From Nitrososphaerota archaeon (GTDB lineage Archaea; Thermoproteota; Nitrososphaeria; Nitrososphaerales; JACPRH01), in assembly GCA_023379805.1 (NCBI GenBank), contig JAMCPI010000017.1, forward strand, positions 19,977 through 83,976: DNA of 64,000 nucleotides, in the 5' to 3' direction. The notes beneath the pieces were generated by a model. The model had not been told where the DNA came from, ran no database searches, and was given only the letters and a program-made list of their open reading frames with translations. Both the position numbers and the translations under genes were made by a program. Shown here piece after piece: positions 1-64,000 of the stretch (positions within the stretch are counted from its first letter, which is position 1; each line of letters begins with the position of its first letter).

Positions 1-831
1 AGGCTGATGCTTCTATCCGGGATAGGTAAGCCATACGATCCGGTCAAGATATCTGGTTCTGTGGGTAGGGCGCCTACGCTGGGTGATGGGCCCGCTGCTA
101 CGAGTGTCAGTGGTACCTTGAATATGGCTACGAACACGTATAGTTGTGGGAATCAGGCTGGGGGAGGTTATGTGATGCTGGATCTTGCTGATGACAACTT
201 TGATCATAAGGGGCAGAATTTCATAGGCGGTGCGCCTATCTCCTATGGGAACTTCTTGGGCGCAGGGCCGAATATGGTGACTGCTTTCAACCCCGGCAAA
301 ACCAGTTGGGGCAGCGCTTGGAAGAAGGGGTTGAAGGATATGAAGCTCCCAAGTAAGCTCACAGTTTCATTCGCGCCTACGGGGCCGGAGATACCTACTA
401 AAGATCAGTATGTTGGTCTTGACCCGCATTACAATGACATCTACGGTGATCCTGTGGCGAGGGTCACGATTAACTGGGGTGCGAATAGGTGGCGGGTAGC
501 TGATTACTTGGCTCCTAAGCTGCAGGAGATCTTGACGAAGATGGGTTGCACCGACATAAAGGTGAACAAGGTTCCTGAGTTGTCAAGTAAACCAGATCTC
601 TGGGCTGCTCATGTCAGGGACGGTGCTAGAACCGGTTCGAAGCCGGAGACCTCGGTGTTCAATAAATGGATGCAGAGCTGGGATGTCGAGAACGTGTTCG
701 CGTCAGGAGAAATATGCGACCCCTTCGGAGACAACATCACACCAGGTACACATCCTGTTGGAGCGATGGCTTATCTTGCTGCAGACGGTATACAGAAGTA
801 TCTTAAGAGCCCAGGGCCACTAGTGGCCTAA
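1..831 (+). CDS. GMC-type flavoprotein oxidoreductase, C-terminal portion (gene starts upstream of window)
   Basis: The frame is open to the window edge. The C-terminal block AAHVRDGARTGS...VENVFASGEICDPFGDNITPGTHPVGAMAYLAADGI resembles the catalytic-His end of GMC oxidoreductases (gluconate-2-dehydrogenase-like). Recognised from memory only. Confidence 0.5.
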   Translation, partial: RLMLLSGIGKPYDPVKISGSVGRAPTLGDGPAATSVSGTLNMATNTYSCGNQAGGGYVMLDLADDNFDHKGQNFIGGAPISYGNFLGAGPNMVTAFNPGKTSWGSAWKKGLKDMKLPSKLTVSFAPTGPEIPTKDQYVGLDPHYNDIYGDPVARVTINWGANRWRVADYLAPKLQEILTKMGCTDIKVNKVPELSSKPDLWAAHVRDGARTGSKPETSVFNKWMQSWDVENVFASGEICDPFGDNITPGTHPVGAMAYLAADGIQKYLKSPGPLVA

Positions 832-850
832 CCTAACATTACAGGAAGAA

Positions 851-905
851 GATCAGGAGGGTTAGAAGCAGTTGGAGCTGTTTAGCTTCTTCTAACCTGC
901 TGATC
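851..905 (+). terminator. Imperfect hairpin downstream of the GMC-like gene
   Basis: GATCAGGAGGGTTAGAAGC (851-869) is largely complementary to GCTTCTTCTAACCTGCTGATC (885-905), 20 nt after the stop codon. Confidence 0.3.
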
Positions 906-1324
906 CTCATCTGCAAGTTTGTCTTGGATTCAAATGTATGTTCTGAATAGTTGTATGCGGAAACAGGTTACTGTGCAGATGTGGTTATGCTCAGCTGTTT
1001 TTCTATAATTGCATTATCCCTCTTCGCGCACGCACGCGTGCTGCAGATACTAGGGGGAGGATCTAAATACTCTTGAAATGTGCGTAGGAATTGATCTGTT
1101 GTTCTAAGCGATCTGCTTGGACTAAAGCTAAGGGCTTGCAGTGCTTGCTAAAAGCGTTGTTTTGGGTTGCAAGATTATCCCAGAAGAACGTTGGTTGAAT
1201 CTATCTTAGAATTGTATGTGCTGTTGATCGTTGTCTTGTTTATTGTATTGGATTGGTGGAGTTTATGTAGGGCTAGATAGGTGTGTATTTAGCGGGGTTT
1301 AGTTGATGGACGGCATTACCGGCG

Positions 1325-2056
1325 GTGGTTGTTGTTTTGACTGAGGGTGCGTTTAACGCGGTGGTTGGTAAGCTTCGTTCGGATCCGGTGTTTCTCGGGT
1401 CGTGTATTTTTAATTTGGAGGCTGCGTTGAAGGGTGAGGGGTTTGATCTTGATGCTGCGGAGTTGGATAATGTCAGGGCGTTTATTGTTAGTTTGGTGGT
1501 TCCTGATTTTGCTCAGCTTCAGGTTGCGTTTAAGGAGGCTAAGAATCAGGGTGTGAGCATAAAGGAGTATTTTGAGGCTCGCCGTGAGCTTTACCTGGAT
1601 TACTCAACAAAGTTCTCCTATGACACTATTCTTGAGGCTACGGATCAGATGAAGAAGGCGTTCAGCGTCTCGCTGTGGATGCATCGCATCACCTTCTACA
1701 CCGGCATATTCCTGATCTTCGCGGCGGTGTACGCCGGGTTCCAGCGGCTAGATCTTTTAGCAGGCGCTTTGGGTCTCGGTGGCTTAGCTGACATCTCTTA
1801 CCATTTCTATAAGAAGCCAGTTGAAGGGGTACAGAAAAGCATAGGGAACCTAGTTCAAATTCAATCCGCCTTCCTAGGCTTCATCAACGAACTAGCCTAC
1901 TGGAAAGGATTCGCAGGCAGCACTGACATACAGAAGAATATTCAGGTCACAAAGTCGCTGCGTGAACTCACCGAGAAAACGATGAAACTAATAGAACAGT
2001 ACATAGAGACTGAACCCCCGACTTCTAAGCAACCCTCCACAGAAACCAGCGAGTAA
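1325..2056 (+). CDS. Hypothetical membrane protein (two central TM helices)
   Basis: 243-aa ORF. Hydrophobic stretches ITFYTGIFLIFAAVYAGF and LLAGALGLGGLADI are flanked by predicted helical regions. No family recognised. Confidence 0.45.
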   Translation: MVVVLTEGAFNAVVGKLRSDPVFLGSCIFNLEAALKGEGFDLDAAELDNVRAFIVSLVVPDFAQLQVAFKEAKNQGVSIKEYFEARRELYLDYSTKFSYDTILEATDQMKKAFSVSLWMHRITFYTGIFLIFAAVYAGFQRLDLLAGALGLGGLADISYHFYKKPVEGVQKSIGNLVQIQSAFLGFINELAYWKGFAGSTDIQKNIQVTKSLRELTEKTMKLIEQYIETEPPTSKQPSTETSE

Positions 2057-2296
2057 AAATGATAAAGTAGAAAACCTGTGAATAAACTGATCCTCACGCA
2101 AGAATCAGTGATCTAATGATACAGTTTTAAAGAGCTTAGGCTTCTTCATCGTCGAAATGTTCTGTTGGCTAGGCGGCTAGTTGGTTGGGTGAATGGGTTA
2201 TGGTGGTTTTAGCTGAGTCGTCGTAGAGGTGGTGGGAGTTCTGTTGTTGTTAGGCGGTGTAAGAAGTGGATTGCCGAGTCTGTTGTTTCTGGTGAT

Positions 2297-2755
2297 GTGT
2301 TTAGCCGGGTTGATTGGGATAGTGAGATTGATCCGTGTTTGAGTTTTAATGAGAATGTGAGTTTGCTGCTTACACGGTTTCCTGAGGCTTTCCGGGTTGA
2401 TGCTGCTGATGCGTATTATAACAGGGTGAAGCAGATTGTGTTTATCGCTCCACTTATTGAGAAGATTCTTCGCGGAGAAGTCCAGTGCACATACAGGACG
2501 ACACCGAAACATGGCTACTACTATGTAATGCACAGCCGCTTCGTAAAAGCACACCTCAAAGAACCTCAATGCGTAATCGAGGTGTACAAGACTGAGCAGA
2601 TAGATCCGTACAAACTTACTGAGCAAGATGCGCAGCTCGCAGGGCTCACCCGAAGCGAAATACTCCGGTGGTTCCGGCAATGGTATGGGCAGAACCTACC
2701 TTTGATGTGGAGAAACTGGTTCCAAGTGAGAAAAGAGTTGTCAGAAGGGGGTTAG
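2297..2755 (+). CDS. Hypothetical protein, possibly ASCH/PUA-like
   Basis: 152-aa ORF with a GTG start. Preferred over the antisense ORF 2198-2680, whose product is low-complexity. The pattern LRGEVQCTYRTTPKHGYYYV...LTEQDAQLAGLTRSEILRWFRQWYG is reminiscent of ASCH domains. Weak call. Confidence 0.4.
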   Translation: MFSRVDWDSEIDPCLSFNENVSLLLTRFPEAFRVDAADAYYNRVKQIVFIAPLIEKILRGEVQCTYRTTPKHGYYYVMHSRFVKAHLKEPQCVIEVYKTEQIDPYKLTEQDAQLAGLTRSEILRWFRQWYGQNLPLMWRNWFQVRKELSEGG

Positions 2756-2844
2756 CTAGCTATTAGTTTGAGTGGATTTGGCTGATGGCCAGTTTCTGGG
2801 TTCCCTGCGATAAATGAGTGTTGAGGGTTGCAGGTATTTAATTG

Positions 2845-2955
2845 GAGTTGGGCGTTCGATGCAGACGTTTGGCTCTTGCGCCTATGGGGTAATATGACCA
2901 GCTTGTCTCGGGCCGCCACAACTCTATCTTGTGGCACCCTAGCTACGAAGCGCGT
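2845..2955 (-). ncRNA. Copy A of the ~100-nt conserved intergenic element (candidate structured RNA)
   Basis: The reverse complement aligns with 19293-19410: CGCTTCGTAGCT(A)GGGTGC...GAGTTGTGGCGGCC...CTGGTCA...CCCCA. A TATA-like TTTTTATAAT (reverse complement of 2964-2974) lies about 20 nt upstream on the minus strand. The hairpin arm is less well paired than in the other copies. Confidence 0.35.
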
Positions 2956-3005
2956 ATTTAGTTATTATAAAAAAGAGCCTACTTACGCATAGACGCATTT
3001 CTCAC

Positions 3006-3320
3006 TCACGTGGCGCCAAGTTGTCTGAGGAATTGCTTTCCTAAGCTGGTGAGTTGGTAGAATGAGTAGCCGTCTTTTCCTTCGATTTTTCTGTAGTGGT
3101 TCTCCACAAGTCCCGCTTTCATCAGGATCTTAAGGTGGTGGGTGAGGGTGCTGGTGTTCATAGGTTTGACTTGCAGCAGAAGCTCTTTGAAGGAGAGCTC
3201 TCCTTTTTCGGCTAGCATCACCGCTAAACCTTGTCTTGAAGGTTCGCTGAGGGCTTCTATCATGGCTCTTGCCTCCTGCGGAATCTTCTCTTTGTACTTG
3301 GTTATTATTGCGGAACCCAT
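3006..3320 (-). CDS. ArsR-family winged-helix transcriptional regulator
   Basis: 104 aa. The pattern ALSEPSRQGLAVMLAEKGELSFKELLLQV...STLTHHLKILMKAGLVE...YYQLT is the typical ArsR/SmtB HTH plus wing. Confidence 0.8.
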   Translation of the reverse strand: MGSAIITKYKEKIPQEARAMIEALSEPSRQGLAVMLAEKGELSFKELLLQVKPMNTSTLTHHLKILMKAGLVENHYRKIEGKDGYSFYQLTSLGKQFLRQLGAT

Positions 3321-3347
3321 TTTATTTTATTCCCGGATTGTTTGAAT

Positions 3348-3406
3348 GTTGTCTACACATATAAAGTTGATGGTTATCAACTTCTATTGATATAGATGTA
3401 GACAAC
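3348..3406. promoter_or_regulatory. Nested palindromic operator in the divergent ArsR / 3451 promoter region
   Basis: The outer perfect 10-bp inverted repeat is GTTGTCTACA (3348-3357) / TGTAGACAAC (3397-3406). The inner repeat is AAGTTGAT-ggtt-ATCAACTT (3364-3383). It is located 28 bp upstream of the ArsR start codon. Confidence 0.5.
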
Positions 3407-3450
3407 TTTAATCTTCACTGGAGAAGCATACGCGGTGGTCTAGTTTTGCT

Positions 3451-4047
3451 TTGAGGAACAGCCCAAACGAGAAGTTGTTGGATGAGAAAGAGGCTGGAAG
3501 ATGGCTAGCCGAGATTCTTCACCGAAAGGCTTCTCTAAAGATTGGAGTCTATGGCTCGTACTATCCTGCTCCTGAATTAAGAAGGCTCGAAAGACTCCGC
3601 GACGCATTGAAAAGTGAAGGCTACACCCAGACCTATCTAGTGAAGAATCTGCCTGATCTTACCGATTTCAGAGACGACTTCGATAAGAGCGTCTTCGCAC
3701 TAGAAAGATCAAACGTAAACCTCTTCATCCTGACCTTTAAGGGGCAGAAACAGGGTGCCGTAAGAGAGCTGGATTACGTTCTCAGAAACCCTAAGCATGT
3801 GTTCAAGTGCACAGTCTTCATCGAGAAAGAAGCTGCTACTAGCAGGGGCAAACTCAGCGAGGGAAAAAGAAGAAGGTGCATAACAACCTTGCTTGAAGAC
3901 GATCTCAGGGCTGTGAATATGAGAGTTGCAGAGTTCGATCAAGAGGATAATAATGATGATGAACTTCTTGCTATGGTACGAGGTACACTCCTTGACTACC
4001 TTTACTACTTCCTAAGAAATCGTCCAGAAGATCTTAAAGAAGGCTGA
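3451..4047 (+). CDS. Hypothetical Rossmannoid protein (TIR-like / SLOG-like pattern)
   Basis: 198 aa. Strand-helix pattern: KIGVYGSYY, then helix LRRLERLRDALKSEGY, then TYLVKNL, then SVFALERSNVNLFILT...GQKQGAVRELDYVL. It parallels the TIR/nucleoside-deoxyribosyltransferase-like layout. By-eye call only. Confidence 0.4.
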   Translation: MRNSPNEKLLDEKEAGRWLAEILHRKASLKIGVYGSYYPAPELRRLERLRDALKSEGYTQTYLVKNLPDLTDFRDDFDKSVFALERSNVNLFILTFKGQKQGAVRELDYVLRNPKHVFKCTVFIEKEAATSRGKLSEGKRRRCITTLLEDDLRAVNMRVAEFDQEDNNDDELLAMVRGTLLDYLYYFLRNRPEDLKEG

Positions 4048-4247
4048 AGAAGTAAGAGGGTTCCGCTGTGTCTCTTGCTGAAGTAGAAGACAGCGAGAGC
4101 GTCTAGTGCGTTTATGGCGCAGTGTATTGATGCTGTTACCGCTGCGTTATTCTTAGATGCGTTGGCTGCGTATTTCGCGACTTCCAGTATTTCTTCTGCT
4201 TTCTACAGATAGTTCTTGTAGAGTCCTTTATCGACTGGCCTTACCAT
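4005..4247 (-). pseudogene. Decayed HEPN-like toxin remnant downstream of the MNT gene
   Basis: The ATG at 4247 overlaps the MNT 3' end by 20 nt. The reading is MVRPVDKGLYKNYL, then an in-frame TAG (4205-4203), then KAEEILEVAKYAANASKNNAAVTASIHCAINALDALAVFYFSKRHSG. This is helical and HEPN-like, but no R-x4-6-H motif is present. The 3' end runs into the convergent gene 3451-4047. Confidence 0.35.
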
Positions 4248-4854
4248 GCTTAATGATCTCCTTTAGATCTTTTCCAGAGACGAGTGTATAGGATTCTAGG
4301 ATTGATTTTTCAAGGTCTCTATCACTTTCTTGAATGAAACGTTCTTTGCTCATAATCAGAGGTGATGGTGCAAAACCAAACTTGGAGGTGGTGGCGTCGC
4401 TTGCTCTTGAGACACATTCATTCGCGAATTCCCTGTCCTCTGCGATTACAAGGAGATCAATGTCGCTGGATTCCTTTTCCATGCCCTTTGCTACGCTTCC
4501 GAAGATTGCGACCGTGGAAATTCTTTTGTCTTTGTTGAAGAAGGGTTTGATTGTCGATATTAGAGCGCCTACTGTGTTCTCCTCCGCTCGGAATAATGGT
4601 TCGATCACCGATTTCAAAATGTAGCTCTCCTCGTTCAAACTTACTTGGTAGGCTCTTCCGACAGGTTGAAGCCTTACTACACCTCTTTTCTCAAGCGTCT
4701 TGAGCACCTTTGATGTCTCAGGGTGTGAAAGACCAGCAGTCTTGGCCAGTTCTCTTATTGTGAAAATCTTGCCTCTGAAGCGGAGAAGCGTTTTGAGTAC
4801 ACGAAAACTAGCCTTGCTACCTAGAATCTCGATTGTGTAGTTATGCAGTGCCAC
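4228..4854 (-). CDS. Winged-helix + minimal nucleotidyltransferase (MNT-type antitoxin-like)
   Basis: The N-terminal wHTH is FTIRELAKTAGLSHPETSKVLKTLEKRGVV. The NTase signature is FGSVAKGMEKESSDIDLLV (GS-x9-DxD). Confidence 0.8.
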   Translation of the reverse strand: MALHNYTIEILGSKASFRVLKTLLRFRGKIFTIRELAKTAGLSHPETSKVLKTLEKRGVVRLQPVGRAYQVSLNEESYILKSVIEPLFRAEENTVGALISTIKPFFNKDKRISTVAIFGSVAKGMEKESSDIDLLVIAEDREFANECVSRASDATTSKFGFAPSPLIMSKERFIQESDRDLEKSILESYTLVSGKDLKEIIKHGKASR

Positions 4855-5047
4855 AGCAACCCTTAGTAGGTTGAGGTAGAAAAACTTTCCATATGGTAAA
4901 ATATGTTACCATAAGGTATTCTACAAAAATACATTGCACAAGACACCATCTATTTGGGAGGAATTAGTTGGTTGCTCAGCCAGCCCCAAGCATTGCTATT
5001 CTAGTTGGATTAATCAACTTCTGATAAGGAAAATCGAAGATGTATTA

Positions 5048-7999
5048 TCAGTCGCCTATCCATTGCCTCAAGGACGACCCAATCTCATGATATAGCAGCA
5101 GCAGGTCATCTGTGTTGATCTTGATGCCAATCGCATTCAGAAATGCCTTGTCCAGCTCAACACGCAGCTCATCAACCTTGCCAGCAGAACCATACTGCTC
5201 CGGTAATCTTGTAAGCTGCTTGTCCTTGAACTCATCAAATATGGTGGCCAGCTTAGCTACCTGTCGTTTTGTCAGCTTGTCTATGTCCAATACTGGCAGC
5301 ATTCTCCACTGTGACTGCTTAAGTCTCACAAAGGCTCCTTGAGTTTCCTCTCTGCTTGCTAGAACAGTGAGTATGCCCCAAGTGGTGCTAAACCACAAGC
5401 AAAGTGCTTTGAGCCTTTCATGACTCTCATCCTTGAGCCGCACAGCATAGAAGATGTTTGATATGACTCGCTCCTCGGAAAACAGAGCGACTACATGGGC
5501 GGTATCAACCCTTATTCTGTCAGGTACAAGCAGGTTACCTGCGACCTGCTGGTATGTCTTCTTACCGCTTTCTCTAATCGTAACAGCATAGGCGTTAGGA
5601 GCTGCTTTCATCATCATCCTTTGTGCCTCCTCGCCTCCACGAAGTATCTTTAGGCCACCGGGAAGCTCTGCATCCACCATCTGATACGTGTCTGCGAACC
5701 TGTGTGCGTCTACTCCTATGGTCTCTATAAGCTCGTTGAACTTAACCAGAGGTAGCTCGATGTTCTGGCTTCCTATCTTCAATTTGCCGTCTAGCAGATG
5801 GACAACTTCCTCCATTATCTCAATGTCAGGAAGGAATGTGAACCGTCCCCAGTTATCCAAGTTATCAAGTAGTTTACTTCGCTCAATTGTGGTGAGAAAC
5901 GCTTTCGACTCTCCTGCCTGTACAAACCCCTCGGTTTTTCCCTCAATGCTTTTCGAGAGAGCAATAGCTTCTATACTGGTTCTAGGCTTCTTCAACAAGG
6001 TTACGAAGGTGGTCTTCTCATCACTCTTGTTGCCATCGCCGATGTTGTGTGCCTGCACCTTCTGAGCTATGAATAGACACTCGCTTAGACTTGTTGACTC
6101 GGAGAAGTTGTTCGCATTAGGCTCATAGCTAACGACGACGTATTGAAGATGGTACTTGGCGGCAAGCAAAGCCCTTACCAGAAACCAAGATATGCCGCTC
6201 AACAGGTTTTTGGGGAGAACAAAGCACAGCTTTCCATCCTTCTTCAAGCGCATATCCGCGAGGAAAAGGAATAGTAGGCCCTCTCCAGCCTGCCATATCT
6301 GCCTGTAAGGCTGAAACTCCTTATCAATGAGTAGTGGTTTAAGGCTCGTACCTTTGAGCATCTTTGTGGCGGTTTTCTCAAGGCTCTCCCTAATCTCGTC
6401 TCTTAGCAGTCCGTAATTCTCCAAGACTGCTTGACGAGACTTCTCCTCGCCGATAAAGCCAAACAGGCCACCACCAGCTCTGCCGCCTCGCCCAGTTGTT
6501 CTAGCGAACGGAGGGTTCATCGCAATAAGATCAAAAGGCTCAAGATGGAGAAGTTCTATCATCATCTCCTTCTCCTTCTTTTTGAGTCCTGTCTTAGTTA
6601 CCTCACCGAATATCTGGTCAAAGTTGCTGGTTAGTCTGGCAAGCTCTAGCGAACCCAAGGAGACCGATCGATCTTCCTCTCTATATCCCAGAGGAAAGGT
6701 GTAGACAGAAGAGAAGTCCTGCAGGGCTGTGCCCGGGCTGTGGAGAGATAGGTTCAGAGCAGTTATCTGCGTAGCGTACTCCAAGACATCAAAAGCGTGA
6801 CAGGACTTGATGAACTCGGTGTGGAAATCATTCTCAATCTCTCTTGGGCTTTTGTCGCTGCCTGACTTCAGCAGTTCAAGACGATAGTTGGCGTTAGCAG
6901 CACTATAGGCTGCGACCATCAGGGTGCCGCTGCCACAGGCAAAATCAGCAATTCTTGACAGCTTGGGTTTAGCTAGGTACAGTAGAAGATAGGCAGCCGG
7001 TATCTGGGTGTAGAAGGTAGCTAATCCTTTCTTGAGCGCCCAGTCACCGACAACCCGGTGATAGACCTTCCCAGCCAAGTCTCTTCTAAGCAGCGCCTTC
7101 TTTGATGATATTTCGGTGGCAAGAGATATGAGTTTAGTGAACTGTATGGAGAGCGGAGGAAACGACTTCAGCATGTCCTCGATTACTCTGAATATAGGCT
7201 CATAGTTAATGCCGAGAATATCGTGGGTTGCCTGCTCAACCGCCTGTTGCGGGCCCTTGGCCTTGGCAAGAGCATCTAGCGAGTCAAGTTGGTGAGCGTA
7301 TCTTACAGACTCGTAATAGACACTGCTTAAGAGAGTAGCCAGAGTTGCTTGAGCAAATATAGCCTCCTTGATCTCTACCGGGTCGCCGATTGAGAAGCCG
7401 TACAGCCTGTAAATCACGCTGTATAGGTTCTTCGCAACTATATCGCTGTCCTGATGATAGGAGAGGGCGTCCACGAAATCTTGGACGAGGCTACCCACAT
7501 CTTCCTCTGCCTTCCTTACGCTGTCCTCGCTGATTATGAACTGCGCAATCTCTTTGATGAGCGACGCTAGCGAGTTTAGATTCAGCTCGTGCCAGTCATC
7601 AATAGGCCTAGCTAGGATGTTCTTGTTGTGCAGTGCAACTAGCAGTGTGTCTGAGATGTCTTCAGGAACAACCACCCTGACAGACAAATCTATCTGCTGC
7701 AGCTTGTCTTCAATCTCGCTTTCAGTCAAGTCCTGTGGGAACTCATCTGGCGGATAATTGATGGCTATTGCAACGTCGGCAGCTAGCTGCTCAACCCTTT
7801 TTTTAGCATCATTCTCAGCATCCTTCCGATCATATGAGCCTTCTAAGACTATTGCAATCCCTTGACGGTAGATCAGCACGTCTTTCCTGCCCTGACTCAG
7901 GTGTTCACTATGAGAGATTACCCCAATTTGGTTTAGTAACTTTGAGAGCAATATGTTTAGTTTGGACTCAAAAGCTGCCTTTTGCTGCTGATCTGGCAT
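5048..7999 (-). CDS. Type IIG/IIL-like single-chain restriction-modification protein (N6-adenine MTase fusion)
   Basis: 983 aa. MTase motif I is ADFACGSGTLMVAAY and motif IV is LIAMNPPFARTTG (gamma-class order). The N-terminal GRKDVLIYRQGIAIVLEGSY resembles an HsdR_N / PD-(D/E)xK core but reads E-G-S instead of E-x-K. A long C-terminal region is compatible with a target-recognition domain. Confidence 0.7.
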   Translation of the reverse strand: MPDQQQKAAFESKLNILLSKLLNQIGVISHSEHLSQGRKDVLIYRQGIAIVLEGSYDRKDAENDAKKRVEQLAADVAIAINYPPDEFPQDLTESEIEDKLQQIDLSVRVVVPEDISDTLLVALHNKNILARPIDDWHELNLNSLASLIKEIAQFIISEDSVRKAEEDVGSLVQDFVDALSYHQDSDIVAKNLYSVIYRLYGFSIGDPVEIKEAIFAQATLATLLSSVYYESVRYAHQLDSLDALAKAKGPQQAVEQATHDILGINYEPIFRVIEDMLKSFPPLSIQFTKLISLATEISSKKALLRRDLAGKVYHRVVGDWALKKGLATFYTQIPAAYLLLYLAKPKLSRIADFACGSGTLMVAAYSAANANYRLELLKSGSDKSPREIENDFHTEFIKSCHAFDVLEYATQITALNLSLHSPGTALQDFSSVYTFPLGYREEDRSVSLGSLELARLTSNFDQIFGEVTKTGLKKKEKEMMIELLHLEPFDLIAMNPPFARTTGRGGRAGGGLFGFIGEEKSRQAVLENYGLLRDEIRESLEKTATKMLKGTSLKPLLIDKEFQPYRQIWQAGEGLLFLFLADMRLKKDGKLCFVLPKNLLSGISWFLVRALLAAKYHLQYVVVSYEPNANNFSESTSLSECLFIAQKVQAHNIGDGNKSDEKTTFVTLLKKPRTSIEAIALSKSIEGKTEGFVQAGESKAFLTTIERSKLLDNLDNWGRFTFLPDIEIMEEVVHLLDGKLKIGSQNIELPLVKFNELIETIGVDAHRFADTYQMVDAELPGGLKILRGGEEAQRMMMKAAPNAYAVTIRESGKKTYQQVAGNLLVPDRIRVDTAHVVALFSEERVISNIFYAVRLKDESHERLKALCLWFSTTWGILTVLASREETQGAFVRLKQSQWRMLPVLDIDKLTKRQVAKLATIFDEFKDKQLTRLPEQYGSAGKVDELRVELDKAFLNAIGIKINTDDLLLLYHEIGSSLRQWIGD

Positions 8000-8170
8000 C
8001 TTCGCACCGATTATTCAGCTGGATGGATAATAAGTTTGATCCCGGCTCCGTTAAATTGTAGGTTGATTGAGAGTGAAATCTATCCAGCTTCCGTCGATAA
8101 CTTGACGGTGTCAGATGTGGTAAAGATTTTATAGTGTTCGTAGTCACTTGGGCAAACGGGATTTGGTGTT

Positions 8171-9085
8171 ATGAGTAGTCGTGCTGATTATGTTTGGATG
8201 AATGGGGAGTTTGTTCGTTGGGATGATGCTAAGGTTCATGTGTTAACTCATGCTCTTCACTATGGTACAGCGGTTTTCGAGGGGATTCGCGCCTATCCTT
8301 CAAAGGATAATGTGAACATCTTCAGGCTTCTCGACCATATGCGGAGAATGATTCAATCAGCCCGAGTCTACTACATCGACCACAAATACACAGTGGAAGA
8401 CCTAGCCAAAGCCACCGTTGAGCTAGTCAAGAAGAACAATCTCCACTCACGAGTCTATATCCGCCCGATCATCTACGTAGGCTACAAGAGCATCGGCCTA
8501 AACTTCACAGGCTTCCCAATCGAAGCCGCCATACTCGCGATCCCCTACGAAAACTACTTCGAAAACCCGCAGCTAAGGCTCCGAACCTCCTCGTGGAGAA
8601 GATTCTCGGAACAGTCCACTCCACCGTTGGCTAAAGCGGCTGGAAACTACCTGAACTCAGTACTCGCGAAGCTGGAGGCGGTTAAAGACGGCTACGACGA
8701 CGCAGTCATGATGGACATGGACGGATTTGTTAGTGAGGGAACTGGTGAAAACATCTTCATCGTAAACGGAGACGAGCTAGTCACACCTCCATACTCATCA
8801 TCCATATTGAGAGGTATCACAAGAGACACTGTCACGAAGCTGGCTCCAGACCTAGGACTCAAAGTGGTAGAGCGACGCATTTCACGCTTCGAACTGTTCA
8901 ACGCAGATGAAGCCTTCTTCTCAGGAACCGCTGCGGAAATCGCTCCAATCGTCGAAGTGGATCGAAGAAAAATCGGCGACGGCAAACCCGGCAAAACAAC
9001 ACTGAAAATCAGCACCACCTACCGCGATCTAGTCACAGGCAAAACCCCAAGCAAACACAAAGAATGGCTAACACCCGTCTACTAA
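8171..9085 (+). CDS. ilvE: Branched-chain amino acid aminotransferase (class IV)
   Basis: 304 aa. The motifs HALHYGTAVFEGIRAY, KAAGNYLNSVLAK, EGTGENIFIV and LRGITRD are typical IlvE motifs. Confidence 0.9.
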   Translation: MSSRADYVWMNGEFVRWDDAKVHVLTHALHYGTAVFEGIRAYPSKDNVNIFRLLDHMRRMIQSARVYYIDHKYTVEDLAKATVELVKKNNLHSRVYIRPIIYVGYKSIGLNFTGFPIEAAILAIPYENYFENPQLRLRTSSWRRFSEQSTPPLAKAAGNYLNSVLAKLEAVKDGYDDAVMMDMDGFVSEGTGENIFIVNGDELVTPPYSSSILRGITRDTVTKLAPDLGLKVVERRISRFELFNADEAFFSGTAAEIAPIVEVDRRKIGDGKPGKTTLKISTTYRDLVTGKTPSKHKEWLTPVY

Positions 9086-9123
9086 CCATTAGAGAGAGCG
9101 GAGAAGGAAGGATCCTTTAACGG

Positions 9124-10020
9124 TTGGCTAACAACAGCAAAAACAAGAACCAAGGCAAGTTGCAGGTGGCTTTTCAAGGCGAGAGAGGCGCCTACAGCGA
9201 AGAAGCCGTCCTCACCTACTTCCCACCGGAGCAGGTGGTCGTCAAACCCTGCAGAACCCTTTACGACACCTTCGAAGCCTTACAGAAACATAAGGTGGAC
9301 TACGCGGTCGTCCCGGTAGAAAACAGTCTAGAGGGCAGCATAAACGAAACCTATGATCTTCTCTTGGAGTCACCGTTGAAGGTGTGCGGCGAAATTCATC
9401 TCCGTGTCAGACACAGCCTGATCGGAAGGCCAGACGCGAAGCTCAGCGACATCAAAACAGCCTATTCACACCCGCAGGCCTTGGCGCAGTGCAGAGCACA
9501 TCTCCGGGAACTAGGCGTAAAACCAGTCGCTTTCTACGACACCGCAGGCAGCGTCAAAAGCCTTCGGCGAAGAAGATCAAAGTGTATAGCGGCAATCGCG
9601 AGCAAAAGAGCTGCAGAAATCTACGGCATGAAAATCCTAAGGGAAGGTATCGAAGACAACCAAAACAACTACACAAGATTCTTCATACTCGGCTTCAAAG
9701 ACGCAGAACCAACAGGCGAAGACAAAACCTCAATCGTCTTCTCAGCGAAACACGTCCCAGGCGCGCTCTACAAAGCCCTCAAAGAATTCGCAGACAGAAA
9801 CATCAACCTAACCAAAATCGAATCCAGACCCACCCGGCAAAAACTCTGGGAATACAACTTCTACCTAGACTTCGAAGGACACCGCACAGACCCCAAATGC
9901 AAACAAGCCCTTCAAGCTCTAAGCCAAAAACAAATGCTCACAAAAATCCTAGGCTCTTACCCCAAAGCAAAACAACAACCAAACAACCATCAAAACAACA
10001 ACGGTAGTAAAAACCTCTGA
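9124..10020 (+). CDS. pheA: Prephenate dehydratase
   Basis: VAFQGERGAYSEEA, VPVENSLEGSI, SHPQALAQC and NYTRF belong to the PDT domain. GALYKAL...NINLTKIESRP belongs to the ACT domain. TTG start. Confidence 0.9.
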   Translation: MANNSKNKNQGKLQVAFQGERGAYSEEAVLTYFPPEQVVVKPCRTLYDTFEALQKHKVDYAVVPVENSLEGSINETYDLLLESPLKVCGEIHLRVRHSLIGRPDAKLSDIKTAYSHPQALAQCRAHLRELGVKPVAFYDTAGSVKSLRRRRSKCIAAIASKRAAEIYGMKILREGIEDNQNNYTRFFILGFKDAEPTGEDKTSIVFSAKHVPGALYKALKEFADRNINLTKIESRPTRQKLWEYNFYLDFEGHRTDPKCKQALQALSQKQMLTKILGSYPKAKQQPNNHQNNNGSKNL

Positions 10021-10037
10021 AAAATAACGAAAGGTAA

Positions 10038-10475
10038 TCACTCGATTAAGTAATCGCTTAACGAAGTGACAAGATGGGTATCCTTAGCTTTCGTATTTAG
10101 ATCGTCGTCCGCCGTAACCAATTTGCATCCGATATCCTCGGCTAGCTCTAGGTAAATTGCATCGTAGACCGTTATACCTAGTCTCTTGGCTGTTAACGTG
10201 GCCTTTGCGGTGGATTTAGATGACGGAGCGATGAAGGCTATGTCAAGTTGAAACAGCGCCTCAATATTACGTTCAAGGTCAACTTCAGTTATGTCTGATC
10301 TGTAGCGTAATGCATTGGCAACTTCGTAAATTATTAGCGCAGGTGCATAAAGCGTTAATCTACCCTCGATATGCTGATCTCTCAGAGTTAAAGCATCTTC
10401 AGAGTCCTGTTCAGGGACAAACCATTTTACCGCTACTGAAGCGTCAAGGACTAGGCTCTGCGACTCTGACGCCAT
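10038..10475 (-). CDS. vapC: PIN-domain ribonuclease toxin VapC
   Basis: 145 aa. It shows LVLDASVAVKW (the first acidic PIN residue), then ...YEVANAL..., then ...YDAIYLELA...LVTADDDL. Confidence 0.85.
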   Translation of the reverse strand: MASESQSLVLDASVAVKWFVPEQDSEDALTLRDQHIEGRLTLYAPALIIYEVANALRYRSDITEVDLERNIEALFQLDIAFIAPSSKSTAKATLTAKRLGITVYDAIYLELAEDIGCKLVTADDDLNTKAKDTHLVTSLSDYLIE

Positions 10476-10735
10476 TTCCGAATTACCTTGACGCTGGACC
10501 AGTCCTCAACCCGTTTAAGCTTCGCCCTATTACTGTCTATGACTTCGGCCGCCGTCTTCATCCTATCAATGTCGCGTATTCTTTTCTGATTTAGGCGTCC
10601 TCCTCCTTGTTGAGCCCAAGCCTTGAAGGCCATAGAGGCAGCTTGCCCTATCTTCAATCCCTCCTTGGACGCTCTGGACTTTAGTCTCCTGTAAGCCTCC
10701 TCGTCAACACCCTTTATCACTACATTCTCGCCCAA
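10451..10735 (-). CDS. vapB: RHH-type antitoxin (VapB-like), cognate to VapC 10038-10475
   Basis: This is the C-terminal 94 codons of the 196-aa track ORF. The reading ENVVIKGVDEEAYRRLKSRASKEGLKIGQAASMAFKAWA is a ribbon-helix-helix pattern. It overlaps vapC by 25 nt. The proposed internal TTG (10735) or GTG (10720) start is not proven. Confidence 0.5.
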   Translation of the reverse strand: MGENVVIKGVDEEAYRRLKSRASKEGLKIGQAASMAFKAWAQQGGGRLNQKRIRDIDRMKTAAEVIDSNRAKLKRVEDWSSVKVIRKWRQSRRA

Positions 10736-11041
10736 CGTCTGTGACCATGTGAAAACCGGCGCCTCAAGGTATAAAAAGTTATACTTCGCCGGTAGCTCGT
10801 AGCATAATGTTTTCTCGGCTGATTCTGAACGTGGATCGACGGGCCAAAACAGGAACAATTCGGACTCAAAGGGAATTATGTTACAATCTAGTCTTCCTTC
10901 TCCTTTGCCTTTTTTGAGAAGGTGGTACGCGAACTCCATTAGTGTGACGCTAGACATGTATTTCTCTGCATCCTCGATGTTTTTGAGCCACTTTAGAAAC
11001 TCCGGCTCAGAGAGAACATTGGTGTCAAGGAGTAATTTCAA
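10736..11041 (-). pseudogene. N-terminal PIN-domain fragment fused in-frame to the vapB-like ORF
   Basis: MKLLLDTNVLSE...SSVTLMEFAYHLLKK...IIPFESELF looks like the first half of a PIN domain. The distal acidic residues are missing, and the frame runs straight into the RHH segment. Confidence 0.4.
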
Positions 11042-11059
11042 CGATAATTCCTTCGAATC

Positions 11060-11431
11060 CTATCGAGTCTTTTTTACAGCGTGGGCGAATCCTTTTCTGC
11101 TCTCTTTCACCGTTTCTTCGATGTCTTCGCAGAGACCGGCTATTTCTTTAATGAACTCGTCCTCTTTCATAACTACGAATTTTCCCCGGGGTTCTTCAAA
11201 AAAGACTATTTTGTCCCCAGGCTTTATCTTGAGCTTCTTTCTAACCTCTTTCGGAATAGTCGCCTGGTACTTCTGCGTCACAGTTGACATATTACTCATT
11301 ACCTCTTTCAATCGGGTCTTTTCTTCAGCGGGCTCAGACTTCCTCAAAATTACTCTGTCGCCCTCAAGTTCGAAAACAACCCTTGAGCCCGGATAAATCC
11401 TAAGCGCCTCTCTAAACACTTTGGGAATCAC
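11060..11431 (-). CDS. AbrB/SpoVT-family antitoxin with two swapped-hairpin domains
   Basis: There are two repeats of the motif: VIPKVFREALRIYPGSRVVFELEGDRVILRK and ATIPKEVRKKLKIKPGDKIVFFEEPRGKFVVMK. GTG start. It lies directly upstream of the PIN fragment. Confidence 0.7.
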   Translation of the reverse strand: MIPKVFREALRIYPGSRVVFELEGDRVILRKSEPAEEKTRLKEVMSNMSTVTQKYQATIPKEVRKKLKIKPGDKIVFFEEPRGKFVVMKEDEFIKEIAGLCEDIEETVKESRKGFAHAVKKTR

Positions 11432-11646
11432 GACCTGTCCCTTAGGCCCACATTCCTCTTCTCTTCAACCAAATACGTAAGACTCCAAGTTGACCAAAAG
11501 CATAACCCCGGATTTATATCTTGACACAACAAGTTCTAACATTCTTAGGGAACAAGTCCAAGTAAACAAACAGCAAACAAGCTAGCCTAACTTAGCTTAG
11601 CTAAATCTAGATTAGATTAACCTGTGTTGACAAGATTGATTAGAAC

Positions 11647-11817
11647 ATGCCGGATAGATGCAAGATCTGCGGCGAGCGGGTTGAGACTAACCATGAAGCT
11701 CACCTAAGACGTGTACACGGTATATACGACATCAAACTAGCAGTCGACCAATACTTCGAGCGGACATCATCATCAACCAAGCCTTACCGCCTTAAAGAAA
11801 CCAAGCTTCAGCACTAG
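11647..11817 (+). CDS. Small C2H2-type zinc-finger protein (56 aa; below the ORF-track cutoff)
   Basis: The ATG at 11647 gives MPDRCKICGERVETNHEAHLRRVHGIYD... (C-x2-C-x10-H-x4-H). The stop is TAG 11815-11817. Confidence 0.45.
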   Translation: MPDRCKICGERVETNHEAHLRRVHGIYDIKLAVDQYFERTSSSTKPYRLKETKLQH

Positions 11818-12067
11818 TTAGTTCACTCACCAACTATACACTGGCGCGCAACCGCTCGAACCGGAACAGTAGTAGCAACAGCGACCACGAAAATACCGGC
11901 TGTCAAGAGTATAGCCTCTCACAACTTAACTTGATTAAACTCAACTTAATCTAACTGAAAAATAACCTTCCAACAACATATCTTACAAAGCGTCATCACA
12001 CCTAATCAAATCTCTATAAAAACCAATATAATTTTTGAGTTAACATCCCATCACATAATAAAAAACG

Positions 12068-12100
12068 GTTGTATGGAGGCCGTCTTACCGTACTTTATAT
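12068..12100 (+). promoter_or_regulatory. Class I promoter box + TATA (paralog 1)
   Basis: GTTGTATGGAGGCCGTCTTACCGTACTTTATAT. 25 of 33 positions are invariant with 14478-14510 and 16954-16986. It ends 26 nt before ATG 12126. Confidence 0.6.
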
Positions 12101-12125
12101 CTTTTCAAAATACAGCGTCTATGAA

Positions 12126-14372
12126 ATGTTAGGTCATAAACTAACTCTATATATTGTACTAACCACTCTCTGCTTCAGCGCCTTTATTCCAGCGCTGGTA
12201 TACGCAGCACCACTAGGAATCACCGCTAAAGACTGGGAGCACACCAACGGCGGCTCATGGGCAGGCAACTACAGCCCACAAACCACCATCACCAAAGACA
12301 ACGTGAACAACCTCGAAGTGAAATGGATCTTTCCCGTCTCACAAAGGGCGCTTGGTCCGAAAGGCATCCAAGGTACAGGTCTCATCGAAGGAGCCAACAC
12401 TCCTCCGATTGTGAGAAACGGCAAGGTCTACGCCCAGACCAACTGGCTAAGACTCTACTCACTGGACGCAGCTTCAGGCAAACTGCTCTGGATGTACGAC
12501 TACTCCGCAAACGTCACCGCACTAACCACAAGGGATCCAGTCGTCATCGGCGGCAGCACCCATTCACACGGCTTCAGATACTGGGAGGCAGGCAACATGA
12601 TTCTGCAAGGCGGCCCACTCTGCGACTTCTACGGAGTCGACGCGGACACCGGCAAGCAGAAGTTCTACGTAGCAGATCTCTGCAACAACATTCCGGGAAG
12701 CATCTACAAGTACGTATCAATCATACCTGGCGGCGGACACGAAATCGCCACCTACGAGAAGGGTAAGCAGTTCATCATCTACTTCCCCGGCGGACGCGGC
12801 GGCGCAATTCTCGCAGGCAGAGCATTCGTCGCAGGAATCAACATGGACAACTACCAAACAGCGTGGCGGGTCTACCTGAACCCGCCTTACGACAAAGCAG
12901 AACCCGACTGGGCACTACAATACTGTGATGTAGGCTACTTCCCATACGGCGTATCCTGCAGTGACGTAGTCAAAATGTTTGGACAAGACGCCCTCAAGTA
13001 CGACTGGCAGAAGGAGCCGGGTAAGCCAATGAACGGCTTCAACGGCGTAAGCAGCGGCTGGGGTCAACCAGTAGTCGACGAAGACACAGGAACAGTCTAC
13101 ATCCCAAGTACAGGGAACCAAAGCCCCTACACAAACGTAACATTCAGGCCCGGACCGAACCTCTACGGAAGCACGATCTTAGCAATCGATCTGAACAAGG
13201 GCTCAATAAAATGGTGGCTACAACCACTTTCACACGATCCTTGGGACTATGACTGCAACTGGGGAGGCATCCTCGCAGACGTCCCAGGAACAGGCAAAGT
13301 CTTCGCCAAAGGCTGCAAAGAAGGCATCCTCTACGTAATGAACGCTGCAACCGGCAAACCGGTCTACTGGGTCGACATCATGAAAGACAACCCGCAACCA
13401 ATGGGAAAGAGAACCATAGAAGTACCTGACCCAAGCACCACCACACCTAAAGTCTTGTACAAGGACTCAACAGGAAAAGAATACAGCTACACCTTCGCCG
13501 AATGGATAAAGCTACCTTGGCCAGGATACCCAGACAACCCACAGATCCCTATGAACCCGATAATACTCAACGGCGCATTCCAAATCGACATGTCCTATGA
13601 CCCAGCCACCCAAACACTCTTCCACTACTACGCGTCAGGTGGACAAAGCATACTGAAGCAGAACCCGATCATCGAAGGAAAAGGCATCTGGAGCTCCAAA
13701 ACCGACAACCCACACAACACTACAATCGTAGCCCGAGACATAACAACAGGCAAAATCAAATGGGAGATACCCCCACTACCCTACAACGTCAGAGGACACC
13801 TACTCATAACAGGCGGAATGGTAGTCAGCCCATTGACAGACGGCTACATCCGATTCTACGACGAATCCACCGGCAAAACCCTACGTGAAATGAACCTCGG
13901 CTCCACACTCGTAACCGGAGTCACCACCGGACAAGACTCTAAAGGAGACCAGAAGATATTCGGCATCATCGGACAAACCACACAGATAGGCATAGTCGAA
14001 CCAGGCACCGTATTCGCACTCGGCCTATCCAGCAACAACGCAGGAGGCGGCGCAACCCCACAAACAACCACAGTCACCACAACCGCAACCACCACAACCA
14101 CAACAGTAAGCACCTCAGCTACAACAGTCACAACAACTGCACCGGCTAAAACCGTAACCACGACAAGCGCCACAACCGTCACCGCAACACAATCAGCTCA
14201 AACACAGACAAAGACTACAACAATCACCTCAAGCGCACCAGCACAAACCACCACCGTAACATCATCAATCACACAAAACACCGGACTACCATCGGAAGTC
14301 ACCTACGGAGCGGTCGGAGTAGCAGTAATAGCTCTGATTGCAGCTGCAGCACTGGCGATGCGGAAAAAGTAG
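12126..14372 (+). CDS. Secreted PQQ-dehydrogenase-like beta-propeller, Thr-rich stalk, C-terminal TM anchor (paralog 1, most divergent)
   Basis: The start is moved from 12069 to ATG 12126, because 12068-12100 is the promoter box shared with paralogs 2 and 3. The signal peptide ends ...FIPALVYAAP. Motifs present: NYSPQTTITKDNVNNLEVKWIFP, HGFRYWE, TGNQSPYTNVTFRPGPNLYGSTILAIDLNKGSIKWWLQPLSHDPWDYDCNW. The tail is GLPSEVTYGAVGVAVIALIAAAALAMRKK. Confidence 0.85.
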   Translation: MLGHKLTLYIVLTTLCFSAFIPALVYAAPLGITAKDWEHTNGGSWAGNYSPQTTITKDNVNNLEVKWIFPVSQRALGPKGIQGTGLIEGANTPPIVRNGKVYAQTNWLRLYSLDAASGKLLWMYDYSANVTALTTRDPVVIGGSTHSHGFRYWEAGNMILQGGPLCDFYGVDADTGKQKFYVADLCNNIPGSIYKYVSIIPGGGHEIATYEKGKQFIIYFPGGRGGAILAGRAFVAGINMDNYQTAWRVYLNPPYDKAEPDWALQYCDVGYFPYGVSCSDVVKMFGQDALKYDWQKEPGKPMNGFNGVSSGWGQPVVDEDTGTVYIPSTGNQSPYTNVTFRPGPNLYGSTILAIDLNKGSIKWWLQPLSHDPWDYDCNWGGILADVPGTGKVFAKGCKEGILYVMNAATGKPVYWVDIMKDNPQPMGKRTIEVPDPSTTTPKVLYKDSTGKEYSYTFAEWIKLPWPGYPDNPQIPMNPIILNGAFQIDMSYDPATQTLFHYYASGGQSILKQNPIIEGKGIWSSKTDNPHNTTIVARDITTGKIKWEIPPLPYNVRGHLLITGGMVVSPLTDGYIRFYDESTGKTLREMNLGSTLVTGVTTGQDSKGDQKIFGIIGQTTQIGIVEPGTVFALGLSSNNAGGGATPQTTTVTTTATTTTTTVSTSATTVTTTAPAKTVTTTSATTVTATQSAQTQTKTTTITSSAPAQTTTVTSSITQNTGLPSEVTYGAVGVAVIALIAAAALAMRKK

Positions 14373-14390
14373 GAGATACCAATCGCAGTA

Positions 14391-14427
14391 GACGATCCTG
14401 AACAAGGATCGTCCTCTCGCATTTTTT
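14391..14427 (+). terminator. Conserved hairpin + T-tract (paralog 1)
   Basis: GACGATCCT (14391-14399), loop gaaca, AGGATCGTC (14405-14413), then TTTTTT at 14422-14427. Confidence 0.6.
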
Positions 14428-14477
14428 ATCACTCCCAACTCAATAGCTGCTCAAGGCTTCTTTAGAGCAGGCAAATA

Positions 14478-14510
14478 GTCGTATGGAGACCATCTTACCC
14501 CACCTTATAA
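14478..14510 (+). promoter_or_regulatory. Class I promoter box + TATA (paralog 2)
   Basis: GTCGTATGGAGACCATCTTACCCCACCTTATAA. It contains ATGG-aga-CCAT dyad symmetry and ends 28 nt before ATG 14538. Confidence 0.6.
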
Positions 14511-14537
14511 CGAACTAAAAGAACCAAAAACCTGAAG

Positions 14538-16840
14538 ATGTTATCGAGCAAATATTGGATAACTAACTGTATATTACTTACCGTACTAACATTCAGCACA
14601 TTCGCACCTATACTAGCATACGCAGCACCCCTAGCAACTTCTGACAAGAACTGGCTGAACATGAACGGGAACACCTGGGCATGGAACTACAGCCCGGAGA
14701 CACAGATCAACAAGGATAACGTGAAGAACCTTGAAGTGAAATGGATATTCCCAATAACTAGCATAGCTCAAGCTGGCCCGAAAGGCTATGTATCACTTCA
14801 GCCTGGAGACGGTTCAAGCACACCGCCTATCGTCAGAAACGGCAAAGTCTACATCACGACCAATTACCAGATGATTATTGCACTAGACGGTAAAACAGGC
14901 AAGCAGCTGTGGAAAAACAGCTACGACATAAACCTCACTCAAGCAGTTCAGCGACTACCCTTAACCCCCGCAACCTTCGGCGGAGTACACAACCACGGCT
15001 TCAGATACTGGGAAACCGGAAACGCGCTCATCAACCGCGGCATAGCATGCGACTTCTACGGAGTTGACGCGGACACCGGCAAAACATCATTCTGGGTCCA
15101 AGACCTATGCAAAGACATCCCAGGCAACCTATACAAGTACAACACCGTCTACGCAGGCGCCAAATCCGGCAGCGTCGGAATATACGAGAAAGGTCACCAG
15201 TTCATCTACGTACTCTCAGGCGCAGTACACTCAAGCCTCTCACCCGCAGGCGATGGAAGACATGTCACAATGGGCATCGACACTACAACAAAGAACGTCA
15301 TATGGAGAGTCTTCAGCGCCCCACCCCAAGACGTTCCAACCAAGGACTGGGCACTCCAAGAATGCAGCATAGGATACTTCCAGACACACCCATGCAGCGA
15401 TGTAGCAGCCAAGAACCGAGCCGGGTTAGAATGGGACTGGGCATTACCCGACGCAGCACCAGTCAAGTGGGCTGGCGTAACCGCTAACTGGGGCCAGCTT
15501 GTCGTCGACGAAGACACCGGAATAGTCTACACTAATACAGGCAACCAGGGACCATACTCAAACATGTCAATGACACCTGGACCAAGACTCTACGGTTCAA
15601 CCATAATGGCCATCGACGTGAACGCAGGCAAACGCATATGGTGGCTACAACCCTTCCCACATGATCCCTATGATTATGACTGCAACTGGAGCGGAATACT
15701 AGCTGATGTTAAGGGCTAGGTAAAGTCTACATGAAGGGATGCAAGGAAGGCATTCTGTATGCAATGGACGCTAAGACAGGTAAGCCGGTGTGGACAGCGG
15801 ACGTAGTAAAGGAACAGGTAACATGGGGACAGATCCAAGCTGCCGCAGCCGAACCCCAGCCGAAAGGCATCCGGGCATATCAGCCAGATCCATATAGCTT
15901 CCACGATATGCGTGAGTGGAACTGGATCAGCTACCCAGCCGCAGCCCCAGGCCAAGCCGGCGAGCGCTGCAACCTTCCCTGCGGTCTATATCCGCACTGG
16001 TCAAACGGACTCTTCGGAACAGACCTCTCATACGATCCGGATACCAACACGCTATTCCAATACGCATCTGGACAACAGGTAGCCTTGCTTAAAGAATTCG
16101 GAATGAAGGATGGCGCAAGCCTCATGAGCACCAAAGGATACTCAATATCTAACTCAACCATAGTAGCCCGCGACGCAGCCACTGGCAACGTCAAGTGGAC
16201 ATGGTTCTACAAGTTCAGCACCCAGCGCAGCCACCTAGTTGTAACCAGTGACATGCTTCTTACAGGCTTCACAGACGGCTACATGCGCTTCTTCGACAAA
16301 AGCTCAGGCAAACTCCTCCGCGAAATGAACATCGGCACCCACATGGTGAACGGCTTCACCACAGGCCAAGACTCAGACGGCAAACAGAAACTATTCGGAG
16401 TTATAGGAGTAGGGGACGCAACCGCAGCCCGAGTATATCCAAGCCCAACAGCAGGAGGTGCAGTAATCGCACTAGGACTCTCAGAAACAGCCGGAGGCGG
16501 CGCAGCCCAAACCACCACAGTCACAACCACCTCAGCCACAACAATCACAACCGCAACCACCAGCACCATAACTACAACATCAGCCACAACAGTTACCAGC
16601 GCAACCACTAACACCGTAACCACAACAAGCGCCACAACCGTCACAGCAACACAATCAGCTCAAACACAAACTAAGACAACCACCGCAACGGTTACCTCCA
16701 ATGCGCCAGCTCAAACCACAACAGTAACCTCACAGGTCACTCAAACCACCGGACTACCCTCAGAAGTCACCTATGCAGCAGTCGGCATAGCTGTAATAGC
16801 TATCGCAGGCGCAGCATTCCTAGCAATGCGGAAGAAGTAG
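14538..16840 (+). pseudogene. PQQ-dehydrogenase-like paralog 2, interrupted by a 1-nt frameshift in a G-run
   Basis: ORFs 14538-15719 and 15731-16840 are the N- and C-halves of one paralog. At 15711-15722, aagGGGctaggt has three Gs. A fourth G would read K-G-L-G-K-V-Y-M-K-G-C-K-E-G, matching the family consensus. This could be a true pseudogene, a sequencing error or a slippage site. Confidence 0.6.
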
Positions 16841-16861
16841 ATAGAAACAACAGTAGAAGAA

Positions 16862-16898
16862 GACGATCCTTACAAAGGATCGTCACTTCAAATTTTTT
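16862..16898 (+). terminator. Conserved hairpin + T-tract (paralog 2)
   Basis: GACGATCCT (16862-16870) pairs with AGGATCGTC (16876-16884), followed by TTTTTT at 16893-16898. Confidence 0.6.
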
Positions 16899-16953
16899 CT
16901 CTGCCTAATAAAAGAGATTGTTCGATTTAAGTAGAATCATTTTAAATTATTTG

Positions 16954-16986
16954 GTCGTATGGATACCGTCTTACCCTACCTTATAA
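16954..16986 (+). promoter_or_regulatory. Class I promoter box + TATA (paralog 3)
   Basis: GTCGTATGGATACCGTCTTACCCTACCTTATAA. It ends 26 nt before ATG 17012. Confidence 0.6.
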
Positions 16987-17011
16987 CCCGCGAACCGAAG
17001 CACTGCTCGAA

Positions 17012-19225
17012 ATGTTATCAAGCAAATCTTGGATAACTAACTGTATAATACTTGTCTTATTGACGTTCAGCACATTCGCAACATCACTAGCATACGCAGC
17101 ACCCCTAGCTAACACCGAGAAGGACTGGCAGTACGTCGGCGGAAACTCTTGGGGTTGGCACTACGGCCCACAAACACAGATCAACAAGAACAACGTCGAC
17201 CAGCTCGAAGTAAAATGGCTCTTCCCGATAGGCGGCCAATCGTCGGCGCCCACAGGAATAAAAGCCATACCCGGAATCAGCGACGGAACAGGCACACCCC
17301 CAATAGTCAGAGACGGATCAGTATACGTATTGAACGATTGGGGAACCATGTACGCTGTAGATGCCGGGACGGGCAAACAAAAATGGTCACATGACTATGT
17401 CATCAACATGGACGAATTACGCAAGAAAATACCGGTGGCGCTCGGAGGACTCATGCATACCCATGGATTCAGATACTGGGAAGGTGGAGACGCACTACTA
17501 GCCTATGGTCTGGCGTGCGACTTCTACGGTGTTGACGCCAAGACCGGCAAGGAGAAGCTATGGGTCAAGGATATCTGTAAGGATGTCCCTGGAAACATCG
17601 GTCAATACAGACCTAGCCCATCCAACACCAATATCATCGGAACCTACGAGAAGGGACGCCAATTCATCATTGTCCTGCCAAGCAGGATTCACAGCAACGT
17701 CGCAGAAGTAGCTCCACAGGAATCTAGACACGTCACAATGGGCATAAGCATGGACGCGCCGTACAAAGTATTATGGCGAGTCTTCAGCTCACCACCTCAA
17801 GACGTTCCAACTAAGGACTGGGCTCTACAAGAGTGTAGCATCGGTTTCTTCCGAGAAATACCCTGCAGCGAAGTTGCAAAGGTGAACCAGAAAGGCCTTG
17901 AATGGGACTGGTCGCTTCCGGAACAAAAGCCAGGATATTTCGCCGGTGTCACAGCCAACTGGGGTCAACCCATAGTTGACGAAGACACAGGCATCATCTA
18001 CACCAACACAGGCAACCAAGGACCATACTCAAACGTATCACTAACACCAGGACCACGCCTCTACGGCAGTACCATCATGGCTATCGATATGAATGCGGGC
18101 AAACGTGTCTGGTGGCTACAGCCATGGCCGCATGACTTCTACGACTACGACTGCAACTGGAGCGGAATACTTGCAGAAAGCTCAACCCTCGGCAAAGTCT
18201 ACACATACGGCTGCAAGGAAGGAAGGTACTTCGTGATGGACGCAGCTAATGGTAAACCGAAGCTGGTGGTCGATGTCCGTGGCGACCAGTTAGCTAGAGG
18301 ACAGATATCAGCAGATCCATTCAAAATGGTCTACCAACCAGATCCTAAGAGCTTCTCCGATATGAGAGAATTCAACTGGATCAGCTGGCCTGCTACAAAG
18401 CCGGGTGAGCAGGGTAAGTTCTGTACCTTGCCTTGCACAGTATATCCGAACTGGACCAACGGGATATTCCAGTCGGACAGAGCGTACGACCCTGAGACAC
18501 AGACATACATACTCTACGAAGGAGCCCTCTGGGCACGAGTATTAGCGGAGCACTCCTACTTCCCAGGTGAGCGTAACTACAACGGCGGAAACTTGTTCAC
18601 AACCCAGCGTTCTCAACCCGTCAACACCACGCTAGTTGCCAGAGACCTCGCAACCGGCAAGGTGAAGTGGACATGGTTCTACCAATACAGCTCGCAGCGT
18701 GCCGCTCCGATTGTATCAGGTGGCATGGTCATCACAGGCTGGCCAGACGGTCTCATGAGGTTCTTCGACAAGGACTCAGGCAAACTCATTCGCCAACTGA
18801 CAATCGGCTCACCGATAATAGTTCAACCTACAATCGGCAAAGACTCATCAGGCAATTCAAAGATATTCCTAGTCGCAGGTGCATCAGGCCCCATGGGAGC
18901 TGGAGATGCTAGATACGGAATGCAAGGGCTAACCAGAGTTCCAGGAACACTCATCGCCATAGGCCTCACAGAAAAGGCGGCGACAGAAATCAAAACAAGC
19001 ACAGTCACAACTACTCAGAGCACAACTCTCACAACAACCTCAGCAACCACTCAGACACAGACTACAACAGTCACCTCAAACGCACCAGCTCAGACACAGA
19101 CTACAACAGTAACCTCACAGGTTACTCAAACAACAGGTCTGCCTTCTGAAGTCACTTACGCGGCAGTCGGTATAGCTGTAATAGCCATCATCGCAGCAGC
19201 AGTACTCGTGATACGGAAGAAGTAG
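17012..19225 (+). CDS. Secreted PQQ-dehydrogenase-like beta-propeller with stalk and C-terminal anchor (paralog 3)
   Basis: 737 aa. The signal peptide ends ...FSTFATSLAYAAP. Motifs present: HGFRYWEGGDA, TGNQGPYSNVSLTPGPRLYGSTIMAIDMNAGKRVWWLQPWPHDFYDYDCNW. A Thr-rich linker is followed by the tail GLPSEVTYAAVGIAVIAIIAAAVLVIRKK. Confidence 0.9.
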   Translation: MLSSKSWITNCIILVLLTFSTFATSLAYAAPLANTEKDWQYVGGNSWGWHYGPQTQINKNNVDQLEVKWLFPIGGQSSAPTGIKAIPGISDGTGTPPIVRDGSVYVLNDWGTMYAVDAGTGKQKWSHDYVINMDELRKKIPVALGGLMHTHGFRYWEGGDALLAYGLACDFYGVDAKTGKEKLWVKDICKDVPGNIGQYRPSPSNTNIIGTYEKGRQFIIVLPSRIHSNVAEVAPQESRHVTMGISMDAPYKVLWRVFSSPPQDVPTKDWALQECSIGFFREIPCSEVAKVNQKGLEWDWSLPEQKPGYFAGVTANWGQPIVDEDTGIIYTNTGNQGPYSNVSLTPGPRLYGSTIMAIDMNAGKRVWWLQPWPHDFYDYDCNWSGILAESSTLGKVYTYGCKEGRYFVMDAANGKPKLVVDVRGDQLARGQISADPFKMVYQPDPKSFSDMREFNWISWPATKPGEQGKFCTLPCTVYPNWTNGIFQSDRAYDPETQTYILYEGALWARVLAEHSYFPGERNYNGGNLFTTQRSQPVNTTLVARDLATGKVKWTWFYQYSSQRAAPIVSGGMVITGWPDGLMRFFDKDSGKLIRQLTIGSPIIVQPTIGKDSSGNSKIFLVAGASGPMGAGDARYGMQGLTRVPGTLIAIGLTEKAATEIKTSTVTTTQSTTLTTTSATTQTQTTTVTSNAPAQTQTTTVTSQVTQTTGLPSEVTYAAVGIAVIAIIAAAVLVIRKK

Positions 19226-19236
19226 AAAAAGCAGAA

Positions 19237-19274
19237 GACGATCCTCACAAGATCGTCCTCCCCTTTCTTTTTTT
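19237..19274 (+). terminator. Conserved hairpin + T-tract (paralog 3)
   Basis: GACGATC (19237-19243) pairs with GATCGTC (19251-19257), followed by TTTCTTTTTTT at 19264-19274. Confidence 0.6.
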
Positions 19275-19292
19275 AATCGTAGTAAAAACTTA

Positions 19293-19410
19293 CGCTTCGT
19301 AGCTGGGTGCTGCGGAGGTGGAGTTGTGGCGGCCGCTTCAGACTGGTCAAGTATTTTCCCACGGGTGCAGGAACCGCATGCCTGCGTCCAACACCCACTT
19401 TTCGTTTTTC
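19293..19410 (+). ncRNA. Copy B of the ~100-nt conserved intergenic element (candidate structured RNA)
   Basis: The core is GAGTTGTGGCGGCCGCTTCAGACTGGTCAAGTATTTTCCCACGG. The hairpin is GGGTGCAGG (19363-19371) / CCTGCGTCC (19381-19389). TTTTTTTAAT lies about 25 nt upstream and a T-rich run TTTTCGTTTTT lies downstream. Confidence 0.4.
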
Positions 19411-19569
19411 AGCAGCAAAAGCAAGGCGAATCTTCTAATGCGAATGTAGCGGATCCAGCGAGCCCTGTCTATCGTGCACCCGCCGATATGTAGGTAAGAC
19501 ACATTAGCTGACATCTTCGGTAATCCGAGCTCCTTAAATCAATGTTATTCCTCATTTTAATTCGTACAT

Positions 19570-20067
19570 ATGGATGCTTCAGACATCGATATTGTAAGGA
19601 TGTTTCGAGCGGAGCTTGCTCAGCTACAAGTCAAGCTTCTCGATATGGGTGACGCTGTTGAGCAGGAACGACTAAGAGACGCTATTAATACTCTCGAAGA
19701 CGCTAGCGTAATACTGAACTCGCACCTTAAATTCGAAGAGGCGTTGTTTCCCAAACTCAAACCCTACTTGGGCAGCTACATGGATCAAGCCACAGAGGAG
19801 CATGACGAAGCTAAGAAAGCAGTCAAACGTCTAAAAGACATCATATCCGATGAAAACCAGACACAAGAAACCAGAGTAGAAGCCGTATGGTGGAACCTAA
19901 GATGGCTCATCGACCACACAACAAACTGCGACTGCCTCGCACTAATGATGGAAAAACTCAGCGGAGACGAGTTACACCAACTCAGACAAAAATTCAAAGA
20001 AGCCAAGCAGGCCAACCCACCACTACTAAAGAAATCAGCCCGCGCAAAACAATCAAACCTAACCTAG
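19570..20067 (+). CDS. Hemerythrin-like (HHE cation-binding) domain protein
   Basis: 165 aa. HLKFEEALFPKL, TEEHDEAKKAVKRL and DHTTNC...LSGDELHQL resemble the H..EE..lfP / EH / H...E repeats of hemerythrin-like domains. The last motif is degenerate. Confidence 0.55.
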   Translation: MDASDIDIVRMFRAELAQLQVKLLDMGDAVEQERLRDAINTLEDASVILNSHLKFEEALFPKLKPYLGSYMDQATEEHDEAKKAVKRLKDIISDENQTQETRVEAVWWNLRWLIDHTTNCDCLALMMEKLSGDELHQLRQKFKEAKQANPPLLKKSARAKQSNLT

Positions 20068-20284
20068 ACCAGTCTTTTTCTAATCTAGAACACTTTGTCC
20101 TATGGATTAAGAATTAAAGAATACTGTCTACAGTTATTTTCACTATTCGTGACGGTCACCGAGGTCAGTTGCAATGTGGGAGCATTTTGATGTGCTGCGA
20201 TTCTCTTATTATATTTAATTCATATTTAAGAATACTTCTGAATTCGCGTCAAAACTTGCTAAAAATAGATTCACTTTTCTTCAC

Positions 20285-20299
20285 AAACTTTATATAAAT
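20285..20299 (+). promoter_or_regulatory. Class II promoter TATA region (paralog 4)
   Basis: AAACTTTATATAAAT lies 44 nt upstream of ATG 20329. The spacing and near-identical sequence match 22786-22800. The proximal GAAAATAACTTATGAAGAAT is also shared. Confidence 0.55.
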
Positions 20300-20328
20300 A
20301 GGATACAGATATTTTCTGAAAATAACTT

Positions 20329-22461
20329 ATGAAGAATAGTAGTAAGCATCAACCGACACTACTGTCTATGCTCGTAATTCTGGCATTCAGCACATTCATG
20401 CCAGCACTAGCCTTCGCAGCACCTACGGGAGACAACGGCAAAGACTGGATGAACACCAACGGCAACAGCTGGGCATGGAATTATAGTCCACAAACCCAGA
20501 TCAACAAGAACAACGTGCAGAACCTTGAAGTGAAATGGGTGTTCCCACTCGCATCCAAGGCTCTGGCGCCAGCAGGAATCCAAGCGGCCGGGATCGGTGA
20601 AGGAACAACAACGCCCCCTATCGTCAGAAACGGAATAGTCTACGTCATTACCAGCTTCATGAAGGCATACGCCATCGACGCAAAGACCGGCAAGCAGATC
20701 TGGACCAATGATTACAGCATCGACATAGAAGCAGCGAAGCAGAGGCTACCGTTAATGATCGCCGGATCCGTTCACAAGCACGGCTTCCAGTACTGGGAAA
20801 GCGGCGACGCGATAATCAACCACGGCTTAGCCTGTGACTTCTACGGCCTTGACGCCAAGACTGGCAAAGAGAAATTCCACGTCAACGATCTCTGCAAAGA
20901 CGTACCTGGATCGCTCTACAAGTATCTGGCACGTCGGCCCGGCGCAGAGCCTAGCATAGGAATCTATGAGAAAGGCCACCAATTCATCTACGTCCTAGCT
21001 GGTTACATGCACAGCACACTTTCAGCCCCAGATGCACGCCACGTCACAATGGGCATTGACATGGACAGCAAACAGATTAAATGGAGAGTCTTCAGTTCAC
21101 CACCACAAGATCAACTCAGCAAAGACTGGGCACTACAGGAGTGCGACATCGGATACTTCAGAACCACCTCCTGCAAAGATGTAGCAGCAGTAAACCAGAA
21201 AGGCTTAGAGTGGGACTTCGCGCTACCCAACGAAAAACCAAGCATGTGGGGTGGAGTGACAGCCAACTGGGGACAGGCAGTAATTGATGAAGACACAGGA
21301 ATAATGTATACTCAGACTGGCAATCAAGGACCGTATTCAAACATGACACTAGTACCAGGACCACGCCTCTACGGAAGCACCATAATGGCCATCGACCTGA
21401 ACCAAGGCAAACGTGTCTGGTGGCTACAGCCATTCCCACACGATCCATATGACTACGACTGCAACTGGAGTGGAATGTTGATCAACAGCAAAGCTCTGGG
21501 CAAAGTCTACGTCAAGGGCTGCAAGGAAGGCATCTTCTACGTGATAGATGCAAAGACAGGTCAACCAAAGTACAGCGTAGATGTGATTAAAGACCAAGTT
21601 GCAAGAGGACAAGTAAGCGCAGCTGCAGCTAAATCTCCGCCTGACGGCATCCGAGCATACATGCCTGATCCAAAGAGCTACCATGACATGAGGGAGTGGA
21701 ACTGGATCAGCTATCCAGCCACTAAGCCAGGTGAGAAAGGAGAGCACTTCACGCTACCTGCATCGATATATCCACACTTCCAGAACGGCATTTTCCAGAC
21801 AGACATGTCCTACGATCCTGAAACAGAAACAATGATCTACTACGAAGGCGCACTCCAAGTAGACGTATTATCTGAACGCCCCTACATACAAGGCGCAGAT
21901 CTCTTCGTAGTCAAGGGATATCCGAAAGCCAATACTACCATAGTAGCGAGGGACATAACCACCGGCAAGGTGAAGTGGACTTGGTTCTATCAACTCAGCA
22001 ACCAGAGAGCAGCCATGGTCGTATCTGGCGGCACAGTCTTCTCCGGGTTTACTGACGGCACGATGAAGTTCTTCAACAAAGACACAGGTGCAGATCTTGC
22101 TAAGATAAACGTCGGAGCACCAGTTCTCGTCGAACCAACAATCGGTACAGACTCAGATGGCAACTCAAAGATATTCGCAGTAGTCGGATCTACATCGATT
22201 TCAGTAGGACCACAGTACGGAGACCCCGGGCCACAAATACCCGGAACACTCATCGCCCTCGGACTGAGAGAGACACCAGTAGCTGAAGTCAAGGTCACAA
22301 CAGTCACAACCAGCACGACAATCACCACTACTCAAGCAGTTACAACCACCCAGTCGATCACAGGAACAAGCGGATTACCAGCAGAAATAACCTACGCGGC
22401 AGTTGCAGTAGCAATAATCGTCAGCATCGCCGCAGCAGTATTAGCAATGCAGAAGAAATAA
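20329..22461 (+). CDS. Secreted PQQ-dehydrogenase-like beta-propeller with stalk and C-terminal anchor (paralog 4)
   Basis: 710 aa. The signal peptide ends ...FSTFMPALAFAAP. Motifs present: HGFQYWESGDA, PHDPYDYDCNWSG. The stalk is short. The tail is GLPAEITYAAVAVAIIVSIAAAVLAMQKK. Confidence 0.9.
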   Translation: MKNSSKHQPTLLSMLVILAFSTFMPALAFAAPTGDNGKDWMNTNGNSWAWNYSPQTQINKNNVQNLEVKWVFPLASKALAPAGIQAAGIGEGTTTPPIVRNGIVYVITSFMKAYAIDAKTGKQIWTNDYSIDIEAAKQRLPLMIAGSVHKHGFQYWESGDAIINHGLACDFYGLDAKTGKEKFHVNDLCKDVPGSLYKYLARRPGAEPSIGIYEKGHQFIYVLAGYMHSTLSAPDARHVTMGIDMDSKQIKWRVFSSPPQDQLSKDWALQECDIGYFRTTSCKDVAAVNQKGLEWDFALPNEKPSMWGGVTANWGQAVIDEDTGIMYTQTGNQGPYSNMTLVPGPRLYGSTIMAIDLNQGKRVWWLQPFPHDPYDYDCNWSGMLINSKALGKVYVKGCKEGIFYVIDAKTGQPKYSVDVIKDQVARGQVSAAAAKSPPDGIRAYMPDPKSYHDMREWNWISYPATKPGEKGEHFTLPASIYPHFQNGIFQTDMSYDPETETMIYYEGALQVDVLSERPYIQGADLFVVKGYPKANTTIVARDITTGKVKWTWFYQLSNQRAAMVVSGGTVFSGFTDGTMKFFNKDTGADLAKINVGAPVLVEPTIGTDSDGNSKIFAVVGSTSISVGPQYGDPGPQIPGTLIALGLRETPVAEVKVTTVTTSTTITTTQAVTTTQSITGTSGLPAEITYAAVAVAIIVSIAAAVLAMQKK

Positions 22462-22474
22462 TAAGTAAAAAGGT

Positions 22475-22511
22475 AGACGATCCTTTAAGGATCGTCTTAC
22501 TCCTATTTTTT
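22475..22511 (+). terminator. Conserved hairpin + T-tract (paralog 4)
   Basis: AGACGATCC...GGATCGTCT (22475-22497), followed by TTTTTT at 22506-22511. Confidence 0.6.
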
Positions 22512-22785
22512 AGGAGATAAAATAGGTTCACAATTGTCCACCTTCTCGAATCAAATTTATCGAATTAACCATTAAAATGTTTCACGAACTCTATATTTCG
22601 ATTCGTCATTATCCTTGTTTAAGAATGGCTGATGCTCGCTACATTATTAGTTCATCCTTGCGCCGCCAGATAATTGTCTTGCCCTTTTCAAAAGAATGTC
22701 AATTCCTTCCATTGGCGACATCAATTCCCAACATATCTAAAATTCTTAATATGGATCGCCGAAAATAAGGTATATACTTCTTCGT

Positions 22786-22800
22786 AAAGTTTATATAAAA
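22786..22800 (+). promoter_or_regulatory. Class II promoter TATA region (paralog 5)
   Basis: AAAGTTTATATAAAA lies 44 nt upstream of ATG 22830. The proximal GAGAATAACTTATGAAGAAT is shared with paralog 4. Confidence 0.55.
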
Positions 22801-22829
22801 ATGCCAATTATAACTACCGAGAATAACTT

Positions 22830-25013
22830 ATGAAGAATGATAGTTATTATCGAGCAACACTAATGTCAATACTCGTAATCCTCGCATTCAGCACTTTCAC
22901 ACCAACACTCGCATTCGCAGCACCCCTCGCCAATAACGACAAAGACTGGCAGTACGTTAACGGTAACAGCTGGGCATGGAACTACAGTCCACAGACACAG
23001 ATCAACAAGGACAACGTCGGCAACCTTGAAGTCAAGTGGATATTCCCTCTTGGAAGCAAAGCGTTAGCGCCGGCAGGCATGCAGGCAATACAAGGGTTTG
23101 CTGAGGGCACAACCACCCCACCGGTTGTTAGAGATGGAACAGTCTTCGTCAACAGCAACTGGGGTAGAATGTACGCCGTTGACGCCGCAACAGGCAAACA
23201 GAAATGGACCTACGACTATGTGCTCAACTTCAGTGATGTACGCAAGAAAATACCCGTGGAAATGGGCGGCATCATACACGACCACGGCTTCAGATACTGG
23301 GAGTCCGGAGATGCACTACTCTCCTACGGTCTAGCCTGTGACTTCTACGGCGTAGATGCAAAGACTGGGAAACAAAAGTTCTGGGTCAAAGACCTCTGCC
23401 TAGATGTACCTGGAAACCTTGGCATATACAGACCTAGTCTAGCCAACAGCGCAGTCATAGGCACCTACGAAAAGGGCCGACAGTTCATCGTCGTGTTCCC
23501 AAGCAGAATCCACAGCAACGTAGCTCAGGTAGCACCGCGCGACTCGAGACACGTCACAATGGGCATCAGCATGGACGCACCATACAAAGTAATGTGGCGA
23601 GTCTACAGCTCTCCACCGCAGGATCAACCCGTCAAAGACTGGGCGATCGCAGAATGTAGCAGCGGTTACTTCCGAGACATACCCTGTACCGAGGCACTAG
23701 CGGCTAACCGCGCAGGACTCGAATGGGACTTCGCACTCCCCAATCAGCCAATCGGCTGGTACGGCGGAGTCACAGCAAACTGGGGTCAACCTGTAGTTGA
23801 CGAAGATACAGGCCTGCTCTACACCCAGACAGGCAACCAAGGACCATACTCCAACATGACACTAGCACCAGGACCAAGACTCTTCGGCAGCACCATAATG
23901 TCCATAGACATGAACGCAGGCAAACGCATCTGGTGGCTACAACCATTCCCCCATGACCCGTATGACTATGACTGCAACTGGAGCGGATTGCTCACAGAAA
24001 ACCCGACGCTTGGCAAGGTCTATGTGTACGGCTGCAAGGAAGGAAGATACTTCGCGATTGATGCAGCTACAGGTAAACCGAAGCTAACTGTCGATGTCCG
24101 TAAAGACCAGTTCGCAAGAGGACAGATCTCTAGCGACCCGTATAAACTCCTCTATGAGCCTGATCCAAGAAGCTACTACGACATGAGGGAATGGAACTGG
24201 ATAAGCTACCCCGCAAAGAAAGTAGGCGAGCAAGGCAAGTTCTGCACCCTACCCTGCACAGTGTACCCGGACTTCTATAATGGCATCTTCGCAACAGACA
24301 GAGCGATAGACCCGCAGACACAAACATACTACCTCCACGAAGACGCGTTGACAGCAAGAATTGACAAGGAACACTCTTACTTCCCAGGAGATGCAAACTA
24401 TGCTGCAGGCAACCTGTTCACCACCTCCAGACCTCTGCCTACCAATAGCACAATCGTCGCCAGAGACCTAGCCACTGGTAAAGTAAAGTGGGTATGGTTC
24501 TTCCCCTACAGTCACCAACGCGCAGCCCCAGTGGTCACCGGAGGCATGGTGTTCAGTGGCTTCACAGACGGATACCTACGCTTCCTAGACAAGGACTCAG
24601 GCAAAATGCTAAACGAGATCGTCGTCGGATCGCCTATCGTAGTCCAACCAACAATCGGCAAAGACTCTCAAGGCAACTCAAAGATATTCGCCATCGTCGG
24701 CGCAACCCGCCTCGCCGGGGCAGCTAACTTCGGACTAGGTGGACAAAGTGATGTACCCGGAACACTAATAGCTCTCGGACTATCCCAGAAAGTCGCAACC
24801 GGAACGACAACAACTGTTACTACCACTTCCGCCACAACTGTTACTAGCACATCAGCTACAACAGTAACCACAGCTGCACCAGCTCAAACTGTGACTTCAT
24901 CGGTCACACAAACCGCGACCACAGGTCTACCAGCAGAAGTCACCTACGGGGCAGTCGGAGTAGCAGTAATAGCTCTGATTGCAGCAGCAGTACTAGTAAT
25001 GCGTAAGAAGTAA
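22830..25013 (+). CDS. Secreted PQQ-dehydrogenase-like beta-propeller with stalk and C-terminal anchor (paralog 5)
   Basis: 727 aa. The body is closest to paralog 3 (shared blocks include IGTYEKGRQFI, SRHVTMGISMDAPYKV, GCKEGRYF). PHDPYDYDCNWSG is present. The tail is GLPAEVTYGAVGVAVIALIAAAVLVMRKK. Confidence 0.9.
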   Translation: MKNDSYYRATLMSILVILAFSTFTPTLAFAAPLANNDKDWQYVNGNSWAWNYSPQTQINKDNVGNLEVKWIFPLGSKALAPAGMQAIQGFAEGTTTPPVVRDGTVFVNSNWGRMYAVDAATGKQKWTYDYVLNFSDVRKKIPVEMGGIIHDHGFRYWESGDALLSYGLACDFYGVDAKTGKQKFWVKDLCLDVPGNLGIYRPSLANSAVIGTYEKGRQFIVVFPSRIHSNVAQVAPRDSRHVTMGISMDAPYKVMWRVYSSPPQDQPVKDWAIAECSSGYFRDIPCTEALAANRAGLEWDFALPNQPIGWYGGVTANWGQPVVDEDTGLLYTQTGNQGPYSNMTLAPGPRLFGSTIMSIDMNAGKRIWWLQPFPHDPYDYDCNWSGLLTENPTLGKVYVYGCKEGRYFAIDAATGKPKLTVDVRKDQFARGQISSDPYKLLYEPDPRSYYDMREWNWISYPAKKVGEQGKFCTLPCTVYPDFYNGIFATDRAIDPQTQTYYLHEDALTARIDKEHSYFPGDANYAAGNLFTTSRPLPTNSTIVARDLATGKVKWVWFFPYSHQRAAPVVTGGMVFSGFTDGYLRFLDKDSGKMLNEIVVGSPIVVQPTIGKDSQGNSKIFAIVGATRLAGAANFGLGGQSDVPGTLIALGLSQKVATGTTTTVTTTSATTVTSTSATTVTTAAPAQTVTSSVTQTATTGLPAEVTYGAVGVAVIALIAAAVLVMRKK

Positions 25014-25032
25014 CCGTAGTAGCAGAAGCATC

Positions 25033-25071
25033 AGGACAATCCCAATGGATTGTCCTTTCCCCTATTTTATT
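25033..25071 (+). terminator. Conserved hairpin + T-tract (paralog 5, compensated stem variant)
   Basis: AGGACAATCC (25033-25042) pairs with GGATTGTCCT (25047-25056). The G-to-A change in the 5' arm is matched by a C-to-T change in the 3' arm relative to the GACGATCC/GGATCGTC consensus. TTTTATT follows. Confidence 0.55.
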
Positions 25072-25084
25072 AGATCATTACGAT

Positions 25085-25185
25085 CACTCCTCGAACGCAG
25101 CAATACCTAGCGGTGGGGTTGTGGCGGCTCACGACAGGCTGGTCACATTTTCCCCACGGGTGCAGGAGCCACATGTCTGCACCCA
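25085..25185 (+). ncRNA. Copy D of the ~100-nt conserved intergenic element (candidate structured RNA)
   Basis: The core is GGGGTTGTGGCGGCTCACGACAGGCTGGTCACATTTTCCCCACGG. The hairpin is GGGTGCAGG (25158-25166) / TCTGCACCC (25176-25184), with 8 Watson-Crick pairs plus a terminal G-U. Confidence 0.4.
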
Positions 25186-25337
25186 AAATTCTTCTATCCA
25201 CTTTTGTGGATCGATCTATCTGATTGAGCATTACTCATGCTGGACGGGTGTCTGTAAAATGGAATTTCTTTCTCCTCCGATTTCATAATTTTGACACCTC
25301 GGTATTACCATTTTCTAGACATCTGCATATTTTTTAC

Positions 25338-25426
25338 TTATTTATGTTAAATTAGGATTATACAAGTTTGTAAATTGGAATTCGAAATATATACGGTACC
25401 AATTCATTTTGCAGAATACTTATATT
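25338..25426 (+). promoter_or_regulatory. Class III promoter (distal box + TATA) of paralog 6
   Basis: The distal box TTATTTATGTTAAATTAGGATTATAC (25338-25363) and the TATA element ACTTATATT (25418-25426) have identical 80-nt and 38-nt spacings to the paralog 7 upstream region (27831/27911/27949). Confidence 0.55.
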
Positions 25427-25455
25427 GCGTATACATCTTCTTGATTTCGAAATTT

Positions 25456-27615
25456 ATGATGTCTATAAGATCACATAAATCTATGATATTGACTGTTCTA
25501 GCGATACTCGCATTCAGCACATTCCTACCCGCACTCGCATTCGCAGCACCAACAGGCGATAACGGCAAAGACTGGATGAACACGAATGGAAACTCCTGGG
25601 CACAGAACTACAGCCCACAAACACAGATCAACAAGAACAACATCAACAACCTAGAGGTGAAATGGCTCTTCCCGCTCGCATCCAAGGGCTTAGCTCCAAA
25701 AGGAATCCAAGCGGCCGGCATCGGCGAAGGAACCACTACACCACCAATTGTAAGAGACGGAAGAGTTTACGTGATCACCAGCTTCATGAAGACCTACGCA
25801 ATCGATGCAAAAACAGGTAAACAGGTCTGGACACACGACTACGACATTGACATCGAAGCAGCAAAGCAGAGATTACCTCTAATGATAGCTGGATCAGTTC
25901 ACAAACACGGCTTCCAGTACTGGGAGGGCGGAGACGCCATCATTAACCACGGACTAGCCTGCGACTTCTATGCACTTGACGCCAAAACCGGCAAGGAGAA
26001 GCTCCGCGTCGAAGACCTATGCAAAGACGTGCCTGGATCACTCTACAAGTATCTAGCGCGTCGACCCGGCGCAGAGCCCAGTATCGGGATCTACGAGAAG
26101 GGTCACCAATTCATCTATGTCTTAGCAGGCTACATGCATAGCAGCCTTACCGCACCAGACGCACGGCACGTCACCATGGGAATCGACATGGACAGCAAGA
26201 ACATCAAATGGAGAGTCTTCAGTGCTCCACCGCAAGATGTTCCAACTAGAGACTGGGCCCTACAGGAATGTGACATAGGCTACTTCCGCGACATTCCATG
26301 CAAAGACGTAGCGGCCAAGAACCTGAAAGGGCTCGAATGGGACTGGGCTCAACCAGGTGAAAAACCAAGCATGTGGGGTGGAGTAACTGCTAACTGGGGC
26401 CAAGCAATAGTTGACGAAGACACAGGCATCATGTACACCAACACAGGTAACCAAGGACCATACTCAAACATGTCAATGACACCCGGACCTCGTCTCTACG
26501 GAAGCACAATCATGGCAATCGACCTAAACAAAGGTAAGAGAGTTTGGTGGCTACAACCCTTCCCGCACGATCCATACGACTATGACTGCAACTGGAGCGG
26601 AATACTAGCTGAAGTCAAGGGTGTTGGCAAAGTCTACGCCAAAGGCTGCAAGGAGGGTATCCTCTACGTGGTTAACGCAGCTACGGGTAAGCCATTGTAC
26701 AAGGTGGATGTGAGAGATGATCAACTAGCAAGAAGGCAGATATCTACGCTAAGCAACAAGGCGTACGCACCTGATCCGATGAGCTACCACGATCTTAGGG
26801 AGTGGAACTGGATTAGCTACCCAGCCACAAAGCCAGGTGAGAAAGGGGAACACTGCACTCTACCATGCTCAATCTATCCAGCCTTCATGAACGGCATCTT
26901 CCAAACCGACATGTCCTATGACCCTGAAACCCAAACATTGATACTCTACGAAGGCGCACTGCAAGTAAACATCCTATCTGAACACCCATATGCCCAAGGC
27001 GCAGAGCTCTTCAGAACCAGCATGTATCCAACTGCGAACACCACAATCGTAGCTAGAGATCTAGCCACTGGCAAAGTGAAGTGGACTTGGTTCTACCAAT
27101 TGAGCAACCAGAGAGCGGCCATGGTAGTATCAGGAGGTACAGTATTCACCGGATTCACTGATGGACAAATGCGCTTCCTAGACAAGGACACAGGCAAGGA
27201 ACTAGGCAAGCTAAGCCTCGGATCACCAGTCCTCGTTCAACCAACTATAGGTCAAGATACAGATGGTAACTCAAAGATATTCGCGGTTGTCGGATCCACA
27301 TCACTCGCCTCAGGACCGCAGTACGGCAATCCAGGACCAACGATCCCAGGAACACTAGTCGCCATCGGCCTGAGTGACAAGGCAGCCCAAATCGTCACCA
27401 GTACATCTACAACTACCGCAACCACTACTGCAATCTCTAGCACCACAGCAACTACAACAGTCACATCAAGTGCACCGGCACAAACTATAACCACATCAAT
27501 CACCCAAACTCAAACCGAGACCTCAGGTCTACCATCAGAAGTAACCTATGCAGCAGTCGGCATAGCTGTAATAGCTATCGCAGGCGCAGCATTCTTAGCA
27601 ATGCGGAAGAAGTAG
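25456..27615 (+). CDS. Secreted PQQ-dehydrogenase-like beta-propeller with stalk and C-terminal anchor (paralog 6)
   Basis: The start is moved from 25375 to ATG 25456. It lies 38 nt after ACTTATATT, as in paralog 7, within the shared TTTCGAAAtTTATG context. The signal peptide ends ...FSTFLPALAFAAP. PHDPYDYDCNWSG is present. The tail is GLPSEVTYAAVGIAVIAIAGAAFLAMRKK. Confidence 0.88.
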   Translation: MMSIRSHKSMILTVLAILAFSTFLPALAFAAPTGDNGKDWMNTNGNSWAQNYSPQTQINKNNINNLEVKWLFPLASKGLAPKGIQAAGIGEGTTTPPIVRDGRVYVITSFMKTYAIDAKTGKQVWTHDYDIDIEAAKQRLPLMIAGSVHKHGFQYWEGGDAIINHGLACDFYALDAKTGKEKLRVEDLCKDVPGSLYKYLARRPGAEPSIGIYEKGHQFIYVLAGYMHSSLTAPDARHVTMGIDMDSKNIKWRVFSAPPQDVPTRDWALQECDIGYFRDIPCKDVAAKNLKGLEWDWAQPGEKPSMWGGVTANWGQAIVDEDTGIMYTNTGNQGPYSNMSMTPGPRLYGSTIMAIDLNKGKRVWWLQPFPHDPYDYDCNWSGILAEVKGVGKVYAKGCKEGILYVVNAATGKPLYKVDVRDDQLARRQISTLSNKAYAPDPMSYHDLREWNWISYPATKPGEKGEHCTLPCSIYPAFMNGIFQTDMSYDPETQTLILYEGALQVNILSEHPYAQGAELFRTSMYPTANTTIVARDLATGKVKWTWFYQLSNQRAAMVVSGGTVFTGFTDGQMRFLDKDTGKELGKLSLGSPVLVQPTIGQDTDGNSKIFAVVGSTSLASGPQYGNPGPTIPGTLVAIGLSDKAAQIVTSTSTTTATTTAISSTTATTTVTSSAPAQTITTSITQTQTETSGLPSEVTYAAVGIAVIAIAGAAFLAMRKK

Positions 27616-27637
27616 TGACCGAAGCAACGGTAACAAT

Positions 27638-27672
27638 GGGCGATCCTTCCGGATCGTCCCCCCTCTTTTATT
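27638..27672 (+). terminator. Conserved hairpin + weak T-tract (paralog 6)
   Basis: GGGCGATCC (27638-27646), loop ttcc, GGATCGTCC (27651-27659) with one G-U pair, followed by TTTTATT. Confidence 0.5.
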
Positions 27673-27682
27673 GGGATATTAC

Positions 27683-27775
27683 ACTTGCTCCTCAAACGCG
27701 GCGATACCTCGCATAGCGGGGGATTGTGTCGGCTTAGATGAATATCCGTGTGACCTTTTCCGCCCTTCCCCGCTT
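27683..27775 (+). repeat. Copy E (degenerate) of the conserved intergenic element
   Basis: CTTGCTCCTCAAACGCGGCGATACCTCGCATAGCGGGGGATTGTGTCGGCT aligns with 25085-25128 of copy D. The 3' hairpin half has eroded. Confidence 0.35.
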
Positions 27776-27830
27776 CCCAAGTTTTGTTATTCTGCCTGTA
27801 TTATCTTCTAAAAGCGTTCTTTTTCTCCGT

Positions 27831-27919
27831 TTATTTATGCTAAATCGGGATTATACTGATCAATAAATTGTCTTCATAATAAGTACGATAATAACCACGT
27901 TTGTAGAAAGACTTATATT
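27831..27919 (+). promoter_or_regulatory. Class III promoter (distal box + TATA) of paralog 7
   Basis: TTATTTATGCTAAATCGGGATTATAC (27831-27856) and ACTTATATT (27911-27919). The spacing is identical to paralog 6. Confidence 0.55.
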
Positions 27920-27948
27920 AATTATGATGAATGTTTGTTTCGAAAATT

Positions 27949-30060
27949 ATGAAACATCTGAAGCCATATAAAGTGACTATACTGTCTATTCTCATAATCC
28001 TCTCATTCAGCACATTCCTACCCGCACTAGCATACGCAGCACCCCTAGCAAACACCGAGAAGGACTGGCAGTATGTTAACGGAAACAGTTGGGGACAGAA
28101 CTATAGTCCCGAGACCCAGATCAACAAGAACAACGTAGGTAACCTTGAAGTGAAGTGGGTCTTCCCCTTCGGCAGTAAAGACTTGGCGCCAGCAGCCATA
28201 AGGGCCCTAGGTGCACAAGAAGGTGTCAACACCCCGCCAGTCGTCCGCAACGGCGTGGTCTACGTAACCAGCAACTACCTCAAAACCTACGCAATCGACG
28301 CAAAGACCGGCGCACAGCTATGGACACATGACTACACCTTCGACGTGGCAGCCGTCAACAAAAGCCTGCCTTGGGCGTGGGGTGGCTTACTCAGCTCGCA
28401 CCTCCACGGTATTAGGTACTGGGAGGGCGGCGACGCCATCCTCTACGAAGGAATGGCCTGCGACATCGTAGCTATAGCTGCGAAGACAGGTAAAGAAAGC
28501 TTCCGAATCAACGATCTCTGCAAGAACATCCCTGGAAGCATCTACAAATACTTCGCCAGCCCGAACGCTCAGGCCAGCCTCGGAACCTACGAGAAGGGTA
28601 AGCAATTCATCATAGTCCTACCCGGTCAAATGCACTCCACAATCTACGCGGGTGACTCGCGACACGTCACGATGGGCATCGACATGAATAGCAAACAAGT
28701 TCTCTGGAAAGTCTTCAGCTACCCACCTCAAGACAAGCCTACTAAAGACTGGGCAACACAAGAGTGCGATATAGGCTACTTCCAAACCTACACATGCAAA
28801 GAGGTAGCGGCAAAGAACCCGTCTCAGCTCGAATGGGACTGGGCTCAGCCTAACCAGCCACCCAACATCTACGGCGGAGTCACAGCTAACTGGGGACAAA
28901 TGATCGTAGATGAAGACACAGGCATCCTATACACTCAGACAGGCAACCAAGGACCATATACAAATGTATCAACTACACCTGGACCAAGACTCTACGGCAG
29001 CACCATCATGGCCATAGACATGAATTCAGGCAAACGCATATGGTGGCTACAACCCTTCCCGCACGATCCATACGACTATGACTGCAACTGGGGAGGCATA
29101 CTAGCTGAAACCAAGTCAATCGGTAAGGTCTACATGAAGGGATGCAAAGAAGGCAGACTCTACGTAATGAACGCGAAGACAGGCCAGCCAATCTACATGA
29201 AAGATGTGCTCCAAGAGCAGATTTCTATCGGCCAAATATCTCCACTCGCTGGAAAGGAGCCTAAGGACGGAGGAGTCAAGTTCCACCTCACAGATCCATT
29301 TAGCGATGACATGAGGGGTTGGAAGTTCGTGACAGACGGCAGAATATGCACGGCTCCATGCAAGCTCTATCCAAGCTACTTCAACGGCATCTTTGCAACA
29401 GACATGACCTATGACCCTACAACCGATACTCTCTACCACTACGCCAACGCATTCATGACATCAATTACTGCGGAGCTTCCAGTTGTCCCAGGTAACAACG
29501 TAGTTGCCACCAAGGACTACTCTCCAACAAATGCCACAATCATTGCTAGAGACGCATCCACAGGAGCAATAAAGTGGAACTACCTCTACAAGACTAGCGC
29601 TCAACGCTCCGCATTGGTAGTGACAAGCGACCTACTCTTCTCAGGCTTCACAGACGGACAAATGAAATTCCTCGACAAATCCACCGGCAAACTACTCAGC
29701 ACAGTCAACCTAGGAGCACCTATCGCAATCGCTCCAACAACAGGCCAAGACTCTGACGGCAAACAGAAGATATTCGTAATCGCAGGCATAACCACCCTCC
29801 CACAGGCCTTCGGTCAAGCCTATGGCGCAACCGGAGCAATCCAACCAGGTGTCCTAGTCGCACTCGGACTATCAGATAAAGCAACAACAGGAGGATCAGT
29901 AACTACCGTAACGACAGCAACCACCCAAACAATTACAACATCAATAACCAACCAAGTCACACAGACCTCAGAAACAATAGGCCCGATCACCTACGGCGCA
30001 ATAGCAGTAGCTGTTATTGCAATCATCGCCGCAGCAGTCCTAGTGATGAGAAAGAAGTAG
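27949..30060 (+). CDS. Secreted PQQ-dehydrogenase-like beta-propeller with short stalk and C-terminal anchor (paralog 7)
   Basis: The start is moved from 27931 to ATG 27949 on conserved promoter spacing. The signal peptide ends ...FSTFLPALAYAAP. Motifs present: HGIRYWEGGDA, PHDPYDYDCNWGG. The tail variant is TIGPITYGAIAVAVIAIIAAAVLVMRKK. Confidence 0.88.
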   Translation: MKHLKPYKVTILSILIILSFSTFLPALAYAAPLANTEKDWQYVNGNSWGQNYSPETQINKNNVGNLEVKWVFPFGSKDLAPAAIRALGAQEGVNTPPVVRNGVVYVTSNYLKTYAIDAKTGAQLWTHDYTFDVAAVNKSLPWAWGGLLSSHLHGIRYWEGGDAILYEGMACDIVAIAAKTGKESFRINDLCKNIPGSIYKYFASPNAQASLGTYEKGKQFIIVLPGQMHSTIYAGDSRHVTMGIDMNSKQVLWKVFSYPPQDKPTKDWATQECDIGYFQTYTCKEVAAKNPSQLEWDWAQPNQPPNIYGGVTANWGQMIVDEDTGILYTQTGNQGPYTNVSTTPGPRLYGSTIMAIDMNSGKRIWWLQPFPHDPYDYDCNWGGILAETKSIGKVYMKGCKEGRLYVMNAKTGQPIYMKDVLQEQISIGQISPLAGKEPKDGGVKFHLTDPFSDDMRGWKFVTDGRICTAPCKLYPSYFNGIFATDMTYDPTTDTLYHYANAFMTSITAELPVVPGNNVVATKDYSPTNATIIARDASTGAIKWNYLYKTSAQRSALVVTSDLLFSGFTDGQMKFLDKSTGKLLSTVNLGAPIAIAPTTGQDSDGKQKIFVIAGITTLPQAFGQAYGATGAIQPGVLVALGLSDKATTGGSVTTVTTATTQTITTSITNQVTQTSETIGPITYGAIAVAVIAIIAAAVLVMRKK

Positions 30061-30076
30061 ACTAAACGTCTACAGT

Positions 30077-30114
30077 AGACGATCCTCCTAAGGGGTCGTC
30101 TCCTCCCTTTTTTT
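30077..30114 (+). terminator. Conserved hairpin + T-tract (paralog 7)
   Basis: AGACGATCC (30077-30085) pairs with GGGTCGTCT (30093-30101) with one U-G wobble, followed by TTTTTTT at 30108-30114. Confidence 0.6.
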
Positions 30115-30281
30115 AAGTCGCCAGTCAATCAACTACCTGTTCGATTATGCTTGTTACAAAAAATGGAGACCTATTCTATGCACTACAGGTTGCGTTGTCT
30201 AACCGTTACCCATTAATATTGGGACGTTAAGAATAGTAATGTTAAACTCTTAATAACAGGTCGGCTGAGGGGAAAAGAATT

Positions 30282-30620
30282 ATGGATCTTAAGGTAACCG
30301 AGGAAACTTCGAATACGATGGGGCTGCAGATTGAGAAGGAGGACTTTTCAATCCCAGATATACTTCACCAAGAGCTGCTTAAAGATCCAAAGGTCGTATT
30401 CGCAGGAATCCATCAGATCCACCCGATTCTGAAGAAGTACGCCCTCAGAATCGAGTCGAAAAGCACCGCTAAACCAGCAGCACTTCTGGTGACAGCCAGC
30501 GAAAACGCGGCTAAAACTGCAGCGGCGATACTGAAAGAGGTGCAGAACGCCGTGGGTGAAACCAAGGGTACCAATGCCAGCAGCAACAGCGGCGGCAAGA
30601 AGGAGAGCAAAAAGAAGTGA
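30282..30620 (+). CDS. rpoL: DNA-directed RNA polymerase subunit Rpo11 (L)
   Basis: LQIEKEDFSIPDILHQELLKDPKVVFAGIHQIHPILKKYALRIES follows the archaeal RpoL pattern (l.i.gEDhT..N.l...L....V.fa.Y...HPl). It overlaps the tfs start by 4 nt (GTGA). Confidence 0.7.
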   Translation: MDLKVTEETSNTMGLQIEKEDFSIPDILHQELLKDPKVVFAGIHQIHPILKKYALRIESKSTAKPAALLVTASENAAKTAAAILKEVQNAVGETKGTNASSNSGGKKESKKK

Positions 30621-30952
30621 AGTTCTGCCCAAAGTGCGGCACCCGTCTACGGGTCAAGCAGGTAAAGACCGACGAAAACGTACTGTTAACGCTTCAATGC
30701 GATAAATGCGGTTTCAACTCACCTGTAGAGGCGCCGGTTACAAAACCTGAAGCTGAGCCGCCTGAAGATCAGATTAAAGTGGTAGGTGACGAAGTGGATG
30801 TGAAACCGCTGCCAACCACACAGGTCGAATGCCCGAAATGCGGAAACAAAGAAGCCTTCTGGTGGATGCTTCAAACCAGAGGCGGAGACGAACCCACCAC
30901 CCAGTTCTACCGCTGCACCAAATGCTCACACACTTGGAGAGAATACTCCTAG
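30617..30952 (+). CDS. tfs: Transcription factor S (TFIIS-like cleavage factor)
   Basis: The N-terminal zinc ribbon is FCPKCGTRL...CDKCG. The C-terminal ribbon is CPKCGNKEAFWWMLQTRGGDEPTTQFYRCTKCSHTWREY, with the acidic DE hairpin. Confidence 0.85.
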   Translation: MKFCPKCGTRLRVKQVKTDENVLLTLQCDKCGFNSPVEAPVTKPEAEPPEDQIKVVGDEVDVKPLPTTQVECPKCGNKEAFWWMLQTRGGDEPTTQFYRCTKCSHTWREYS

Positions 30953-31145
30953 AAACACCCCAGAATTCCGTGATACCTGCTCCACAGCACTCTACTGACA
31001 AAAATAATCCACATTAATAACCTGAATAAAACCTAATTTCTGTCACGTTTTCTGCAAAGCAAACATCTATTTTTCTTCTATATCAGGAATGCCGAAAGAA
31101 CTATAATCAGCGGAGGCCTGCTGACAGGCGGGCGAACATACACCA

Positions 31146-31556
31146 TTGAGCTGGAAACGTCTCATCGCCTTCCAAGTAACCATCTTCATCCTAATGCAGT
31201 CCCTGCCCCCAATCTTCGACACATCAGCCGTTGGACTATTCATCGGCCTAGGATTCTACAAAGCCGCTGCAGTAGCAGCAGGACTCCAAATACTCAAAGA
31301 CGGCCTATTCCTAGCCCAAATCTACAACGTCGGCAACGACATGGTTTCCGCCCTCTACAGAGGAGAAACCGTGAAAAACATCCCTTTCATCAACGACTGG
31401 CTACGAGTAGACCCACTCAGCCAAACCCTCACCCTCCAAGAATACCAAAGACTAATGAGCCTCTTCGTCCTAATCGTCATATTATACAGCATAATAATTC
31501 AGGCAGTAGTAGTACGACTCAGAATCAGGCGACGAATCGAACACCTACTAATGTAG
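31146..31556 (+). CDS. Hypothetical membrane protein
   Basis: 136-aa ORF (TTG start) with 3 predicted hydrophobic helices. No family recognised. Confidence 0.4.
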   Translation: MSWKRLIAFQVTIFILMQSLPPIFDTSAVGLFIGLGFYKAAAVAAGLQILKDGLFLAQIYNVGNDMVSALYRGETVKNIPFINDWLRVDPLSQTLTLQEYQRLMSLFVLIVILYSIIIQAVVVRLRIRRRIEHLLM

Positions 31557-31633
31557 CAACAACAAGAAAGCCCCCCTCTTTTCCATTCAACCGCGATGTT
31601 TAGCTTATTGTTCTGAGTTGGGGTTGAATTCCT

Positions 31634-32314
31634 CTACGATTGCGTAAGTTTTTCCAGAAGCTCCAATAGATGTTTCCTGCACCGTTTGAATCTCTCGTCA
31701 GGTATTTTCCCATAAGGTCCGTGTAAACTATCGCGGTAACTCTCAGACTCTATCTTTTGCTTTATCAGCACGATTCTCTTCTCTACGAGGTCGATCTCAC
31801 ATTTCTTTGAGACTAGATTTACAACTAAACTCCAATTAAGATCTTCGCCTGAGAGCATGAGGATATCCCTTATGTCCTGCTTTCTCCCAGATACAAACTT
31901 CATTGCAAACAGTAATTCAGGATCGGCTATCTTCATCTCAATCCTAGCTGGAGTAGCTCGTCCCACTGTAACCCGTTTCTTTGAGTACTTCTCGAAAAGC
32001 ATCTTCTCGAAGACTACTCCGGTGTGCCTATCAGAAACAGCGTTAACAAGCAAATCAAACGAAGCCTTCTCTTTCTCCCGCAGAAACCGCACGTAGTCAC
32101 CGTAAATCATATCACCAGATTCAGTCTTGACAAAACCATTACTCTTCAACGAGGCTTCAACCTCTGCGAGATCGTCAAGCACCACCAAATCACAGTCTAT
32201 GGAGAACCTCGGTGGAACATACGCGTTCACCGCGTAACCCCCTATCAGCACCACGCTCTGTTTAGGAATCTTCTCAAGCATCTCAAGAACAATTTTTTCT
32301 CGATCCTGCATCAT
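31634..32314 (-). CDS. AbiEii-like nucleotidyltransferase (type IV toxin-like)
   Basis: LIGGYAVNAYVPPRFSIDCDLVV matches the GG.A.....R.S.D.D signature of AbiEii/DUF-NTases. It overlaps the upstream wHTH gene by 4 nt. Confidence 0.55.
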   Translation of the reverse strand: MMQDREKIVLEMLEKIPKQSVVLIGGYAVNAYVPPRFSIDCDLVVLDDLAEVEASLKSNGFVKTESGDMIYGDYVRFLREKEKASFDLLVNAVSDRHTGVVFEKMLFEKYSKKRVTVGRATPARIEMKIADPELLFAMKFVSGRKQDIRDILMLSGEDLNWSLVVNLVSKKCEIDLVEKRIVLIKQKIESESYRDSLHGPYGKIPDERFKRCRKHLLELLEKLTQS

Positions 32315-32961
32315 ACAGCCTTAGCCGCCTCATCCAACACGCGTTTATCTATAATCGCCTTGGTTCTGACCTTAAACTTCGTACGCAAATATGCTAACGG
32401 ATACTCAAAGGCGTCGATATGCTTCTCACAGTACTTAACAACCTCACCCAAGGATACAACAGGCAAACCGTTATGCTTCTCAAATACTAATCTCTCCTGA
32501 GGTTTCAAAATGACGAATTCACCCAAGGCTGGCTCAGCCTCATTAACGAAAACCTTGATTCTATGCCTCCGGAAATACTCAACCCATTCGTATAACTCGC
32601 TGTTCAAGACCTTCACATAATACGGTGAATGCTCCCAACTCCTCTGCAAATAGCTATAACCTGTCCAAACCTCCACCGCACTAGCTTCAGTATACGCAAA
32701 TCTCCTACCAGACTCTTCCAACAACCTCGGAACCTTGAACTCAACCATAGACCTGAAGATATCATTCGAATTGACACAAACATACCTACCCTTCTCGACC
32801 CTCCTAATCCAACCTGCCTTCTCTAACACATGCAAGGTTTTCTTCACCATGCCTGATGAGATAAACCAAGACAAGTAATCCGAGGGGAAGCTACCGGTGG
32901 AGAAGCGGTTGTACAATATTGCATAAGCCTCCTGCGCATAGCTCGGAACTGGTTCAGACAT
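32311..32961 (-). CDS. AbiEi-like winged-helix protein (antitoxin-like partner)
   Basis: 216 aa. KKTLHVLEKAGWIRRVEKGRYV is wHTH-like. The gene is translationally coupled (ATGA overlap) to the NTase gene. Confidence 0.5.
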   Translation of the reverse strand: MSEPVPSYAQEAYAILYNRFSTGSFPSDYLSWFISSGMVKKTLHVLEKAGWIRRVEKGRYVCVNSNDIFRSMVEFKVPRLLEESGRRFAYTEASAVEVWTGYSYLQRSWEHSPYYVKVLNSELYEWVEYFRRHRIKVFVNEAEPALGEFVILKPQERLVFEKHNGLPVVSLGEVVKYCEKHIDAFEYPLAYLRTKFKVRTKAIIDKRVLDEAAKAV

Positions 32962-33135
32962 AGATACCTATTCGGTAACCAACGCATATAAGGATAACGA
33001 CTAGCACCCAACAAATGTGCCCACGAGCTCTCCACCGATACGTTTCATCACCAATTCTAACCTAGACTGAAGACTCACAAGGAAGACTCAAGAAAAGGTT
33101 AATCAACCTCTTCTCCACTCTACTATAAGACCGAC

Positions 33136-33501
33136 TTGGTAGAGATAATCAGCAAGCCGTTAACCCAAATAGCAGTTCACCAAATAATCAGGTACCAAAC
33201 ACCCGAGTCTCTCGCTAGAACCGTAGTTGTCCAGTCAAGCACCGGACAACCCCTCTCACTAAGCTGGATAGACGGAATAGTCTACCGAGTCCTCCCGCCC
33301 CCGTTCTTCATATCCGAACTCCTATCCAAAGAGTATCTCGAAGGAAAACTACACCTCTCAGTTCTTTACGCTGAGATGCCTACCTTCAAAACCACGATAC
33401 ACGCAGCCGAAGAAAACATAACAATCCCAGTGCTCAACGAATCAGACAACACCGAAGCCAAAGCCCTCGTCACCTGGCTGAAGAAGCAAAAAACCAAGTA
33501 A
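33136..33501 (+). CDS. Hypothetical protein
   Basis: 121-aa ORF (TTG start). No motif recognised. Confidence 0.35.
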   Translation: MVEIISKPLTQIAVHQIIRYQTPESLARTVVVQSSTGQPLSLSWIDGIVYRVLPPPFFISELLSKEYLEGKLHLSVLYAEMPTFKTTIHAAEENITIPVLNESDNTEAKALVTWLKKQKTK

Positions 33502-33638
33502 CCACGCAGATAACCAACCATCTGAAACCTTAGTCAACAGAGTCCAAACAAGAGGCGAATGATTTATCGGTTCTCAAAGAGTTATCAGAATCATTTATCT
33601 ACACCCGGCAGTAAGGCTCCTTTCAGTGGTGGTTTAGG

Positions 33639-34397
33639 TTGGTCTTTTTAGCCAAGACTTCTTCCCCTAATGAATGGAAAACTGTTGTAAACGCTATTTC
33701 AACACTAGTGGAGGAGGCTAGTTTCGAAGCTGCTGCAGAGGGCTTATCTTTCCGAGCTATGGATCCTTCACACGTCGCTCTAGTGGATCTCGACTGGCCC
33801 AACTCAGCCTTTGACAAATACGACTGCGACAAACAGTTCAAATTCACAGTCAGAGTCGAAGATCTATCTAAACTCATCCGTCGAGCCGACGCTGGAGACA
33901 GCATCGAAATCTCCTCGGCTGAAAACGACACCCTGCTAGTCAAAATGGTAGACGGCTACGCGAGAGAATTCCAAATCCACCTAATCGAAAGCACCTACGG
34001 CGCAACCCCGTTGCCCAAACTGAGCTTCAACTCAAAAATCGTCTTGACCGAGCAGACCTTCGAAAAAATGCTCAGCGACATCTCAGTAGTCTCAGACCAC
34101 ATCACAATAGACGCATCCGCAGAAAGAATCCTCTTCTCAGGCAAAAGCGACGCCGGAACAGGCTCAGCAACACTCACAAAAGGAAGCCAAGACCTACTCG
34201 AACTCAAAGTAAAAGAAGACAGCAAATCAATCTACAGCATCGACTACCTGCTAAACATCACACGCGCCGCCGGAAAAGCCTCCGACATCCTAACCTTCGA
34301 ATACTCCAGCAAAATGCCCCTCCGACTAACCTTCAACCTAAGCGAAAAAGGCGGCAAAATCCAGTTCTACCTAGCCCCGCGCATCGAAGAAAAATAG
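33639..34397 (+). CDS. pcn: DNA polymerase sliding clamp PCNA
   Basis: 252 aa. WKTVVNAISTLVEEASFEAAAEGLSFRAMDPSHVALVDL and ...YSIDYLLNI...LTFEYSSKMPLRLTF are typical archaeal PCNA blocks. TTG start. Confidence 0.9.
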   Translation: MVFLAKTSSPNEWKTVVNAISTLVEEASFEAAAEGLSFRAMDPSHVALVDLDWPNSAFDKYDCDKQFKFTVRVEDLSKLIRRADAGDSIEISSAENDTLLVKMVDGYAREFQIHLIESTYGATPLPKLSFNSKIVLTEQTFEKMLSDISVVSDHITIDASAERILFSGKSDAGTGSATLTKGSQDLLELKVKEDSKSIYSIDYLLNITRAAGKASDILTFEYSSKMPLRLTFNLSEKGGKIQFYLAPRIEEK

Positions 34398-34699
34398 ACT
34401 CAACCCCATCGAATCCTCAGGCAAAACATAACAAAAAAGGTACATCTTGATCCTCAAGCAAAGCTAACTAACAGTTCAACCCTACATATATTCGTCAGTG
34501 GTTCAGTCTAGTCAAGTTACTTTGCAGTTTACGCTAATTAATTGAGCGATTTTTTAAGAATATACTACCTTTTCACCGTAGCGAAACTAAGCTAAGCTAC
34601 TTGTCTAGAGCGATTGATGATTTATTTCATTTGAAGATCGTAATGAATAAACAAACATTCAGACAGGTAATCTTATGGAGAAATAGGTGAACAGTTAGC

Positions 34700-35041
34700 T
34701 TGATGTGTCAAGTGGAAGGTTGTAATAACAAGGGCATAATGGTGAACGGCATCGTGCTCGCGGATAAAACTTACGGGTCAATTACTCTCGATATATTCAT
34801 ATGCGAGGAGCATAGCGACGACCCGCGCTTCCTAGCTACGGAATGGGTACCCAGCATGCAGCCTGTCTCCAAAATCGTCTTCGAAGAGATAAGCGTTGAA
34901 CGTTCGTCGCGGGCGAAAGAAAGAAGAGGACCCAGCATCACTTCTTCTTCGAACAGCTGCTCCATCAACAGTCAACGCAACGTTTCCTCATCTTCAAACC
35001 TTAAACACCCTCGTCTCAAACGCAGTCTCCAGCTTCCTTAG
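34700..35041 (+). CDS. Doubtful hypothetical ORF
   Basis: TTG start. The N-terminal Cys/His-containing segment (CQVEGCNNKG...FICEEHSDD) is followed by a Ser-rich low-complexity tail. An overlapping alternative frame exists at 34896-35111. Confidence 0.2.
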   Translation: MMCQVEGCNNKGIMVNGIVLADKTYGSITLDIFICEEHSDDPRFLATEWVPSMQPVSKIVFEEISVERSSRAKERRGPSITSSSNSCSINSQRNVSSSSNLKHPRLKRSLQLP

Positions 35042-35121
35042 CCACTCACATGCATTACAGATACTGGATCTAGTCTCACTAGATTTTTATCGTAGAGCTG
35101 CGCCGGTGTAACGGCTATGTT

Positions 35122-36222
35122 TTGATTCCCCTGAAGCTAGGCGTTGAAGATCTGGCCAAGTACCCGTTTCTAGAGGAGGCAGGAGAATATTTTCGGCAAC
35201 GAGGTCTCAGCCTGAACGATATATCCCAGCCGGACTTCAGGATAGTGATCGAGAGAGCTAAAAGCAGAGTTCTGGACGCTATCTACCATCGCGAAATGTC
35301 AAGCCGTCCAAGCGACCCTGAAGTTGAGCTCCTCTCATTTCCAGTGGCTCTGATGATGGTGAAGGCCACCGGCCTAGATCACTTGGTCTCGCGTTTCTCT
35401 CACACCGAGGCTGTCCGCGTTGAAAAGCTTCTGGAGGATGAACGTGAAGAGCTGGTTGTCCAGATATTCCGGCATATCTTGAAGATCAACCTAGTGGTCG
35501 TCACCGCTGAGGAGGAAAAAGGGGAAGGAGAAGGTGGAAGCGATCTTCACGCCTTCGACTACAAGATTCCGCTGATGGATTATCTGAAAAGAGCCACTCA
35601 CTTCCACCAGTTGGAGTGGAAGCTAGTGAACCGCGTCGTCTCCCAAGGTTATGTCTACCTCAGAACGCATGAGATGATCAGGCTGATCCGGCAGGAGATA
35701 GATGGGATGATCAGGGCCCGGCTGAACGCTCTACCCGTTCCCAAACTGCCTGAGAACTTAGAGGCAACAGTGAAGGATTTAGCTGCGAAATCACCTCCTC
35801 CACCGAAGATGGTCAGCTTCATTGCGCCGGACAAGTATCCGCCCTGCGTCACAACAGCTCAAGCAATGCTGGAGAAGGGGGAGAACCTTCCACACTACGC
35901 CCGCTTCCTCCTAACAACCTACCTAGTAGCAGCGGGCAGAACAGTCGACGACATCATCCAGATGTACGGCCGCTCACCCGACTTCAACGAGCGAATCACA
36001 AGGTATCAGGTGGAGCACATCGCAGGTCTCAGAGGCGGCCGAGTCAAGTACCGACCGCCCTCATGCCGAACACTGGTAACCCACAGCTTCTGCTTCAAAA
36101 TACCGGAGTGCGGCGACATTCTCAACCCGCTGCAGTTCGGAACTAAACGATTCAGCAAAAACAACCCAACTACAACCACGACCGCTGAGAAGGAAAAGGG
36201 GAAGGAGAGGACGAAGAGGTAA
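35122..36222 (+). CDS. priL: DNA primase large subunit PriL
   Basis: 366 aa. The C-terminal Fe-S cysteines are YPPCV...PPSCRTL...FCFKIPECG. It lies immediately upstream of, and overlaps, priS. Confidence 0.85.
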   Translation: MIPLKLGVEDLAKYPFLEEAGEYFRQRGLSLNDISQPDFRIVIERAKSRVLDAIYHREMSSRPSDPEVELLSFPVALMMVKATGLDHLVSRFSHTEAVRVEKLLEDEREELVVQIFRHILKINLVVVTAEEEKGEGEGGSDLHAFDYKIPLMDYLKRATHFHQLEWKLVNRVVSQGYVYLRTHEMIRLIRQEIDGMIRARLNALPVPKLPENLEATVKDLAAKSPPPPKMVSFIAPDKYPPCVTTAQAMLEKGENLPHYARFLLTTYLVAAGRTVDDIIQMYGRSPDFNERITRYQVEHIAGLRGGRVKYRPPSCRTLVTHSFCFKIPECGDILNPLQFGTKRFSKNNPTTTTTAEKEKGKERTKR

Positions 36223-37382
36223 TGAGTGAGAAAAACGCTTCAACTGTGAAGCAGATATTCAAGGAGTACTACTTCAAACACATAGAGCAGATAGAGCCTC
36301 CGATACGTATGGCTGAACGGGAGTTCGGCTACATGACCTTCGACCATGCTATGATCAGGCATCTAGCCATCAAATCTCCCGGTGATCTGCGAAGCCTCAT
36401 CTTGAAAGAGGCCCCTAACTCCGTCTACTACTCCACCTCTTTCTACAACGATCCTTCACTGCAGATGCATGAGAAGGGCTGGAAGGGCGGCGAACTCGTA
36501 TTCGACATCGACGCAGACACCCTTGCATCACCCTGCCGACAGGAGCACGACAAATGGGTCTGCCGCGACTGCGGCTATCAGGAGCTAGGTGTCAAACCTG
36601 AGAAATGTCCAAAGTGCAAAGGGAGACGTCTCCATGAAATGAACATAGCCTGCGGAGTCTGTCTCGGCGCAGCCAAAAAAGAGGCCATGAACCTGCTGGA
36701 CATCCTAACCGAGGACTTTGGATTATCGCGCAGCGAAATCGAGGTGTTCTTCTCAGGCAGCATGGGCTACCACATCTCAGTCACCAGCTCCATCTTCGAA
36801 GCGGCTGATCAGGTGGCGCGCAGTGAAATCGTGGATTACGTCTCCGGGCAATCTCTTCTAATAGAGAGCCTCGGCATCGCCAAGAAACTAGCACATGACG
36901 AGCTCACCCAGAAGCTCCCATCCACTTCTGACAAGGGGTGGAGAGGCCGAGTTGCACGCCACTTCCAACGTAAATTCGAGGCTGAAGGAGGCGGTTCACA
37001 GGATGTCCGCGAAAAGATGGCGGAACTCTATCTTTCAATGCGCTACGCAAAGTTTCAGCTAGCCGTCCAAGAAGCAGTGAAGGAGAGCGGCTCCACCGTA
37101 GATCCCTCGGTAACAACCGACATCCACAGAATCTTTCGAATGCCAAATACGCTTCACGGTAAGACCGGTCTATTGAAGAAACGATGCGGCAGCCTAGAGG
37201 GTTTTGACCCACTTGTTGAGGCTGTTGCCCTCGGCCGCGAACCGTTGAAGATCAAGGTCGACCAAGCCCCAAAGTTTACGTTGGGAGGAGAATGGTTCGG
37301 ACCATTTAAATCTGAGACGGTTGAACTACCTAGGATGGCCGCAGTGTATCTGCTGGGCCTCGGCATGGCAAAACTGGAGTAG
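36222..37382 (+). CDS. priS: DNA primase catalytic small subunit PriS
   Basis: The catalytic motif is GGELVFDIDAD. The zinc knuckle is CRDCG...CPKCKG. FSGSMGYHI and RIFRMPNTLHGKTG are also present. Confidence 0.9.
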   Translation: MSEKNASTVKQIFKEYYFKHIEQIEPPIRMAEREFGYMTFDHAMIRHLAIKSPGDLRSLILKEAPNSVYYSTSFYNDPSLQMHEKGWKGGELVFDIDADTLASPCRQEHDKWVCRDCGYQELGVKPEKCPKCKGRRLHEMNIACGVCLGAAKKEAMNLLDILTEDFGLSRSEIEVFFSGSMGYHISVTSSIFEAADQVARSEIVDYVSGQSLLIESLGIAKKLAHDELTQKLPSTSDKGWRGRVARHFQRKFEAEGGGSQDVREKMAELYLSMRYAKFQLAVQEAVKESGSTVDPSVTTDIHRIFRMPNTLHGKTGLLKKRCGSLEGFDPLVEAVALGREPLKIKVDQAPKFTLGGEWFGPFKSETVELPRMAAVYLLGLGMAKLE

Positions 37383-37388
37383 GTCAAC

Positions 37389-37949
37389 ATGGATTCGATT
37401 CTGGATAAAATGCACAGCTACCTTGAAGCTGAAATCAGGTCCGAGCAGATACAGAACATACCTAAGACGATTTACCAAGACGTTGCTAGCCACCTTAAAG
37501 ACACCCGGAATCTGGCTGAAGAGAACAGCAGAAACCTGACCAGCAACCTCATGAGGCGAGAACGACTCCTACTAGTCAGCCTAACAGTACGACTATTAGA
37601 GGTGCGGCTAAGAAAAGTATCCGCTCACCTAGACGCCGAGTCAAACGGCATATACTTAACACCCGAGGAAAAATACTTGGTTGAGCCGTCAACAATATCT
37701 GAGAAACGTCTAGACAAAATTAGCAGAGCAGTTATGAACGGTCAAACAGCTGTTCTAGCAAACATCTCCGACATAATGTCATCACGATACATAGTCGTCC
37801 GCTTCCTCCAACCCGCAGCAGCAGCAATAGGGGTGGACCTAGCGAAATACGGCCCGTTCAAAAAAGAGGATGTTGCGGTTCTACCGCTAGACAACGCCAA
37901 ACCCCTGCTAAAACAAGGAATCGTGCAGAGCATCGACCTAGACATCTAA
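37389..37949 (+). CDS. GINS-like replication protein (Gins15/51-type), by synteny
   Basis: 186 aa, directly after priS. Archaeal gins15 is commonly linked to priS. It has a helical N-domain and a small C-terminal domain. Sequence recognition is weak. Confidence 0.45.
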   Translation: MDSILDKMHSYLEAEIRSEQIQNIPKTIYQDVASHLKDTRNLAEENSRNLTSNLMRRERLLLVSLTVRLLEVRLRKVSAHLDAESNGIYLTPEEKYLVEPSTISEKRLDKISRAVMNGQTAVLANISDIMSSRYIVVRFLQPAAAAIGVDLAKYGPFKKEDVAVLPLDNAKPLLKQGIVQSIDLDI

Positions 37950-37971
37950 CAAAGTAACAGTGATACTCTAC

Positions 37972-38445
37972 TTACTCGAAGGCTAGTTTCAACGCATCCT
38001 CAACACTTTCAGCCGCGAGTATAGTTTTACCAGCGATAGTTTCACCGGCAAGCATCTCTGAGACCCCGCCTGACTGCTTCAAAGCGATAACCTTCCTATC
38101 AGCCTTCAACGCCAACCCAATCTCTGAAAGGGTACCCGCGCCGCCGCACACAGCGATAACCGCGTCAGCGGATCTCACATTCAAAACATTGCGAGCATCA
38201 CCCATATCCGTGACAATGGCTACATCGACGTAACGGTTAGCCTGCTCCTTACTCTTCGGGAGAATCCCGACTACAAGACCACCCTCAGCCTTAGCGCCGC
38301 GGCAAGAAGCCTCCATTACACCTGATCTTCCTCCACTGATCAGCACAGCACCTCGACGCGCAATCCCACGCCCTATCTCCTCAGCCATCTCCTCAATCTC
38401 GGAGGAAGTCTGATCTGCACTCCCTATCACCGTTATCTGCTTCAA
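37972..38445 (-). CDS. TIGR00725 / LOG-like (SLOG) Rossmann-fold protein
   Basis: 157 aa. The motifs are VIGSA..., LISGGRSGVMEA and VCGGAGTLSEIGLAL. Confidence 0.8.
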   Translation of the reverse strand: MKQITVIGSADQTSSEIEEMAEEIGRGIARRGAVLISGGRSGVMEASCRGAKAEGGLVVGILPKSKEQANRYVDVAIVTDMGDARNVLNVRSADAVIAVCGGAGTLSEIGLALKADRKVIALKQSGGVSEMLAGETIAGKTILAAESVEDALKLAFE

Positions 38446-38483
38446 CGAACACTAACCACCCCCTCTCACAGGAAAGACGCTTA

Positions 38484-39194
38484 TTATCTTGAACGAATCC
38501 TCATCGACAACAAAGCAGCCATTACTGCAATTAACGCCACTGTCGCCCCTATTGCCCAAGCGTAAACTGTCACATCAGCCCTCATCTCCGGGACGGTCTG
38601 AGTCACAGTAAACGTGGTTGTGCTTGTGGTCGTGGTTGTGGTAGTTACTTGATGCCCGTTTATGACTCTGATGTAGAATGAGTATCCACCTCCTTCGTTG
38701 GAGCTCGCGCCCCATCGTCTTCCGAAGTGTATCCGGTACAAGTTAGCAGATGCATCAGCCTTAGCAGTAAATGCCACGGGGATTGTGGCTTGGTCATCTG
38801 CTGATTTGATTATCACAGGATTCTGGGGGAGACTAACCTGTACATCCTGCATCACGGGGCCTGAATCGTAACCAAAGATATTCTTCACAAGGTTGCCTCC
38901 CACGGTGAGATTGAGCTTCAACGGAAAAGACATAACATACGGGGTCGGCTTAACCGTGACCTTTACGCTTGCCGAGGTTCCGTTGAATATGTTGAACTCA
39001 GGTATGTCGTTACCGGTTAAATCTCGCACAGTGTCATTAAACACGAATCCTGTTGGTGAAAATGGCTTCCCGAGATCCCACTCGGAGGGAGGGGACGGGG
39101 TCATAGCGGCTGCATCAGAGATGAATAGTATAAGGAGAAGCATTGTAAACAAGATTGTTGCCGACGCTACGAGACTTAGGACCGTTTTCCGCAT
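38484..39194 (-). CDS. Secreted protein with Thr-rich stalk and the same class of C-terminal anchor as the PQQ paralogs
   Basis: The signal peptide is MRKTVLSLVASATILFTMLLLILFISDAAA. The stalk and tail read TTTTTTTSTTTFTVTQTVPEMRADVTVYAWAIGATVALIAVMAALLSMRIRSR. Confidence 0.7.
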   Translation of the reverse strand: MRKTVLSLVASATILFTMLLLILFISDAAAMTPSPPSEWDLGKPFSPTGFVFNDTVRDLTGNDIPEFNIFNGTSASVKVTVKPTPYVMSFPLKLNLTVGGNLVKNIFGYDSGPVMQDVQVSLPQNPVIIKSADDQATIPVAFTAKADASANLYRIHFGRRWGASSNEGGGYSFYIRVINGHQVTTTTTTTSTTTFTVTQTVPEMRADVTVYAWAIGATVALIAVMAALLSMRIRSR

Positions 39195-39357
39195 CTTGAG
39201 GAGACACGCGTTTCTCCGGTATATCGTTTTCCCTCTTTCTTCTTAGCTGATTTTAGGAGAGTAACCAAATATATCCAATAGGCGGTTTCAGCCGCATAAT
39301 GTTGATATACTGAGAGTTCAGAGTCGGATAGAGCGAGTAGCACGGAGTGACGGAAAA

Positions 39358-39636
39358 ATGAAGATGCCAAAGCAGCTCAGAACATATTGCAGCAAGTGCA
39401 AGAAGCACACTGTCCACACCATCTCTATCTATAAGAAAGGAAAGGAGCGAAAAACAGCTGAAGGCGCAAGACGCCACGCTGAGGATAAGAAAGGCTACGG
39501 TGGCAAAAAGTTCCCTGAGCTAAAAAGAACAGCTAAAACCACAAAGAAGCAGACTCTAAAGCTAAAGTGTAAAGACTGCGGGTACACAATCATGAAGCCC
39601 GGTATCCGGCTGCGAAAGCTAGAAATTGCGCAGTAA
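39358..39636 (+). CDS. rpl44e: 50S ribosomal protein L44e (eL42)
   Basis: YCSKCKKHTVH...KGKERKTAEGARRH...GYGGK...LKLKCKDCGY. Confidence 0.9.
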   Translation: MKMPKQLRTYCSKCKKHTVHTISIYKKGKERKTAEGARRHAEDKKGYGGKKFPELKRTAKTTKKQTLKLKCKDCGYTIMKPGIRLRKLEIAQ

Positions 39637-39668
39637 GTAAGAAAAGAAAGGATGAGGATGATTTAGTT

Positions 39669-39866
39669 TTGAGAAAAGAGAGAATTGCCATTCCAAAGCC
39701 GCGAAGCAGCTTCTTAGTAGTGAAATGCCCGAAGTGCGAAAACGAGCAGGTTGTCTACTCGATGTCAAACAGCACTGTCAACTGTAAAATCTGTGAAACA
39801 CCGATCGCAGAGAACAGCGGCGGAAAAGTAAACATTCAAGGCATAATCCTTAGAAGACTCGACTAA
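39669..39866 (+). CDS. rps27e: 30S ribosomal protein S27e
   Basis: FLVVKCPKCENEQVVYSMSNSTVNCKICETPIAENSGGK (C4 zinc ribbon). Confidence 0.9.
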   Translation: MRKERIAIPKPRSSFLVVKCPKCENEQVVYSMSNSTVNCKICETPIAENSGGKVNIQGIILRRLD

Positions 39867-39908
39867 CCAACCGGAAACCTACGTCGGTCAGGTCGGGTCT
39901 ACACGTAA

Positions 39909-40091
39909 ATGAAGCCAATTATGCGTAAATGTCGCGTCTGCGGCCACTACACTCTTGAGATGAAGTGCCCTAAATGCGGCGGCGAAACCATCACGGTTCA
40001 CCCCCCTAAATTCTCACCAGACGACAAATACGCACGGTACCGTATACAAGAACGCTACCAGCAAACCCCCCAAGAATCCAAAGAAGAATAG
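39909..40091 (+). CDS. nop10: H/ACA RNP protein Nop10
   Basis: RKCRVCGHYTLEMKCPKCGGETITVHPPKFSPDDKYARYR. Confidence 0.85.
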   Translation: MKPIMRKCRVCGHYTLEMKCPKCGGETITVHPPKFSPDDKYARYRIQERYQQTPQESKEE

Positions 40092-40240
40092 GCTGCGCTG
40101 CAGTCAGCAATAATATTAATGATAAATAGCGAGAGAAAGAGAAAAGGGGGAAGAAAGTGGCTCCAACTCAAGAAGCCACTGCTTCAGACAGGAGTTCCTG
40201 TCCGCTAATTAACTAACTAGGTCGCTAGTTGACGTCTACT

Positions 40241-42427
40241 TTACCCTACTATTTTGTAGACTATGACTCCTGCGAAGAGTCCGTCTCTGGGTTGAGCTAG
40301 GCTTGATGACATGAATGCTAGTTTGAGGGGTCCTTGGCCGTCAGCCGGGTACTTCATGTTGTAGAAGTAGGTGGATTGGAAGCCGTTTTGGTATTGAGTG
40401 GCGTTTGTGAAGGCTAGCTGGTTGCCCTGCGGCTCAACGTAGCTTGCGAAGGTGAAGGGCATCATTTTGCCTAGGAAGGTGTTGTCCCAGAAGTAGGGTT
40501 TAGGTGTGAACTCATCGTTCTCCAGATACTTCTTTTCGTCGAAGCCGCCTATCCTCATGAACCACTGCTTCTTGCTTTCGTCTCCAGCGTTGCCGAGCAG
40601 ATAGATTCTCTGGTTACTACCCTGCACGGTGAACGATTGGCCGACCACGAATATGACTACGTAGTCCGCCTTCAAATCGTGCAGTATCTTCAGCCCAGTC
40701 TTCTCGTCGGAGATAAACATCTGCCCTATCTGAGCGATTCTTGTAGTGTTGATGGTAGCGTTATCCGCTAAACTAGTTCTGTTACCCATTACTGTAATCC
40801 AGTAACCATAGTCCCACCAAGCAGCTAAGACTGTGGGTTTACCGTCAGACTGATACGGTGGTGTACTGTGGTTAATCCACGACAGGGTCTCAAGCCAATC
40901 AGGTATAGTAGCCCTGTAGTTTGTGGACGCATCAGCAATGCTTACCGGCGCATCAGCTGTTTGAAGCCAGTTCGTCCGCAACGGATAAGCGACAGGTAAA
41001 GAGATGATTGCAATAACGAAGACTGAGTAGACAAGCTTAACACCAGTTCGAGCCTCACCTATCTTAAACTTCTTCTTCGTAACTGATGATGTAGTGGATG
41101 GGCGAAGCATCGTCGAAGTAAGCTCATGCAGCCCGATTCCAGCGAGAATCGCAATGGCGATTGACGAGTAGACCATCAGCCTAGCGAAGGAACCTGAGAC
41201 GTAGAGCGCACCTATAGCGAGCACCAGTGTAAATCCGGCATAGATGGTTCTCTTGCGCACCATCATCAGGGCTCCGAAGCCGGCTAGGAATAGTAACGCC
41301 AAGTATGATGAGAGGTACTCTGCTCCAGTCGGTGTCTGATGCTCTGCAACTGACTGGACCAGCGGAATATTCGATCTAAAGAATGGGTCAAGGACACTTT
41401 GATACCTGCCTCCGAGGCTCGGTATCACTCCGAGGCTCGCATACACCGCTAAGCCCAATACTGCTAGGAAGATGACTTTTAGAAGCGTGCGCAGATAGTC
41501 TTTCGGGTCAACCAAGCTCTTTACACTGTACGCCACTGTTGAGAATAGTAGGCCGCCGAGCAGCGCTATACCTGCTAATCCTGAGATAATCTCGGGGCCG
41601 GGACGCGGAAAGGATGCGCTGAACACTAAGTCTGCGGCTACGAACAGGCTTCCGAGGTAAATTGTTTTCTTCATATCCACCTTCAGGAAAGGTGCTATGA
41701 CGAAGAGTCCTCCGAAGACCGCGTTAAAGTACATTGAGCCTCCCCACGCAGTATTAGCGAGTCCCAGTATGAGGCCGGCTGATCCGGCGCGGATAATCTG
41801 GCTTAACCGGGATGTTCTCTCATCGTAAATCGTCAGGAAGAGATAGCTGCCTGCGATCGCTAGGAATAATGCCAGCGGCTCAGATTTGAACCAGCCCATA
41901 GCGCCTCTCTGAATAATCGGAGGCGAAAAAGCGATTACTAAGGCTGCCAGTAACCCAGCTGATGCACTGCTAATTTTTCTTACAAGCAGGTAGGTGACGA
42001 GCGTAGTTAAAGCTCCGAGGAACACCGGGAAAAGAACAAGGTAGTCGTAAAGCGATATATTGATTCCCAAAACGTTCCGAGCGACAAGATACGATATTGC
42101 TCCTGTGAAGTGTAATCCTTCCTGAGAAGTACGTGCGACGTCTCGACCTTCGGGGTACCACGTGTTATAGTCTCTCCACGAGAAGTAATCTATGAAACCG
42201 GCGACACCCTTCTGATCAAAGTGATCCACGATGTAATTGGTCGCACGATAGTCAAAGTAGGGGTCGAACTCGTGAAGATAGAAACCGTACTTCGCAGGGT
42301 AAATCCTCATCATTAAAGCTGCTGAGAATATGGCAACAAGTGCCAGAGCAATTATGATTGTGCTTCTCCGCACCGTCGGTCTTTGTAACGCCTTTCTCCA
42401 TCGTGCCATACTGGTGAGCGATGCCAT
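40241..42427 (-). CDS. aglB: Archaeal oligosaccharyltransferase AglB (STT3 family)
   Basis: 728 aa. The N-terminal region is polytopic. The WWDYGYWI motif is present, followed by a soluble C-terminal domain. Confidence 0.9.
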   Translation of the reverse strand: MASLTSMARWRKALQRPTVRRSTIIIALALVAIFSAALMMRIYPAKYGFYLHEFDPYFDYRATNYIVDHFDQKGVAGFIDYFSWRDYNTWYPEGRDVARTSQEGLHFTGAISYLVARNVLGINISLYDYLVLFPVFLGALTTLVTYLLVRKISSASAGLLAALVIAFSPPIIQRGAMGWFKSEPLALFLAIAGSYLFLTIYDERTSRLSQIIRAGSAGLILGLANTAWGGSMYFNAVFGGLFVIAPFLKVDMKKTIYLGSLFVAADLVFSASFPRPGPEIISGLAGIALLGGLLFSTVAYSVKSLVDPKDYLRTLLKVIFLAVLGLAVYASLGVIPSLGGRYQSVLDPFFRSNIPLVQSVAEHQTPTGAEYLSSYLALLFLAGFGALMMVRKRTIYAGFTLVLAIGALYVSGSFARLMVYSSIAIAILAGIGLHELTSTMLRPSTTSSVTKKKFKIGEARTGVKLVYSVFVIAIISLPVAYPLRTNWLQTADAPVSIADASTNYRATIPDWLETLSWINHSTPPYQSDGKPTVLAAWWDYGYWITVMGNRTSLADNATINTTRIAQIGQMFISDEKTGLKILHDLKADYVVIFVVGQSFTVQGSNQRIYLLGNAGDESKKQWFMRIGGFDEKKYLENDEFTPKPYFWDNTFLGKMMPFTFASYVEPQGNQLAFTNATQYQNGFQSTYFYNMKYPADGQGPLKLAFMSSSLAQPRDGLFAGVIVYKIVG

Positions 42428-42911
42428 TGTTATACCGTCTACGATGTGGTGAGAATACTCTGTTTAAAAGCTTCTGCCGTCCCGTCAATCTAAACGAAGG
42501 CAACGCATCATTCACATACCGCTTGAGACGCACCTAACACAGTTCTTCACCGGCATACCAAAGAGCCGCATAATATCCGCAGCCAGCCTCACTATACTTT
42601 TCAATACTATTCGACAAGCCTCAAAGATGCTGAACTTGGTGTCTTAGAAGGCGAAAACCATCTCTTCACTACACCTCTCCTAGCGGCATTCAAGTTGCTG
42701 CAGCGGCGTAGAGCAAGTCTGCTGTAAGCTGAACCTGACATCACCCTAATCTCTGAATGCGGTTATATTGGAGAATAGACAGCGGAATATCATGTTAATC
42801 CCGGTATTTTTCTCTACAGTCTATAGACCCACTTAATTTTTTTATGTACCCCAATACTGTTAGATCACTAGCTTTATGTGCCTCTCAGGGCATCGATTCG
42901 AGTGAAGTTCT

Positions 42912-43835
42912 TTGCGAGACGCTAGACACCTATGGCTGCTGGCACCTATCATGCTCTCCTCGCTAGCGTTGATCCTGGTTTTCCAAGGACTGGTCCCAGC
43001 AGCACTGGGAGACGTGAAGCTGACTGAACACGGAGGAACCTCAAAATGCTTCATCTGCCACACTATGGAGAACCCGGGTGACCCAGTATGCATGAGATGT
43101 CATTACAACCAGTTTCATCGTGAGTACAGTCCGTATATCCATAGTATACGGGTGAATACTACGTATCAGAGCTGTGCAGTGCAACACTGTCACGGAGGTA
43201 TTGTTACCTCGCTTAATGGTAGTGTTCATGCTGGGTTGAGCTGCGGGGCCTGTCATCAGGTTCTGCATGTGTCCCGGTATGAGCCTGAAGCAGGCGCATG
43301 GATGTTTCTTAGCAGAGTCAACAGCAGCAGCACTGGAGGTGATGTGAGAGCTTATCGTCCGAGTGTGCCTGTTAACTTTAGTAAGAGTGTCTTCTTTTTT
43401 GATGGTAGCAACGATACTGTGAAGCTCGGGGTGTCGCTTACCGCTCTTGGTGAAGGGACTGTGCACTGGGCTTGGACCAACATATCGGGTACTGCTTCCG
43501 GGATATCGTCGTCAACAAGGTATTTGACCTGCTTCAACTGCCACTTCCTGACCACGAACCCAGCTGAAGCCGGGCTTGCGAAGCAGATCCAGGGAAAAAC
43601 AATGATCGCGGTACCCGACTTCGCGTTAAAGCTGTCACCTCACAGCATCACAGACAAAACATTAAACCAAGCCTACATTGAAGCAAAAAACAACAACAGC
43701 AATAATGGTGGCGGCGGCAATGATAATGGGCTCGGCTTGTTTGGTTCCGCTGAGGAGTATATGCAGGGCGGCTTAGGCCTCATTCTAGGCGCAGGAATAC
43801 TTACAGCTCTCGCAGCCACCCGAAGATACATGTAG
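42912..43835 (+). CDS. Membrane-anchored multihaem c-type cytochrome
   Basis: There are four CxxCH motifs (CFICH, CMRCH, CGACH, CFNCH) plus one C-x4-CH (CAVQHCH). It has an N-terminal signal/TM (TTG start), several N-x-S/T sequons, a Gly/Asn-rich linker, and a C-terminal TM GLGLILGAGILTALAATRRYM. Confidence 0.75.
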   Translation: MRDARHLWLLAPIMLSSLALILVFQGLVPAALGDVKLTEHGGTSKCFICHTMENPGDPVCMRCHYNQFHREYSPYIHSIRVNTTYQSCAVQHCHGGIVTSLNGSVHAGLSCGACHQVLHVSRYEPEAGAWMFLSRVNSSSTGGDVRAYRPSVPVNFSKSVFFFDGSNDTVKLGVSLTALGEGTVHWAWTNISGTASGISSSTRYLTCFNCHFLTTNPAEAGLAKQIQGKTMIAVPDFALKLSPHSITDKTLNQAYIEAKNNNSNNGGGGNDNGLGLFGSAEEYMQGGLGLILGAGILTALAATRRYM

Positions 43836-44015
43836 AAAAGCAGGCGGCAACACCTCGAAACCGGCTTATTCCAACATGCACCAGCCCTCTATCTCGGAGA
43901 AGATCTGCAGATGCGCTTAAGATTTAGTCGCGGTTAAAACCCTTATCAACTGTGTAGTAGAAAGGCCAACCGTAAGCAGGCAGAGAACGACGAAGAGGAA
44001 GGAAAGGAGAGGTGC

Positions 44016-44828
44016 TTGGTGAAGAAGGAGGGTAAGAAGCTGAGTCTTGAGTTCATTCCCGTCTTTATCGGGAGGAAGGATGACCGCTTCGATTATCCAC
44101 GTGTCATTATCGATGCTGTGAAGAGTTCGGGTGAAGAGCTGCGGGACAACGATGTCTTAGCTGTCTCCAGCAAATTCATCTCTATGGCTAAAGGGATGCT
44201 GGTTGATCTCAGCAAAGTCGAGGTCAGTGAGAAGGCTCAGAGGCTAGCTGAAAAACTGGGTATGGATCAGAGGATCGCGGAGCTCGTTATCAGGGAAGCT
44301 GACGCTATCCTCGGAGGCGTCCCAGGCTTCGCATTAGCTTTGAAGAACGGTGTAATCGCACCTAACGCCGGTATAGACAAGTCGAATGCACCTGCAGGAT
44401 ACGCTATACTCTACTCTAAAGACCCATTCGGAGACGCTGAGGCGCTGCGGAAGAAGATTCTTCAGGAGCTAGGTAAACGAGTAGGCATTGTGGTGACTGA
44501 CAGCAGACTGATGCCTTTGAGAATGGGGACAACAGGAATCGCGATCGCCGTAGCCGGCTTCGAGCCATTGAAGGATGAGCGTGGACATAAAGACCTGTTC
44601 GGAAACGTTCTACGCGTAACAAGGCGAGCATTAGCGGACCAGATCGCAGCGGGCATCCAACTGCTGATGGGTGAGGCGGATGAGAGCCGCCCAGTCGTCA
44701 TTGTAAGAGCGTCGAGCAGTGCACCTTGGACCCTAACTGACAAATCTATGAGCGCTGCGGACTTGACTGTTCCACCGGATCAATGCATCTATATGCGCGG
44801 TCTCCCTGAACGAAACTTCAAATTCTAG
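44016..44828 (+). CDS. cofE: Coenzyme F420-0:L-glutamate ligase
   Basis: 270 aa. The pattern LAVSSKFISMAKG...APNAGIDKSNAP...VVTDSR is the CofE pattern. Confidence 0.8.
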   Translation: MVKKEGKKLSLEFIPVFIGRKDDRFDYPRVIIDAVKSSGEELRDNDVLAVSSKFISMAKGMLVDLSKVEVSEKAQRLAEKLGMDQRIAELVIREADAILGGVPGFALALKNGVIAPNAGIDKSNAPAGYAILYSKDPFGDAEALRKKILQELGKRVGIVVTDSRLMPLRMGTTGIAIAVAGFEPLKDERGHKDLFGNVLRVTRRALADQIAAGIQLLMGEADESRPVVIVRASSSAPWTLTDKSMSAADLTVPPDQCIYMRGLPERNFKF

Positions 44829-44868
44829 ATAGATATAACGCAGCAGAGACGTAGATGCGTTACTTCTG

Positions 44869-45036
44869 CTAGGCCGCTTTGCTGTCTATTTTTAACGAGA
44901 ACTCGTAAGGCGAGAGTTGATGCCCGCACTTTCCGCATTTTCCCGCCGTATTTTTTAACACATCGCGTGCACTCCGCATATCGTAGCCTGAATAGAGCGC
45001 GGTACCACAGTCTGAACACACAATTTTAAAGACCAA
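44869..45036 (-). CDS. Small zinc-ribbon protein (55 aa; not in ORF track frame list)
   Basis: The reverse-strand reading is (L)VFKIVCSDCGTALYSGYDMRSARDVLKNTAGKCGKCGHQLSPYEFSLKIDSKAA. It has a CxxC...CxxC pattern. The start is TTG 45036 or GTG 45021 and the stop is 44869-44871. The track's overlapping 44825-45019 ORF is in a different frame and looks spurious. Confidence 0.45.
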   Translation of the reverse strand: MVFKIVCSDCGTALYSGYDMRSARDVLKNTAGKCGKCGHQLSPYEFSLKIDSKAA

Positions 45037-45203
45037 CCCAGCTCAGAAACTTCACTCTGACAGTCTAGACATATAGTTTTTGGTGTAGATATCTATACTA
45101 ACTATGCAAAGATTGTAGCTTTAGTCCTGTTAGTCAAGTTGGAACTCGCTAGTACTCTGCCGTAAGTAGCAGTAAAGATCTATAAATTCTGTATATATCA
45201 AAC

Positions 45204-45212
45204 CCTTATATT
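45204..45212 (+). promoter_or_regulatory. Putative TATA element of paralog 8
   Basis: CCTTATATT lies 40 nt upstream of ATG 45244, similar to the class III ACTTATATT element and its spacing. Confidence 0.4.
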
Positions 45213-45243
45213 TTGCTGATCTCGGCAAGATCTCGAATATACT

Positions 45244-47367
45244 ATGTCACTTACTAGACATTATAGAGTAGCAATACTCTCCGTACTCGTAATTCTAGTA
45301 TTCAGCACATTCATACCAGCACTAGTGTACGCAGCACCCCAAGGCAGTTCTGAAAAGGATTGGCAATACACTGACGGCAACTCTTGGGCATGGAACTACA
45401 GCCCAGAGACTCAGATCAACAAGAACAATGTGCAGAATCTAGAGGTAAAGTGGGTCTTCCCAATAGGCACCAAAGCAAGTGCCCCCGCGGCACTGCCAAC
45501 TGCAAACTTAGGTGAAGGCTCAACCACACCACCAATAGTAAAGGATGGAACGGTCTTTATCACAACAAAGTACCTAAAGACCTACGCCATAGACGCGAAA
45601 ACCGGCGCTCAGAAATGGGTGCATGACTACAAAGTCGACTACAAAACAATTGCAGAAAAACTGAAGATCTCAATGAGTCTCGTCCTATCCCACCTTCACG
45701 GCACACGATACTGGGCGGGTGGAGACGCGATAATTAACACAGGAATAGTCTGCGACTTCTACGGCGTAGACGCCAAAACCGGTAGTGAAAAGTTCCGAGT
45801 TAACGATCTCTGCAAAGACGTACCCGGAAACATCTACAGCTACAAACCATCTCCTTCACAGCAAAACAACATAGGTACGTATGACAAAGGTCGTCAATTC
45901 ATCTACGTGCTGCCTGGAAACATGCATGGCGGACACGGCTCACTATACTACGGTGATGCAAGACACGTTACCATGGGCATCAGCATGGATAATTACCAAG
46001 TACAATGGCGCATCTACAGCTACCCACCTCAAGACGTCCCAACTAAAGACTGGGCTCTGCAAGAGTGCAGCATCGGATATTTCCAAACCTACCCCTGCAC
46101 AGATGTAGCAGCAAAGAACCAAGCCCAACTCGAATGGGACTGGGCAATGCCCGGTGAAAAACCAAGCCCCTACGGCGGAGTCACAGCTAACTGGGGACAA
46201 CCAGTAGTTGACGAAGACACAGGCATCCTATACACCAACACAGGCAACCAAGGACCATACACAAACATGACGCTCACACCCGGACCACGTCTCTACGGGT
46301 CAACCATCATGGCTATTGACATGAACGCAGGCAAACGCATATGGTGGCTACAACCCTTCCCGCACGACCCATACGACTATGACTGCAACTGGAGCGGCAT
46401 CCTCGCTGATGTCCCGACTCTAGGCAAGGTCTACATGAAGGGATGCAAGGAAGGTATCTTGTACGTGATGGATGCGGCCACAGGCAAGCCGAAGTATACA
46501 GTGGATGTAATCAATGATCAGGTGAAGTGGGGACAGGTAAGTGCAGCTGCAGCTACCGAGGTAAGCAAAGGTGGCATAAAGCACCACAAATCTGATCCGT
46601 TCAGCACGGACCTAAGAGAATGGAGGTTCATCTCAGATGGAAAGTACTGTGGATTGCCTTGCCCAATATATCCAACATTCGGCAACGGACTCTTCGCCAC
46701 CGACATGTCATACGATCCACAAACAAGCACATTATACCACTACGCACTAGGCGCAATGGCGAACATGATTGGAGAATTCCCGTATGTAGAAGGAAAGGCT
46801 CTAAACGCGTTCCAAACACCTGCTCAGTCTAACGTCACGCTAGTCGCTAGAGATGCAGCTACCGGTAAGGTCAAGTGGACCTACTTCTACGGACTCTCCG
46901 GTCAACGCGCCCACATGGTGGTGACACCAGACCTACTCTTCACAGGCTTCAACGACGGCATTATGAGGTTCTTCGACAAGAACACAGGTAAAGTGATATT
47001 CGAAAAGCCTCTAGGCGCAGGAATCTCAGTGGGAGTCACAACAGGTCAGGACTCAGATGGCAAACAAAAGATATTCGCGATACCCGGCAGCTCAGTTGTA
47101 GTAGCCCTCGGTCTCGCTGATAAAACCAGTGAAGTCAAAACCACAACAGTCACTTCCACAGCAGCTACTACTCAGACAGTCACAACAACACAAACAGCTC
47201 AAACACAAACAACCACAGTCACCTCAAGTGCACCGGCTAAAACCACGACAGTGGTTTCATCAGTCACACAGACAACCGGATTACCTTCAGAAGTCACCTA
47301 CGCAGCAGTCGGTATAGCTGTAATAGCTATCATCGCAGCAGCAGTACTAGTGATGCGTAAGAAGTAG
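45244..47367 (+). CDS. Secreted PQQ-dehydrogenase-like beta-propeller with stalk and C-terminal anchor (paralog 8, satellite copy)
   Basis: 707 aa. The signal peptide ends ...FSTFIPALVYAAP. Motifs present: HGTRYWAGGDA, PHDPYDYDCNWSG. The tail is GLPSEVTYAAVGIAVIAIIAAAVLVMRKK. Confidence 0.9.
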   Translation: MSLTRHYRVAILSVLVILVFSTFIPALVYAAPQGSSEKDWQYTDGNSWAWNYSPETQINKNNVQNLEVKWVFPIGTKASAPAALPTANLGEGSTTPPIVKDGTVFITTKYLKTYAIDAKTGAQKWVHDYKVDYKTIAEKLKISMSLVLSHLHGTRYWAGGDAIINTGIVCDFYGVDAKTGSEKFRVNDLCKDVPGNIYSYKPSPSQQNNIGTYDKGRQFIYVLPGNMHGGHGSLYYGDARHVTMGISMDNYQVQWRIYSYPPQDVPTKDWALQECSIGYFQTYPCTDVAAKNQAQLEWDWAMPGEKPSPYGGVTANWGQPVVDEDTGILYTNTGNQGPYTNMTLTPGPRLYGSTIMAIDMNAGKRIWWLQPFPHDPYDYDCNWSGILADVPTLGKVYMKGCKEGILYVMDAATGKPKYTVDVINDQVKWGQVSAAAATEVSKGGIKHHKSDPFSTDLREWRFISDGKYCGLPCPIYPTFGNGLFATDMSYDPQTSTLYHYALGAMANMIGEFPYVEGKALNAFQTPAQSNVTLVARDAATGKVKWTYFYGLSGQRAHMVVTPDLLFTGFNDGIMRFFDKNTGKVIFEKPLGAGISVGVTTGQDSDGKQKIFAIPGSSVVVALGLADKTSEVKTTTVTSTAATTQTVTTTQTAQTQTTTVTSSAPAKTTTVVSSVTQTTGLPSEVTYAAVGIAVIAIIAAAVLVMRKK

Positions 47368-47385
47368 AAAAACGAGTAGAATACA

Positions 47386-47422
47386 GCGATCTCTCGTAAG
47401 AGAGATCGTCTTTTAATTTTTT
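47386..47422 (+). terminator. Hairpin + T-tract (paralog 8)
   Basis: CGATCTCTC (47387-47395), loop gtaa, GAGAGATCG (47400-47408), followed by TTTTAATTTTTT. Confidence 0.55.
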
Positions 47423-47562
47423 ATCTAGTTGAACAGCAACGTAGTTTCTAACTATGCATTTGTATATATTTCTCATTAAGTAGATACATGATATATGCAC
47501 TATAGAATATTCATTCACAAATTTTTTTTGCTTCAGTTGTTCCTTCCCACTAACGCGGATAC

Positions 47563-47678
47563 TTTCGCGGAACTTAGGGGTGCTGCGAAGGTGTGGGGGT
47601 GTGGCGGCCCGCTTCAGGCTGGTTAATATTTTCCCCACGGACGTAGGAGCCACATGCTTGCGTCTATCAGCGTGAATT
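47563..47678 (+). ncRNA. Copy C of the ~100-nt conserved intergenic element (candidate structured RNA)
   Basis: The core is GGGGTGCTGCGAAGGTGTGGGGGTGTGGCGGCCCGCTTCAGGCTGGTTAATATTTTCCCCACGG. The hairpin is GGACGTAGG (47649-47657) / CTTGCGTCT (47667-47675), fully paired through compensatory changes. Confidence 0.4.
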
Positions 47679-47843
47679 ATGTCAAGTAGGCGTGAAGTAA
47701 TGTGATCGCGTTGCTTGTGCAGGGTCAGCTTATCTCTACAGCAAAAAGAGAGATGATGCTTCTCTAGCTTGGCACGAATTAGTTGTCGTAAAAACCTATG
47801 ATTAATATTATTAACCCATTTTTCGGAGGCCACCTATACATCT

Positions 47844-50015
47844 ATGGATTATCACTACTCTGCTGCTGAGCCGCCTTATACGCTGGTGATCTGCGAAAAA
47901 CCGGATGCTGCGCAACGCATAGCTGATGCTCTAAAGGAGGGCGATTTGAAGCAGAGCAGCTACGGCAGAGTAAAGACCTTCACACTCACCTACAGAGGAA
48001 GACGCTACGTGATATGCTCCGCGCTAGGCCACCTGTACAGCATAGGTGACCCCTCTCAGAAACGCCACATATACCCCGTGTTTGACGTAGAGTGGTTCCC
48101 CGCATACAAGATGGATAAGAAGAGAAGCTACACCGCCCAGCGGATAGAAACAATCCATAGACTAGCAGCTGGAGCGGACTCCTTCATCAACGCCTGCGAC
48201 TTCGATTTAGAAGGCGAAACAATCGGATACAACATCTTGAAGTACGCCTGCGGCGAGAAGCAGAGCAACGCATTCAGAGCCAAATTCTCCACCCTCACCG
48301 AGGAGGAGCTAAGAGAAGCATTCCAGACAGCTTCACGCGGCTTAGGCGAAGGATTAGCTCAAGCAGGCAGAACGAGACACGCCGTGGACTTCATCTTCGG
48401 CATAAACCTGTCAAGAGCACTCTCCGAGTCTTACTACGCCTCCAACAAGCGTTACCGTGTCGTCACAATAGGTCGTGTGCAGGGACCAACACTCTCCTAC
48501 GCGGTGCAGCGGGAAATCGAGATACGAACCTTCGTCACAACACCCTTCTGGACAATCACAGCAGAGCTGGACAAGAACGGCACCGTCATAACCGCGGAGT
48601 ACGAGAAGAGACGCATCGCACAGCTAGCGGAGGTTAACCAGATAACTGAGGCCTGTCGAGGAAAGACCGGTACAGTCAGCAACATAACTCGATCACGTTT
48701 CCAGCAGCCCCCACCCACCCCCTTCGACATCGGGGATCTGCAGAAAGAGGTCTACCGCATCTTCGGCTACTCCCCAAGCCAAACACTCAAAATCGCCGAG
48801 CGACTCTACTTGGACGCACTCATCTCCTATCCACGCACCTCAAGCCAGAAGCTCCCACCGTCAATCAACTACCGGAAAATCCTCTCAGGGCTACAGCGAA
48901 ACCGGGAGTACACCAGAGAAGCTGAAGAGGTATCAAGAGGCAGACTCCAACCGCATGAAGGCGCTAAAACAGACCCAGCGCACCCAGCCATCTACCCAAC
49001 CGGCGAGCTCCCCAGAAGAACCCTAACCTCAACTGAGAAGCAGCTCTACGACCTAGTTGTCAGAAGGTTCCTAGCGGTCTTCAGCGAATACGCGCTCAGG
49101 GAAGGAGTATCCGCAACAATCAACATCGCAGGCTACCTCTTCAAAATCTACGGACGCATCACTTTGAGAGAGGGCTGGCTGAAGTATTACCGCAAATACA
49201 CAGGAACAGAGGACAGAGCAACCCCGAATCTCGCCGAAGGCGAGGAGCTCCCAGTCCTCAGCGTGATACCTAAAGAGAAGTTTGATCAGCCGCCGCCCAG
49301 ATACAACCAGAGCAGCCTACTTGAGAAGATGGAGGCCGAAGAGATAGGAACCAAGGCGACTCGGGCGGACATCATCAAAACACTTTACGACCGAGGCTAC
49401 CTAGCTGAACGCAGCATCATAGCCACCGACCTAGCCTTCTCAGTCGTCGAGCTAATGGCGAAACACAGCCCCCGCATCATCTCAACAGAGATGACACGAG
49501 GAATTGAGGAGCATCTAAGACAGATAGAGCAGGGCGAAATCGACGAGGAGCAGGTCATCCAAGAAGCAGTGGACCAACTCTACGAGTCGCTGACAACAAT
49601 CAAAGACGCTGAAGAAGAGATAGGCGTAGAGATGACCGAAGCCATAACAAAAACGGTCCGGGAAATGAACAGCCTCGGCCCCTGCCCGAAGTGCAAAACA
49701 GGAACCTTACACGTCATCCGCTCAAAGAAAACCCATAAACGATTCGTCGGCTGCAGCAACTACCAGCAAGGAGGATGCAACGCCTCAGCACCACTACCTC
49801 AGAAAGGCACCTTAACCATACCCGGAAAAAGCTGCCCCACCTGCGGATGGCCCATCGTCTACGTCCGGTTCGGACGATACCCTTGGCGACTATGCATCAA
49901 CATGAACTGCCCAACAAAAGAAAAGGAGAAGGAGAAAAAAGAGAATGAAACCCCGCGCAAAATGCCCACTATGCGGAAGAGAAGCAGCAACAGTAGAAGC
50001 AGCAGAAGCAGCTGA
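47844..50015 (+). CDS. topA: DNA topoisomerase, type IA
   Basis: The Toprim start is LVICEKPDAA. DFDLEGE and the active-site region ISYPRTSSQ are present. The C-terminal zinc ribbons are CPKCKTG...CSNY and CPTCGWP. Confidence 0.9.
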   Translation: MDYHYSAAEPPYTLVICEKPDAAQRIADALKEGDLKQSSYGRVKTFTLTYRGRRYVICSALGHLYSIGDPSQKRHIYPVFDVEWFPAYKMDKKRSYTAQRIETIHRLAAGADSFINACDFDLEGETIGYNILKYACGEKQSNAFRAKFSTLTEEELREAFQTASRGLGEGLAQAGRTRHAVDFIFGINLSRALSESYYASNKRYRVVTIGRVQGPTLSYAVQREIEIRTFVTTPFWTITAELDKNGTVITAEYEKRRIAQLAEVNQITEACRGKTGTVSNITRSRFQQPPPTPFDIGDLQKEVYRIFGYSPSQTLKIAERLYLDALISYPRTSSQKLPPSINYRKILSGLQRNREYTREAEEVSRGRLQPHEGAKTDPAHPAIYPTGELPRRTLTSTEKQLYDLVVRRFLAVFSEYALREGVSATINIAGYLFKIYGRITLREGWLKYYRKYTGTEDRATPNLAEGEELPVLSVIPKEKFDQPPPRYNQSSLLEKMEAEEIGTKATRADIIKTLYDRGYLAERSIIATDLAFSVVELMAKHSPRIISTEMTRGIEEHLRQIEQGEIDEEQVIQEAVDQLYESLTTIKDAEEEIGVEMTEAITKTVREMNSLGPCPKCKTGTLHVIRSKKTHKRFVGCSNYQQGGCNASAPLPQKGTLTIPGKSCPTCGWPIVYVRFGRYPWRLCINMNCPTKEKEKEKKENETPRKMPTMRKRSSNSRSSRSS

Positions 50016-50229
50016 CAGTAACAACAGTAGCAGCAGCAGTACCGGGTTCTGCCGCTACCATCAGCAGGCGTACGAGAACCTTAAGGCCGGCTTCGAAAAA
50101 TGGCGTTACGCCTACGGCGAAACCAGCTGGACAGACTACCTGCGGCTAATAGCCAATATACCTGAAACCGGAGCATGGGTCAAAGAATGCTGCGAACACC
50201 TGCTCAGAGAGAAGAAGACCTCATACTAG
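49945..50229 (+). CDS. Hypothetical small Cys/His protein overlapping the topA 3' end
   Basis: 94 aa. It has CPLCG...CRYH and a conserved-looking C-terminal half (WRYAYGETSWTDYLRLIANIPETGAWVKECCEHL). It overlaps topA by 71 nt in another frame. Confidence 0.4.
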   Translation: MKPRAKCPLCGREAATVEAAEAADSNNSSSSSTGFCRYHQQAYENLKAGFEKWRYAYGETSWTDYLRLIANIPETGAWVKECCEHLLREKKTSY

Positions 50230-50715
50230 TAGACTCAACCTACTGCTTCACACAATCTAACAATCTCTAATCAACCAGCAATTCATTACTTGCAGACCTA
50301 AACAGCCACCATAGCAATTCCGCTATCCACAGAGAGAAAAACACTGGGGAGTAGTCCTGCAAGCCTGATCATCACACCCTTGCAAGCCTTGCATCCAGCA
50401 GCAATACCTCTAAGGCATATCCTGTCAAGCAAAAGCCGGAACAATGCAACTCCTTCAATGCTTTAAAAACCTCCCCCCCTCGGACTACGGCAGCACTGGT
50501 GCCGGCGCACCAACGCGTACTAGTCTTCTTTGTGAAGCAGTCATGATGAACGGATGCCGTCTGCCCTACATGAGATCGCGATACCCCAAAACGATCCTGG
50601 TGAGCAAAGGTATACAGTTTCGGATTCTGTTGATTACTGGCCGGTGAAGGTATTGACTAGGTTTGTCCCATCGCCTTGGCAACAGAAGAGTATAGCAAAC
50701 TGAGTCGTCTATTCC

Positions 50716-51195
50716 TTATCGAATTAGCTTTCCGACACTTTCGAGGTAACTGAATAATTCCTGATTGTTCCTAAGATCTGCATCTTGGCAAGATAGAGAA
50801 GGGTAACACGGTTCTACTCGGATAGTGTCGGTTGACCCGTTTTGAACAGCTAAAATGTCTATTATCACTATGCCTGAATGAGGCACGGAAAAGATATCTG
50901 ACCAAAACGACCCGTAGTAAATGATTCTGCCGTTCAGTTTAGCCGCGAAAGGCTTCTGCGCTACCTTCAAAGTCTTAATTTCATCTATTCCTTCCTGATT
51001 AAGCTTGATTGTATGAGATGTTGCATTATACGAGACTATGCCTTTATCTGAAATGACCAGTTCATTACTCTCCATAAGATAGATTCCAAACTCTCGGTTT
51101 GAACCCGCTAACTGATAACTCACGACGAACAAAACCACAGCCGCAAGGATCCCAGCAAACAGGATGATTATCCAACGTTTGCCATTATCTCTCAT
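50716..51195 (-). CDS. Hypothetical N-terminally anchored protein
   Basis: 159 aa. A single N-terminal TM (WIIILFAGILAAVVLFVVSY) is followed by a soluble domain. Confidence 0.45.
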   Translation of the reverse strand: MRDNGKRWIIILFAGILAAVVLFVVSYQLAGSNREFGIYLMESNELVISDKGIVSYNATSHTIKLNQEGIDEIKTLKVAQKPFAAKLNGRIIYYGSFWSDIFSVPHSGIVIIDILAVQNGSTDTIRVEPCYPSLSCQDADLRNNQELFSYLESVGKLIR

Positions 51196-51337
51196 ACTTC
51201 ATTCATTGAGATGCGGAACGGTCAAGCGGCGCAATAAATCTTTTGAAAATGCGCGTATCAATTCCGGATTATAACACCCAGCAAACCCGCCTTAACTTAC
51301 GAGACTCCTCAAAATTTACCATGATCTACTTATTATA

Positions 51338-51805
51338 GTGGTCAAGATGCAGACCGTTGGAGTCGGAGAGCGATTAAGGATGGGTTTGAAGAAGAAGACC
51401 GGTGCACTCGTCCATCGCGTTGAGAGCCACAGCGTAGTTTCAAACACGCTTAGAAGCTTCTCCCGCACCTCAGTCTTAGATGTTTTGAGGGACAGGGTGC
51501 TTGAAATCGTCTACGTCATCGCAATTCTGCTCTTCTCTTCAGGCCTCATCAACGGTATGATCGAGGGCTCCTCACCTTACGTAGGGAACTTCCTCATCTA
51601 CCCGCGAAGCGGCATACAAACCATACCTGAGACCTTCATCTACCTATTCACAATGTTGATTGGAAGCTTAGGTGTTTACCTGCTCTACTTAGGTGCACGA
51701 CAAGGCCTGCGCCGCCGCATCGCCAACTTCTACCTGGCCTTCGGCTTCTCAGCAGTCATCATCGCGCTATCATTCGCGCTATTCATCTTCGAGCTTAAAA
51801 TGTAG
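51338..51805 (+). CDS. Hypothetical membrane protein
   Basis: 155 aa (GTG start) with 3 hydrophobic helices. No family recognised. Confidence 0.45.
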   Translation: MVKMQTVGVGERLRMGLKKKTGALVHRVESHSVVSNTLRSFSRTSVLDVLRDRVLEIVYVIAILLFSSGLINGMIEGSSPYVGNFLIYPRSGIQTIPETFIYLFTMLIGSLGVYLLYLGARQGLRRRIANFYLAFGFSAVIIALSFALFIFELKM

Positions 51806-52462
51806 AGTCGCGCCTTCAAGCAAGGGGTCACGGCTTTTCAGCACCGAAACCTCAAGCAGCCCAGAAGCGTCACGGCTAAGTCGCAGAATCAAATCGCTTC
51901 TCTTCCTAAGAAGCCTTCCACCCGCATAGGTTTTGAACCAAGCATCCTTATCCTCACCTCTCTTCCCAGCCCGCATCATACTGGTTAGAAGCAGACGCCC
52001 CCCGCTTCTCGACGCAGCCATTGTCAGAAGCGCCAAATACAGTCCCAGACTCTGATTCACCTTAGATGAGTCCATCCCGTCCCGCCTAAGATTATACAGC
52101 GACGTCACCGAGTCGAAGACAACAGTGTCAATCTGAACCCCGCTTAAAGAGTTGACACCCGCAACCACATCATCAATGTCGTTGTCACGCGGCCTGAAGA
52201 CCCGCAGACTCTCCGCGTAGGGAAGCTCCGCGTGACTCTCAACAAACACTGTGAAGGCTGTGTCAATGTCAAGGTAGATTATCACACCAGCAGCCCCTTC
52301 TTCTCCGGCTCCGCCTTCACCTCCGTGGCGCCAACTCAGAATCTCGGAGATGAACTCCGTCTTAACCTTCTGGTCGTCACAGAACAGCGCTGTAACCTTA
52401 GAGTCTGAAAGCAGACCCTTGACGCCGGCTAAATCGAGAGCCAACCTTACTGATACCACCAC
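51779..52462 (-). CDS. RecA/KaiC-fold protein with degenerate Walker A
   Basis: VTALFCDDQKVKTEF occupies the position of G..G.GKT. VIIYLDIDTAF and TVVFDSVTSLY resemble RadB/KaiC core strands. Confidence 0.4.
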   Translation of the reverse strand: MVVSVRLALDLAGVKGLLSDSKVTALFCDDQKVKTEFISEILSWRHGGEGGAGEEGAAGVIIYLDIDTAFTVFVESHAELPYAESLRVFRPRDNDIDDVVAGVNSLSGVQIDTVVFDSVTSLYNLRRDGMDSSKVNQSLGLYLALLTMAASRSGGRLLLTSMMRAGKRGEDKDAWFKTYAGGRLLRKRSDLILRLSRDASGLLEVSVLKSRDPLLEGATLHFKLEDE

Positions 52463-52516
52463 ACGATTGTCAGCGCATGGGAAAAGATTTACGCATCATC
52501 ATTTAGTACTTATCTC

Positions 52517-53170
52517 GTGAAGAGATCTGTCCGAGATGACGAGCCTCCACAGGTAGCGGTCGCCACACTCGACGCGCGAGCATACTACGCACTCACCTCG
52601 CTTATGAAAACTATGAACCTCCCCTTCTCAAGCATCACACCCGGTGAGCCGAGAGACATCGGCGTCAAACTAGTACTCACCACGCAGAGCGAGAAGAGAC
52701 GCATCAATGAAGGCGAAGAGGAAAATGTTCTCTGCATAGAAGATCTAACCGGAGGCGCCGCGGCGGTGAAGGAGAAAATATTCTCCATCCTGTACAGCGG
52801 CGGAGACGACATCCTAGTAATCGGAATAGACCCGGGAGAAAAAACCGGTATCGCAGCCTACTACCGCGACAAAGAGATAGTCAAAGAAATCGCCAGATCA
52901 TACAGAGACACCCTGACCAAGGTCGAAACCCTCATCCGAGAATCAAAAGCCGAGCGGAAAATAATCCGAATAGGCGACGGAAACCCGAAGATAGCCAGAG
53001 AAATAGCTTATCGACTCCTACAGAAATTCAACAGCAAAATCGAGGTAGAAATAGTGGATGAACGAGGCACCTCCACAATCACAAAACTCCTACCAACAGG
53101 AGAAACACGAGACCTGAGATCCGCAAGAATGATATCGCTTAGACGCGGACGTCCCTACCACATCGCCTAA
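52517..53170 (+). CDS. RNase H-fold (RuvC/YqgF-like) protein
   Basis: VIGIDPGEKTGIAAY is a typical first-strand motif of RuvC/YqgF-like nucleases. VDERGTST occurs late in the sequence. 217 aa. Confidence 0.45.
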   Translation: MKRSVRDDEPPQVAVATLDARAYYALTSLMKTMNLPFSSITPGEPRDIGVKLVLTTQSEKRRINEGEEENVLCIEDLTGGAAAVKEKIFSILYSGGDDILVIGIDPGEKTGIAAYYRDKEIVKEIARSYRDTLTKVETLIRESKAERKIIRIGDGNPKIAREIAYRLLQKFNSKIEVEIVDERGTSTITKLLPTGETRDLRSARMISLRRGRPYHIA

Positions 53171-53296
53171 CAATGCTGGCAAACAAGCAAACCAACAAAA
53201 CCGGTAACAACCAGCCTCTAATTCCTCAACTGGCCGTGACGTTGATCCGATACGGTTAAAGAATATTCCACCCATCTTCTCTCTGGGTGAAACAGG

Positions 53297-53716
53297 TTGA
53301 GGGTTGTTTCAGAGGAGCTTCACTTGGACACCGAAGGTGAAGGTGACGTGATCGACGTTACGCCCGATTTAACCGGGCTTCTTGACGCAACGGGTCTAAA
53401 AAACGGGCTTCTCACCGTGTTCGTATCAGGCTCCACCGCAGCGGTAACGACAATAGAATTTGAGCCGGGGCTAAAGGAAGACCTGAAGAAAGCGTTGAAC
53501 CGCTTGATCCCCGACAGTATTCCCTACGAGCATGATAAAACTTGGAGCGACGGAAACGGGCACAGCCACATCAGAGCCTCCATGATCGGCCCGAGCCTAA
53601 CGATACCTTTCAAAGACAGGCGTCTCACCCTCGGAACCTGGCAGCAGGTAGTCCTAGTCGAAATGGACATCCGCAGCAGATCACGCCAACTCATCATCCA
53701 AATCATAGGCGAGTAA
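53297..53716 (+). CDS. yjbQ: YjbQ/UPF0047 family (secondary thiamine-phosphate synthase-like)
   Basis: GSTAAVTTIEFEPGL..., DGNGHSHIRASMIGPSLTIPF and LGTWQQVVLVEMD. Confidence 0.8.
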   Translation: MRVVSEELHLDTEGEGDVIDVTPDLTGLLDATGLKNGLLTVFVSGSTAAVTTIEFEPGLKEDLKKALNRLIPDSIPYEHDKTWSDGNGHSHIRASMIGPSLTIPFKDRRLTLGTWQQVVLVEMDIRSRSRQLIIQIIGE

Positions 53717-53783
53717 CAGACAAACAAAAGAACAGCCAAGCTAACCGTTGAACAGATACGTTTCCTATTCCATTGATGCTAGA

Positions 53784-55148
53784 TTAGATGATGTAGCGTT
53801 CCTTAACGATTTCTTGGCAGACGCGGAGCAGCTCATCAGGCCGTAATGTCTGGATCTCGGTGATAATCCCGTTTATGAAGAACTTGGGGGTTAAATCGAA
53901 GTACAGGTTGCGGACAGTGATGTTTTCCGGAGCGTTTTCCCAAACCTCCCGAGTATCCTTCTCCTCCAGCAGCACATGCGAAAAGAAGCTTCTAAGATTG
54001 ACCTTGCTGAGCCCAGCTAAAACGTAAACCGGTGCTCCGTGATAAGCCGCTGCAAGCACAATCGAGTAGGTTCCCGCCTTGTTAACCACAGAGCCGTCGG
54101 CGAAGAGACTGTCAGCCCCCAGAAGCACCATATCCACACCTGTAGCGAAGTAAGGTGAAGCCGCGTCAGTCACCAGCATAACCGGCATCCCGTAATCAGC
54201 CAGCTCCTTGGCGGTAGTTCTACCTTCGAAGAGAGGTCTCGACTCGGTCACAATCACCTCGAATCCGCGTCCCTTTTCGTAAGCCTGCTTCAAAGCGTCA
54301 AGAACCGTTGAGCTGTAGCTGTGGATCAGGATTTTCCCGTTCTCAGGAACGTATTGAGAAATAGTCTCAGCGGCCTTCTTCGCAATCACTCTTCTCTCCT
54401 CCTCAGCAGCCTCGATGACACGGTTAGCCTCGTCTCCGACAAACGTCTTCAACTCCCCGATGCTCCGGGTGGTCTCAGCCCTCTTCACCGTCTTAGCGAG
54501 AAGCTCACCCACCAAGTTGTTGAACGGAGCCATGCTTGGCCGCAGCCCCATCAACCGCTCCGCAAGCATTTTGAAACGCGCCAGAAACAAATCAAAATCT
54601 ACGGACTCATCCTCAGCCTCAAAGGCTTTGACCAGTGTTTGAACCGCCTCAGCTGCGAGGAAGGACGCTCCGTGAGTCCTGTCAGACTCAATATCTCTGA
54701 TTTGCCCCAGAACCTCCGGGTTCGGAATTATTTTTTCAAGAGGTGTCGGCAGCACCTTCTGCAGAGTTTCGTTGAGCGCCGGCACGGTGTGGTACTTCAC
54801 CAGCTCATCAGGCTCAATCCACCTGTGCTCCGTGTGCTCCCAGTCGGTCTTCAACTCGACACTTCCAGCCTTGAACAGGTGAGGATGGACAACCCAGAAA
54901 ACGCCGTTCTCAGCATCCGGGATACCGATAGGCTCACCTACCCTGATGAGCTCAACCTGATCCGCAGATAGATCAACCTCCTCCTTAATCTCAGTCAAAG
55001 CCCGTTTCAAAGGCTCCTCCCTCTTCTCAAGGTACCCGCTGATCCCCGCCCACCGCCCCTGATGGGTACCGACCTTCTCGCTACGCTTCAGAATCAGTAT
55101 TTTCTCTTCATGTTGAAGAAACGAGGTTACAACCTGCTTAGGCTCCAA
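53784..55148 (-). CDS. Nudix hydrolase fused to eIF-2B alpha/beta/delta-family (ribose-1,5-bisphosphate isomerase-like) domain
   Basis: The N-terminal Nudix box is GRWAGISGYLEKREEPLKRALTEIKEEVDL. The C-terminal e2b2-like blocks are ILIHSYSSTVL, VIVTESRPLFEG and VLLGADSLFADGSVVNKAGTY. Confidence 0.75.
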   Translation of the reverse strand: MEPKQVVTSFLQHEEKILILKRSEKVGTHQGRWAGISGYLEKREEPLKRALTEIKEEVDLSADQVELIRVGEPIGIPDAENGVFWVVHPHLFKAGSVELKTDWEHTEHRWIEPDELVKYHTVPALNETLQKVLPTPLEKIIPNPEVLGQIRDIESDRTHGASFLAAEAVQTLVKAFEAEDESVDFDLFLARFKMLAERLMGLRPSMAPFNNLVGELLAKTVKRAETTRSIGELKTFVGDEANRVIEAAEEERRVIAKKAAETISQYVPENGKILIHSYSSTVLDALKQAYEKGRGFEVIVTESRPLFEGRTTAKELADYGMPVMLVTDAASPYFATGVDMVLLGADSLFADGSVVNKAGTYSIVLAAAYHGAPVYVLAGLSKVNLRSFFSHVLLEEKDTREVWENAPENITVRNLYFDLTPKFFINGIITEIQTLRPDELLRVCQEIVKERYII

Positions 55149-55181
55149 CTACCGGTAAACCCCCAGAGAACCTACCTGTAT

Positions 55182-55619
55182 CTACGTGGATTGGCCGTGA
55201 CGCATATAATCGGGCATACGGGCTTCCGGCACCGCATCCGCCCTTGGAAGATACGGCTTTATGTCGACTATCGGAGAACCTACCTCCGCATCCAAACCTT
55301 TCACCTGAAGCCGGCATCTCTCCACGGAGACAAGCTCAGTTACACATAAGCCTATGGGATTAGGTCGATTCGGGCTCCGGGAAGTAAAGACCCCGATCTC
55401 AGGGGCGCCGGGGTGCATCTTAGGGGTGACCCTGAGGACTAAACGCTGCTCCCTGCTGTCTCGACGATGGAACCAGTAGAGAACAATAATATGCGAATAG
55501 GTTTGAATCCGGTAAAGCCCATCACAGAACTCATCAAACACACGTATAGTCGAAACCCCTTCATCATCAACAGATTCAACCTCGCCGATGAAAAACACCT
55601 CTCCACGCCTTTCAACCAT
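55182..55619 (-). CDS. trmO: TsaA/TrmO-like tRNA methyltransferase (UPF0066)
   Basis: FTSRSPNRPNPIGL...GLDAEVGSPIVDIKPY. Confidence 0.8.
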   Translation of the reverse strand: MVERRGEVFFIGEVESVDDEGVSTIRVFDEFCDGLYRIQTYSHIIVLYWFHRRDSREQRLVLRVTPKMHPGAPEIGVFTSRSPNRPNPIGLCVTELVSVERCRLQVKGLDAEVGSPIVDIKPYLPRADAVPEARMPDYMRHGQST

Positions 55620-55740
55620 ACCCCTCTCTCGCTCTCCTCTCTCAATTCTTCATGAAGCAATACTTCTTTTTTAAAGCCTCGTTATAATGAGTAGTAGCTA
55701 CTACCAGTAACTCTAAATCAACATATTTTCTTAATGATCA

Positions 55741-56436
55741 TTGATTGATCGGTTAATGGTACAGACAGGTAAACCTGTGTTCTGGGACGCGGATACGCAG
55801 TACGACTTCATCTACCCTGACGGGAAACTCTACATGAAGGGTGCTGATGAACTCATACCTAACTTTGAACGGTTAACCAGGTATGCTCGCAAGAACAGGG
55901 TTCAGGTGCTCGGCTCAGTTGACTACCACTCTCTAGATAATGAGGAAATCTCAGATCACCCAGATTTCAAAGCCACCTTTCCTCCTCACTGCTTGAAAGG
56001 TACACCGGGTCAAGCAAAGATTGACGCTACGAAGCCTAAGAACCCTTTATGGGTCAACCCGGTAGAACGCGGAGAATACCTGGAGGATAAAGTGCGATCC
56101 CACGACGGAGAAATATACTTCCGAAAAAACGCGCTTGACATCTTCTCAAACCCGAATGTAGACAGAGTGCTTGACGTCGTGAAACCTTCCAAAATCATTC
56201 TATACGGCGTTGCCCTCGACATCTGCGACGCCTACACAATCGAGGGACTGCTTCAACGAGAATATACAGTATATCTGGTCACTGATGCTGTAAAACCTAT
56301 AAGCGCGGAAAAAGGCGAGGCGCTTATGAACCGGTGGAAGAAGAGAGGCGTCAAAATGATAAAAACCGTAGACATCGTCGAAGGCGGCTTACTAGCCGAG
56401 CCACCCACTACGACGACTATGACTGCCATTGGTTGA
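55741..56436 (+). CDS. Isochorismatase-family cysteine hydrolase (nicotinamidase-like)
   Basis: FWDADTQYDF, ...PPHC..GT.G and IILYGVALDICD match the isochorismatase/PncA layout. Confidence 0.7.
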   Translation: MIDRLMVQTGKPVFWDADTQYDFIYPDGKLYMKGADELIPNFERLTRYARKNRVQVLGSVDYHSLDNEEISDHPDFKATFPPHCLKGTPGQAKIDATKPKNPLWVNPVERGEYLEDKVRSHDGEIYFRKNALDIFSNPNVDRVLDVVKPSKIILYGVALDICDAYTIEGLLQREYTVYLVTDAVKPISAEKGEALMNRWKKRGVKMIKTVDIVEGGLLAEPPTTTTMTAIG

Positions 56437-56452
56437 GTAAGATGAAGGTTGT

Positions 56453-56893
56453 TTGAACGGTATGTCTCCTAGTTCTCCGCAAAGGTATCCTGAGCCAACG
56501 GTAGGCGCGTTAATCGTCAACGACTCAGGAGAGATTCTTCTAGTCCAGTCCTACAAGTGGAATAACTTCTGGTCAGTTCCAGGCGGACATATCGAGCTCG
56601 GTGAACGGGCTGAAGAGGCTGTTAAACGTGAAGTGAAGGAGGAGGTTGGGCTTGACGTGGAGCCGGTTAAGATGCTTATGGTTCAGCAGGCTGTTTACCC
56701 TAAGAACTTCATGGCGCCAAGACACTTTATCTTCATGGACTTTCTCTGCCGCACAAAGTCAAGCAAAGTGAAGCTTGATGAACGCGAGATTCAGGAAAGC
56801 AAATGGGCCACGCCTGAAGAGGCTCTTCAGGAGAAACTCGAAGAGTTCACCAGAAATCTCGTAGAGAAATACCTCTCAGAGAAAAACGCTTGA
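56453..56893 (+). CDS. Nudix hydrolase
   Basis: The Nudix box is GGHIELGERAEEAVKREVKEEVGL. Confidence 0.85.
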   Translation: MNGMSPSSPQRYPEPTVGALIVNDSGEILLVQSYKWNNFWSVPGGHIELGERAEEAVKREVKEEVGLDVEPVKMLMVQQAVYPKNFMAPRHFIFMDFLCRTKSSKVKLDEREIQESKWATPEEALQEKLEEFTRNLVEKYLSEKNA

Positions 56894-56915
56894 ATGAGAG
56901 ACTGGGCACCCTGCT

Positions 56916-58172
56916 TTGCTAACCCGAATAGTTCAGTTAAAACCGCATCAAACCCTCCTGTTGAAAGGACCCGCTGAAATCACCGCGCAGAAAGACGGTT
57001 TAAGCGCACTAGGAAAACCGTTAGCTACGCGAAAACCTACATGGGTTAGACGCGGAAAAGTGATGCCCTTCGAAACCAGCGGAGCATCAGCTGCGAAGAT
57101 TGTACTCAAGAAAGAAGCGGACTTCTGGATCGACACAGGGCGTGTAGGCGTCAAGATTTGGCGAAGCGTAGCTGACGAGCTGTTCGCTCCGAACACTGTC
57201 GTTAAGCGGGTGGTTGTTGTAGGGGCTACAGACTCAGGCAAATCCACGTTGTCCACGTATCTGTTGAACACGGCTTTATCGAAGGGTTTGTCAGCCGGGG
57301 TTGTTGACGAAGACGTTGGGCAAGGCGACCTTGCTCCCCCGGGCTGCGTCGGAGGCGCAGTTCTACAGACCCACGTCTTCGATCTGCGTGACGTCGAGGC
57401 TGATCTGCTGGGCTTCGTAGGAGCTATTTCACCGGTAGGCGTTGAAGATGTTGTTAGGAAGGAGGTTAGCCTAGTTGCGCAGAGGCTGGAGGCGTCAGGA
57501 AGCAGCTTCACAGTCATCAACACCGACGGCTACATCTCGTCTGAAGGAGTTGTGTTCAAGGCTAAGATGATCAATGATCTTCACCCCGACGCGGTGGTCT
57601 GCTTCGAGGATCATGATGGAGGCCAAACCATCTTTAATGAATTGAGCGGGATGTGCGGTTACACAATGGTGCTGGCTAAGCATCCATCGTACTCGGTGAA
57701 GACCCGTTCAGAACGTGCTGTGCGCAGAATGAGTCAGTACCACCGGTTTCTAAAGGGTGAACATAGCTTCCGCATCCCTCTTCAAGAGAATAGGATCAGG
57801 TTTCTGGGACAAGACTATCATAGTAACGCGGCTGAAACGGGCAGTAGCAACAGATTTGCGAAGATCGGTTCAGCCGGTCGAAGCCTAGTTATTGAGCGTG
57901 GTTTAGTTGGTGACGTCGCGGTTGTTGAGCAGATAGCCGACGCTGAGAAGGTGGTTCTGCCTGCATCTTCCCTCAACGGTATGCTTCTAGGTTTAGGCTC
58001 AGCTGACAGGGTTTTGAGGTTCGGACGCTGCGTCAGAGTACGCTCAGACTTCTCAGTTGACGTGGTAACTGAGAGCGTGGCTGGTGTCAACACGGTTTTT
58101 CTCAGCCTCATCAGGCTTCGAGAGGGGTTGCGTCGAGAAGATATTCTACCTATAGCCAGATCCACAGGTTGA
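56916..58172 (+). CDS. Clp1/Grc3-like polynucleotide 5'-kinase
   Basis: The P-loop is VVVGATDSGKSTLSTYL, followed by VDEDVGQGD and INTDGY. Confidence 0.65.
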   Translation: MLTRIVQLKPHQTLLLKGPAEITAQKDGLSALGKPLATRKPTWVRRGKVMPFETSGASAAKIVLKKEADFWIDTGRVGVKIWRSVADELFAPNTVVKRVVVVGATDSGKSTLSTYLLNTALSKGLSAGVVDEDVGQGDLAPPGCVGGAVLQTHVFDLRDVEADLLGFVGAISPVGVEDVVRKEVSLVAQRLEASGSSFTVINTDGYISSEGVVFKAKMINDLHPDAVVCFEDHDGGQTIFNELSGMCGYTMVLAKHPSYSVKTRSERAVRRMSQYHRFLKGEHSFRIPLQENRIRFLGQDYHSNAAETGSSNRFAKIGSAGRSLVIERGLVGDVAVVEQIADAEKVVLPASSLNGMLLGLGSADRVLRFGRCVRVRSDFSVDVVTESVAGVNTVFLSLIRLREGLRREDILPIARSTG

Positions 58173-58214
58173 CCCGCCTTGGGTGCAACACAGATATACC
58201 TTGCAGAGTAATGC

Positions 58215-58589
58215 ATGTTTATGGTTCAGAGTTCTTCCCCCTCATTCTTAGATAGAAGCGAAAGCGTCTCAGTAACTGGCCGAAGTTTTAAGCTGCGGCT
58301 GATGAGCTTAGCTAACGGTTGCTTCCTCCTAGTCTCAGAGGGGAGTGAAGAGCGGTTCGGTTCACTGACGCTTTCGATGAAGATAGGTGAGAGGGTGGAG
58401 CACACCTCGATGACACCTGATATGCGAGCAGGAGTTTTCGCAGGCGTATTAGCGGATTTAGCTGCCAGCCTCTGCCCAGGGATCACTATTGTGTCGCTTT
58501 ACGTTCGCGAGGAGATGCGTCCGGAGACCGCTAGCGACCTGTTGAAGAGGATTAGAGATTTTATCAATGCAGCTCGAACTTCAAGTTAA
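58215..58589 (+). CDS. Hypothetical protein
   Basis: 124-aa ORF, co-oriented with and directly after the Clp1-like gene. No motif recognised. Confidence 0.4.
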   Translation: MFMVQSSSPSFLDRSESVSVTGRSFKLRLMSLANGCFLLVSEGSEERFGSLTLSMKIGERVEHTSMTPDMRAGVFAGVLADLAASLCPGITIVSLYVREEMRPETASDLLKRIRDFINAARTSS

Positions 58590-58662
58590 AACCGGCTCAG
58601 GTTTTGATTGATCATTTTTAACTAACAACTCTTTACATATATTGCTGTCAGATATTACTCAT

Positions 58663-58773
58663 ATGAGTGAGGAGTGTAGGCCGCGCTACCGATGCATCCA
58701 GTGCGAACTCTACTTTGAAGAGCCGCGCCTATGGGAGATGCACCAGAAACTCCAGCATAGACGTAAACGCTAA
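58663..58773 (+). CDS. Small C2H2-type zinc-finger protein (36 aa; below the ORF-track cutoff)
   Basis: MSEECRPRYRCIQCELYFEEPRLWEMHQKLQHRRKR. The pattern is C-x2-C-x12-H-x4-H, the same fold class as 11647-11817. Confidence 0.4.
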   Translation: MSEECRPRYRCIQCELYFEEPRLWEMHQKLQHRRKR

Positions 58774-58824
58774 CTAACAGGCTGGCTAAACCGAGCTAAC
58801 TCCACCAGGCTTCTGCTCACTTGC

Positions 58825-60132
58825 TTACATGCTTACGCGGTTCCACCACTCCGCGACCCCGTCATCCCCTAGGATCTTGGCCGTGGCCTTCTGAACGGCT
58901 TCTCTGTGATTCTTCACCGTGTAGACTCTCAGAATATCCATGTAGCCTGATATTGCGCCCATCAGCGGCAGCTCTTCGATACCGACCTTCTGACTGTGCG
59001 GACGCCCCCCGGTTTTAGAGATGAGAGTCAAGGTCTGCAGGGCTTCACGGGAGGAAGTTAACGGAACTGACGGCGTAGTAGGCACGTCTACGTAGACGTT
59101 GTCCGGGTCAACACTGGCCTTCTCCGCGATCTCGTTCCCTATCTGTTCACGTATCTTCTTCTGGCCAAAAATCTTCTCTATGAGGGTGTCTCGCCGCTGA
59201 ACAGTCTTCTCAAACACGCATTTGATCAGCCGGCGGTCACGGTAGTTCTGAGCTATCTGCTTAGCCTTCTCAAGATCGCTTCGCCCCTCAGTCTGCAGAT
59301 CAGCTAGGCGTGCGAGGGTGGTCTCGTCGGTTAAACTGAGATATCCTGAGAGATCATCGACCTTGGTGAGGTTCAACGCGTTATCAGCTAGACTGATCGC
59401 CCTTACAAGCATTATTTCGGCTGCGCGGACGGTGCGGTGGAAGTAGACCGCCCTGAACATCTCGTATCTCGCTATGATCAAGGCCTCTAAAGCGTAGAGC
59501 GCAGCTTGATCCAGCGCCAACCTGTTGTCTACGACTTCGAAGGAGTTGATGATACGGTGAATGTCTACCTTCCCGTACTCGACCCCGGTGAAGTAAGAGT
59601 CGCGGAGCAGGTAATCCATTATGTCTACGCTTAACCCTCCCCCGATCAACTCATTCATGTAGAGCGGGCGATCCTGACAGAGACCGATAGCTAAATCGGA
59701 TACCGTGTTCACCTGATAACCGTGTTTCTGAAGAATATCCTTGATCTCGGTCTCACGTATCACACGTCTGGTCATGTCTTCGTGGCTGAGCTTCTGACGC
59801 TCAGCTAGAACCTCCTCAAACAGGTGTGAGAAGGGGCCGTGGCCGATGTCGTGCAGTAGAGCCGCCATCCTCACCTCCTTAGCCTGCCTCCGTTTCACCT
59901 CAGTTTTCTCAGACAGCCTTGTAGCCGCGAGGCTCGCGAGGTATGTGGCGCCTATGAGGTGGTCGAAACGAGTGTGCTGGGCACCCGGATAGGTGATGTA
60001 GGCTCCTGAGAGCTGACGTATCCGGCGCAGCCTCTGAAAGATGGGATGATCAATAACCTCCTTCTCATCCTCATCTAGATAGATGTAGCCGTGCACAGGA
60101 TCCCTGAACTCAGCCACCGACTTAGAATCCAC
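58825..60132 (-). CDS. HD-domain dNTP triphosphohydrolase-like protein
   Basis: TRFDHLIGATYLA, AALLHDIGHGPFSH and DYLLRDSYFTGV (SAMHD1/dGTPase-like). Confidence 0.8.
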   Translation of the reverse strand: MDSKSVAEFRDPVHGYIYLDEDEKEVIDHPIFQRLRRIRQLSGAYITYPGAQHTRFDHLIGATYLASLAATRLSEKTEVKRRQAKEVRMAALLHDIGHGPFSHLFEEVLAERQKLSHEDMTRRVIRETEIKDILQKHGYQVNTVSDLAIGLCQDRPLYMNELIGGGLSVDIMDYLLRDSYFTGVEYGKVDIHRIINSFEVVDNRLALDQAALYALEALIIARYEMFRAVYFHRTVRAAEIMLVRAISLADNALNLTKVDDLSGYLSLTDETTLARLADLQTEGRSDLEKAKQIAQNYRDRRLIKCVFEKTVQRRDTLIEKIFGQKKIREQIGNEIAEKASVDPDNVYVDVPTTPSVPLTSSREALQTLTLISKTGGRPHSQKVGIEELPLMGAISGYMDILRVYTVKNHREAVQKATAKILGDDGVAEWWNRVSM

Positions 60133-60255
60133 AAAATCTCCCTCCTACTCAACCGCCATATTAAGGAGTTGCCGTCAAACCCTGCCTAGAACGACGTTAT
60201 AACACCAAGAAAGGGCTTTAATACTAGATACTTCATGTCCCACTACTGATTCGAG

Positions 60256-60747
60256 TTGCGTCACTCTTCCTTGAGCAACCGCTATGACGAAATCAAGGAT
60301 GAAATGAGCTACTACCTGCTACTACAGGCCTACGCATTCCTAAAGACCTCCGGGAACCGCGACATCGCCGCAGCACGGCGATACCTCTCCGAGAAGGCTT
60401 CTGAAACCACTATCTGGGAGGCGAAAATCTTCCCCGGCGACCTGTACGCAGAGGCCCTAGGTCACTCAGTCGCGAAGCACATGGGCGATGCCTTCAACAG
60501 CAAATACGATCTGCAGATCGGCCATGATTACTTCAGAGTCATCCTTGAAGACTGCGGCTACATCGGCTGCATCCTGAAGCACGCTGCACAGTTCGACCTA
60601 GACGAGTCGGAGTGTAGAACAATCTTCTGCGGCGCCTGCCTAGCCGGCTACAGGCTCTCAGCTAAGAAGCTCGGATTAAAGTTCCACAGCTCCCTCAGCC
60701 ACCTAGGCTGCCAGATGACCTTCAGCAACCCACCGGCACCCCAGTAG
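60256..60747 (+). CDS. Hypothetical protein
   Basis: 163-aa ORF (TTG start). Several Cys residues are present. No family recognised. Confidence 0.4.
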   Translation: MRHSSLSNRYDEIKDEMSYYLLLQAYAFLKTSGNRDIAAARRYLSEKASETTIWEAKIFPGDLYAEALGHSVAKHMGDAFNSKYDLQIGHDYFRVILEDCGYIGCILKHAAQFDLDESECRTIFCGACLAGYRLSAKKLGLKFHSSLSHLGCQMTFSNPPAPQ

Positions 60748-60813
60748 CCTCGCAGCGCGAGACACACATCTTTATTATTCCAACCCTACTTCACCCCGGG
60801 TGGCGAGAAGAGG

Positions 60814-61452
60814 ATGGTCAATAGCCGTCCGGGTCTCATTATCGTCCTAGAAGGTATTGATCAATCCGGAAAGCAAACGCAAAGCCGTATGCTCTTCGAG
60901 CAGCTCAAGAAGCAAGGCATTCCTGCGGAATACATCTCGTTCCCAGATTACACGACCACCATAGGTAAAGAAATCGAGGCGTTCCTCGCAGGCAAGCGAA
61001 GCTATTACAACCTCCAAGCTAGGCACATGCTTCTCTCACTGAACCGCTGGGAGCGCAAGGACGATCTGGACCGGTGGCTGAAGGAGGGCCGAGTGGTTGT
61101 ATTAAACCGGTACAGCGGCTCCAACTACGCATACGGTGTTGCGCAGGGTTTAAGCCTCGACTGGCTGATGAACCTTGAAAAGGGGCTGCCTGAACCCGGC
61201 TTAACAGTCCTGCTTGATGTTCCAATCGCCGCCTCCCTTGAACGGAAGACGGCTGAGCGTGACGTGCATGAGCGTGATCAAGACCTCCTCAGACGCGTGC
61301 GTGAAGAGTATCTGAAGCTGGCTGCACGATGGGGCTGGCGGGTAATCAACGGAGCCCGCGGCACAGACCTAGTTCAGAGAGATGTTTGGCGGACTGTTGA
61401 AGAAAAGCTTCAGCTAAGAAGCGGCAGCGGCATTAAAGGTAAACGGGTTTGA
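60814..61452 (+). CDS. tmk: Thymidylate kinase
   Basis: The P-loop is IVLEGIDQSGKQTQ. DRYSGSNYAYG-like (NRYSGSNYAYG) is present, followed by the LID region. Confidence 0.9.
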   Translation: MVNSRPGLIIVLEGIDQSGKQTQSRMLFEQLKKQGIPAEYISFPDYTTTIGKEIEAFLAGKRSYYNLQARHMLLSLNRWERKDDLDRWLKEGRVVVLNRYSGSNYAYGVAQGLSLDWLMNLEKGLPEPGLTVLLDVPIAASLERKTAERDVHERDQDLLRRVREEYLKLAARWGWRVINGARGTDLVQRDVWRTVEEKLQLRSGSGIKGKRV

Positions 61453-61456
61453 TTGA

Positions 61457-63733
61457 GTGGAGGGCGGCGAGGAGGCTTTACCGGTCTTGGTTGCCGATTT
61501 CATTGAACATCCGAATGTGAAGCCCGGTTCCCTGCAACGCCGAGACTATCAGGTGGATCTGGCGTCGCTCTGCAGCAGTCAAAACACTCTCCTAGTGGTT
61601 CCCACTGGTCTCGGCAAAACCGCTATTGCTCTCTTGGTGGTCGCGGAGCTTCTCAAAAACTATCCCGAAAAGAAGTGTCTGATGCTTGCACCAACCAGAC
61701 CTCTCTGCCACCAGCATTACCGCTTCCTCCAGAAGCATCTAACTGTAGACGAAGACAAGATTCAAGTGATTACGGGAACCGATCTCCTCGATCTCAGACG
61801 CGAGAAATGGAGCGGCCAGATAATATGCGCCACCCCCCAAATCACTGTCAGAGACATCGCAAGAGGATTAGTGACCCTGGGAGACCTCTCCCTCATAATC
61901 TTCGACGAGGCCCACAGAGCAGTAGGTGACTACGCGTACTGCTCCATCGGGAAGAACTTCTCGAAAATCTCTCAGGGCGGCAGAATGATGGGGATGACTG
62001 CCTCTCTCCCAGATGATGAGAAGAGAGTGAAGGAGATTCTGCTAAACCTCGATCTCGCCAAGGTGGAGTTTAGAGATGAAGCGAGCCCGGATGTGAAGCC
62101 GTATGTGCAGAAAACCGATGTCGAGGTCACCGAGGTGTCTCTTCCACCCGTCATCCAGAATATACGTAACGCGCTGCGAGGAGCCGTCTCAGTTCGAGTA
62201 AGACGACTCAGGGACGCCGGTCTAGTTACTCTTCCCAGCTATGGAAACGTCGGGATGAAGAAGCTCCTCGACATCCGCGCCGAAGTTGAGCGCAGAGGAG
62301 ATCAGCAGGCACGATCTGATCTTACCGCGGCTATAAGGTTGAACCACGCTATCACGCTGCTTGAGACGCAGAGCGTCAGATCATTCACCAAATTCTTCGA
62401 CCGGCTCGCTGAACGATATCAGGGCGTCGGGTTCCGCAAATTAATGGAGGATCAGCAAATCAGGGCCGCGTACGAGTCGGCGCGGGGTGCACTGCTTCTC
62501 GGGGTGGAGCATCCTAAAATTGACGAGCTAAAGAAGATTTTGAAGTCCCTAGGTGCATCTGAGAAGGCGATTGTCTTCGCCAGCTACAGAGACTCTGTGG
62601 AGGATATCTACGAGAGCCTATGCGCCGATGGGCTTCGCGCCAGATACCTGATCGGGAAGAGCGGGCGTGGACAGAGTCAGGATCAGCAGGTGCGGACAAT
62701 AGAGGATATGCGTGGAGGACTCTTCGACATCCTAGTGGCTACTCAGGTAGGTGAAGAGGGGCTTGACATCTCCGAGTGCAACCTAGTAATCTTCTATGAT
62801 AATGTTCCCAGCGCAGTAAGATTCATTCAGCGAAGAGGCCGCACCGGCAGAGAATCTCCTGGCCGCGTCATCGCGCTCGTAGCCAAAGGCACCAAAGACG
62901 AGTCCTACTACTGGTCAGGACAACGCAGAATGCAGAGCAGCCGGAAAATCGCCGCCAACCTAGAGAAGTCAAAGCGAGACACAGAGGGCCCGATGGACAA
63001 ATACGTTGACAGAGTGAAGATTTCACCCCTCATCTATGTTGATACACGAGAATCACTTCTAATGGTTGATGAACTGAAGAAGCAGGGCAGCCGAGTAGAT
63101 GTGAAAGCTCTACCTATGGGCGACTTCGTGCTGTCAACTGACGTGGTGGTGGAGAGGAAGACCGCTGAGGACTTTGTGAAATCAGTTATCGACGGCCGCC
63201 TCTTCAGCCAACTAGTAGCTATGCGTGAAGCCTACCCGCGGCCCCTTCTGGTACTTGAAGGTGATCGCCGTAAAGCAGTCGGAATAGGCTCAGCAGCCTT
63301 CCTAGGCGCATTAGCAAGTGTCATCACAGACTTCCAGGTCTCCATCTACACAACCAACGATGAAAGCGAAACCGCCCAGATGCTCTTCCACATCGCTAGA
63401 CGTGAACAGATGGATAAGAAGAAAGAAGTCAGAATCAGAAGCGGCAGAAAACCCGTATCAATCAGCGACCAGCAGAAGTACATCGTAGCCGGGCTACCTG
63501 GTGTAAGCACCGTATTAGCCGACAGATTCCTACGCGAACTAAAAACAGTCGCGCACATCTTCAACGCCACCGAAGAGGAACTTACACAGGTAGAAGGCGT
63601 CGGAGAAAAACTAGCCAAACGCATAACCGAAATATCAAGAAAGGAATACACACCTGAGCCGACGGCGACTAGTACTACTACCGATGCTGCTGATAGCTCT
63701 GACGCCGCTGATGAAGAGCCACGACCACAGTAA
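61457..63733 (+). CDS. hef: Hef helicase-nuclease (SF2 helicase + ERCC4/XPF nuclease + HhH2)
   Basis: PTGLGKT, IFDEAHRAVG and the helicase C domain (QRRGRTGR) are present. The ERCC4 motif is GDFVLSTDVVVERKTAEDF. The C-terminal HhH is LPGVS...VEGVGEKLAKRI. Confidence 0.9.
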   Translation: MEGGEEALPVLVADFIEHPNVKPGSLQRRDYQVDLASLCSSQNTLLVVPTGLGKTAIALLVVAELLKNYPEKKCLMLAPTRPLCHQHYRFLQKHLTVDEDKIQVITGTDLLDLRREKWSGQIICATPQITVRDIARGLVTLGDLSLIIFDEAHRAVGDYAYCSIGKNFSKISQGGRMMGMTASLPDDEKRVKEILLNLDLAKVEFRDEASPDVKPYVQKTDVEVTEVSLPPVIQNIRNALRGAVSVRVRRLRDAGLVTLPSYGNVGMKKLLDIRAEVERRGDQQARSDLTAAIRLNHAITLLETQSVRSFTKFFDRLAERYQGVGFRKLMEDQQIRAAYESARGALLLGVEHPKIDELKKILKSLGASEKAIVFASYRDSVEDIYESLCADGLRARYLIGKSGRGQSQDQQVRTIEDMRGGLFDILVATQVGEEGLDISECNLVIFYDNVPSAVRFIQRRGRTGRESPGRVIALVAKGTKDESYYWSGQRRMQSSRKIAANLEKSKRDTEGPMDKYVDRVKISPLIYVDTRESLLMVDELKKQGSRVDVKALPMGDFVLSTDVVVERKTAEDFVKSVIDGRLFSQLVAMREAYPRPLLVLEGDRRKAVGIGSAAFLGALASVITDFQVSIYTTNDESETAQMLFHIARREQMDKKKEVRIRSGRKPVSISDQQKYIVAGLPGVSTVLADRFLRELKTVAHIFNATEEELTQVEGVGEKLAKRITEISRKEYTPEPTATSTTTDAADSSDAADEEPRPQ

Positions 63734-63818
63734 AACATGCCGAAGCAAACGAGCTCTATGCGATACACTTATTTCATTACTATCACTTAGTTATCTCATC
63801 CGATTGGGATTTGGGATG

Positions 63819-64000
63819 CATGACGCGAGATCAGATACACATTAGAGCAGAAATCACTGTAGAAGAAGGAAAGACGGAGGAGTTTAAGAAACTAATACAA
63901 GGGATGAGCAGAGCAGTGGAGGCTAACGAGCCGAACACAATACAATACCGGTTTTATCTTGATAGAGCTGGAACAAAGTGTGTTGTGAACGAAATATATC
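63819..64000 (+). CDS. ABM (antibiotic-biosynthesis-monooxygenase-like) domain protein, 3' end outside window
   Basis: The ATG at 63819 gives MTRDQIHIRAEITVEEGKTEEFKKLIQGMSRAVEANEPNTIQYRFYLDRAGTKCVVNEIY, the typical ferredoxin-like ABM N-terminus. It runs off the window. Confidence 0.45.

Follow-up and report, generated by a model that had tools for sequence, protein, structure and literature searches.

Soils, groundwater and the deep ocean harbour abundant members of the Nitrososphaeria that do not oxidise ammonia (non-AOA); to our knowledge none of them is in culture. Colocalised expansions of PQQ-dehydrogenase genes have already been published for heterotrophic marine Thaumarchaeota (PMC7300363) and for the Gagatemarchaeaceae (PMC10640624). 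The former (HMT/HMN; Aylward & Santoro 2020, PMC7300363; PMC13374868) are non-AOA Nitrososphaeria that carry 4–19 divergent PQQ-propeller paralogs per MAG; these proteins have signal peptides and transmembrane segments but no Cys-Cys motif, contain DYD in some HMT variants, and are proposed to oxidise substrates outside the cell and to feed the respiratory chain via quinone or blue copper proteins. In these related archaea a lone pqqC homolog is all that has been published in support of PQQ synthesis (PMC7300363; PMC13374868). The Gagatemarchaeaceae (Group I.1c), a family of terrestrial Thaumarchaeota that are likewise non-AOA, encode as many as 8 such genes in a genome; these “tend to be colocalised, often in adjacent pairs or trios”, and several PQQ-dehydrogenase subfamilies are shared with HMT (Sheridan et al. 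2023, PMC10640624).

The locus described here, within a 64-kb stretch of DNA that was analysed as a whole (the window), is a further case of these thaumarchaeal expansions and leaves the published picture unchanged. It has the same divergent colocalised paralogs, signal peptide plus membrane segment, absence of Cys-Cys and presence of DYD. A link to non-ammonia-oxidising Thaumarchaeota, raised in an earlier sequence-only reading of the locus, agrees with the NCBI label of the host (“Thaumarchaeota archaeon”) and with its nearest GTDB representative, in family JACPRH01; non-AOA status rests on host labels and on this relative. The host is terrestrial or from groundwater, JACPRH01-like and of ~48–50% G+C, whereas HMT belong to the marine UBA57; DYD is found in 8/8 copies as against 4/21 HMT families, and expression data exist for HMT while the present locus is known from sequence. 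Seven copies form one co-oriented run, uninterrupted save for a hemerythrin-like gene, with one satellite (at least 8 copies plus 2 in a sister MAG), in contrast to the pairs or trios of the Gagatemarchaeaceae, which belong to another GTDB family and whose description (PMC10640624) does not include promoter classes, a 3' hairpin or an active-site signature.

Organisation and age of the array

ORF listing and translation of the window gave eight plus-strand paralogs, c1–c8 (Table 1), at the coordinates first proposed from the sequence, with c1–c7 in an 18-kb run and c8 located 15 kb downstream of the array. The shared motifs reported at that stage were all recovered (FSTF.P.LA[YF]A/AP, KDW..NGN.W, HGFRYWE, TANWGQ..VDEDTG..YT.TGNQGPY, PGPRLYGSTIMAID and PHDPYDYDCNW), and the start codons chosen there are preferable, since the alternative upstream TTG/ATG codons of c1 and c7 precede or crowd the TATA box. 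Pairwise amino-acid identity between paralogs is 46–79%. The most divergent copy, c1 (46–52% identity to the others), carries HSHG, DYDC and GCKEG, and c6 is an older duplicate within the c4 lineage (79% identity to c4, dS 1.38, dN/dS 0.11). The c3 and c8 products are identical to NCBI MCL4437285.1 (locus tag M1503_08305) and MCL4437310.1, respectively. The sequence-only reading had taken c2 as a single open frame, but in the window it is split by a -1 frameshift, with an in-frame TAG at 15717–15719 caused by one missing T (window, AAGGGCTAGGT; public contig JAMCWH010000017.1, AAGGGCTTAGGT); c2 is intact in that otherwise identical contig.

A separate TATA box precedes each copy, and a separate 3' hairpin with oligo-T follows it. 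A class-A box precedes three genes (c1–c3; 3 hits with ≤3 mismatches versus 0.00 expected) and also 11 PQQ-dehydrogenase genes in the sister MAG. The remaining copies have a class-B context, with TATA-like octamers 37–40 nt ahead of each ATG, which recurs at g4–g7 of the sister contig L004. The hemerythrin-like gene, whose product has no signal peptide, marks the boundary between the class-A and class-B sub-arrays.

Table 1. Coordinates of genes, promoter elements and 3' hairpins in the window.
Feature	Position	Strand	Details
c1	12126–14372	+	748 aa; class-A promoter; Pfam PQQ E 1.6e-36
c2	14538–16840	+	-1 frameshift in window; 767 aa with one T restored
c3	17012–19225	+	737 aa; class-A promoter; Pfam PQQ E 1.1e-30
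Hemerythrin-like gene	19570–20067	+	165 aa; Pfam PF01814 E 4.5e-7
c4	20329–22461	+	710 aa; class-B promoter; Pfam PQQ E 1.7e-34
c5	22830–25013	+	727 aa; class-B promoter; Pfam PQQ E 1.7e-31
c6	25456–27615	+	719 aa; Pfam PQQ E 8.4e-41
c7	27949–30060	+	703 aa; Pfam PQQ E 3.6e-41; copy chosen for modelling
c8 (satellite)	45244–47367	+	707 aa; Pfam PQQ E 1.9e-33
Class-A box, c1	12067–12089	+	GGTTGTATGGAGGCCGTCTTACC; abuts TATA box 12094–12101
Class-A box, c2	14477–14499	+	TATA box 14504–14511
Class-A box, c3	16953–16975	+	TATA box 16980–16987
Class-B TATA box, c4	20289–20296	+	TTTATATA
Class-B TATA box, c5	22790–22797	+	
Class-B TATA box, c6	25419–25426	+	
Class-B TATA box, c7	27912–27919	+	
Class-B TATA box, c8	45205–45212	+	
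3' hairpin, c1	14391–14413	+	GACGATCC-loop-GGATCGTC, then C/T-rich tract, oligo-T
3' hairpin, c2	16862–16884	+	
3' hairpin, c3	19237–19257	+	
3' hairpin, c4	22476–22496	+	
3' hairpin, c5	25035–25054	+	GACAATCC..GGATTGTC, compensatory variant
3' hairpin, c6	27639–27658	+	
3' hairpin, c7	30078–30100	+	
3' hairpin, c8	47385–47411	+	AGCGATCTCTC-GTAA-GAGAGATCGTCT, extended variant

In both public assemblies of this lineage, contigs are interrupted within the array: JAMCWH010000017.1 stops in c7, and the sister contigs L002 and L004 have a terminus inside a copy. Such breaks would suit misassembly, or one gene having been amplified very recently. We give this explanation practically no weight. The second public assembly, GCA_023481325.1 (JAMCWH010000017.1), is identical to the window over 13,640 bases except for one base, and the copies are 21–54% apart in protein and differ by >20% at the nucleotide level, with dS >1 even for the closest pairs. 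A syntenic array of the same layout is present in a sister species from the non-AOA Nitrososphaeria (GTDB family JACPRH01), with four one-to-one orthologs of about 86–92% identity (dN/dS 0.085–0.15 in four ortholog pairs). The orthologs of c2, c4 and c5 are L004 g1 (86–93% identity, dN/dS 0.10), g5 (92%, 0.085) and g7 (87%, 0.09), and that of c7 lies in L002 (89%). The hemerythrin-like gene occupies the matching place in the sister array (L004 9123–9620; 140/165 residues identical), and the two genomes are collinear across the junction downstream of c7. Second assembly, paralog divergence and sister-species layout thus agree that the array is real. For paralog pairs (n=2) dN/dS is 0.11–0.16. 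The copies are old and under purifying selection; the syntenic orthologs and low dN/dS therefore uphold the original view of an old, maintained expansion.

Protein architecture, fold and predicted active site

Each copy encodes an N-terminal signal peptide (ending A-[YF]-A/A-P), a beta-propeller, a Thr/Ser-rich linker of 30–85 residues and a C-terminal anchor, which consists of a conserved GLP[SA]E[VI]TY (TIGPITY in c7), one transmembrane helix and a basic tail (RKK). The number of Cys residues is even in every mature protein. The proteins had been described as secreted: the signal peptide is present, but the transmembrane helix and RKK at the C-terminus indicate that they are membrane-tethered and not freely released. 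An archaeosortase-type sorting signal was considered and rejected, as the best PGF-CTERM match reaches 16–19 bits against a cut-off of 24.5 and spans the helix and basic tail only. The tripartite GLPxExTY-helix-RKK layout resembles a sorting signal in appearance only.

Matches to Pfam PQQ (PF01011) are significant, at E 1e-30 to 1e-41 and 106–142 bits for c1, c3–c8 and the 5' half of c2 (gathering cut-off 26.7 bits), and a family profile search retrieved ExaA (1flg) at E 8e-29 plus 25 other solved PQQ dehydrogenases. An AlphaFold model of c7 (pLDDT 73.6, pTM 0.78) has a strand pattern compatible with eight blades, and its best 30 Foldseek hits are all chains of solved PQQ dehydrogenases (PQQ alcohol/methanol dehydrogenases; E 1e-32 to 1e-26, target-normalised TM 0.58–0.77), with BamB coming next at 1e-16. 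The PQQ-propeller and predicted-fold checks named with the original proposal have consequently both come out in favour of a quinoprotein. Its parallel with MxaF/XoxF/ExaA holds at the superfamily level but fails at the subfamily level: the methanol/ethanol model (TIGR03075) gives 136–179 bits against a cut-off of 480, and the vicinal Cys-Cys ring is lacking, no copy containing a CC dipeptide. Membership of the glucose/quinate/shikimate dehydrogenases (TIGR03074; 78–102 bits, cut-off 833) was likewise rejected, the N-terminal five-helix domain being absent, as was that of acido-empty-quinoprotein group A (TIGR04528), since scores of 97–127 bits fall short of its cut-off of 650. We know of no characterised enzyme from this quinoprotein clade.

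Residues of c7 were mapped to ExaA numbering from the HMMER alignment, in which W315, N333, D376 and K400 correspond to W248, N266, D316 and R344; W315, D376 and K400 also correspond to W404, D466 and K493 of E. coli Gcd. The predicted active site would thus comprise the stacking Trp W315, Asn N333, the catalytic Asp D376, D378 and Lys K400, so that the stacking Trp, metal Asn and catalytic Asp (in D-Y-D) are retained and Lys stands for Arg. These five residues are invariant among 26 family members, and W315, D376 and K400 are retained in nearly all (31–37) of 39 diverse cluster representatives; the position of N333 is occupied by Gln in most members of the wider clade. DYDC is present in 8/8 copies, and most of the wider clade retains D-x-D. 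An H-x-H-G motif aligns to the segment that holds Cys-Cys in alcohol/methanol dehydrogenases, and the pair C379/C399 is complete in 34 sequences, missing in 5 and never single; both H-x-H-G and the covarying Cys pair are clade-specific. No equivalent of the metal-binding Glu (ExaA E179, MxaF E177) was located, because residues ~193–300 aligned to no solved structure. The near-invariant D236 is a candidate metal ligand only, and at the N-terminal position of the PQQ-contacting Glu the family varies between Thr and Asn.

The type I PQQ dehydrogenases (ExaA 1flg, PedH 6zcv/6zcw, XoxF 6dam/6oc5/4mae, MxaF 1w6s) share with these proteins the stacking Trp, metal Asn, catalytic Asp and, by prediction, export by Sec, together with, as far as the model indicates, the eight-bladed propeller fold, and their lanthanide-dependent members share D-x-D. 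Identity to them is, however, ~18–22%, TIGR03075 scores remain at <40% of the cut-off, Lys replaces the active-site Arg and H-x-H-G the C-C-x4-R-G region, and a C-terminal membrane anchor contrasts with their soluble periplasmic form; neither a small subunit nor a cytochrome cL partner was seen here. E. coli Gcd is also membrane-bound, has no Cys-Cys ring (it has His262) and aligns at W404, D466-M-D468 and K493, but its anchor consists of five N-terminal helices bearing the quinone site, as opposed to the cleavable signal peptide and single C-terminal helix found here. The TIGR04528 proteins are PQQ-enzyme homologs in organisms without known PQQ synthesis; in contrast to these, catalytic residues are conserved in the present family.

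Function, cofactor supply and metal

The locus is probably a birth-and-death array whose eight paralogs encode functional, extracytoplasmic, membrane-tethered PQQ-type dehydrogenases of a Nitrososphaeria-centred clade. The apoenzymes would be exported unfolded via Sec, fold, and then bind PQQ and a metal ion, either lanthanide or calcium, on the outer face of the membrane. Various extracellular alcohols, aldehydes or sugars may serve as their substrates, which would differ between paralogs. Electrons would pass to the respiratory chain, most likely via small blue copper proteins or the quinone pool, given that the proteins contain no haem-binding CxxCH motif. No cupredoxin or cytochrome gene was found in the window; fusions to plastocyanin/azurin-type cupredoxin or cytochrome c domains occur in more distant relatives. 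As noted from the outset, pqq genes are absent among the window ORFs scanned with Pfam, and neither a PqqA-like peptide nor an N-terminal CxxxCxxC radical-SAM motif was found in the window. Scavenged PQQ would need no importer, as the enzyme is located outside the cell.

Some observations run against the PQQ-dehydrogenase reading: a pLDDT of only 73.6 for the c7 model, the missed curated subfamily cut-offs, the absent Cys-Cys, the unlocated metal-binding Glu and the replaced N-terminal Glu, the lack of pqq, cupredoxin and cytochrome genes in the window, and the lone pqqC homolog published for relatives. Of these, the missed cut-offs, the unlocated metal-binding Glu and the lack of pqq genes would also fit “empty” quinoprotein homologs, surface beta-propellers that no longer bind PQQ and have a structural, adhesive or ligand-binding role in the envelope, carried on a glycosylated stalk as S-layer glycoproteins are. 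The second-best NCBIfam match is indeed to acido-empty-quinoprotein group A, and the Thr-rich linker and anchor weakly match the C-terminus of the Haloferax S-layer glycoprotein and PGF-CTERM. We nevertheless consider this explanation improbable, because TIGR04528 itself falls far short of its cut-off and the invariant residues cluster at catalytic, metal and PQQ-stacking positions throughout a deep clade, a pattern not needed for a scaffold. PQQ enzymes are, moreover, present in several bacteria that lack pqq genes and scavenge the cofactor (PMC12124388).

If the proteins are PQQ-type dehydrogenases, they may be lanthanide-dependent, an archaeal counterpart of XoxF/ExaF/PedH with Ln3+ on D376, D378, N333 and an acidic residue such as D236. 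The D-Y-D of all eight copies falls at the lanthanide-specific Asp of PedH/XoxF, where the calcium-using ExaA has Ser, D-x-D is common to most of the wider clade, and the best fold matches include XoxF structures (6dam, target-normalised TM 0.77). DYD was earlier noted in four marine thaumarchaeal variants (PMC7300363), and a 2026 preprint (10.64898/2026.07.14.738520) includes 3D-1N among non-canonical lanthanide motifs and predicts that a Nitrososphaerales protein has a lanthanide site. The non-lanthanide glucose dehydrogenase of E. coli, however, aligns D466-M-D468 to the motif, which shows that D-x-D also occurs outside lanthanide enzymes; the fourth ligand was not found by alignment, and the window showed no partner resembling xoxJ/xoxG or lanmodulin. 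Lanthanide dependence is thus a tentative suggestion, towards which we lean less than away. It is unlikely, taken as a whole, that the family forms a biochemically distinct Nitrososphaeria-centred quinoprotein class that uses lanthanide and environmental PQQ outside the cell; such a class would be defined jointly by H-x-H-G substituting for the Cys-Cys ring, D-[YW]-D-C and C-K motifs with a covarying Cys pair beside the catalytic Asp and the Lys, the stalk with its C-terminal anchor, and arrays divided between two promoter classes under separate regulation, with a 3' hairpin particular to the family.

In the literature, the main lead on how non-ammonia-oxidising Nitrososphaeria gain energy from organic matter comes from their quinoprotein arrays. 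The present locus is a clean and well-assembled case in which all eight copies are intact or nearly so, and it supplies a clade-defining residue signature, two candidate regulons and conserved 5' and 3' elements. It is a useful start for expressing an archaeal quinoprotein and asking whether it needs a lanthanide or scavenged PQQ. Should the distinct class prove true, its members would provide the first demonstration in Archaea of enzymes that depend on a lanthanide and PQQ, and these archaea would rely on bacterially produced cofactors.

A tandem array shared with a sister species

All eight PQQ-type dehydrogenase paralogs (c1-c7, which form an 18-kb array at 12126-30060, and the satellite c8 at 45244-47367) were recovered by ORF listing and translation of the window as ORFs of 703-767 codons in the same orientation, bearing out the co-oriented set proposed in the sequence-only reading, and every motif quoted there was found in the c1-c8 alignment. 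Pairwise protein identity in this alignment is 46-79%, the closest pairs being c4/c6 (79%) and c3/c5 (70%) and the outlier being c1. A hemerythrin-like ORF of 165 codons (PF01814, E 4.5e-7) lies between c3 and c4. The paralog c2 is present at 14538-16840, as proposed, but not as one continuous frame: it meets a TAG codon at 15717-15719 and resumes in another frame. On contig JAMCWH010000017.1 of a second assembly (GCA_023481325.1) c2 is an intact gene of 767 residues, one T being missing from the window copy. Either the missing T is an error in the sequence or the allele became null very recently, since c2, despite its frameshift, is as constrained as the other copies (dN/dS 0.10).

Contigs of all three assemblies compared break within the array, which is the behaviour of diverged repeats in short-read assemblies. 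Collapse or duplication by the assembler is ruled out because the copies differ too much, nucleotide identity along their bodies being about 50-80%. The second assembly matches window positions 15484-29122 with zero mismatches and one gap, and a syntenic array is found on a 33-kb contig of a sister species (Thaumarchaeota archaeon NC_groundwater_674, GTDB family JACPRH01), where three copies are followed by the hemerythrin-like gene and five more copies. The hemerythrin-like protein is identical at 140 of its 165 residues between the window and the sister, and the region downstream of c7 (TFS, PCNA, primase subunits and GINS; 30617-37950) is collinear with a sister contig bearing the c7 ortholog. 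Together, copy divergence, the agreement of the second assembly apart from one gap, and sister synteny exclude both an assembly artefact and a recent amplification, and the array is real.

One-to-one orthologs in the sister were identified for four copies, namely c2 (g1 of sister locus L004; 86-93% identity, dN/dS 0.10), c4 (g5 of L004; 92%, 0.085), c5 (g7 of L004; 87%, 0.09) and c7 (a copy in locus L002; 89%, 0.15), with dS of 0.54-0.81 for these pairs. No close ortholog of c1, c3, c6 or c8 was found in the sister DNA compared, and several sister copies are without a close ortholog in the window. The c4/c6 duplication is older than the species split, because c6 is equally distant (~75% identity by pairwise BLAST) from c4 and from g5, and the c4/c6 pair has a dS of 1.38. 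The earlier view of an old, maintained expansion is thus upheld, and these comparisons are best read as birth-and-death evolution under purifying selection. The ends of the genes appear to have been homogenised separately from the bodies: c2 shares 84% nucleotide identity with c3 over the first 90 nt (30 codons) and 96% with c6 over the last 90 nt (16751-16840 in c2, 27526-27615 in c6), against only about 50-75% between the bodies of these paralogs. This mosaic pattern suggests that gene conversion has acted locally on the segments encoding the signal peptide and the anchor.

Fold, active site and membrane anchoring

Assignment of the paralogs to the PQQ propellers, made originally from motifs, holds in both profile and structure searches. 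All copies matched Pfam PQQ (PF01011) at E 1e-30 to 1e-41, and a profile built from 26 family members retrieved ExaA (1flg; E 8e-29) plus 25 other solved PQQ dehydrogenases. The top 30 Foldseek chains for an AlphaFold model of c7 (pLDDT 73.6, pTM 0.78) are all solved structures of PQQ alcohol, methanol or sorbose dehydrogenases (E 1e-32 to 1e-26), with a best target-normalised TM of 0.77 for XoxF (6dam); BamB comes next in the list, 16 orders of magnitude behind the best match. The copies belong to no curated subfamily, missing the NCBIfam cut-offs with scores of 136-179 bits against TIGR03075 (methanol/ethanol family; cut-off 480), 97-127 bits against TIGR04528 ("acido-empty quinoprotein"; cut-off 650) and 78-102 bits against TIGR03074 (membrane glucose dehydrogenase; cut-off 833).

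Residue equivalences, taken from the numbers in HMMER alignments and given here in c7 numbering, place W315 at ExaA W248 (PQQ stacking), N333 at N266 (metal ligand), D376 at D316 (catalytic base and metal ligand) and K400 at R344. D378 falls at a position occupied by Ser in ExaA, which depends on calcium, and by Asp in PedH, which depends on lanthanides. In Escherichia coli Gcd, whose residues H262, W404, D466 and K493 were confirmed in its sequence, W315, D376 and K400 correspond to W404, D466 and K493. Gcd also has an Asp at +2 of D466 (D468), and the D-x-D motif is therefore not proof of lanthanide use. None of c1-c8 has the Cys-Cys ring, the aligned segment being an invariant H-x-H-G. The metal-binding Glu was not placed, residues about 193-300 aligning to no solved structure; the near-invariant D236 is only a candidate metal ligand.

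When 1.84 billion cluster representatives were searched, 143 matched at E ≤ 1e-30, the scores falling off steeply, and 39 diverse representatives were compared. H-x-H, W315, D-x-D-C, C-K, R238 and R553 are kept throughout the membrane-anchored clade. Both flanking cysteines are present in 34 of the 39 sequences, neither in five and a single one in none, and this perfect co-occurrence argues for a predicted disulfide beside the catalytic residues. One distant relative, P0250, has both a Cys-Cys pair and a D-F-D-C ... C-K pair.

The N-termini of c1-c8 consist of a short basic region and a hydrophobic core followed by A-[YF]-A|A-P, and a motif scan found neither a twin-arginine motif nor a haem-binding motif in any copy. 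The mature proteins contain 6 or 8 cysteines and 4-5 N-glycosylation sequons. Towards the C-terminus a linker of 30-85 residues, 55-60% of them Thr and Ser, leads to a GLP[SA]E[VI]TY motif (replaced by TIGPITY in c7), a hydrophobic stretch of about 20 residues and a closing RKK (QKK in c4). Because this C-terminus falls below the cut-off of every NCBIfam CTERM sorting-signal model, we refer to it as a membrane anchor that may also serve in sorting. In the wider clade (P0135-P0148 and P0170) the stalk is not Thr-rich and has short charged repeats such as KEVIKEVPKEV or PGPERVVEVEV, so that, judging from these sequences, it is probably conserved as a feature and not in sequence. A gene for an AglB/STT3 oligosaccharyltransferase in the window is of relevance here, since each dehydrogenase carries sequons and a Thr/Ser-rich stalk.

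Promoter classes and 3' hairpins

A TATA-like octamer precedes the ATG of every copy by 32-40 nt. Among the window copies only c1, c2 and c3 have an adjoining 23-nt box, GGTCGTATGGAGACCGTCTTACC, which contains GGTC-N7-GACC (three matches against 0.00 expected). The same box lies upstream of 11 sister copies, comprising g1-g3 of L004, all of them before the hemerythrin-like gene, and copies at eight other loci. Upstream of c4-c7, and of those sister copies that come after the hemerythrin-like gene, lies a common context of a different kind, and c8 is also without the box. As the promoter contexts split at the hemerythrin-like gene, the array consists of two sub-arrays that meet at this gene. 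The split suggests two regulons, putatively divided at the same place in both species. The body phylogeny disagrees with the promoter division, c3 being closest to c5. The count in a sigma-70 promoter scan was not above that of shuffled sequence, as is expected for an archaeon.

Each copy is also followed, 11-25 nt after its stop codon, by a hairpin of the form GACGATCC-loop-GGATCGTC (exact pattern, three matches against 0.00 expected) and then by a C-rich tract (CCTCCC) and oligo-T. Across both genomes, the sister loci being L002, L004, L007, L008, L010, L011 and L016, 28 instances have a predicted 9-bp stem with compensatory changes in five of the nine pairs, and the stem sequence is kept across paralogs with dS above 1. 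No hairpin follows the hemerythrin-like gene or any other gene in the window that does not encode a PQQ dehydrogenase, and neither Rfam families (hairpins included) nor tRNAs were found in the window. Possible roles of the hairpin are termination, stabilisation of the mRNA or, as a palindrome, protein binding.

Coordinates of features in the window
Feature	Position	Strand	Remarks
GMC-type oxidoreductase, C-terminal part	1-831	+	cut by window start; sister ortholog L005 18214-20043
MarR-HTH and Pol-beta nucleotidyltransferase fusion	4228-4854	-	
N6-methylase/Eco57I-like protein	5048-7999	-	983 aa
PIN-domain ORF	10451-11041	-	beside MazE/AbrB-like ORF
MazE/AbrB-like ORF	11060-11431	-	
Class-A box, c1	12067-12089	+	GGTCGTATGGAGACCGTCTTACC match
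Class-A box, c2	14477-14499	+	GGTCGTATGGAGACCGTCTTACC match
Class-A box, c3	16953-16975	+	GGTCGTATGGAGACCGTCTTACC match
c2 lesion	15710-15720	+	one T missing: AAGGGCTAGGT in window, AAGGGCTTAGGT in JAMCWH010000017.1
3' hairpins, c1-c4	14391-14413, 16862-16884, 19237-19257, 22476-22496	+	
3' hairpins, c5-c8	25035-25054, 27639-27658, 30078-30100, 47385-47411	+	
AbiEii-like nucleotidyltransferase	31634-32961	-	with upstream partner
AglB/STT3 oligosaccharyltransferase	40241-42427	-	between array and c8
NUDIX-IF-2B fusion	53784-55148	-	454 aa

Relatives, cofactor supply and electron acceptor

Expansions of PQQ dehydrogenases are already known in relatives, and the novelty of the array is modest. 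Heterotrophic marine Thaumarchaeota encode 4-19 of these enzymes per genome, which are very highly expressed (Aylward and Santoro, PMC7300363); the marine proteins are likewise without Cys-Cys, have DYD in four families, and carry signal peptides and membrane segments. In Gagatemarchaeaceae a genome has as many as 8, "often in adjacent pairs or trios" (Sheridan et al., PMC10640624), whereas the run described here is longer. The JACPRH01 family, to which the nearest GTDB representative to the window belongs, is a non-AOA lineage of non-thermal habitats, and PQQ is absent from the paper describing it (PMC10833072). A lanthanide-type site has been predicted in a Nitrososphaerales protein in a 2026 preprint.

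As noted from the sequence, the window has no pqqA-E genes, there being none among its ORFs and no PqqA-like or radical-SAM pattern. In relatives, pqqC alone among the pqq genes appears in the supplements of PMC7300363, and PMC10640624, whose supplements contain no pqq table, infers that pqqC was gained by the ancestor that gave rise to the mesophilic clade. Cupredoxin and cytochrome genes are likewise absent from the window, and an all-against-all comparison of 402 flanking ORFs from 16 loci found neither among the neighbours that recur beside the copies, which are limited to ABC ATPases and a GMC oxidoreductase. Distant relatives are fused to a plastocyanin/azurin-type cupredoxin (P0250 and P0271) or to cytochrome c domains (P0256 and P0261).

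Several other features of the surroundings were observed. The contig of the sister GMC ortholog carries several PQQ-dehydrogenase genes, and in the sister the orthologs of window 2227-2763 and 4052-4585 enclose two additional genes of this type. Around the array there are defence and toxin-antitoxin-like genes. In the form III RuBisCO pathway of heterotrophic marine Thaumarchaeota, a Nudix hydrolase and ribose-1,5-bisphosphate isomerase step has been proposed, which the NUDIX-IF-2B fusion resembles.

With the fold, the conserved catalytic residues, the signals for export and anchoring, the independent transcription units and selection demonstrated, we propose that the enzymes would be exported through Sec, would fold and load their cofactor outside the membrane, and would deliver electrons to the respiratory chain, with various kinds of alcohol, aldehyde or sugar perhaps oxidised by different paralogs. 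As acceptor we favour small blue copper proteins or else the quinone pool, because the copies have no haem motif, more distant relatives are fused to cupredoxin or cytochrome c domains, and this route has been proposed for the marine relatives (PMC7300363). Environmental PQQ might be captured without an importer, since the enzyme would sit outside the cell, which is plausible in view of the many bacteria that scavenge PQQ for their PQQ enzymes (PMC12124388). That the family is a distinct class of archaeal quinoprotein, dependent on lanthanides and scavenged PQQ, we regard as rather unlikely. What is added here to the known expansions is a longer run, a clade signature, a Cys pair, two promoter classes, a 3' hairpin and mosaic gene ends.

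Follow-up and report, generated by a model that had tools for sequence, protein, structure and literature searches.

The window, as we call the whole 64,000-nt stretch of DNA analysed here, is 99.995% identical to contig JAMCWH010000017.1 of the Thaumarchaeota MAG GCA_023481325.1, and carries eight paralogous PQQ-dehydrogenase genes. Paralogues 1-3 encode PQQ beta-propeller dehydrogenases of ~740 aa (Pfam PF01011, E 1e-30 to 1e-36), and all three proteins combine a signal peptide with a Thr-rich linker and a membrane anchor at the C-terminus. Upstream of each of these three genes lies a conserved 22-nt sequence, which we refer to as the box, followed by a TATA element (Table 1); the box-less paralogues 4-8 are located at 20329, 22830, ~25456, 27931 and 45244. 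Relative to the otherwise identical contig of GCA_023481325.1, paralogue 2 has a 1-nt deletion at 15718 (GGGCTTAGG -> GGGCTAGG) which splits it into ORFs 14538-15719 and 15731-16840, and which may represent either an assembly variant or a fresh pseudogene.

Table 1. Genes, boxes, TATA elements and candidate 5' mRNA hairpins of paralogues 1-3, with positions in the window
Feature	Position	Strand	Details
Paralogue 1, secreted, C-terminally anchored PQQ-dependent dehydrogenase	12126..14372	+	starts MLGHK..; Pfam PF01011
Paralogue 2, PQQ-dependent dehydrogenase	14538..16840	+	starts MLSSKYWITNC; interrupted in the window
Paralogue 3, PQQ-dependent dehydrogenase	17012..19225	+	starts MLSSKSWITNC; Pfam PF01011
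22-nt conserved box, paralogue 1	12068..12089	+	GTTGTATGGAGGCCGTCTTACC; 35.1 bits, aligned with 19 other copies
22-nt conserved box, paralogue 2	14478..14499	+	GTCGTATGGAGACCATCTTACC; 36.8 bits
22-nt conserved box, paralogue 3	16954..16975	+	GTCGTATGGATACCGTCTTACC; 37.2 bits
TATA element, paralogue 1	12094..12100	+	TTTATAT; TTATA 27 nt after box start, 31 nt before ATG
TATA element, paralogue 2	14504..14510	+	CTTATAA; TTATA to ATG 33 nt
TATA element, paralogue 3	16980..16986	+	CTTATAA; TTATA to ATG 31 nt
Candidate 5' mRNA hairpin, paralogue 1	12128..12145	+	GUUAG-N8-CUAAC; compensatory U-A to G-C
Candidate 5' mRNA hairpin, paralogue 2	14540..14563	+	GUUAUC-N12-GAUAAC
Candidate 5' mRNA hairpin, paralogue 3	17014..17037	+	GUUAUC-N12-GAUAAC

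Several other elements recur in the cluster. A conserved, terminator-like hairpin (GACGATCC-loop-GGATCGTC) with a T-run behind it closely follows the stop codon in paralogues 1, 2 and 4 (14391-14413, 16862-16884 and 22476-22496), with a variant after paralogue 3 (19233-19261), and the hairpin occurs in a related MAG as well (L005 and L014). Paralogues 4 and 5 share a second class of promoter and 5' region (20285-20337 and 22786-22838), in which an A-rich BRE and a TATA element, together AAAsTTTATATAAA, are followed after ~38 nt by a conserved leader, GAAAATAACTT-ATG-AAG-AAT, so that their proteins start MKN..; this class is conserved in the related MAG (L005, at 4141 and 6539, both genes on the minus strand). 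Paralogues 6 and 7 have in common a third upstream element, TTATTTATGyTAAATyrGGATTATAC (25338-25363 and 27831-27856), which is placed ~75-120 nt ahead of the start codon. A hemerythrin-domain gene (Pfam PF01814, 19570-20067) is embedded in the cluster, between paralogues 3 and 4, and is 85% identical to one at the equivalent place in the related MAG (L005 4229-4723).

All eight paralogues, with or without the box, have an Asp-Tyr-Asp (DYD) motif around residue 375, a motif that has been associated with lanthanide-dependent methanol dehydrogenases (PMC7300363). As it is present in all of them, a distinction between lanthanide and calcium enzymes was rejected as the basis of the promoter classes.

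Conservation of the box in the window and in related genomes

The original prediction reported three related 33-nt sequences at 12068-12100, 14478-14510 and 16954-16986 on the forward strand. We recovered all three with the letters as quoted, and by direct count 25 of the 33 positions are invariant, as had been claimed. Pairwise identity among the three copies bears out the description of the surrounding intergenic DNA as unrelated: the 22-nt core is 88% identical, the 30 nt ahead of it 32% and the 18 nt that follow the TATA element 37%. The core consensus, GTyGTATrGAnnCCrTCTTACC, carries ~35 bits of information and has a bipartite (10+2+10) layout, with GTyGTATrGA and CCrTCTTACC separated by two variable nucleotides. 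Twelve of its positions are invariant in 18 aligned copies (G1, T2, G4, T5, A6, T7, C13, T16, T18, T19, A20 and C21), and variation is concentrated at positions 11-12, in the centre, and at positions 23-27, in the linker of 4-5 nt that joins the box to the TATA element. A variable centre together with a variable linker is the pattern expected of a bipartite protein site.

With three or fewer mismatches allowed, the core pattern GTYGTATGGANRCCRTCTTACC matches only the three boxes on either strand of the 64 kb, and it has no match in 100 dinucleotide-preserving shuffles. A position weight matrix built from 18 box sites likewise scored the three boxes at 35-37 bits and the next best match in the window at 9 bits, which bears out the absence of the box from paralogues 4-8.

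The original prediction proposed a genome-wide motif search. We scanned the genomes of 185,579 species (596 Gb) for the exact pattern GTNGTATGGANNCCNTCTTACC, which returned five matches. Four are real sites, all in a single Thaumarchaeota MAG (GCA_016190055.1, three contigs), where in each case the ATG of a PQQ-dehydrogenase gene follows after 25-27 nt; the remaining one falls within a Hymenobacter CDS, has no TATA element and was set aside as a chance match. A pattern scan of metagenomes yielded one new true site and three chance matches that lack a TATA element or gene. Further copies, among them a diverged one in GCA_053537455.1 (GTTGTATGTATTCCATATTAC), were obtained from the DNA of homologues found by protein search. 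In total there are 20 copies in at least eight assemblies or metagenomes, and every one is upstream of a PQQ-dehydrogenase gene, so that the box is limited to one gene family; all of the sites belong to one narrow thaumarchaeal lineage, and shared ancestry inflates the apparent sample size.

Matrix scores for these sites are bimodal: true sites score 18.6-37.9 bits and, chance pattern matches aside, no other sequence in 154 kb exceeds 13.2 bits. The four chance pattern matches reach 24-30 bits, as it was the core pattern itself that picked them out, and a 13-bit match at L004:6940 was treated as chance, as it has no gene downstream. The other promoters of the window and those of locus L017 lack the box. 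A box found ubiquitously at unrelated promoters would have pointed to a generic variant of the BRE/TATA region; the box is instead missing from all other promoters, whether of the window or of ~154 kb of related loci, and as nothing box-like stands at the promoters of a ribosomal-protein-rich locus from a related genome either, we rejected that reading.

Possession of the box goes together with the N-terminus of the encoded protein: all 20 genes starting ML(S/G) carry it, and none of nine paralogues with other N-termini (MKN.., MSN.., MSL..) does. Paralogues 1-3 had been predicted to form a co-regulated set; they remain members of such a set in our analysis, but one related MAG alone has at least eight PQQ-dehydrogenase genes bearing the box and the 5' segment that accompanies it (see below), and the set is not confined to three. 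We propose that every PQQ-dehydrogenase gene with this segment would belong to one regulon, apart from the paralogues with other promoters.

The edges of the conserved sequence are sharp. Among the 20 copies, mean pairwise identity is 83% in the box core but drops to 33% over the 30 nt that precede it; it is 36% for the 18 nt that follow the TATA element and 39% for the last 8 nt before the ATG, and information content is 2.0 bits at box position 1 as against 0.8 bits one base upstream. These values bear on whether the box could be functionless, a leftover of tandem duplication or a sequence kept similar by gene conversion. Paralogues 1-3 do stand in tandem with terminator hairpins in common, and mosaicism in the family shows that recombination occurs. 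However, the flanks and the 25-27 nt spacer between TATA and ATG are 33-39% identical, as expected of unrelated sequence, across at least eight assemblies, as against 83% for the box; gene conversion would not be expected to leave out the spacer; and box copies are found on four different contigs of one MAG. Because the box has been kept while the spacer within the same 60 nt was randomised, a conversion tract or recent duplication cannot explain it, and we regard a functionless box as highly improbable. On this comparison, the box is under selection rather than the product of recent duplication.

Promoter geometry and possible functions of the box

The distance from the start of the box to TTATA is 27 nt in 19 of the 20 copies and 28 nt in the other, and in all 20 there are 4-5 nt between the end of the box and the TATA element. 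The distance from TTATA to the ATG, by comparison, floats between 30 and 33 nt across the 20 copies; in the window, 25, 27 and 25 nt lie between the end of the 33-nt sequence and the ATG codons of paralogues 1, 2 and 3, respectively. With one distance rigid and the other floating, it is the spacing of box to TATA that is constrained, and not that of box to gene.

The BRE contacted by TFB spans 6-7 nt. In paralogue 1 the BRE position corresponds to 12088-12093, which is C-rich and variable, and the proximal end of the box (TTACC) abuts or overlaps this position. The 6 nt before the TATA element are C-rich and poorly conserved among box promoters in general (CCGTAC, CCCCAC, CCCTAC, CCACAT), where paralogues 4 and 5 and their relatives in the other MAG have the A-rich AAAsTTTATATAAA instead, and may make for a weak BRE, as judged by eye against the general archaeal consensus. 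The promoters of housekeeping genes were too heterogeneous to yield a BRE/TATA consensus for the lineage.

The archaeal TATA box is centred ~26-27 nt upstream of the transcription start. Given this usual distance, an interval of 30-33 nt between TTATA and the ATG places the predicted start 0-4 nt before the ATG, and the mRNAs of the box genes are predicted to be leaderless or nearly so. No Shine-Dalgarno-like sequence (GGAGG or GGTG) precedes the ATG of box genes, where GAArATG is found. This geometry is compatible with the leaderless or near-leaderless mRNAs suggested by the original prediction.

Internal symmetry in the box is marginal. The ATGG-n3-CC[AG]T dyad that had been pointed out is present, and extends to GGT-N3-AnGG/CCnT-N3-ACC, but it is weak and imperfect and its ATGG is not constant, being replaced by ATAG or ATGT in seven of the 20 copies. 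Centred on box position 11, the dyad forms 5.2 of 10 pairs on the 22-nt core (permutation P = 0.085) and, with one flanking base added post hoc, 5.8 of 11 pairs (P = 0.03). Direct-repeat structure within the box is not significant (P = 0.72).

We considered whether the box might act in transcribed form, either as an RNA hairpin (ATGG-n3-CCRT) or as the start of a uORF (ATG GAG ACC GTC TTA CC.., reading M-E-T-V-L-P). A 4-bp hairpin can indeed be drawn in it, and one gene caller began protein P0065 at the ATG inside the box (METILPLFI..). That codon is ATA in five of the 20 copies, however, and uORF lengths and frames differ among copies, on which grounds a uORF or leader peptide was rejected. 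The hairpin was rejected as well, as it shows no compensatory changes, is broken in eight of 72 cells, and lies in a region whose folding z-scores (+0.6 to +1.1) are no better than those of shuffles; a known structured RNA family was rejected for want of an Rfam match at E<=1 in 11500-17500. Nor is there a conserved promoter upstream of the box from which it could be transcribed. Action of the box as RNA or as a coding sequence accordingly seems to us very improbable.

It is very likely, on the evidence of sequence comparison, that the box has some promoter-proximal protein-binding function. The original prediction of a dedicated transcription-factor site is supported by cross-genome conservation, exclusivity to one gene family, sharp edges and rigid TATA phasing; that a protein binds, that it touches TBP/TFB, whether it raises or lowers expression and where transcription begins are all points that we infer. 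Under the mechanism that we favour, a dedicated, sequence-specific DNA-binding regulator would occupy the 22-nt box and contact TBP/TFB on the adjacent weak, C-rich BRE and TATA element, most likely recruiting them and so acting as an activator; transcription would then start 0-4 nt before the ATG to give a leaderless mRNA, and the PQQ-dehydrogenase genes with this 5' segment would form one regulon. The reading as an activator follows from the C-rich BRE position and from a site that abuts the BRE, as in the GvpE, TFB-RF1 and EarA systems. We consider it probable, if well short of assured, that the box is a cis-regulatory DNA site of this kind, at which an activator-type regulator docks next to BRE/TATA.

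The same geometry could also serve repression, with a regulator at -58..-37 overlapping the distal BRE and blocking TFB/TBP until a substrate or metal derepresses the gene. The proximal end of the box does reach the BRE position, occlusion of TFB fits the geometry nearly as well as activation does, and archaeal regulators of a single family are reported to repress or activate according to where their sites lie (TrmB family review, PMC4158304). Most of the box, however, is upstream of the region usually covered by TBP/TFB, a non-consensus BRE argues for a promoter that needs help rather than blocking, and simple occlusion would not need rigid TATA phasing. A repressor operator is thus an unlikely, although not far-fetched, interpretation.

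A further possibility is that the box is an extended core-promoter element read by a TFB or TBP variant, in which case the choice among promoter classes would be made by switching of general factors. Its fixed distance from TATA in 19 of 20 sites would suit such an element, and there is reported haloarchaeal precedent for regulation by general transcription factors (PMC2396416). Against this, the conserved block reaches ~27 nt upstream of TATA, well beyond a BRE of 6-7 nt, and it is the nucleotides next to TATA, those that a variant TFB would recognise, that vary. We consider this explanation less likely still than repression, and retain the dedicated activator as the preferred reading.

At the loci examined, no regulator gene was found consistently next to box genes. 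An AbrB/MazE-type gene (11060-11431) is beside box genes in two genomes, and was set aside as probably not the regulator, being part of VapBC-like toxin-antitoxin arrays. Such arrays (AbrB/MazE-type antitoxins with PIN toxins) flank the dehydrogenase cluster, at 10038-11431 on the minus strand of the window and at 4757-7928 of L001. An ArsR-like gene (3006-3320) and a MarR-nucleotidyltransferase gene (4228-4854) were rejected as they show no linkage to the box in other loci, and a PadR gene (L012) and a response regulator (L013) as each was seen at one locus. A small ORF of 56 aa (11647-11817, plus strand; MPDRCKICGERVETNHEAHLRRVH..) with a C2H2-like Cys/His pattern has a counterpart at L001 4124-4354 (minus strand), 84% conserved over 44 aa, and is directly upstream of a box gene in both genomes; compared with Pfam it gave only a sub-threshold match (zf-C2H2_4, E 0.19). 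That this C2H2-like ORF might encode the regulator of the box is speculative.

The 5' module and its wider significance

The box and the first ~17 codons of the gene together behave as a 5' module of ~110 bp (12068-12175, 14478-14590 and 16954-17065) that is independent of the enzyme body. When the mature domains are arranged in a neighbour-joining tree, genes with the box are interspersed with genes that lack it; for example, the protein of paralogue 3 is 75% identical to P0002, which has another promoter and N-terminus. When pairs of box and box-less relatives are compared at the DNA level (e.g. L017:9900-10100 and window 22730-22900), identity is near-random from -100 to ~+50 and reaches 75-80% beyond +60. 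Near-random 5' ends joined to bodies that are 75-80% identical suggest that the box resides in a ~110-bp module combined mosaically with enzyme bodies.

This mosaic raises the question of whether the box is itself a recombination site, at the upstream edge of a portable cassette that it moves between paralogues. Homology to the nearest box-less relatives begins only at ~+50, the upstream edge of conservation coincides with the box, and box genes are polyphyletic on the enzyme tree, all of which would fit such a site. On the other hand, the loci have no recombinase associated with them and the downstream edge of the cassette lacks a second site. Ordinary gene conversion, exchanging enzyme bodies between the conserved segments at the signal peptide and the C-terminus, accounts for the mosaic just as well; the fixed TATA phasing, moreover, points to transcription. 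We give a recombination site very little credence, and continue to read the box as a probable activator site.

The coding part of the module has a feature of its own. In the first ~26 nt of the coding region of the box genes there is an inverted repeat, GUUAUC-N8..15-GAUAAC, which begins at the G of AUG and occupies the same place in 20 genes. In a protein-guided codon alignment its six pairs form in 110 of 119 cells, as against 24-50% when the pairing is slid; paralogue 1 has the single compensatory double change (U-A to G-C), and in four genes with A-to-G changes in the stem a G.U pair is kept. The loop is 8, 12 or 15 nt long, and this variation argues against a rigid protein operator at the inverted repeat. 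Two features of codon usage also favour a hairpin: Leu2 is TTA in all 20 box genes, where TTA makes up 11% of the Leu codons in gene bodies, and where residues are conserved, the codons agree at 0.80-0.86 over codons 1-8 compared with 0.40-0.55 over the rest of the gene. Against a hairpin, its stem is of low stability (-4 to -6 kcal/mol, mean z -1.4) and there is just the one double change; from the 5' coding region aligned by MAFFT alone, RNAalifold predicted no structure, and on the protein-guided codon alignment the stem appears at -0.4 kcal/mol only. We regard the inverted repeat as a candidate 5'-terminal hairpin of the leaderless mRNA, and such a hairpin would explain the unusually conserved start of the signal peptide (MLS..K..IT).

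Taken together, these features allow a broader and decidedly more tentative proposal: that the box is the upstream third of a portable cassette of ~110 bp, comprising regulator site, TATA element, leaderless AUG, 5' hairpin and the signal-peptide start MLS..K..IT encoded by that hairpin, and that recombination has joined this cassette to many different PQQ-dehydrogenase bodies. In this way, subfamilies of the enzyme would have been shuffled between regulons, and control of transcription would be combined with control of leaderless translation or mRNA stability. We offer this as a possibility, and a rather doubtful one.

Expanded and clustered families of secreted PQQ-dehydrogenases are described for non-ammonia-oxidising Thaumarchaeota in two reports (PMC7300363, PMC10640624), where they are thought to be central to energy conservation and are counted with the genes that show the highest expression. 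The word "promoter" is absent from the text of PMC7300363, and the passages of PMC10640624 that deal with PQQ do not discuss regulation. The host lineage is uncultured, and for such a lineage the box can serve as a sequence-defined marker of a putative regulon. It divides the paralogues among promoter classes which do not follow the phylogeny of the enzymes, predicts which of them should rise and fall together in metatranscriptomes, and could be used as bait for the first specific transcription regulator of the lineage.

Relation to known archaeal regulator sites

A full-text literature search for the core sequence returned unrelated papers only. A site beside a weak BRE is a known archaeal theme, and the general principle is not new; what the comparison supports, as regards position, spacing and specificity, is that the box would be a new example of this known kind, a regulator site adjoining BRE/TATA.

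TrmB/TrmBL1, with its TGM, and regulators of the Ptr2/Lrp type are presented as dimeric, bacterial-type proteins that act on palindromes or pseudopalindromes near BRE/TATA, an upstream position being linked with activation (PMC4158304; Ptr2 via PMC2241852). The box differs from these sites in that its dyad symmetry is only marginal (P = 0.03-0.085), and no TrmB or Lrp gene was found linked to box loci. EarA of Methanococcus maripaludis has activator sites upstream of the BRE of the fla operon, and the requirement for it is bypassed by a change in the BRE (PMC5512572). The EarA sites resemble the box in being upstream of the BRE, with the need for EarA linked to BRE quality; they differ in being short repeated motifs of unrelated sequence that serve one operon.

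TFB-RF1 (PF1088) of Pyrococcus furiosus is an activator that recruits TFB from a site immediately upstream of a BRE that is weak (PMC5937170). The box, too, lies directly next to a BRE position that is C-rich and departs from the consensus and that, to judge from its letters, may bind TFB weakly. TFB-RF1, however, has a single characterised target operon and a site of other sequence, whereas the box has at least eight target genes in one genome.

The GvpE-responsive element of haloarchaea consists of 20 nt (8+4+8) adjoining the BRE and is found at gas-vesicle (gvp) promoters only, where any change in spacing abolishes activation (PMC2241852). It is made up of YGAAAYGA repeats, a sequence unrelated to that of the box, and belongs to Euryarchaeota with a known regulator, GvpE, whereas the box belongs to Thaumarchaeota. 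In architecture the two are alike: both are bipartite, of similar size (20 nt as 8+4+8, and 22 nt as 10+2+10) and directly upstream of the BRE, both have a constrained spacing to TATA, which is critical in the one and rigid in the other, and each is associated with one gene family.

Follow-up and report, generated by a model that had tools for sequence, protein, structure and literature searches.

Eight paralogous quinoprotein-fold genes with a conserved D-x-D motif and a remodelled active-site pocket in a Nitrososphaerota genome

Thaumarchaeota with a heterotrophic lifestyle occur abundantly in the deep ocean, in groundwater and in acid soils, with quinoprotein genes ranking among those that they express most strongly; for the marine relatives, the electron acceptor has been suggested to be either quinone or blue copper proteins. 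To our knowledge, lanthanide-dependent enzymes have been shown biochemically in Bacteria only, and no experimental report of lanthanide-dependent activity or lanthanide content was found in the literature for any archaeal member. The quinoproteins of heterotrophic marine thaumarchaea were described as lacking the Cys-Cys pair, carrying DYD in some cases, and having signal peptides and transmembrane (TM) anchors (Aylward & Santoro 2020, PMC7300363). In the Gagatemarchaeaceae (Group I.1c), as many as 8 copies were reported to be colocalised, and the gain of pqqC was assigned to the ancestor of the mesophilic Thaumarchaeota (Sheridan et al. 2023, PMC10640624). An earlier note on the DNA studied here, a 64 kb stretch of a Nitrososphaerota metagenome-assembled genome (MAG) that is referred to as the window in its whole length, had put forward a rare-earth-dependent quinoprotein clade without Cys-Cys; the core of this idea is already contained in these two studies. 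The window shares with the HMT and Gagatemarchaeaceae enzymes the features by which the thaumarchaeal PQQ-dehydrogenase family is recognised, i.e. a non-ammonia-oxidising Nitrososphaerota host, multiple colocalised copies per genome (4–19, or up to 8, in the described organisms), signal peptides plus TM anchors, no Cys-Cys, and the DYD motif, which is found in some families of those organisms. It differs in that the window MAG is another organism and that its eight copies all belong to one DYD subfamily. Judged from their sequences, the eight paralogs are a real new member of this known quinoprotein family, with rare-earth use being a prediction; the lanthanide finding repeats what was published at the motif level and does not settle it. 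Neither paper (PMC7300363, PMC10640624) mentions the His in place of Arg109, the Met-His in place of Glu177, the DxD-C/C-K Cys pair or the loss of His198 and Asp208 described below.

A six-frame motif scan for HD[PF][YW]DYDCNW yielded one match in each of eight ORFs, all on the + strand (start positions 13233, 15660, 18131, 21439, 23952, 26566, 29062 and 46363), and a tblastn search of the window with paralog 3 as the query returned the same eight copies and no extra fragments. Exactly eight paralogs, with pairwise identities of 47–79%, are present in the window, seven of them in tandem and the eighth 15 kb downstream of the array. Paralog 1 (12069..14372, +) is a 767 aa ORF, probably translated from the ATG at 12126, and has its DYD at 13245-13253. 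Paralog 2 (14538..16840, +) appears as two ORFs (14538-15719 and 15731-16840) but is one gene with an apparent frameshift: a single T is missing, the window reading GGGCTAGG versus GGGCTTAGG in the public record JAMCWH010000017.1, and putting the T back gives an intact 767 aa protein. Paralog 3 (17012..19225, +; 737 aa) is the copy to which the earlier note refers by position and is 100% identical to a protein of a 'Thaumarchaeota archaeon' MAG. The remaining copies, also on the + strand, are paralog 4 (20329..22461; 710 aa), paralog 5 (22830..25013; 727 aa, 70% identity to paralog 3), paralog 6 (25375..27615; a 746 aa ORF with a probable start near 25456, 79% identity to paralog 4), paralog 7 (27931..30060; 709 aa) and paralog 8 (45244..47367; 707 aa).

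Five paralogs matched PF01011 with 107–142 bits against a Pfam cut-off of 26.7, the best coverage being that of paralog 7 (142 bits). The AlphaFold2 model of paralog 3 (pLDDT 93.4, pTM 0.93) was matched in Foldseek by all solved 8-bladed PQQ dehydrogenases (30 chains) with E-values of 1e-33 to 1e-27, TM-scores of 0.61–0.75 and identities of 16–20%, all about equally well, while the next group, tetrathionate hydrolase and BamB, came at about 1e-13 to 1e-14. On this model, the fold is that of an 8-bladed quinoprotein β-propeller. Scores on the models of named families were lower than their cut-offs: 136–170 bits on TIGR03075 (methanol/ethanol family; cut-off 480, paralog 7 scoring best) and 80–103 bits on TIGR03074 (glucose/quinate dehydrogenase; cut-off 833), whose N-terminal five-helix domain is absent here. 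The best profile-sequence matches (E 6e-32 to 3e-29) were the type I/II quinoprotein and quinohaemoprotein ADHs (1FLG, 1KB0, 1KV9, 1YIQ); type II ADHs share a Lys (PKNG) with the archaeal family, whereas both types differ from it in possessing Cys-Cys, Arg109 and Glu177, in having Ser/Thr/Asn at the +2 position and in using Ca, and type II carries a haem c domain in addition. A BamB-like protein, as many homologs are labelled by JGI, was considered and rejected, since the BamB matches were much weaker (~1e-13 in Foldseek, with TM-scores of 0.41–0.45) and covered single blades only.

In paralog 3 the motif reads HDFYDYDCNW at 18131..18160 (+), comprising Asp349 (18143-18145), Asp351 (18149-18151) and Cys352; this position, that of HDPYDYDCNW in paralog 2 (15660-15689) and the occurrence of HD[PF][YW]DYDCNW in 8/8 copies were as the earlier note had given them. 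Its assignment of the two Asp to the catalytic Asp (Asp303 of MDH) and the +2 lanthanide-ligand position was borne out as well, since HMMER (against PedH), MAFFT (against XoxF5) and hhalign (against MxaF and XoxF5) concurred in setting D-Y-D opposite D-F-D of PedH, D-Y-D of XoxF5 and D303-Y-A305 of MxaF. One of the reference motifs that it quoted needs a minor correction: MxaF of M. extorquens, checked on a sequence 100% identical to PDB 1H4I, reads WDYAG instead of WDFAG. XoxF5 reads WDYDG and PedH WDFDG. Across 128 family sequences the motif column is, with hardly an exception, [HR]D.[YWF]D[YF]D[CA]NW, and both Asp are invariant in the family alignment (118/118), so at the sequence level the DYD motif is a matter of homology and not of chance. 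Trp288 (17960..17962, + in paralog 3) is invariant and falls on Trp243 of MDH, the residue on which PQQ stacks; Asn306 of TGNQGPYSN (18014..18016, +), kept in 117/118 sequences, is aligned with Asn261 of MDH and Asn256 of XoxF, in agreement with the proposal that the first Asn of GNQ, found within GNQ[GS]PY[ST]N in 8/8 paralogs, corresponds to the metal-ligand Asn; and the Lys of Cys372-Lys373 in GCKEG (18212..18217, +) is invariant and aligned with Arg331 of MDH, a position that is also Lys in type II ADHs and mGDH. Three methods placed Asp349, Trp288 and Lys373 on MDH Asp303, Trp243 and Arg/Lys331, and the invariant positions include Trp288, Asp349, Asp351, Lys373, Arg210, Arg534 and His122.

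We assign a probability of roughly one half to the reading that the eight genes encode paralogous extracellular PQQ-type dehydrogenases of a Nitrososphaerota-restricted family, with a lanthanide as the likeliest metal. A PQQ-type cofactor would most likely lie on Trp288, beside a metal with Asn306, Asp349 and Asp351 as its ligands; Asp349 would double as the catalytic base, Lys373 would stand in for MDH Arg331 as it does in type II ADHs and glucose dehydrogenase, and the +2 Asp would make a trivalent lanthanide the likeliest occupant. With the lanthanide enzymes XoxF, ExaF and PedH (PDB 4MAE, 6DAM, 6OC5, 6ZCW) the window proteins have in common the 8-bladed propeller, the catalytic Asp plus the Asp at +2, the metal Asn, the stacking Trp and the HD-x-[WY]-D-[YF]-D context, at an identity of just 17–19%; unlike those enzymes, they have no Cys-Cys, His for Arg109, Lys for Arg331, no in-register Glu172 and Gln-Arg for Trp476, and they bear a C-terminal membrane anchor where the bacterial enzymes are soluble in the periplasm.

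As a lanthanide sign, which the earlier note had taken it to be, the D-x-D holds in part: it is aligned with that of the lanthanide enzymes, but a D-M-D without any Cys-Cys is likewise found in the Ca/Mg-using mGDH of E. coli, and the motif by itself is therefore no proof of lanthanide use. E. coli Gcd (HHDLWD466-M-D468) likewise has Lys at the Arg331 position, is membrane-attached and has a blade-3 loop insertion; it differs in being anchored by five N-terminal helices, in keeping Arg109 (CRG), in having an in-register Asp354 for Glu177 and in having no metal Asn. This enzyme is classically reconstituted with Mg2+/Ca2+, and the archaeal proteins might, as a tenable yet less favoured alternative, be mGDH-like PQQ dehydrogenases that run on Ca2+/Mg2+ or are promiscuous for metal, the +2 Asp being a lineage feature instead of a lanthanide determinant. 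In favour of this alternative, no bidentate Glu stands in the canonical register, which leaves fewer oxygen donors than expected for a 9-coordinate Ln3+, and the characterised mGDH does carry D-x-D, with facultative lanthanide use predicted only (Voutsinos et al. 2025, PMC11996626). Against it, every tested D-x-D enzyme of the MDH/ADH branch is lanthanide-dependent (PMC11996626; 10.64898/2026.07.10.737718), both Asp are without a single exception in the 118 sequences, and the family scores higher on the methanol/ethanol model than on the mGDH model.

Away from this core the pocket has been remodelled. By HMMER, in single-sequence and profile searches against PDB sequences, only blades 1 and 5–8 were alignable, and blades 2–4 could not be aligned by profile to any solved quinoprotein; because the latter region holds the Cys-Cys, Arg109 and Glu177 sites, MAFFT and local hhalign were used for it. 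The claimed absence of a vicinal Cys-Cys was confirmed, none occurring in 120 database homologs (paralog 3 among them) or in the eight paralog translations, and hhalign set Leu-Gly, upstream of H-x-H, at the positions of MDH Cys103-Cys104. The H-x-H of the HxHG[FI]RYW block (17456..17464, + in paralog 3) consists of His120 (116/118) and the invariant His122 (118/118), the latter at the Arg109 position, and the H-x-H-G motif may take the place of the vicinal disulfide together with Arg109. Gln-Arg stands at the Trp476 position, and none of Thr159, Ser174 and Trp540 is conserved. The PQQ-contact residues therefore give a divided picture, about half of the MDH set being replaced and the stacking Trp, the metal Asn and the Lys for Arg331 being conserved. 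Such a loss of contacts, the lack of pqq genes in the window and sub-threshold matches to TIGR04528 would fit non-catalytic surface propellers that have lost PQQ ('empty quinoproteins') and serve in binding, adhesion or S-layer association. We regard this as very improbable, given that the catalytic Asp, the +2 Asp, the Asn, the stacking Trp and the Lys are kept in 117–118 of 118 sequences while the paralogs are only 47–79% identical, a pattern that purifying selection on an active site would produce. Membership in TIGR04528 itself, the 'acido-empty-quinoprotein group A', was rejected at 97–127 bits versus a cut-off of 650.

The site of MDH Glu177 falls in the B-C loop of blade 3 (17690..17731, + in paralog 3), which holds His198 (17690-17692; 90% conserved), Glu/Asp208 (17720-17722; 89%), the invariant Arg210 and His211 (92%). 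In the register of Glu177, an ungapped alignment places Met197 and hhalign with a one-residue gap places His198. The proposal that an acidic residue lies near the metal-ligand Glu was correct as to its occurrence ([DE][AGS]RHVTMGI in 7/8 copies, GRAFVAGI in paralog 1) but not as to its register: Asp/Glu208 lies ten residues past that of Glu177, inside an insertion of 8–13 residues and two residues before the conserved Arg. The blade-3 loop of paralog 1 (GGRGGAILAGRAF) is without both His198 and Asp208, as are those of 12 other homologs, so that the two residues were lost jointly in 13/13 of the cases found among 118 sequences. Sister thaumarchaeal subfamilies retain an in-register Glu/Asp like XoxF and have Gln, Glu or Asp at the position of the metal Asn, by which the site appears evolutionarily plastic. 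Several of these observations could be read in favour of another metal, e.g. a transition metal bound by His198, His120, His122 or His211 with the two Asp, and a non-classical cofactor chemistry: His occupies both the Arg109 and the Glu177 positions, the joint loss of His198 and Asp208 suggests a working pair, and the plasticity of the site points the same way. We nevertheless hold this reading to be improbable, as no positive sign of any transition metal was found, the Trp/Asn/Asp/Lys core for PQQ and metal is intact, the sister subfamilies have the XoxF-like acidic residue, and the His may simply hydrogen-bond PQQ carboxylates. Under the preferred lanthanide-type reading, with Met-His in the register of the usual bidentate Glu, the last part of the coordination sphere may be supplied by Asp/Glu208, which is specific to the subfamily. 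Counting against the preferred reading are the absence of the Glu from its register, the variability of both His198 and Asp/Glu208, the weak binding of hard Ln3+ ions by His, the replaced PQQ contacts and the scores far under the methanol/ethanol cut-off.

Beside the motif, Cys352 (18152-18154, +) forms one half of a covarying pair with Cys372. Within the family the two were lost jointly in 3/3 cases, and in an alignment of 90 sequences (85 superfamily representatives and window paralogs plus 5 references) 64 had C/C, 25 had non-C/non-C and 1 was mixed. From this covariation we infer a putative cross-strand disulfide in the active site, by which the strand with Asp-x-Asp appears to be braced against the one with the Lys; the DxD-C/C-K pair is new here. 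It is conceivable, though we would put it forward only tentatively, that the thaumarchaeal 'HxH ... DxD-C ... C-K' proteins constitute a distinct quinoprotein class, in which a cross-strand disulfide and a His pair replace Cys-Cys and Arg109, and in which the window subfamily has His198/Asp208 for the Glu.

The proposed cell-surface location fits the signals read from the sequences. Paralog 3 begins with a Sec-type signal peptide (17012..17098, +; MLSSKSWITNCIILVLLTFSTFATSLAYA|APL), as judged by eye; A[YF]A|AP sites are found in 6/8 paralogs, and paralogs 1 and 8 have ALVYA|AP. At the other end, the C-terminal module (18968..19225, +) is made of a Thr/Ser-rich linker, GLPSEVTY, a hydrophobic helix and RKK, and is common to seven paralogs, with paralog 7 having ETIGPI for GLPSEV and keeping TY, the helix and RKK; all of 8/8 have the signal peptide, the stalk rich in Thr, the TM helix and the RKK tail. 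Each paralog would be exported by its signal peptide and tethered to the outer side of the membrane through a single C-terminal helix and the Thr-rich stalk, which is probably glycosylated. A known archaeosortase or sortase signal was considered and rejected (PGF-CTERM, 16–17.5 bits versus 24.5; PEF-CTERM, 10–11.5 versus 23), and the tripartite architecture alone is common to this module and the PGF-CTERM, PEF-CTERM and LPXTG signals.

Outside the cell, the paralogs would oxidise differing alcohols, sugars or aldehydes and pass the electrons to the respiratory chain. Among the ORFs of the 64 kb window there are no pqq genes, cupredoxin, cytochromes, XoxG/XoxJ partners or lanthanide-handling genes; a c-type cytochrome adjoins the bacterial XoxF5 locus, in contrast to the archaeal window. 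Should the metal prove to be a lanthanide, Archaea would gain their first demonstrated lanthanide enzymes, whose coordination sphere would be non-canonical (3 Asp + 1 Asn) and which would sit at the cell surface of organisms without c-type cytochromes. Archaeal carbon oxidation would then be tied to lanthanide availability, and the known coordination chemistry would widen, since neither a vicinal disulfide nor an in-register Glu is present. The eight full-length paralogs provide concrete test constructs, including a natural 'loop-minus' variant in paralog 1, and Asp351, His198, Asp208 and the Cys352/Cys372 pair are the residues of interest for mutation.

A hemerythrin ORF lies between paralogs 3 and 4 and is not a conserved neighbour in 25 related loci. 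Among GTDB species representatives, the family was found in Nitrososphaerota MAGs only; its hosts include MAGs from marine oxygen-minimum zones as well as one from groundwater, whose 18 loci are frequently arranged in tandem. Homologs in marine oxygen-minimum-zone Nitrososphaerales MAGs are 46–48% identical to paralog 3, and the two marine homologs that were read through (L023 and L025) have the HxHG, TGNQ, DYDC and GCKEG motifs.

The earlier note had described a D-Y-D signature in eight quinoprotein paralogs without the vicinal Cys-Cys, together with a GNQ block and, in seven of them, an acidic-RH motif, and translation, six-frame scanning and tblastn bore it out in every detail. Positions 15660-15689 and 18131-18160 translate as HDPYDYDCNW and HDFYDYDCNW, the six-frame scan of the window gave eight plus-strand ORFs with one HD[PF][YW]DYDCNW apiece, and tblastn of the window with paralog 3 as query retrieved those eight copies and no additional paralog fragments. 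Seven paralogs lie head-to-tail from 12069 to 30060 and the eighth at 45244-47367 (plus strand), with mutual identities of 47-79%. GNQ[GS]PY[ST]N occurs in 8/8 and [DE][AGS]RHVTMGI in 7/8, GRAFVAGI taking its place in paralog 1, and Cys-Cys is absent from the printed translations of all eight. Paralog 2 is split solely by one T missing relative to JAMCWH010000017.1 (window 15714-15721; retrieved locus L001, 700-709), where the window reads GGGCTAGG and JAMCWH010000017.1 reads GGGCTTAGG, with no other difference over 6.2 kb; putting the T back yields an intact protein of 767 aa. The break stems from a mistake in sequencing or assembly or else from pseudogenisation in the very recent past.

The paralogs are quinoprotein propellers on the joint evidence of Pfam PF01011 (107-142 bits versus a threshold of 26.7), an AlphaFold2 model that was derived from 118 sequences for mature paralog 3 (pLDDT 93.4, pTM 0.93) and Foldseek. 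All solved 8-bladed PQQ dehydrogenases, including XoxF, MxaF, PedH, ExaA, type II/III ADHs and sorbose dehydrogenase, matched this model about equally (E 1e-33 to 1e-27, TM 0.61-0.75, 16-20% identity), the next fold class reaching no better than ~1e-13 to 1e-14. The family accordingly forms a deep branch of its own. Scores fell far short of the NCBIfam cut-offs for the methanol/ethanol (136-170 versus 480), membrane glucose dehydrogenase (80-103 versus 833) and 'empty quinoprotein' (97-127 versus 650) families.

A protein from a 'Thaumarchaeota archaeon' MAG (GCA_023481325.1) matches paralog 3 at 100% identity, and among 496 relatives from a word-indexed homology search, the organism-named ones were Thaumarchaeota or Thermoproteota with one exception, P0097, a protein labelled Candidatus Thorarchaeota. 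A GTDB scan of one genome per species found 25 family loci, all in Nitrososphaerota MAGs and commonly in tandem arrays: 18 lie in one groundwater MAG, and two MAGs from marine oxygen-minimum zones and one from soil are among the further carriers. The marine copies read through (loci L023 and L025) carry the HxHG, TGNQ, DYDC and GCKEG motifs as in the window, and three marine copies have the same kind of C-terminal anchor. An exhaustive profile search extended the superfamily to 162 clusters (50% identity) at E 1e-30 or better, the named ones again Nitrososphaerota, with the signature HD-x-W-D-x-D-C-[NSA]-W and, in most full-length members, a terminal transmembrane helix and basic tail.

The core of the canonical active site is retained. 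As the earlier note had proposed, the first D-Y-D aspartate corresponds to the catalytic Asp and the second to the +2 ligand position, on which three independent alignments agree: phmmer paired phdfydydcnw with phdgwdfdgvn of PedH, MAFFT paired the region with PHDEWDYDGVN of XoxF5 references from two rhizobial plasmids, and hhalign paired D-Y-D with D303-Y-A305 of an MxaF sequence that is 100% identical to PDB 1H4I, so that the standard numbering applies. Both Asp are invariant in the 118-sequence family alignment (118/118), and the first Asn of GNQ, likewise matched to its proposed counterpart, the metal-ligand Asn261, is kept in 117/118. Invariant Trp288 and Lys373 (paralog 3 numbering) align to the stacking Trp243 and to Arg331, respectively; Lys at the latter position is shared with, and normal in, type II ADHs and E. 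coli Gcd.

Departures from the canonical lanthanide site surround this core. The Cys103-Cys104 positions of MDH align to Leu-Gly and Arg109 to the invariant His of HxHG[FI]RYW. The Glu177 loop corresponds to the blade 3 B-C loop, which the AlphaFold2 strand map bounds to residues 194-211 of mature paralog 3 and which bears an insertion of 8-13 residues. Glu177 falls opposite Met/Ile197 in the ungapped register, or opposite His198 (90% conserved) in hhalign with a one-residue gap. The acidic residue placed by the earlier note near the metal-ligand Glu is indeed present as Asp/Glu208 (89% conserved), two positions ahead of an invariant Arg matching that of the MDH 'GVRG' motif, but it is out of register with Glu177. 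In sister thaumarchaeal subfamilies, in contrast, the loop is shorter and its acidic residue is in register (SGGDG, SVGEG, SVSEG versus SGGEF of XoxF), and thus the canonical Glu appears to have been displaced and specifically replaced in the window's subfamily. Asp208 is a candidate metal contact. His198 and Asp208 are jointly lost in 13/118 sequences, i.e. paralog 1 (12069-14372; loop near 12750-12800) and 12 database homologs, yet these keep the Asn, D-Y-D, Lys and Trp; such a natural variant could show the role of the blade 3 loop. Gln-Arg, whose Arg is invariant, occupies the Trp476 position (sister clades read FRGG there), and Thr159, Ser174 and Trp540 of MDH are not conserved in the family. 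In sister clusters P0130-P0213, Gln (31), Glu (8) or Asp (5) frequently occupies the Asn261 position and Glu/Asp is kept in register at Glu177, so the metal site differs greatly across the superfamily.

A feature absent from the earlier note is the covariation of Cys352, directly after the second Asp (18152-18154), with Cys372, directly before the Lys (18212-18214). Equivalent codons occur in all paralogs, the three losses within the family are all double (A/A, A/A, T/G), and covariation is nearly perfect in an alignment of 90 sequences (5 references, the other 85 being superfamily representatives and window paralogs), with 64 C/C, 25 non-C/non-C and 1 mixed. From MDH topology and the model strand map, it follows that the two positions would lie atop adjacent antiparallel strands of the same blade; this, with the covariation, makes a cross-strand active-site disulfide bracing the strands of Asp-x-Asp and Lys against each other likely. 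The family also has two invariant Cys pairs, 140/160 and 246/256.

Lanthanide enzymes are not alone in having D-x-D, because the E. coli membrane glucose dehydrogenase Gcd (locus L030), characterised with Ca/Mg and Cys-Cys-less like the window paralogs, reads HHDLWDMDL at residues 462-470 (D466-M-D468); motif-only predictions therefore call for caution. Voutsinos et al. 2025 (PMC11996626) note D-x-D in Gcd and predict facultative lanthanide use only. The proposal of a lanthanide-dependent, Cys-Cys-less surface quinoprotein clade is plausible but unproven. Its central idea has already appeared in print for this family, and the window paralogs belong to a known, uncharacterised kind: heterotrophic marine thaumarchaeal MAGs encode 4-19 quinoproteins each and a PQQ synthase (Aylward & Santoro 2020, PMC7300363), Gagatemarchaeaceae have up to eight colocalised copies, pqqC having been gained in the ancestor of mesophilic Thaumarchaeota (Sheridan et al. 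2023, PMC10640624), and in a 2026 preprint one AFDB model from Nitrososphaerales bears the label '2D-1E-1N' and the evidence for archaeal lanthanide proteins is called minimal. Our literature search found no biochemical evidence for these archaeal proteins. Added here are the displaced canonical Glu, the His pair for Arg109 and the Cys-Cys region, and the covarying Cys pair flanking the catalytic residues.

The termini make surface-tethered, probably glycosylated enzymes a reasonable reading. The hydrophobic signal at the N-terminus closes with A[YF]A|AP in six paralogs and with ALVYA|AP in paralogs 1 and 8; all have a linker of 28-63% Ser/Thr, a hydrophobic helix about 20 residues long and [RQ]KK at the C-terminus. 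GLP[SA]E[VI]TY precedes the helix in seven paralogs and ETIGPITY in paralog 7, the conserved tail (19080-19225 in paralog 3) being made up of three parts like a sorting signal. Against known archaeosortase/sortase models it showed sub-threshold likeness with no match above threshold, and may be an undescribed thaumarchaeal anchor signal. An AglB/STT3 oligosaccharyltransferase (40241-42427, minus strand) and a weakly matching OST3/OST6-like ORF (51338-51805, plus strand) lie near these genes, which encode Thr-rich stalks and 4-6 N-x-S/T sequons.

Archaeal housekeeping genes adjoin the paralogs: besides AglB, a replication cluster of PCNA, large and small primase subunits and GINS51 (33639-37949, plus strand), a topoisomerase (47844-50015) and the Hef helicase-nuclease (61457-63733). 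A fusion of NUDIX and IF-2B/ribose-1,5-bisphosphate-isomerase domains (53784-55148, minus strand) and a separate NUDIX gene (56453-56893, plus strand) are parts of the nucleotide-salvage route into form III RuBisCO that has been proposed for heterotrophic marine Thaumarchaeota. A small hemerythrin-domain ORF between paralogs 3 and 4 (19570-20067, plus strand), called in the public record too, is not a conserved neighbour in the 25 related loci. Defence-like and toxin-antitoxin genes at 4228-7999 (minus strand), 10038-11431 and 31634-32961 (minus strand) include a 983 aa N6-methylase/Eco57I-like protein, a MarR-nucleotidyltransferase fusion, PIN and MazE-type pairs and an AbiEii-like nucleotidyltransferase. 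At the edge of the window, the ORF at 7-831 (plus strand) weakly matches the C-terminal domain of GMC oxidoreductases, another extracytoplasmic alcohol/sugar oxidoreductase class.
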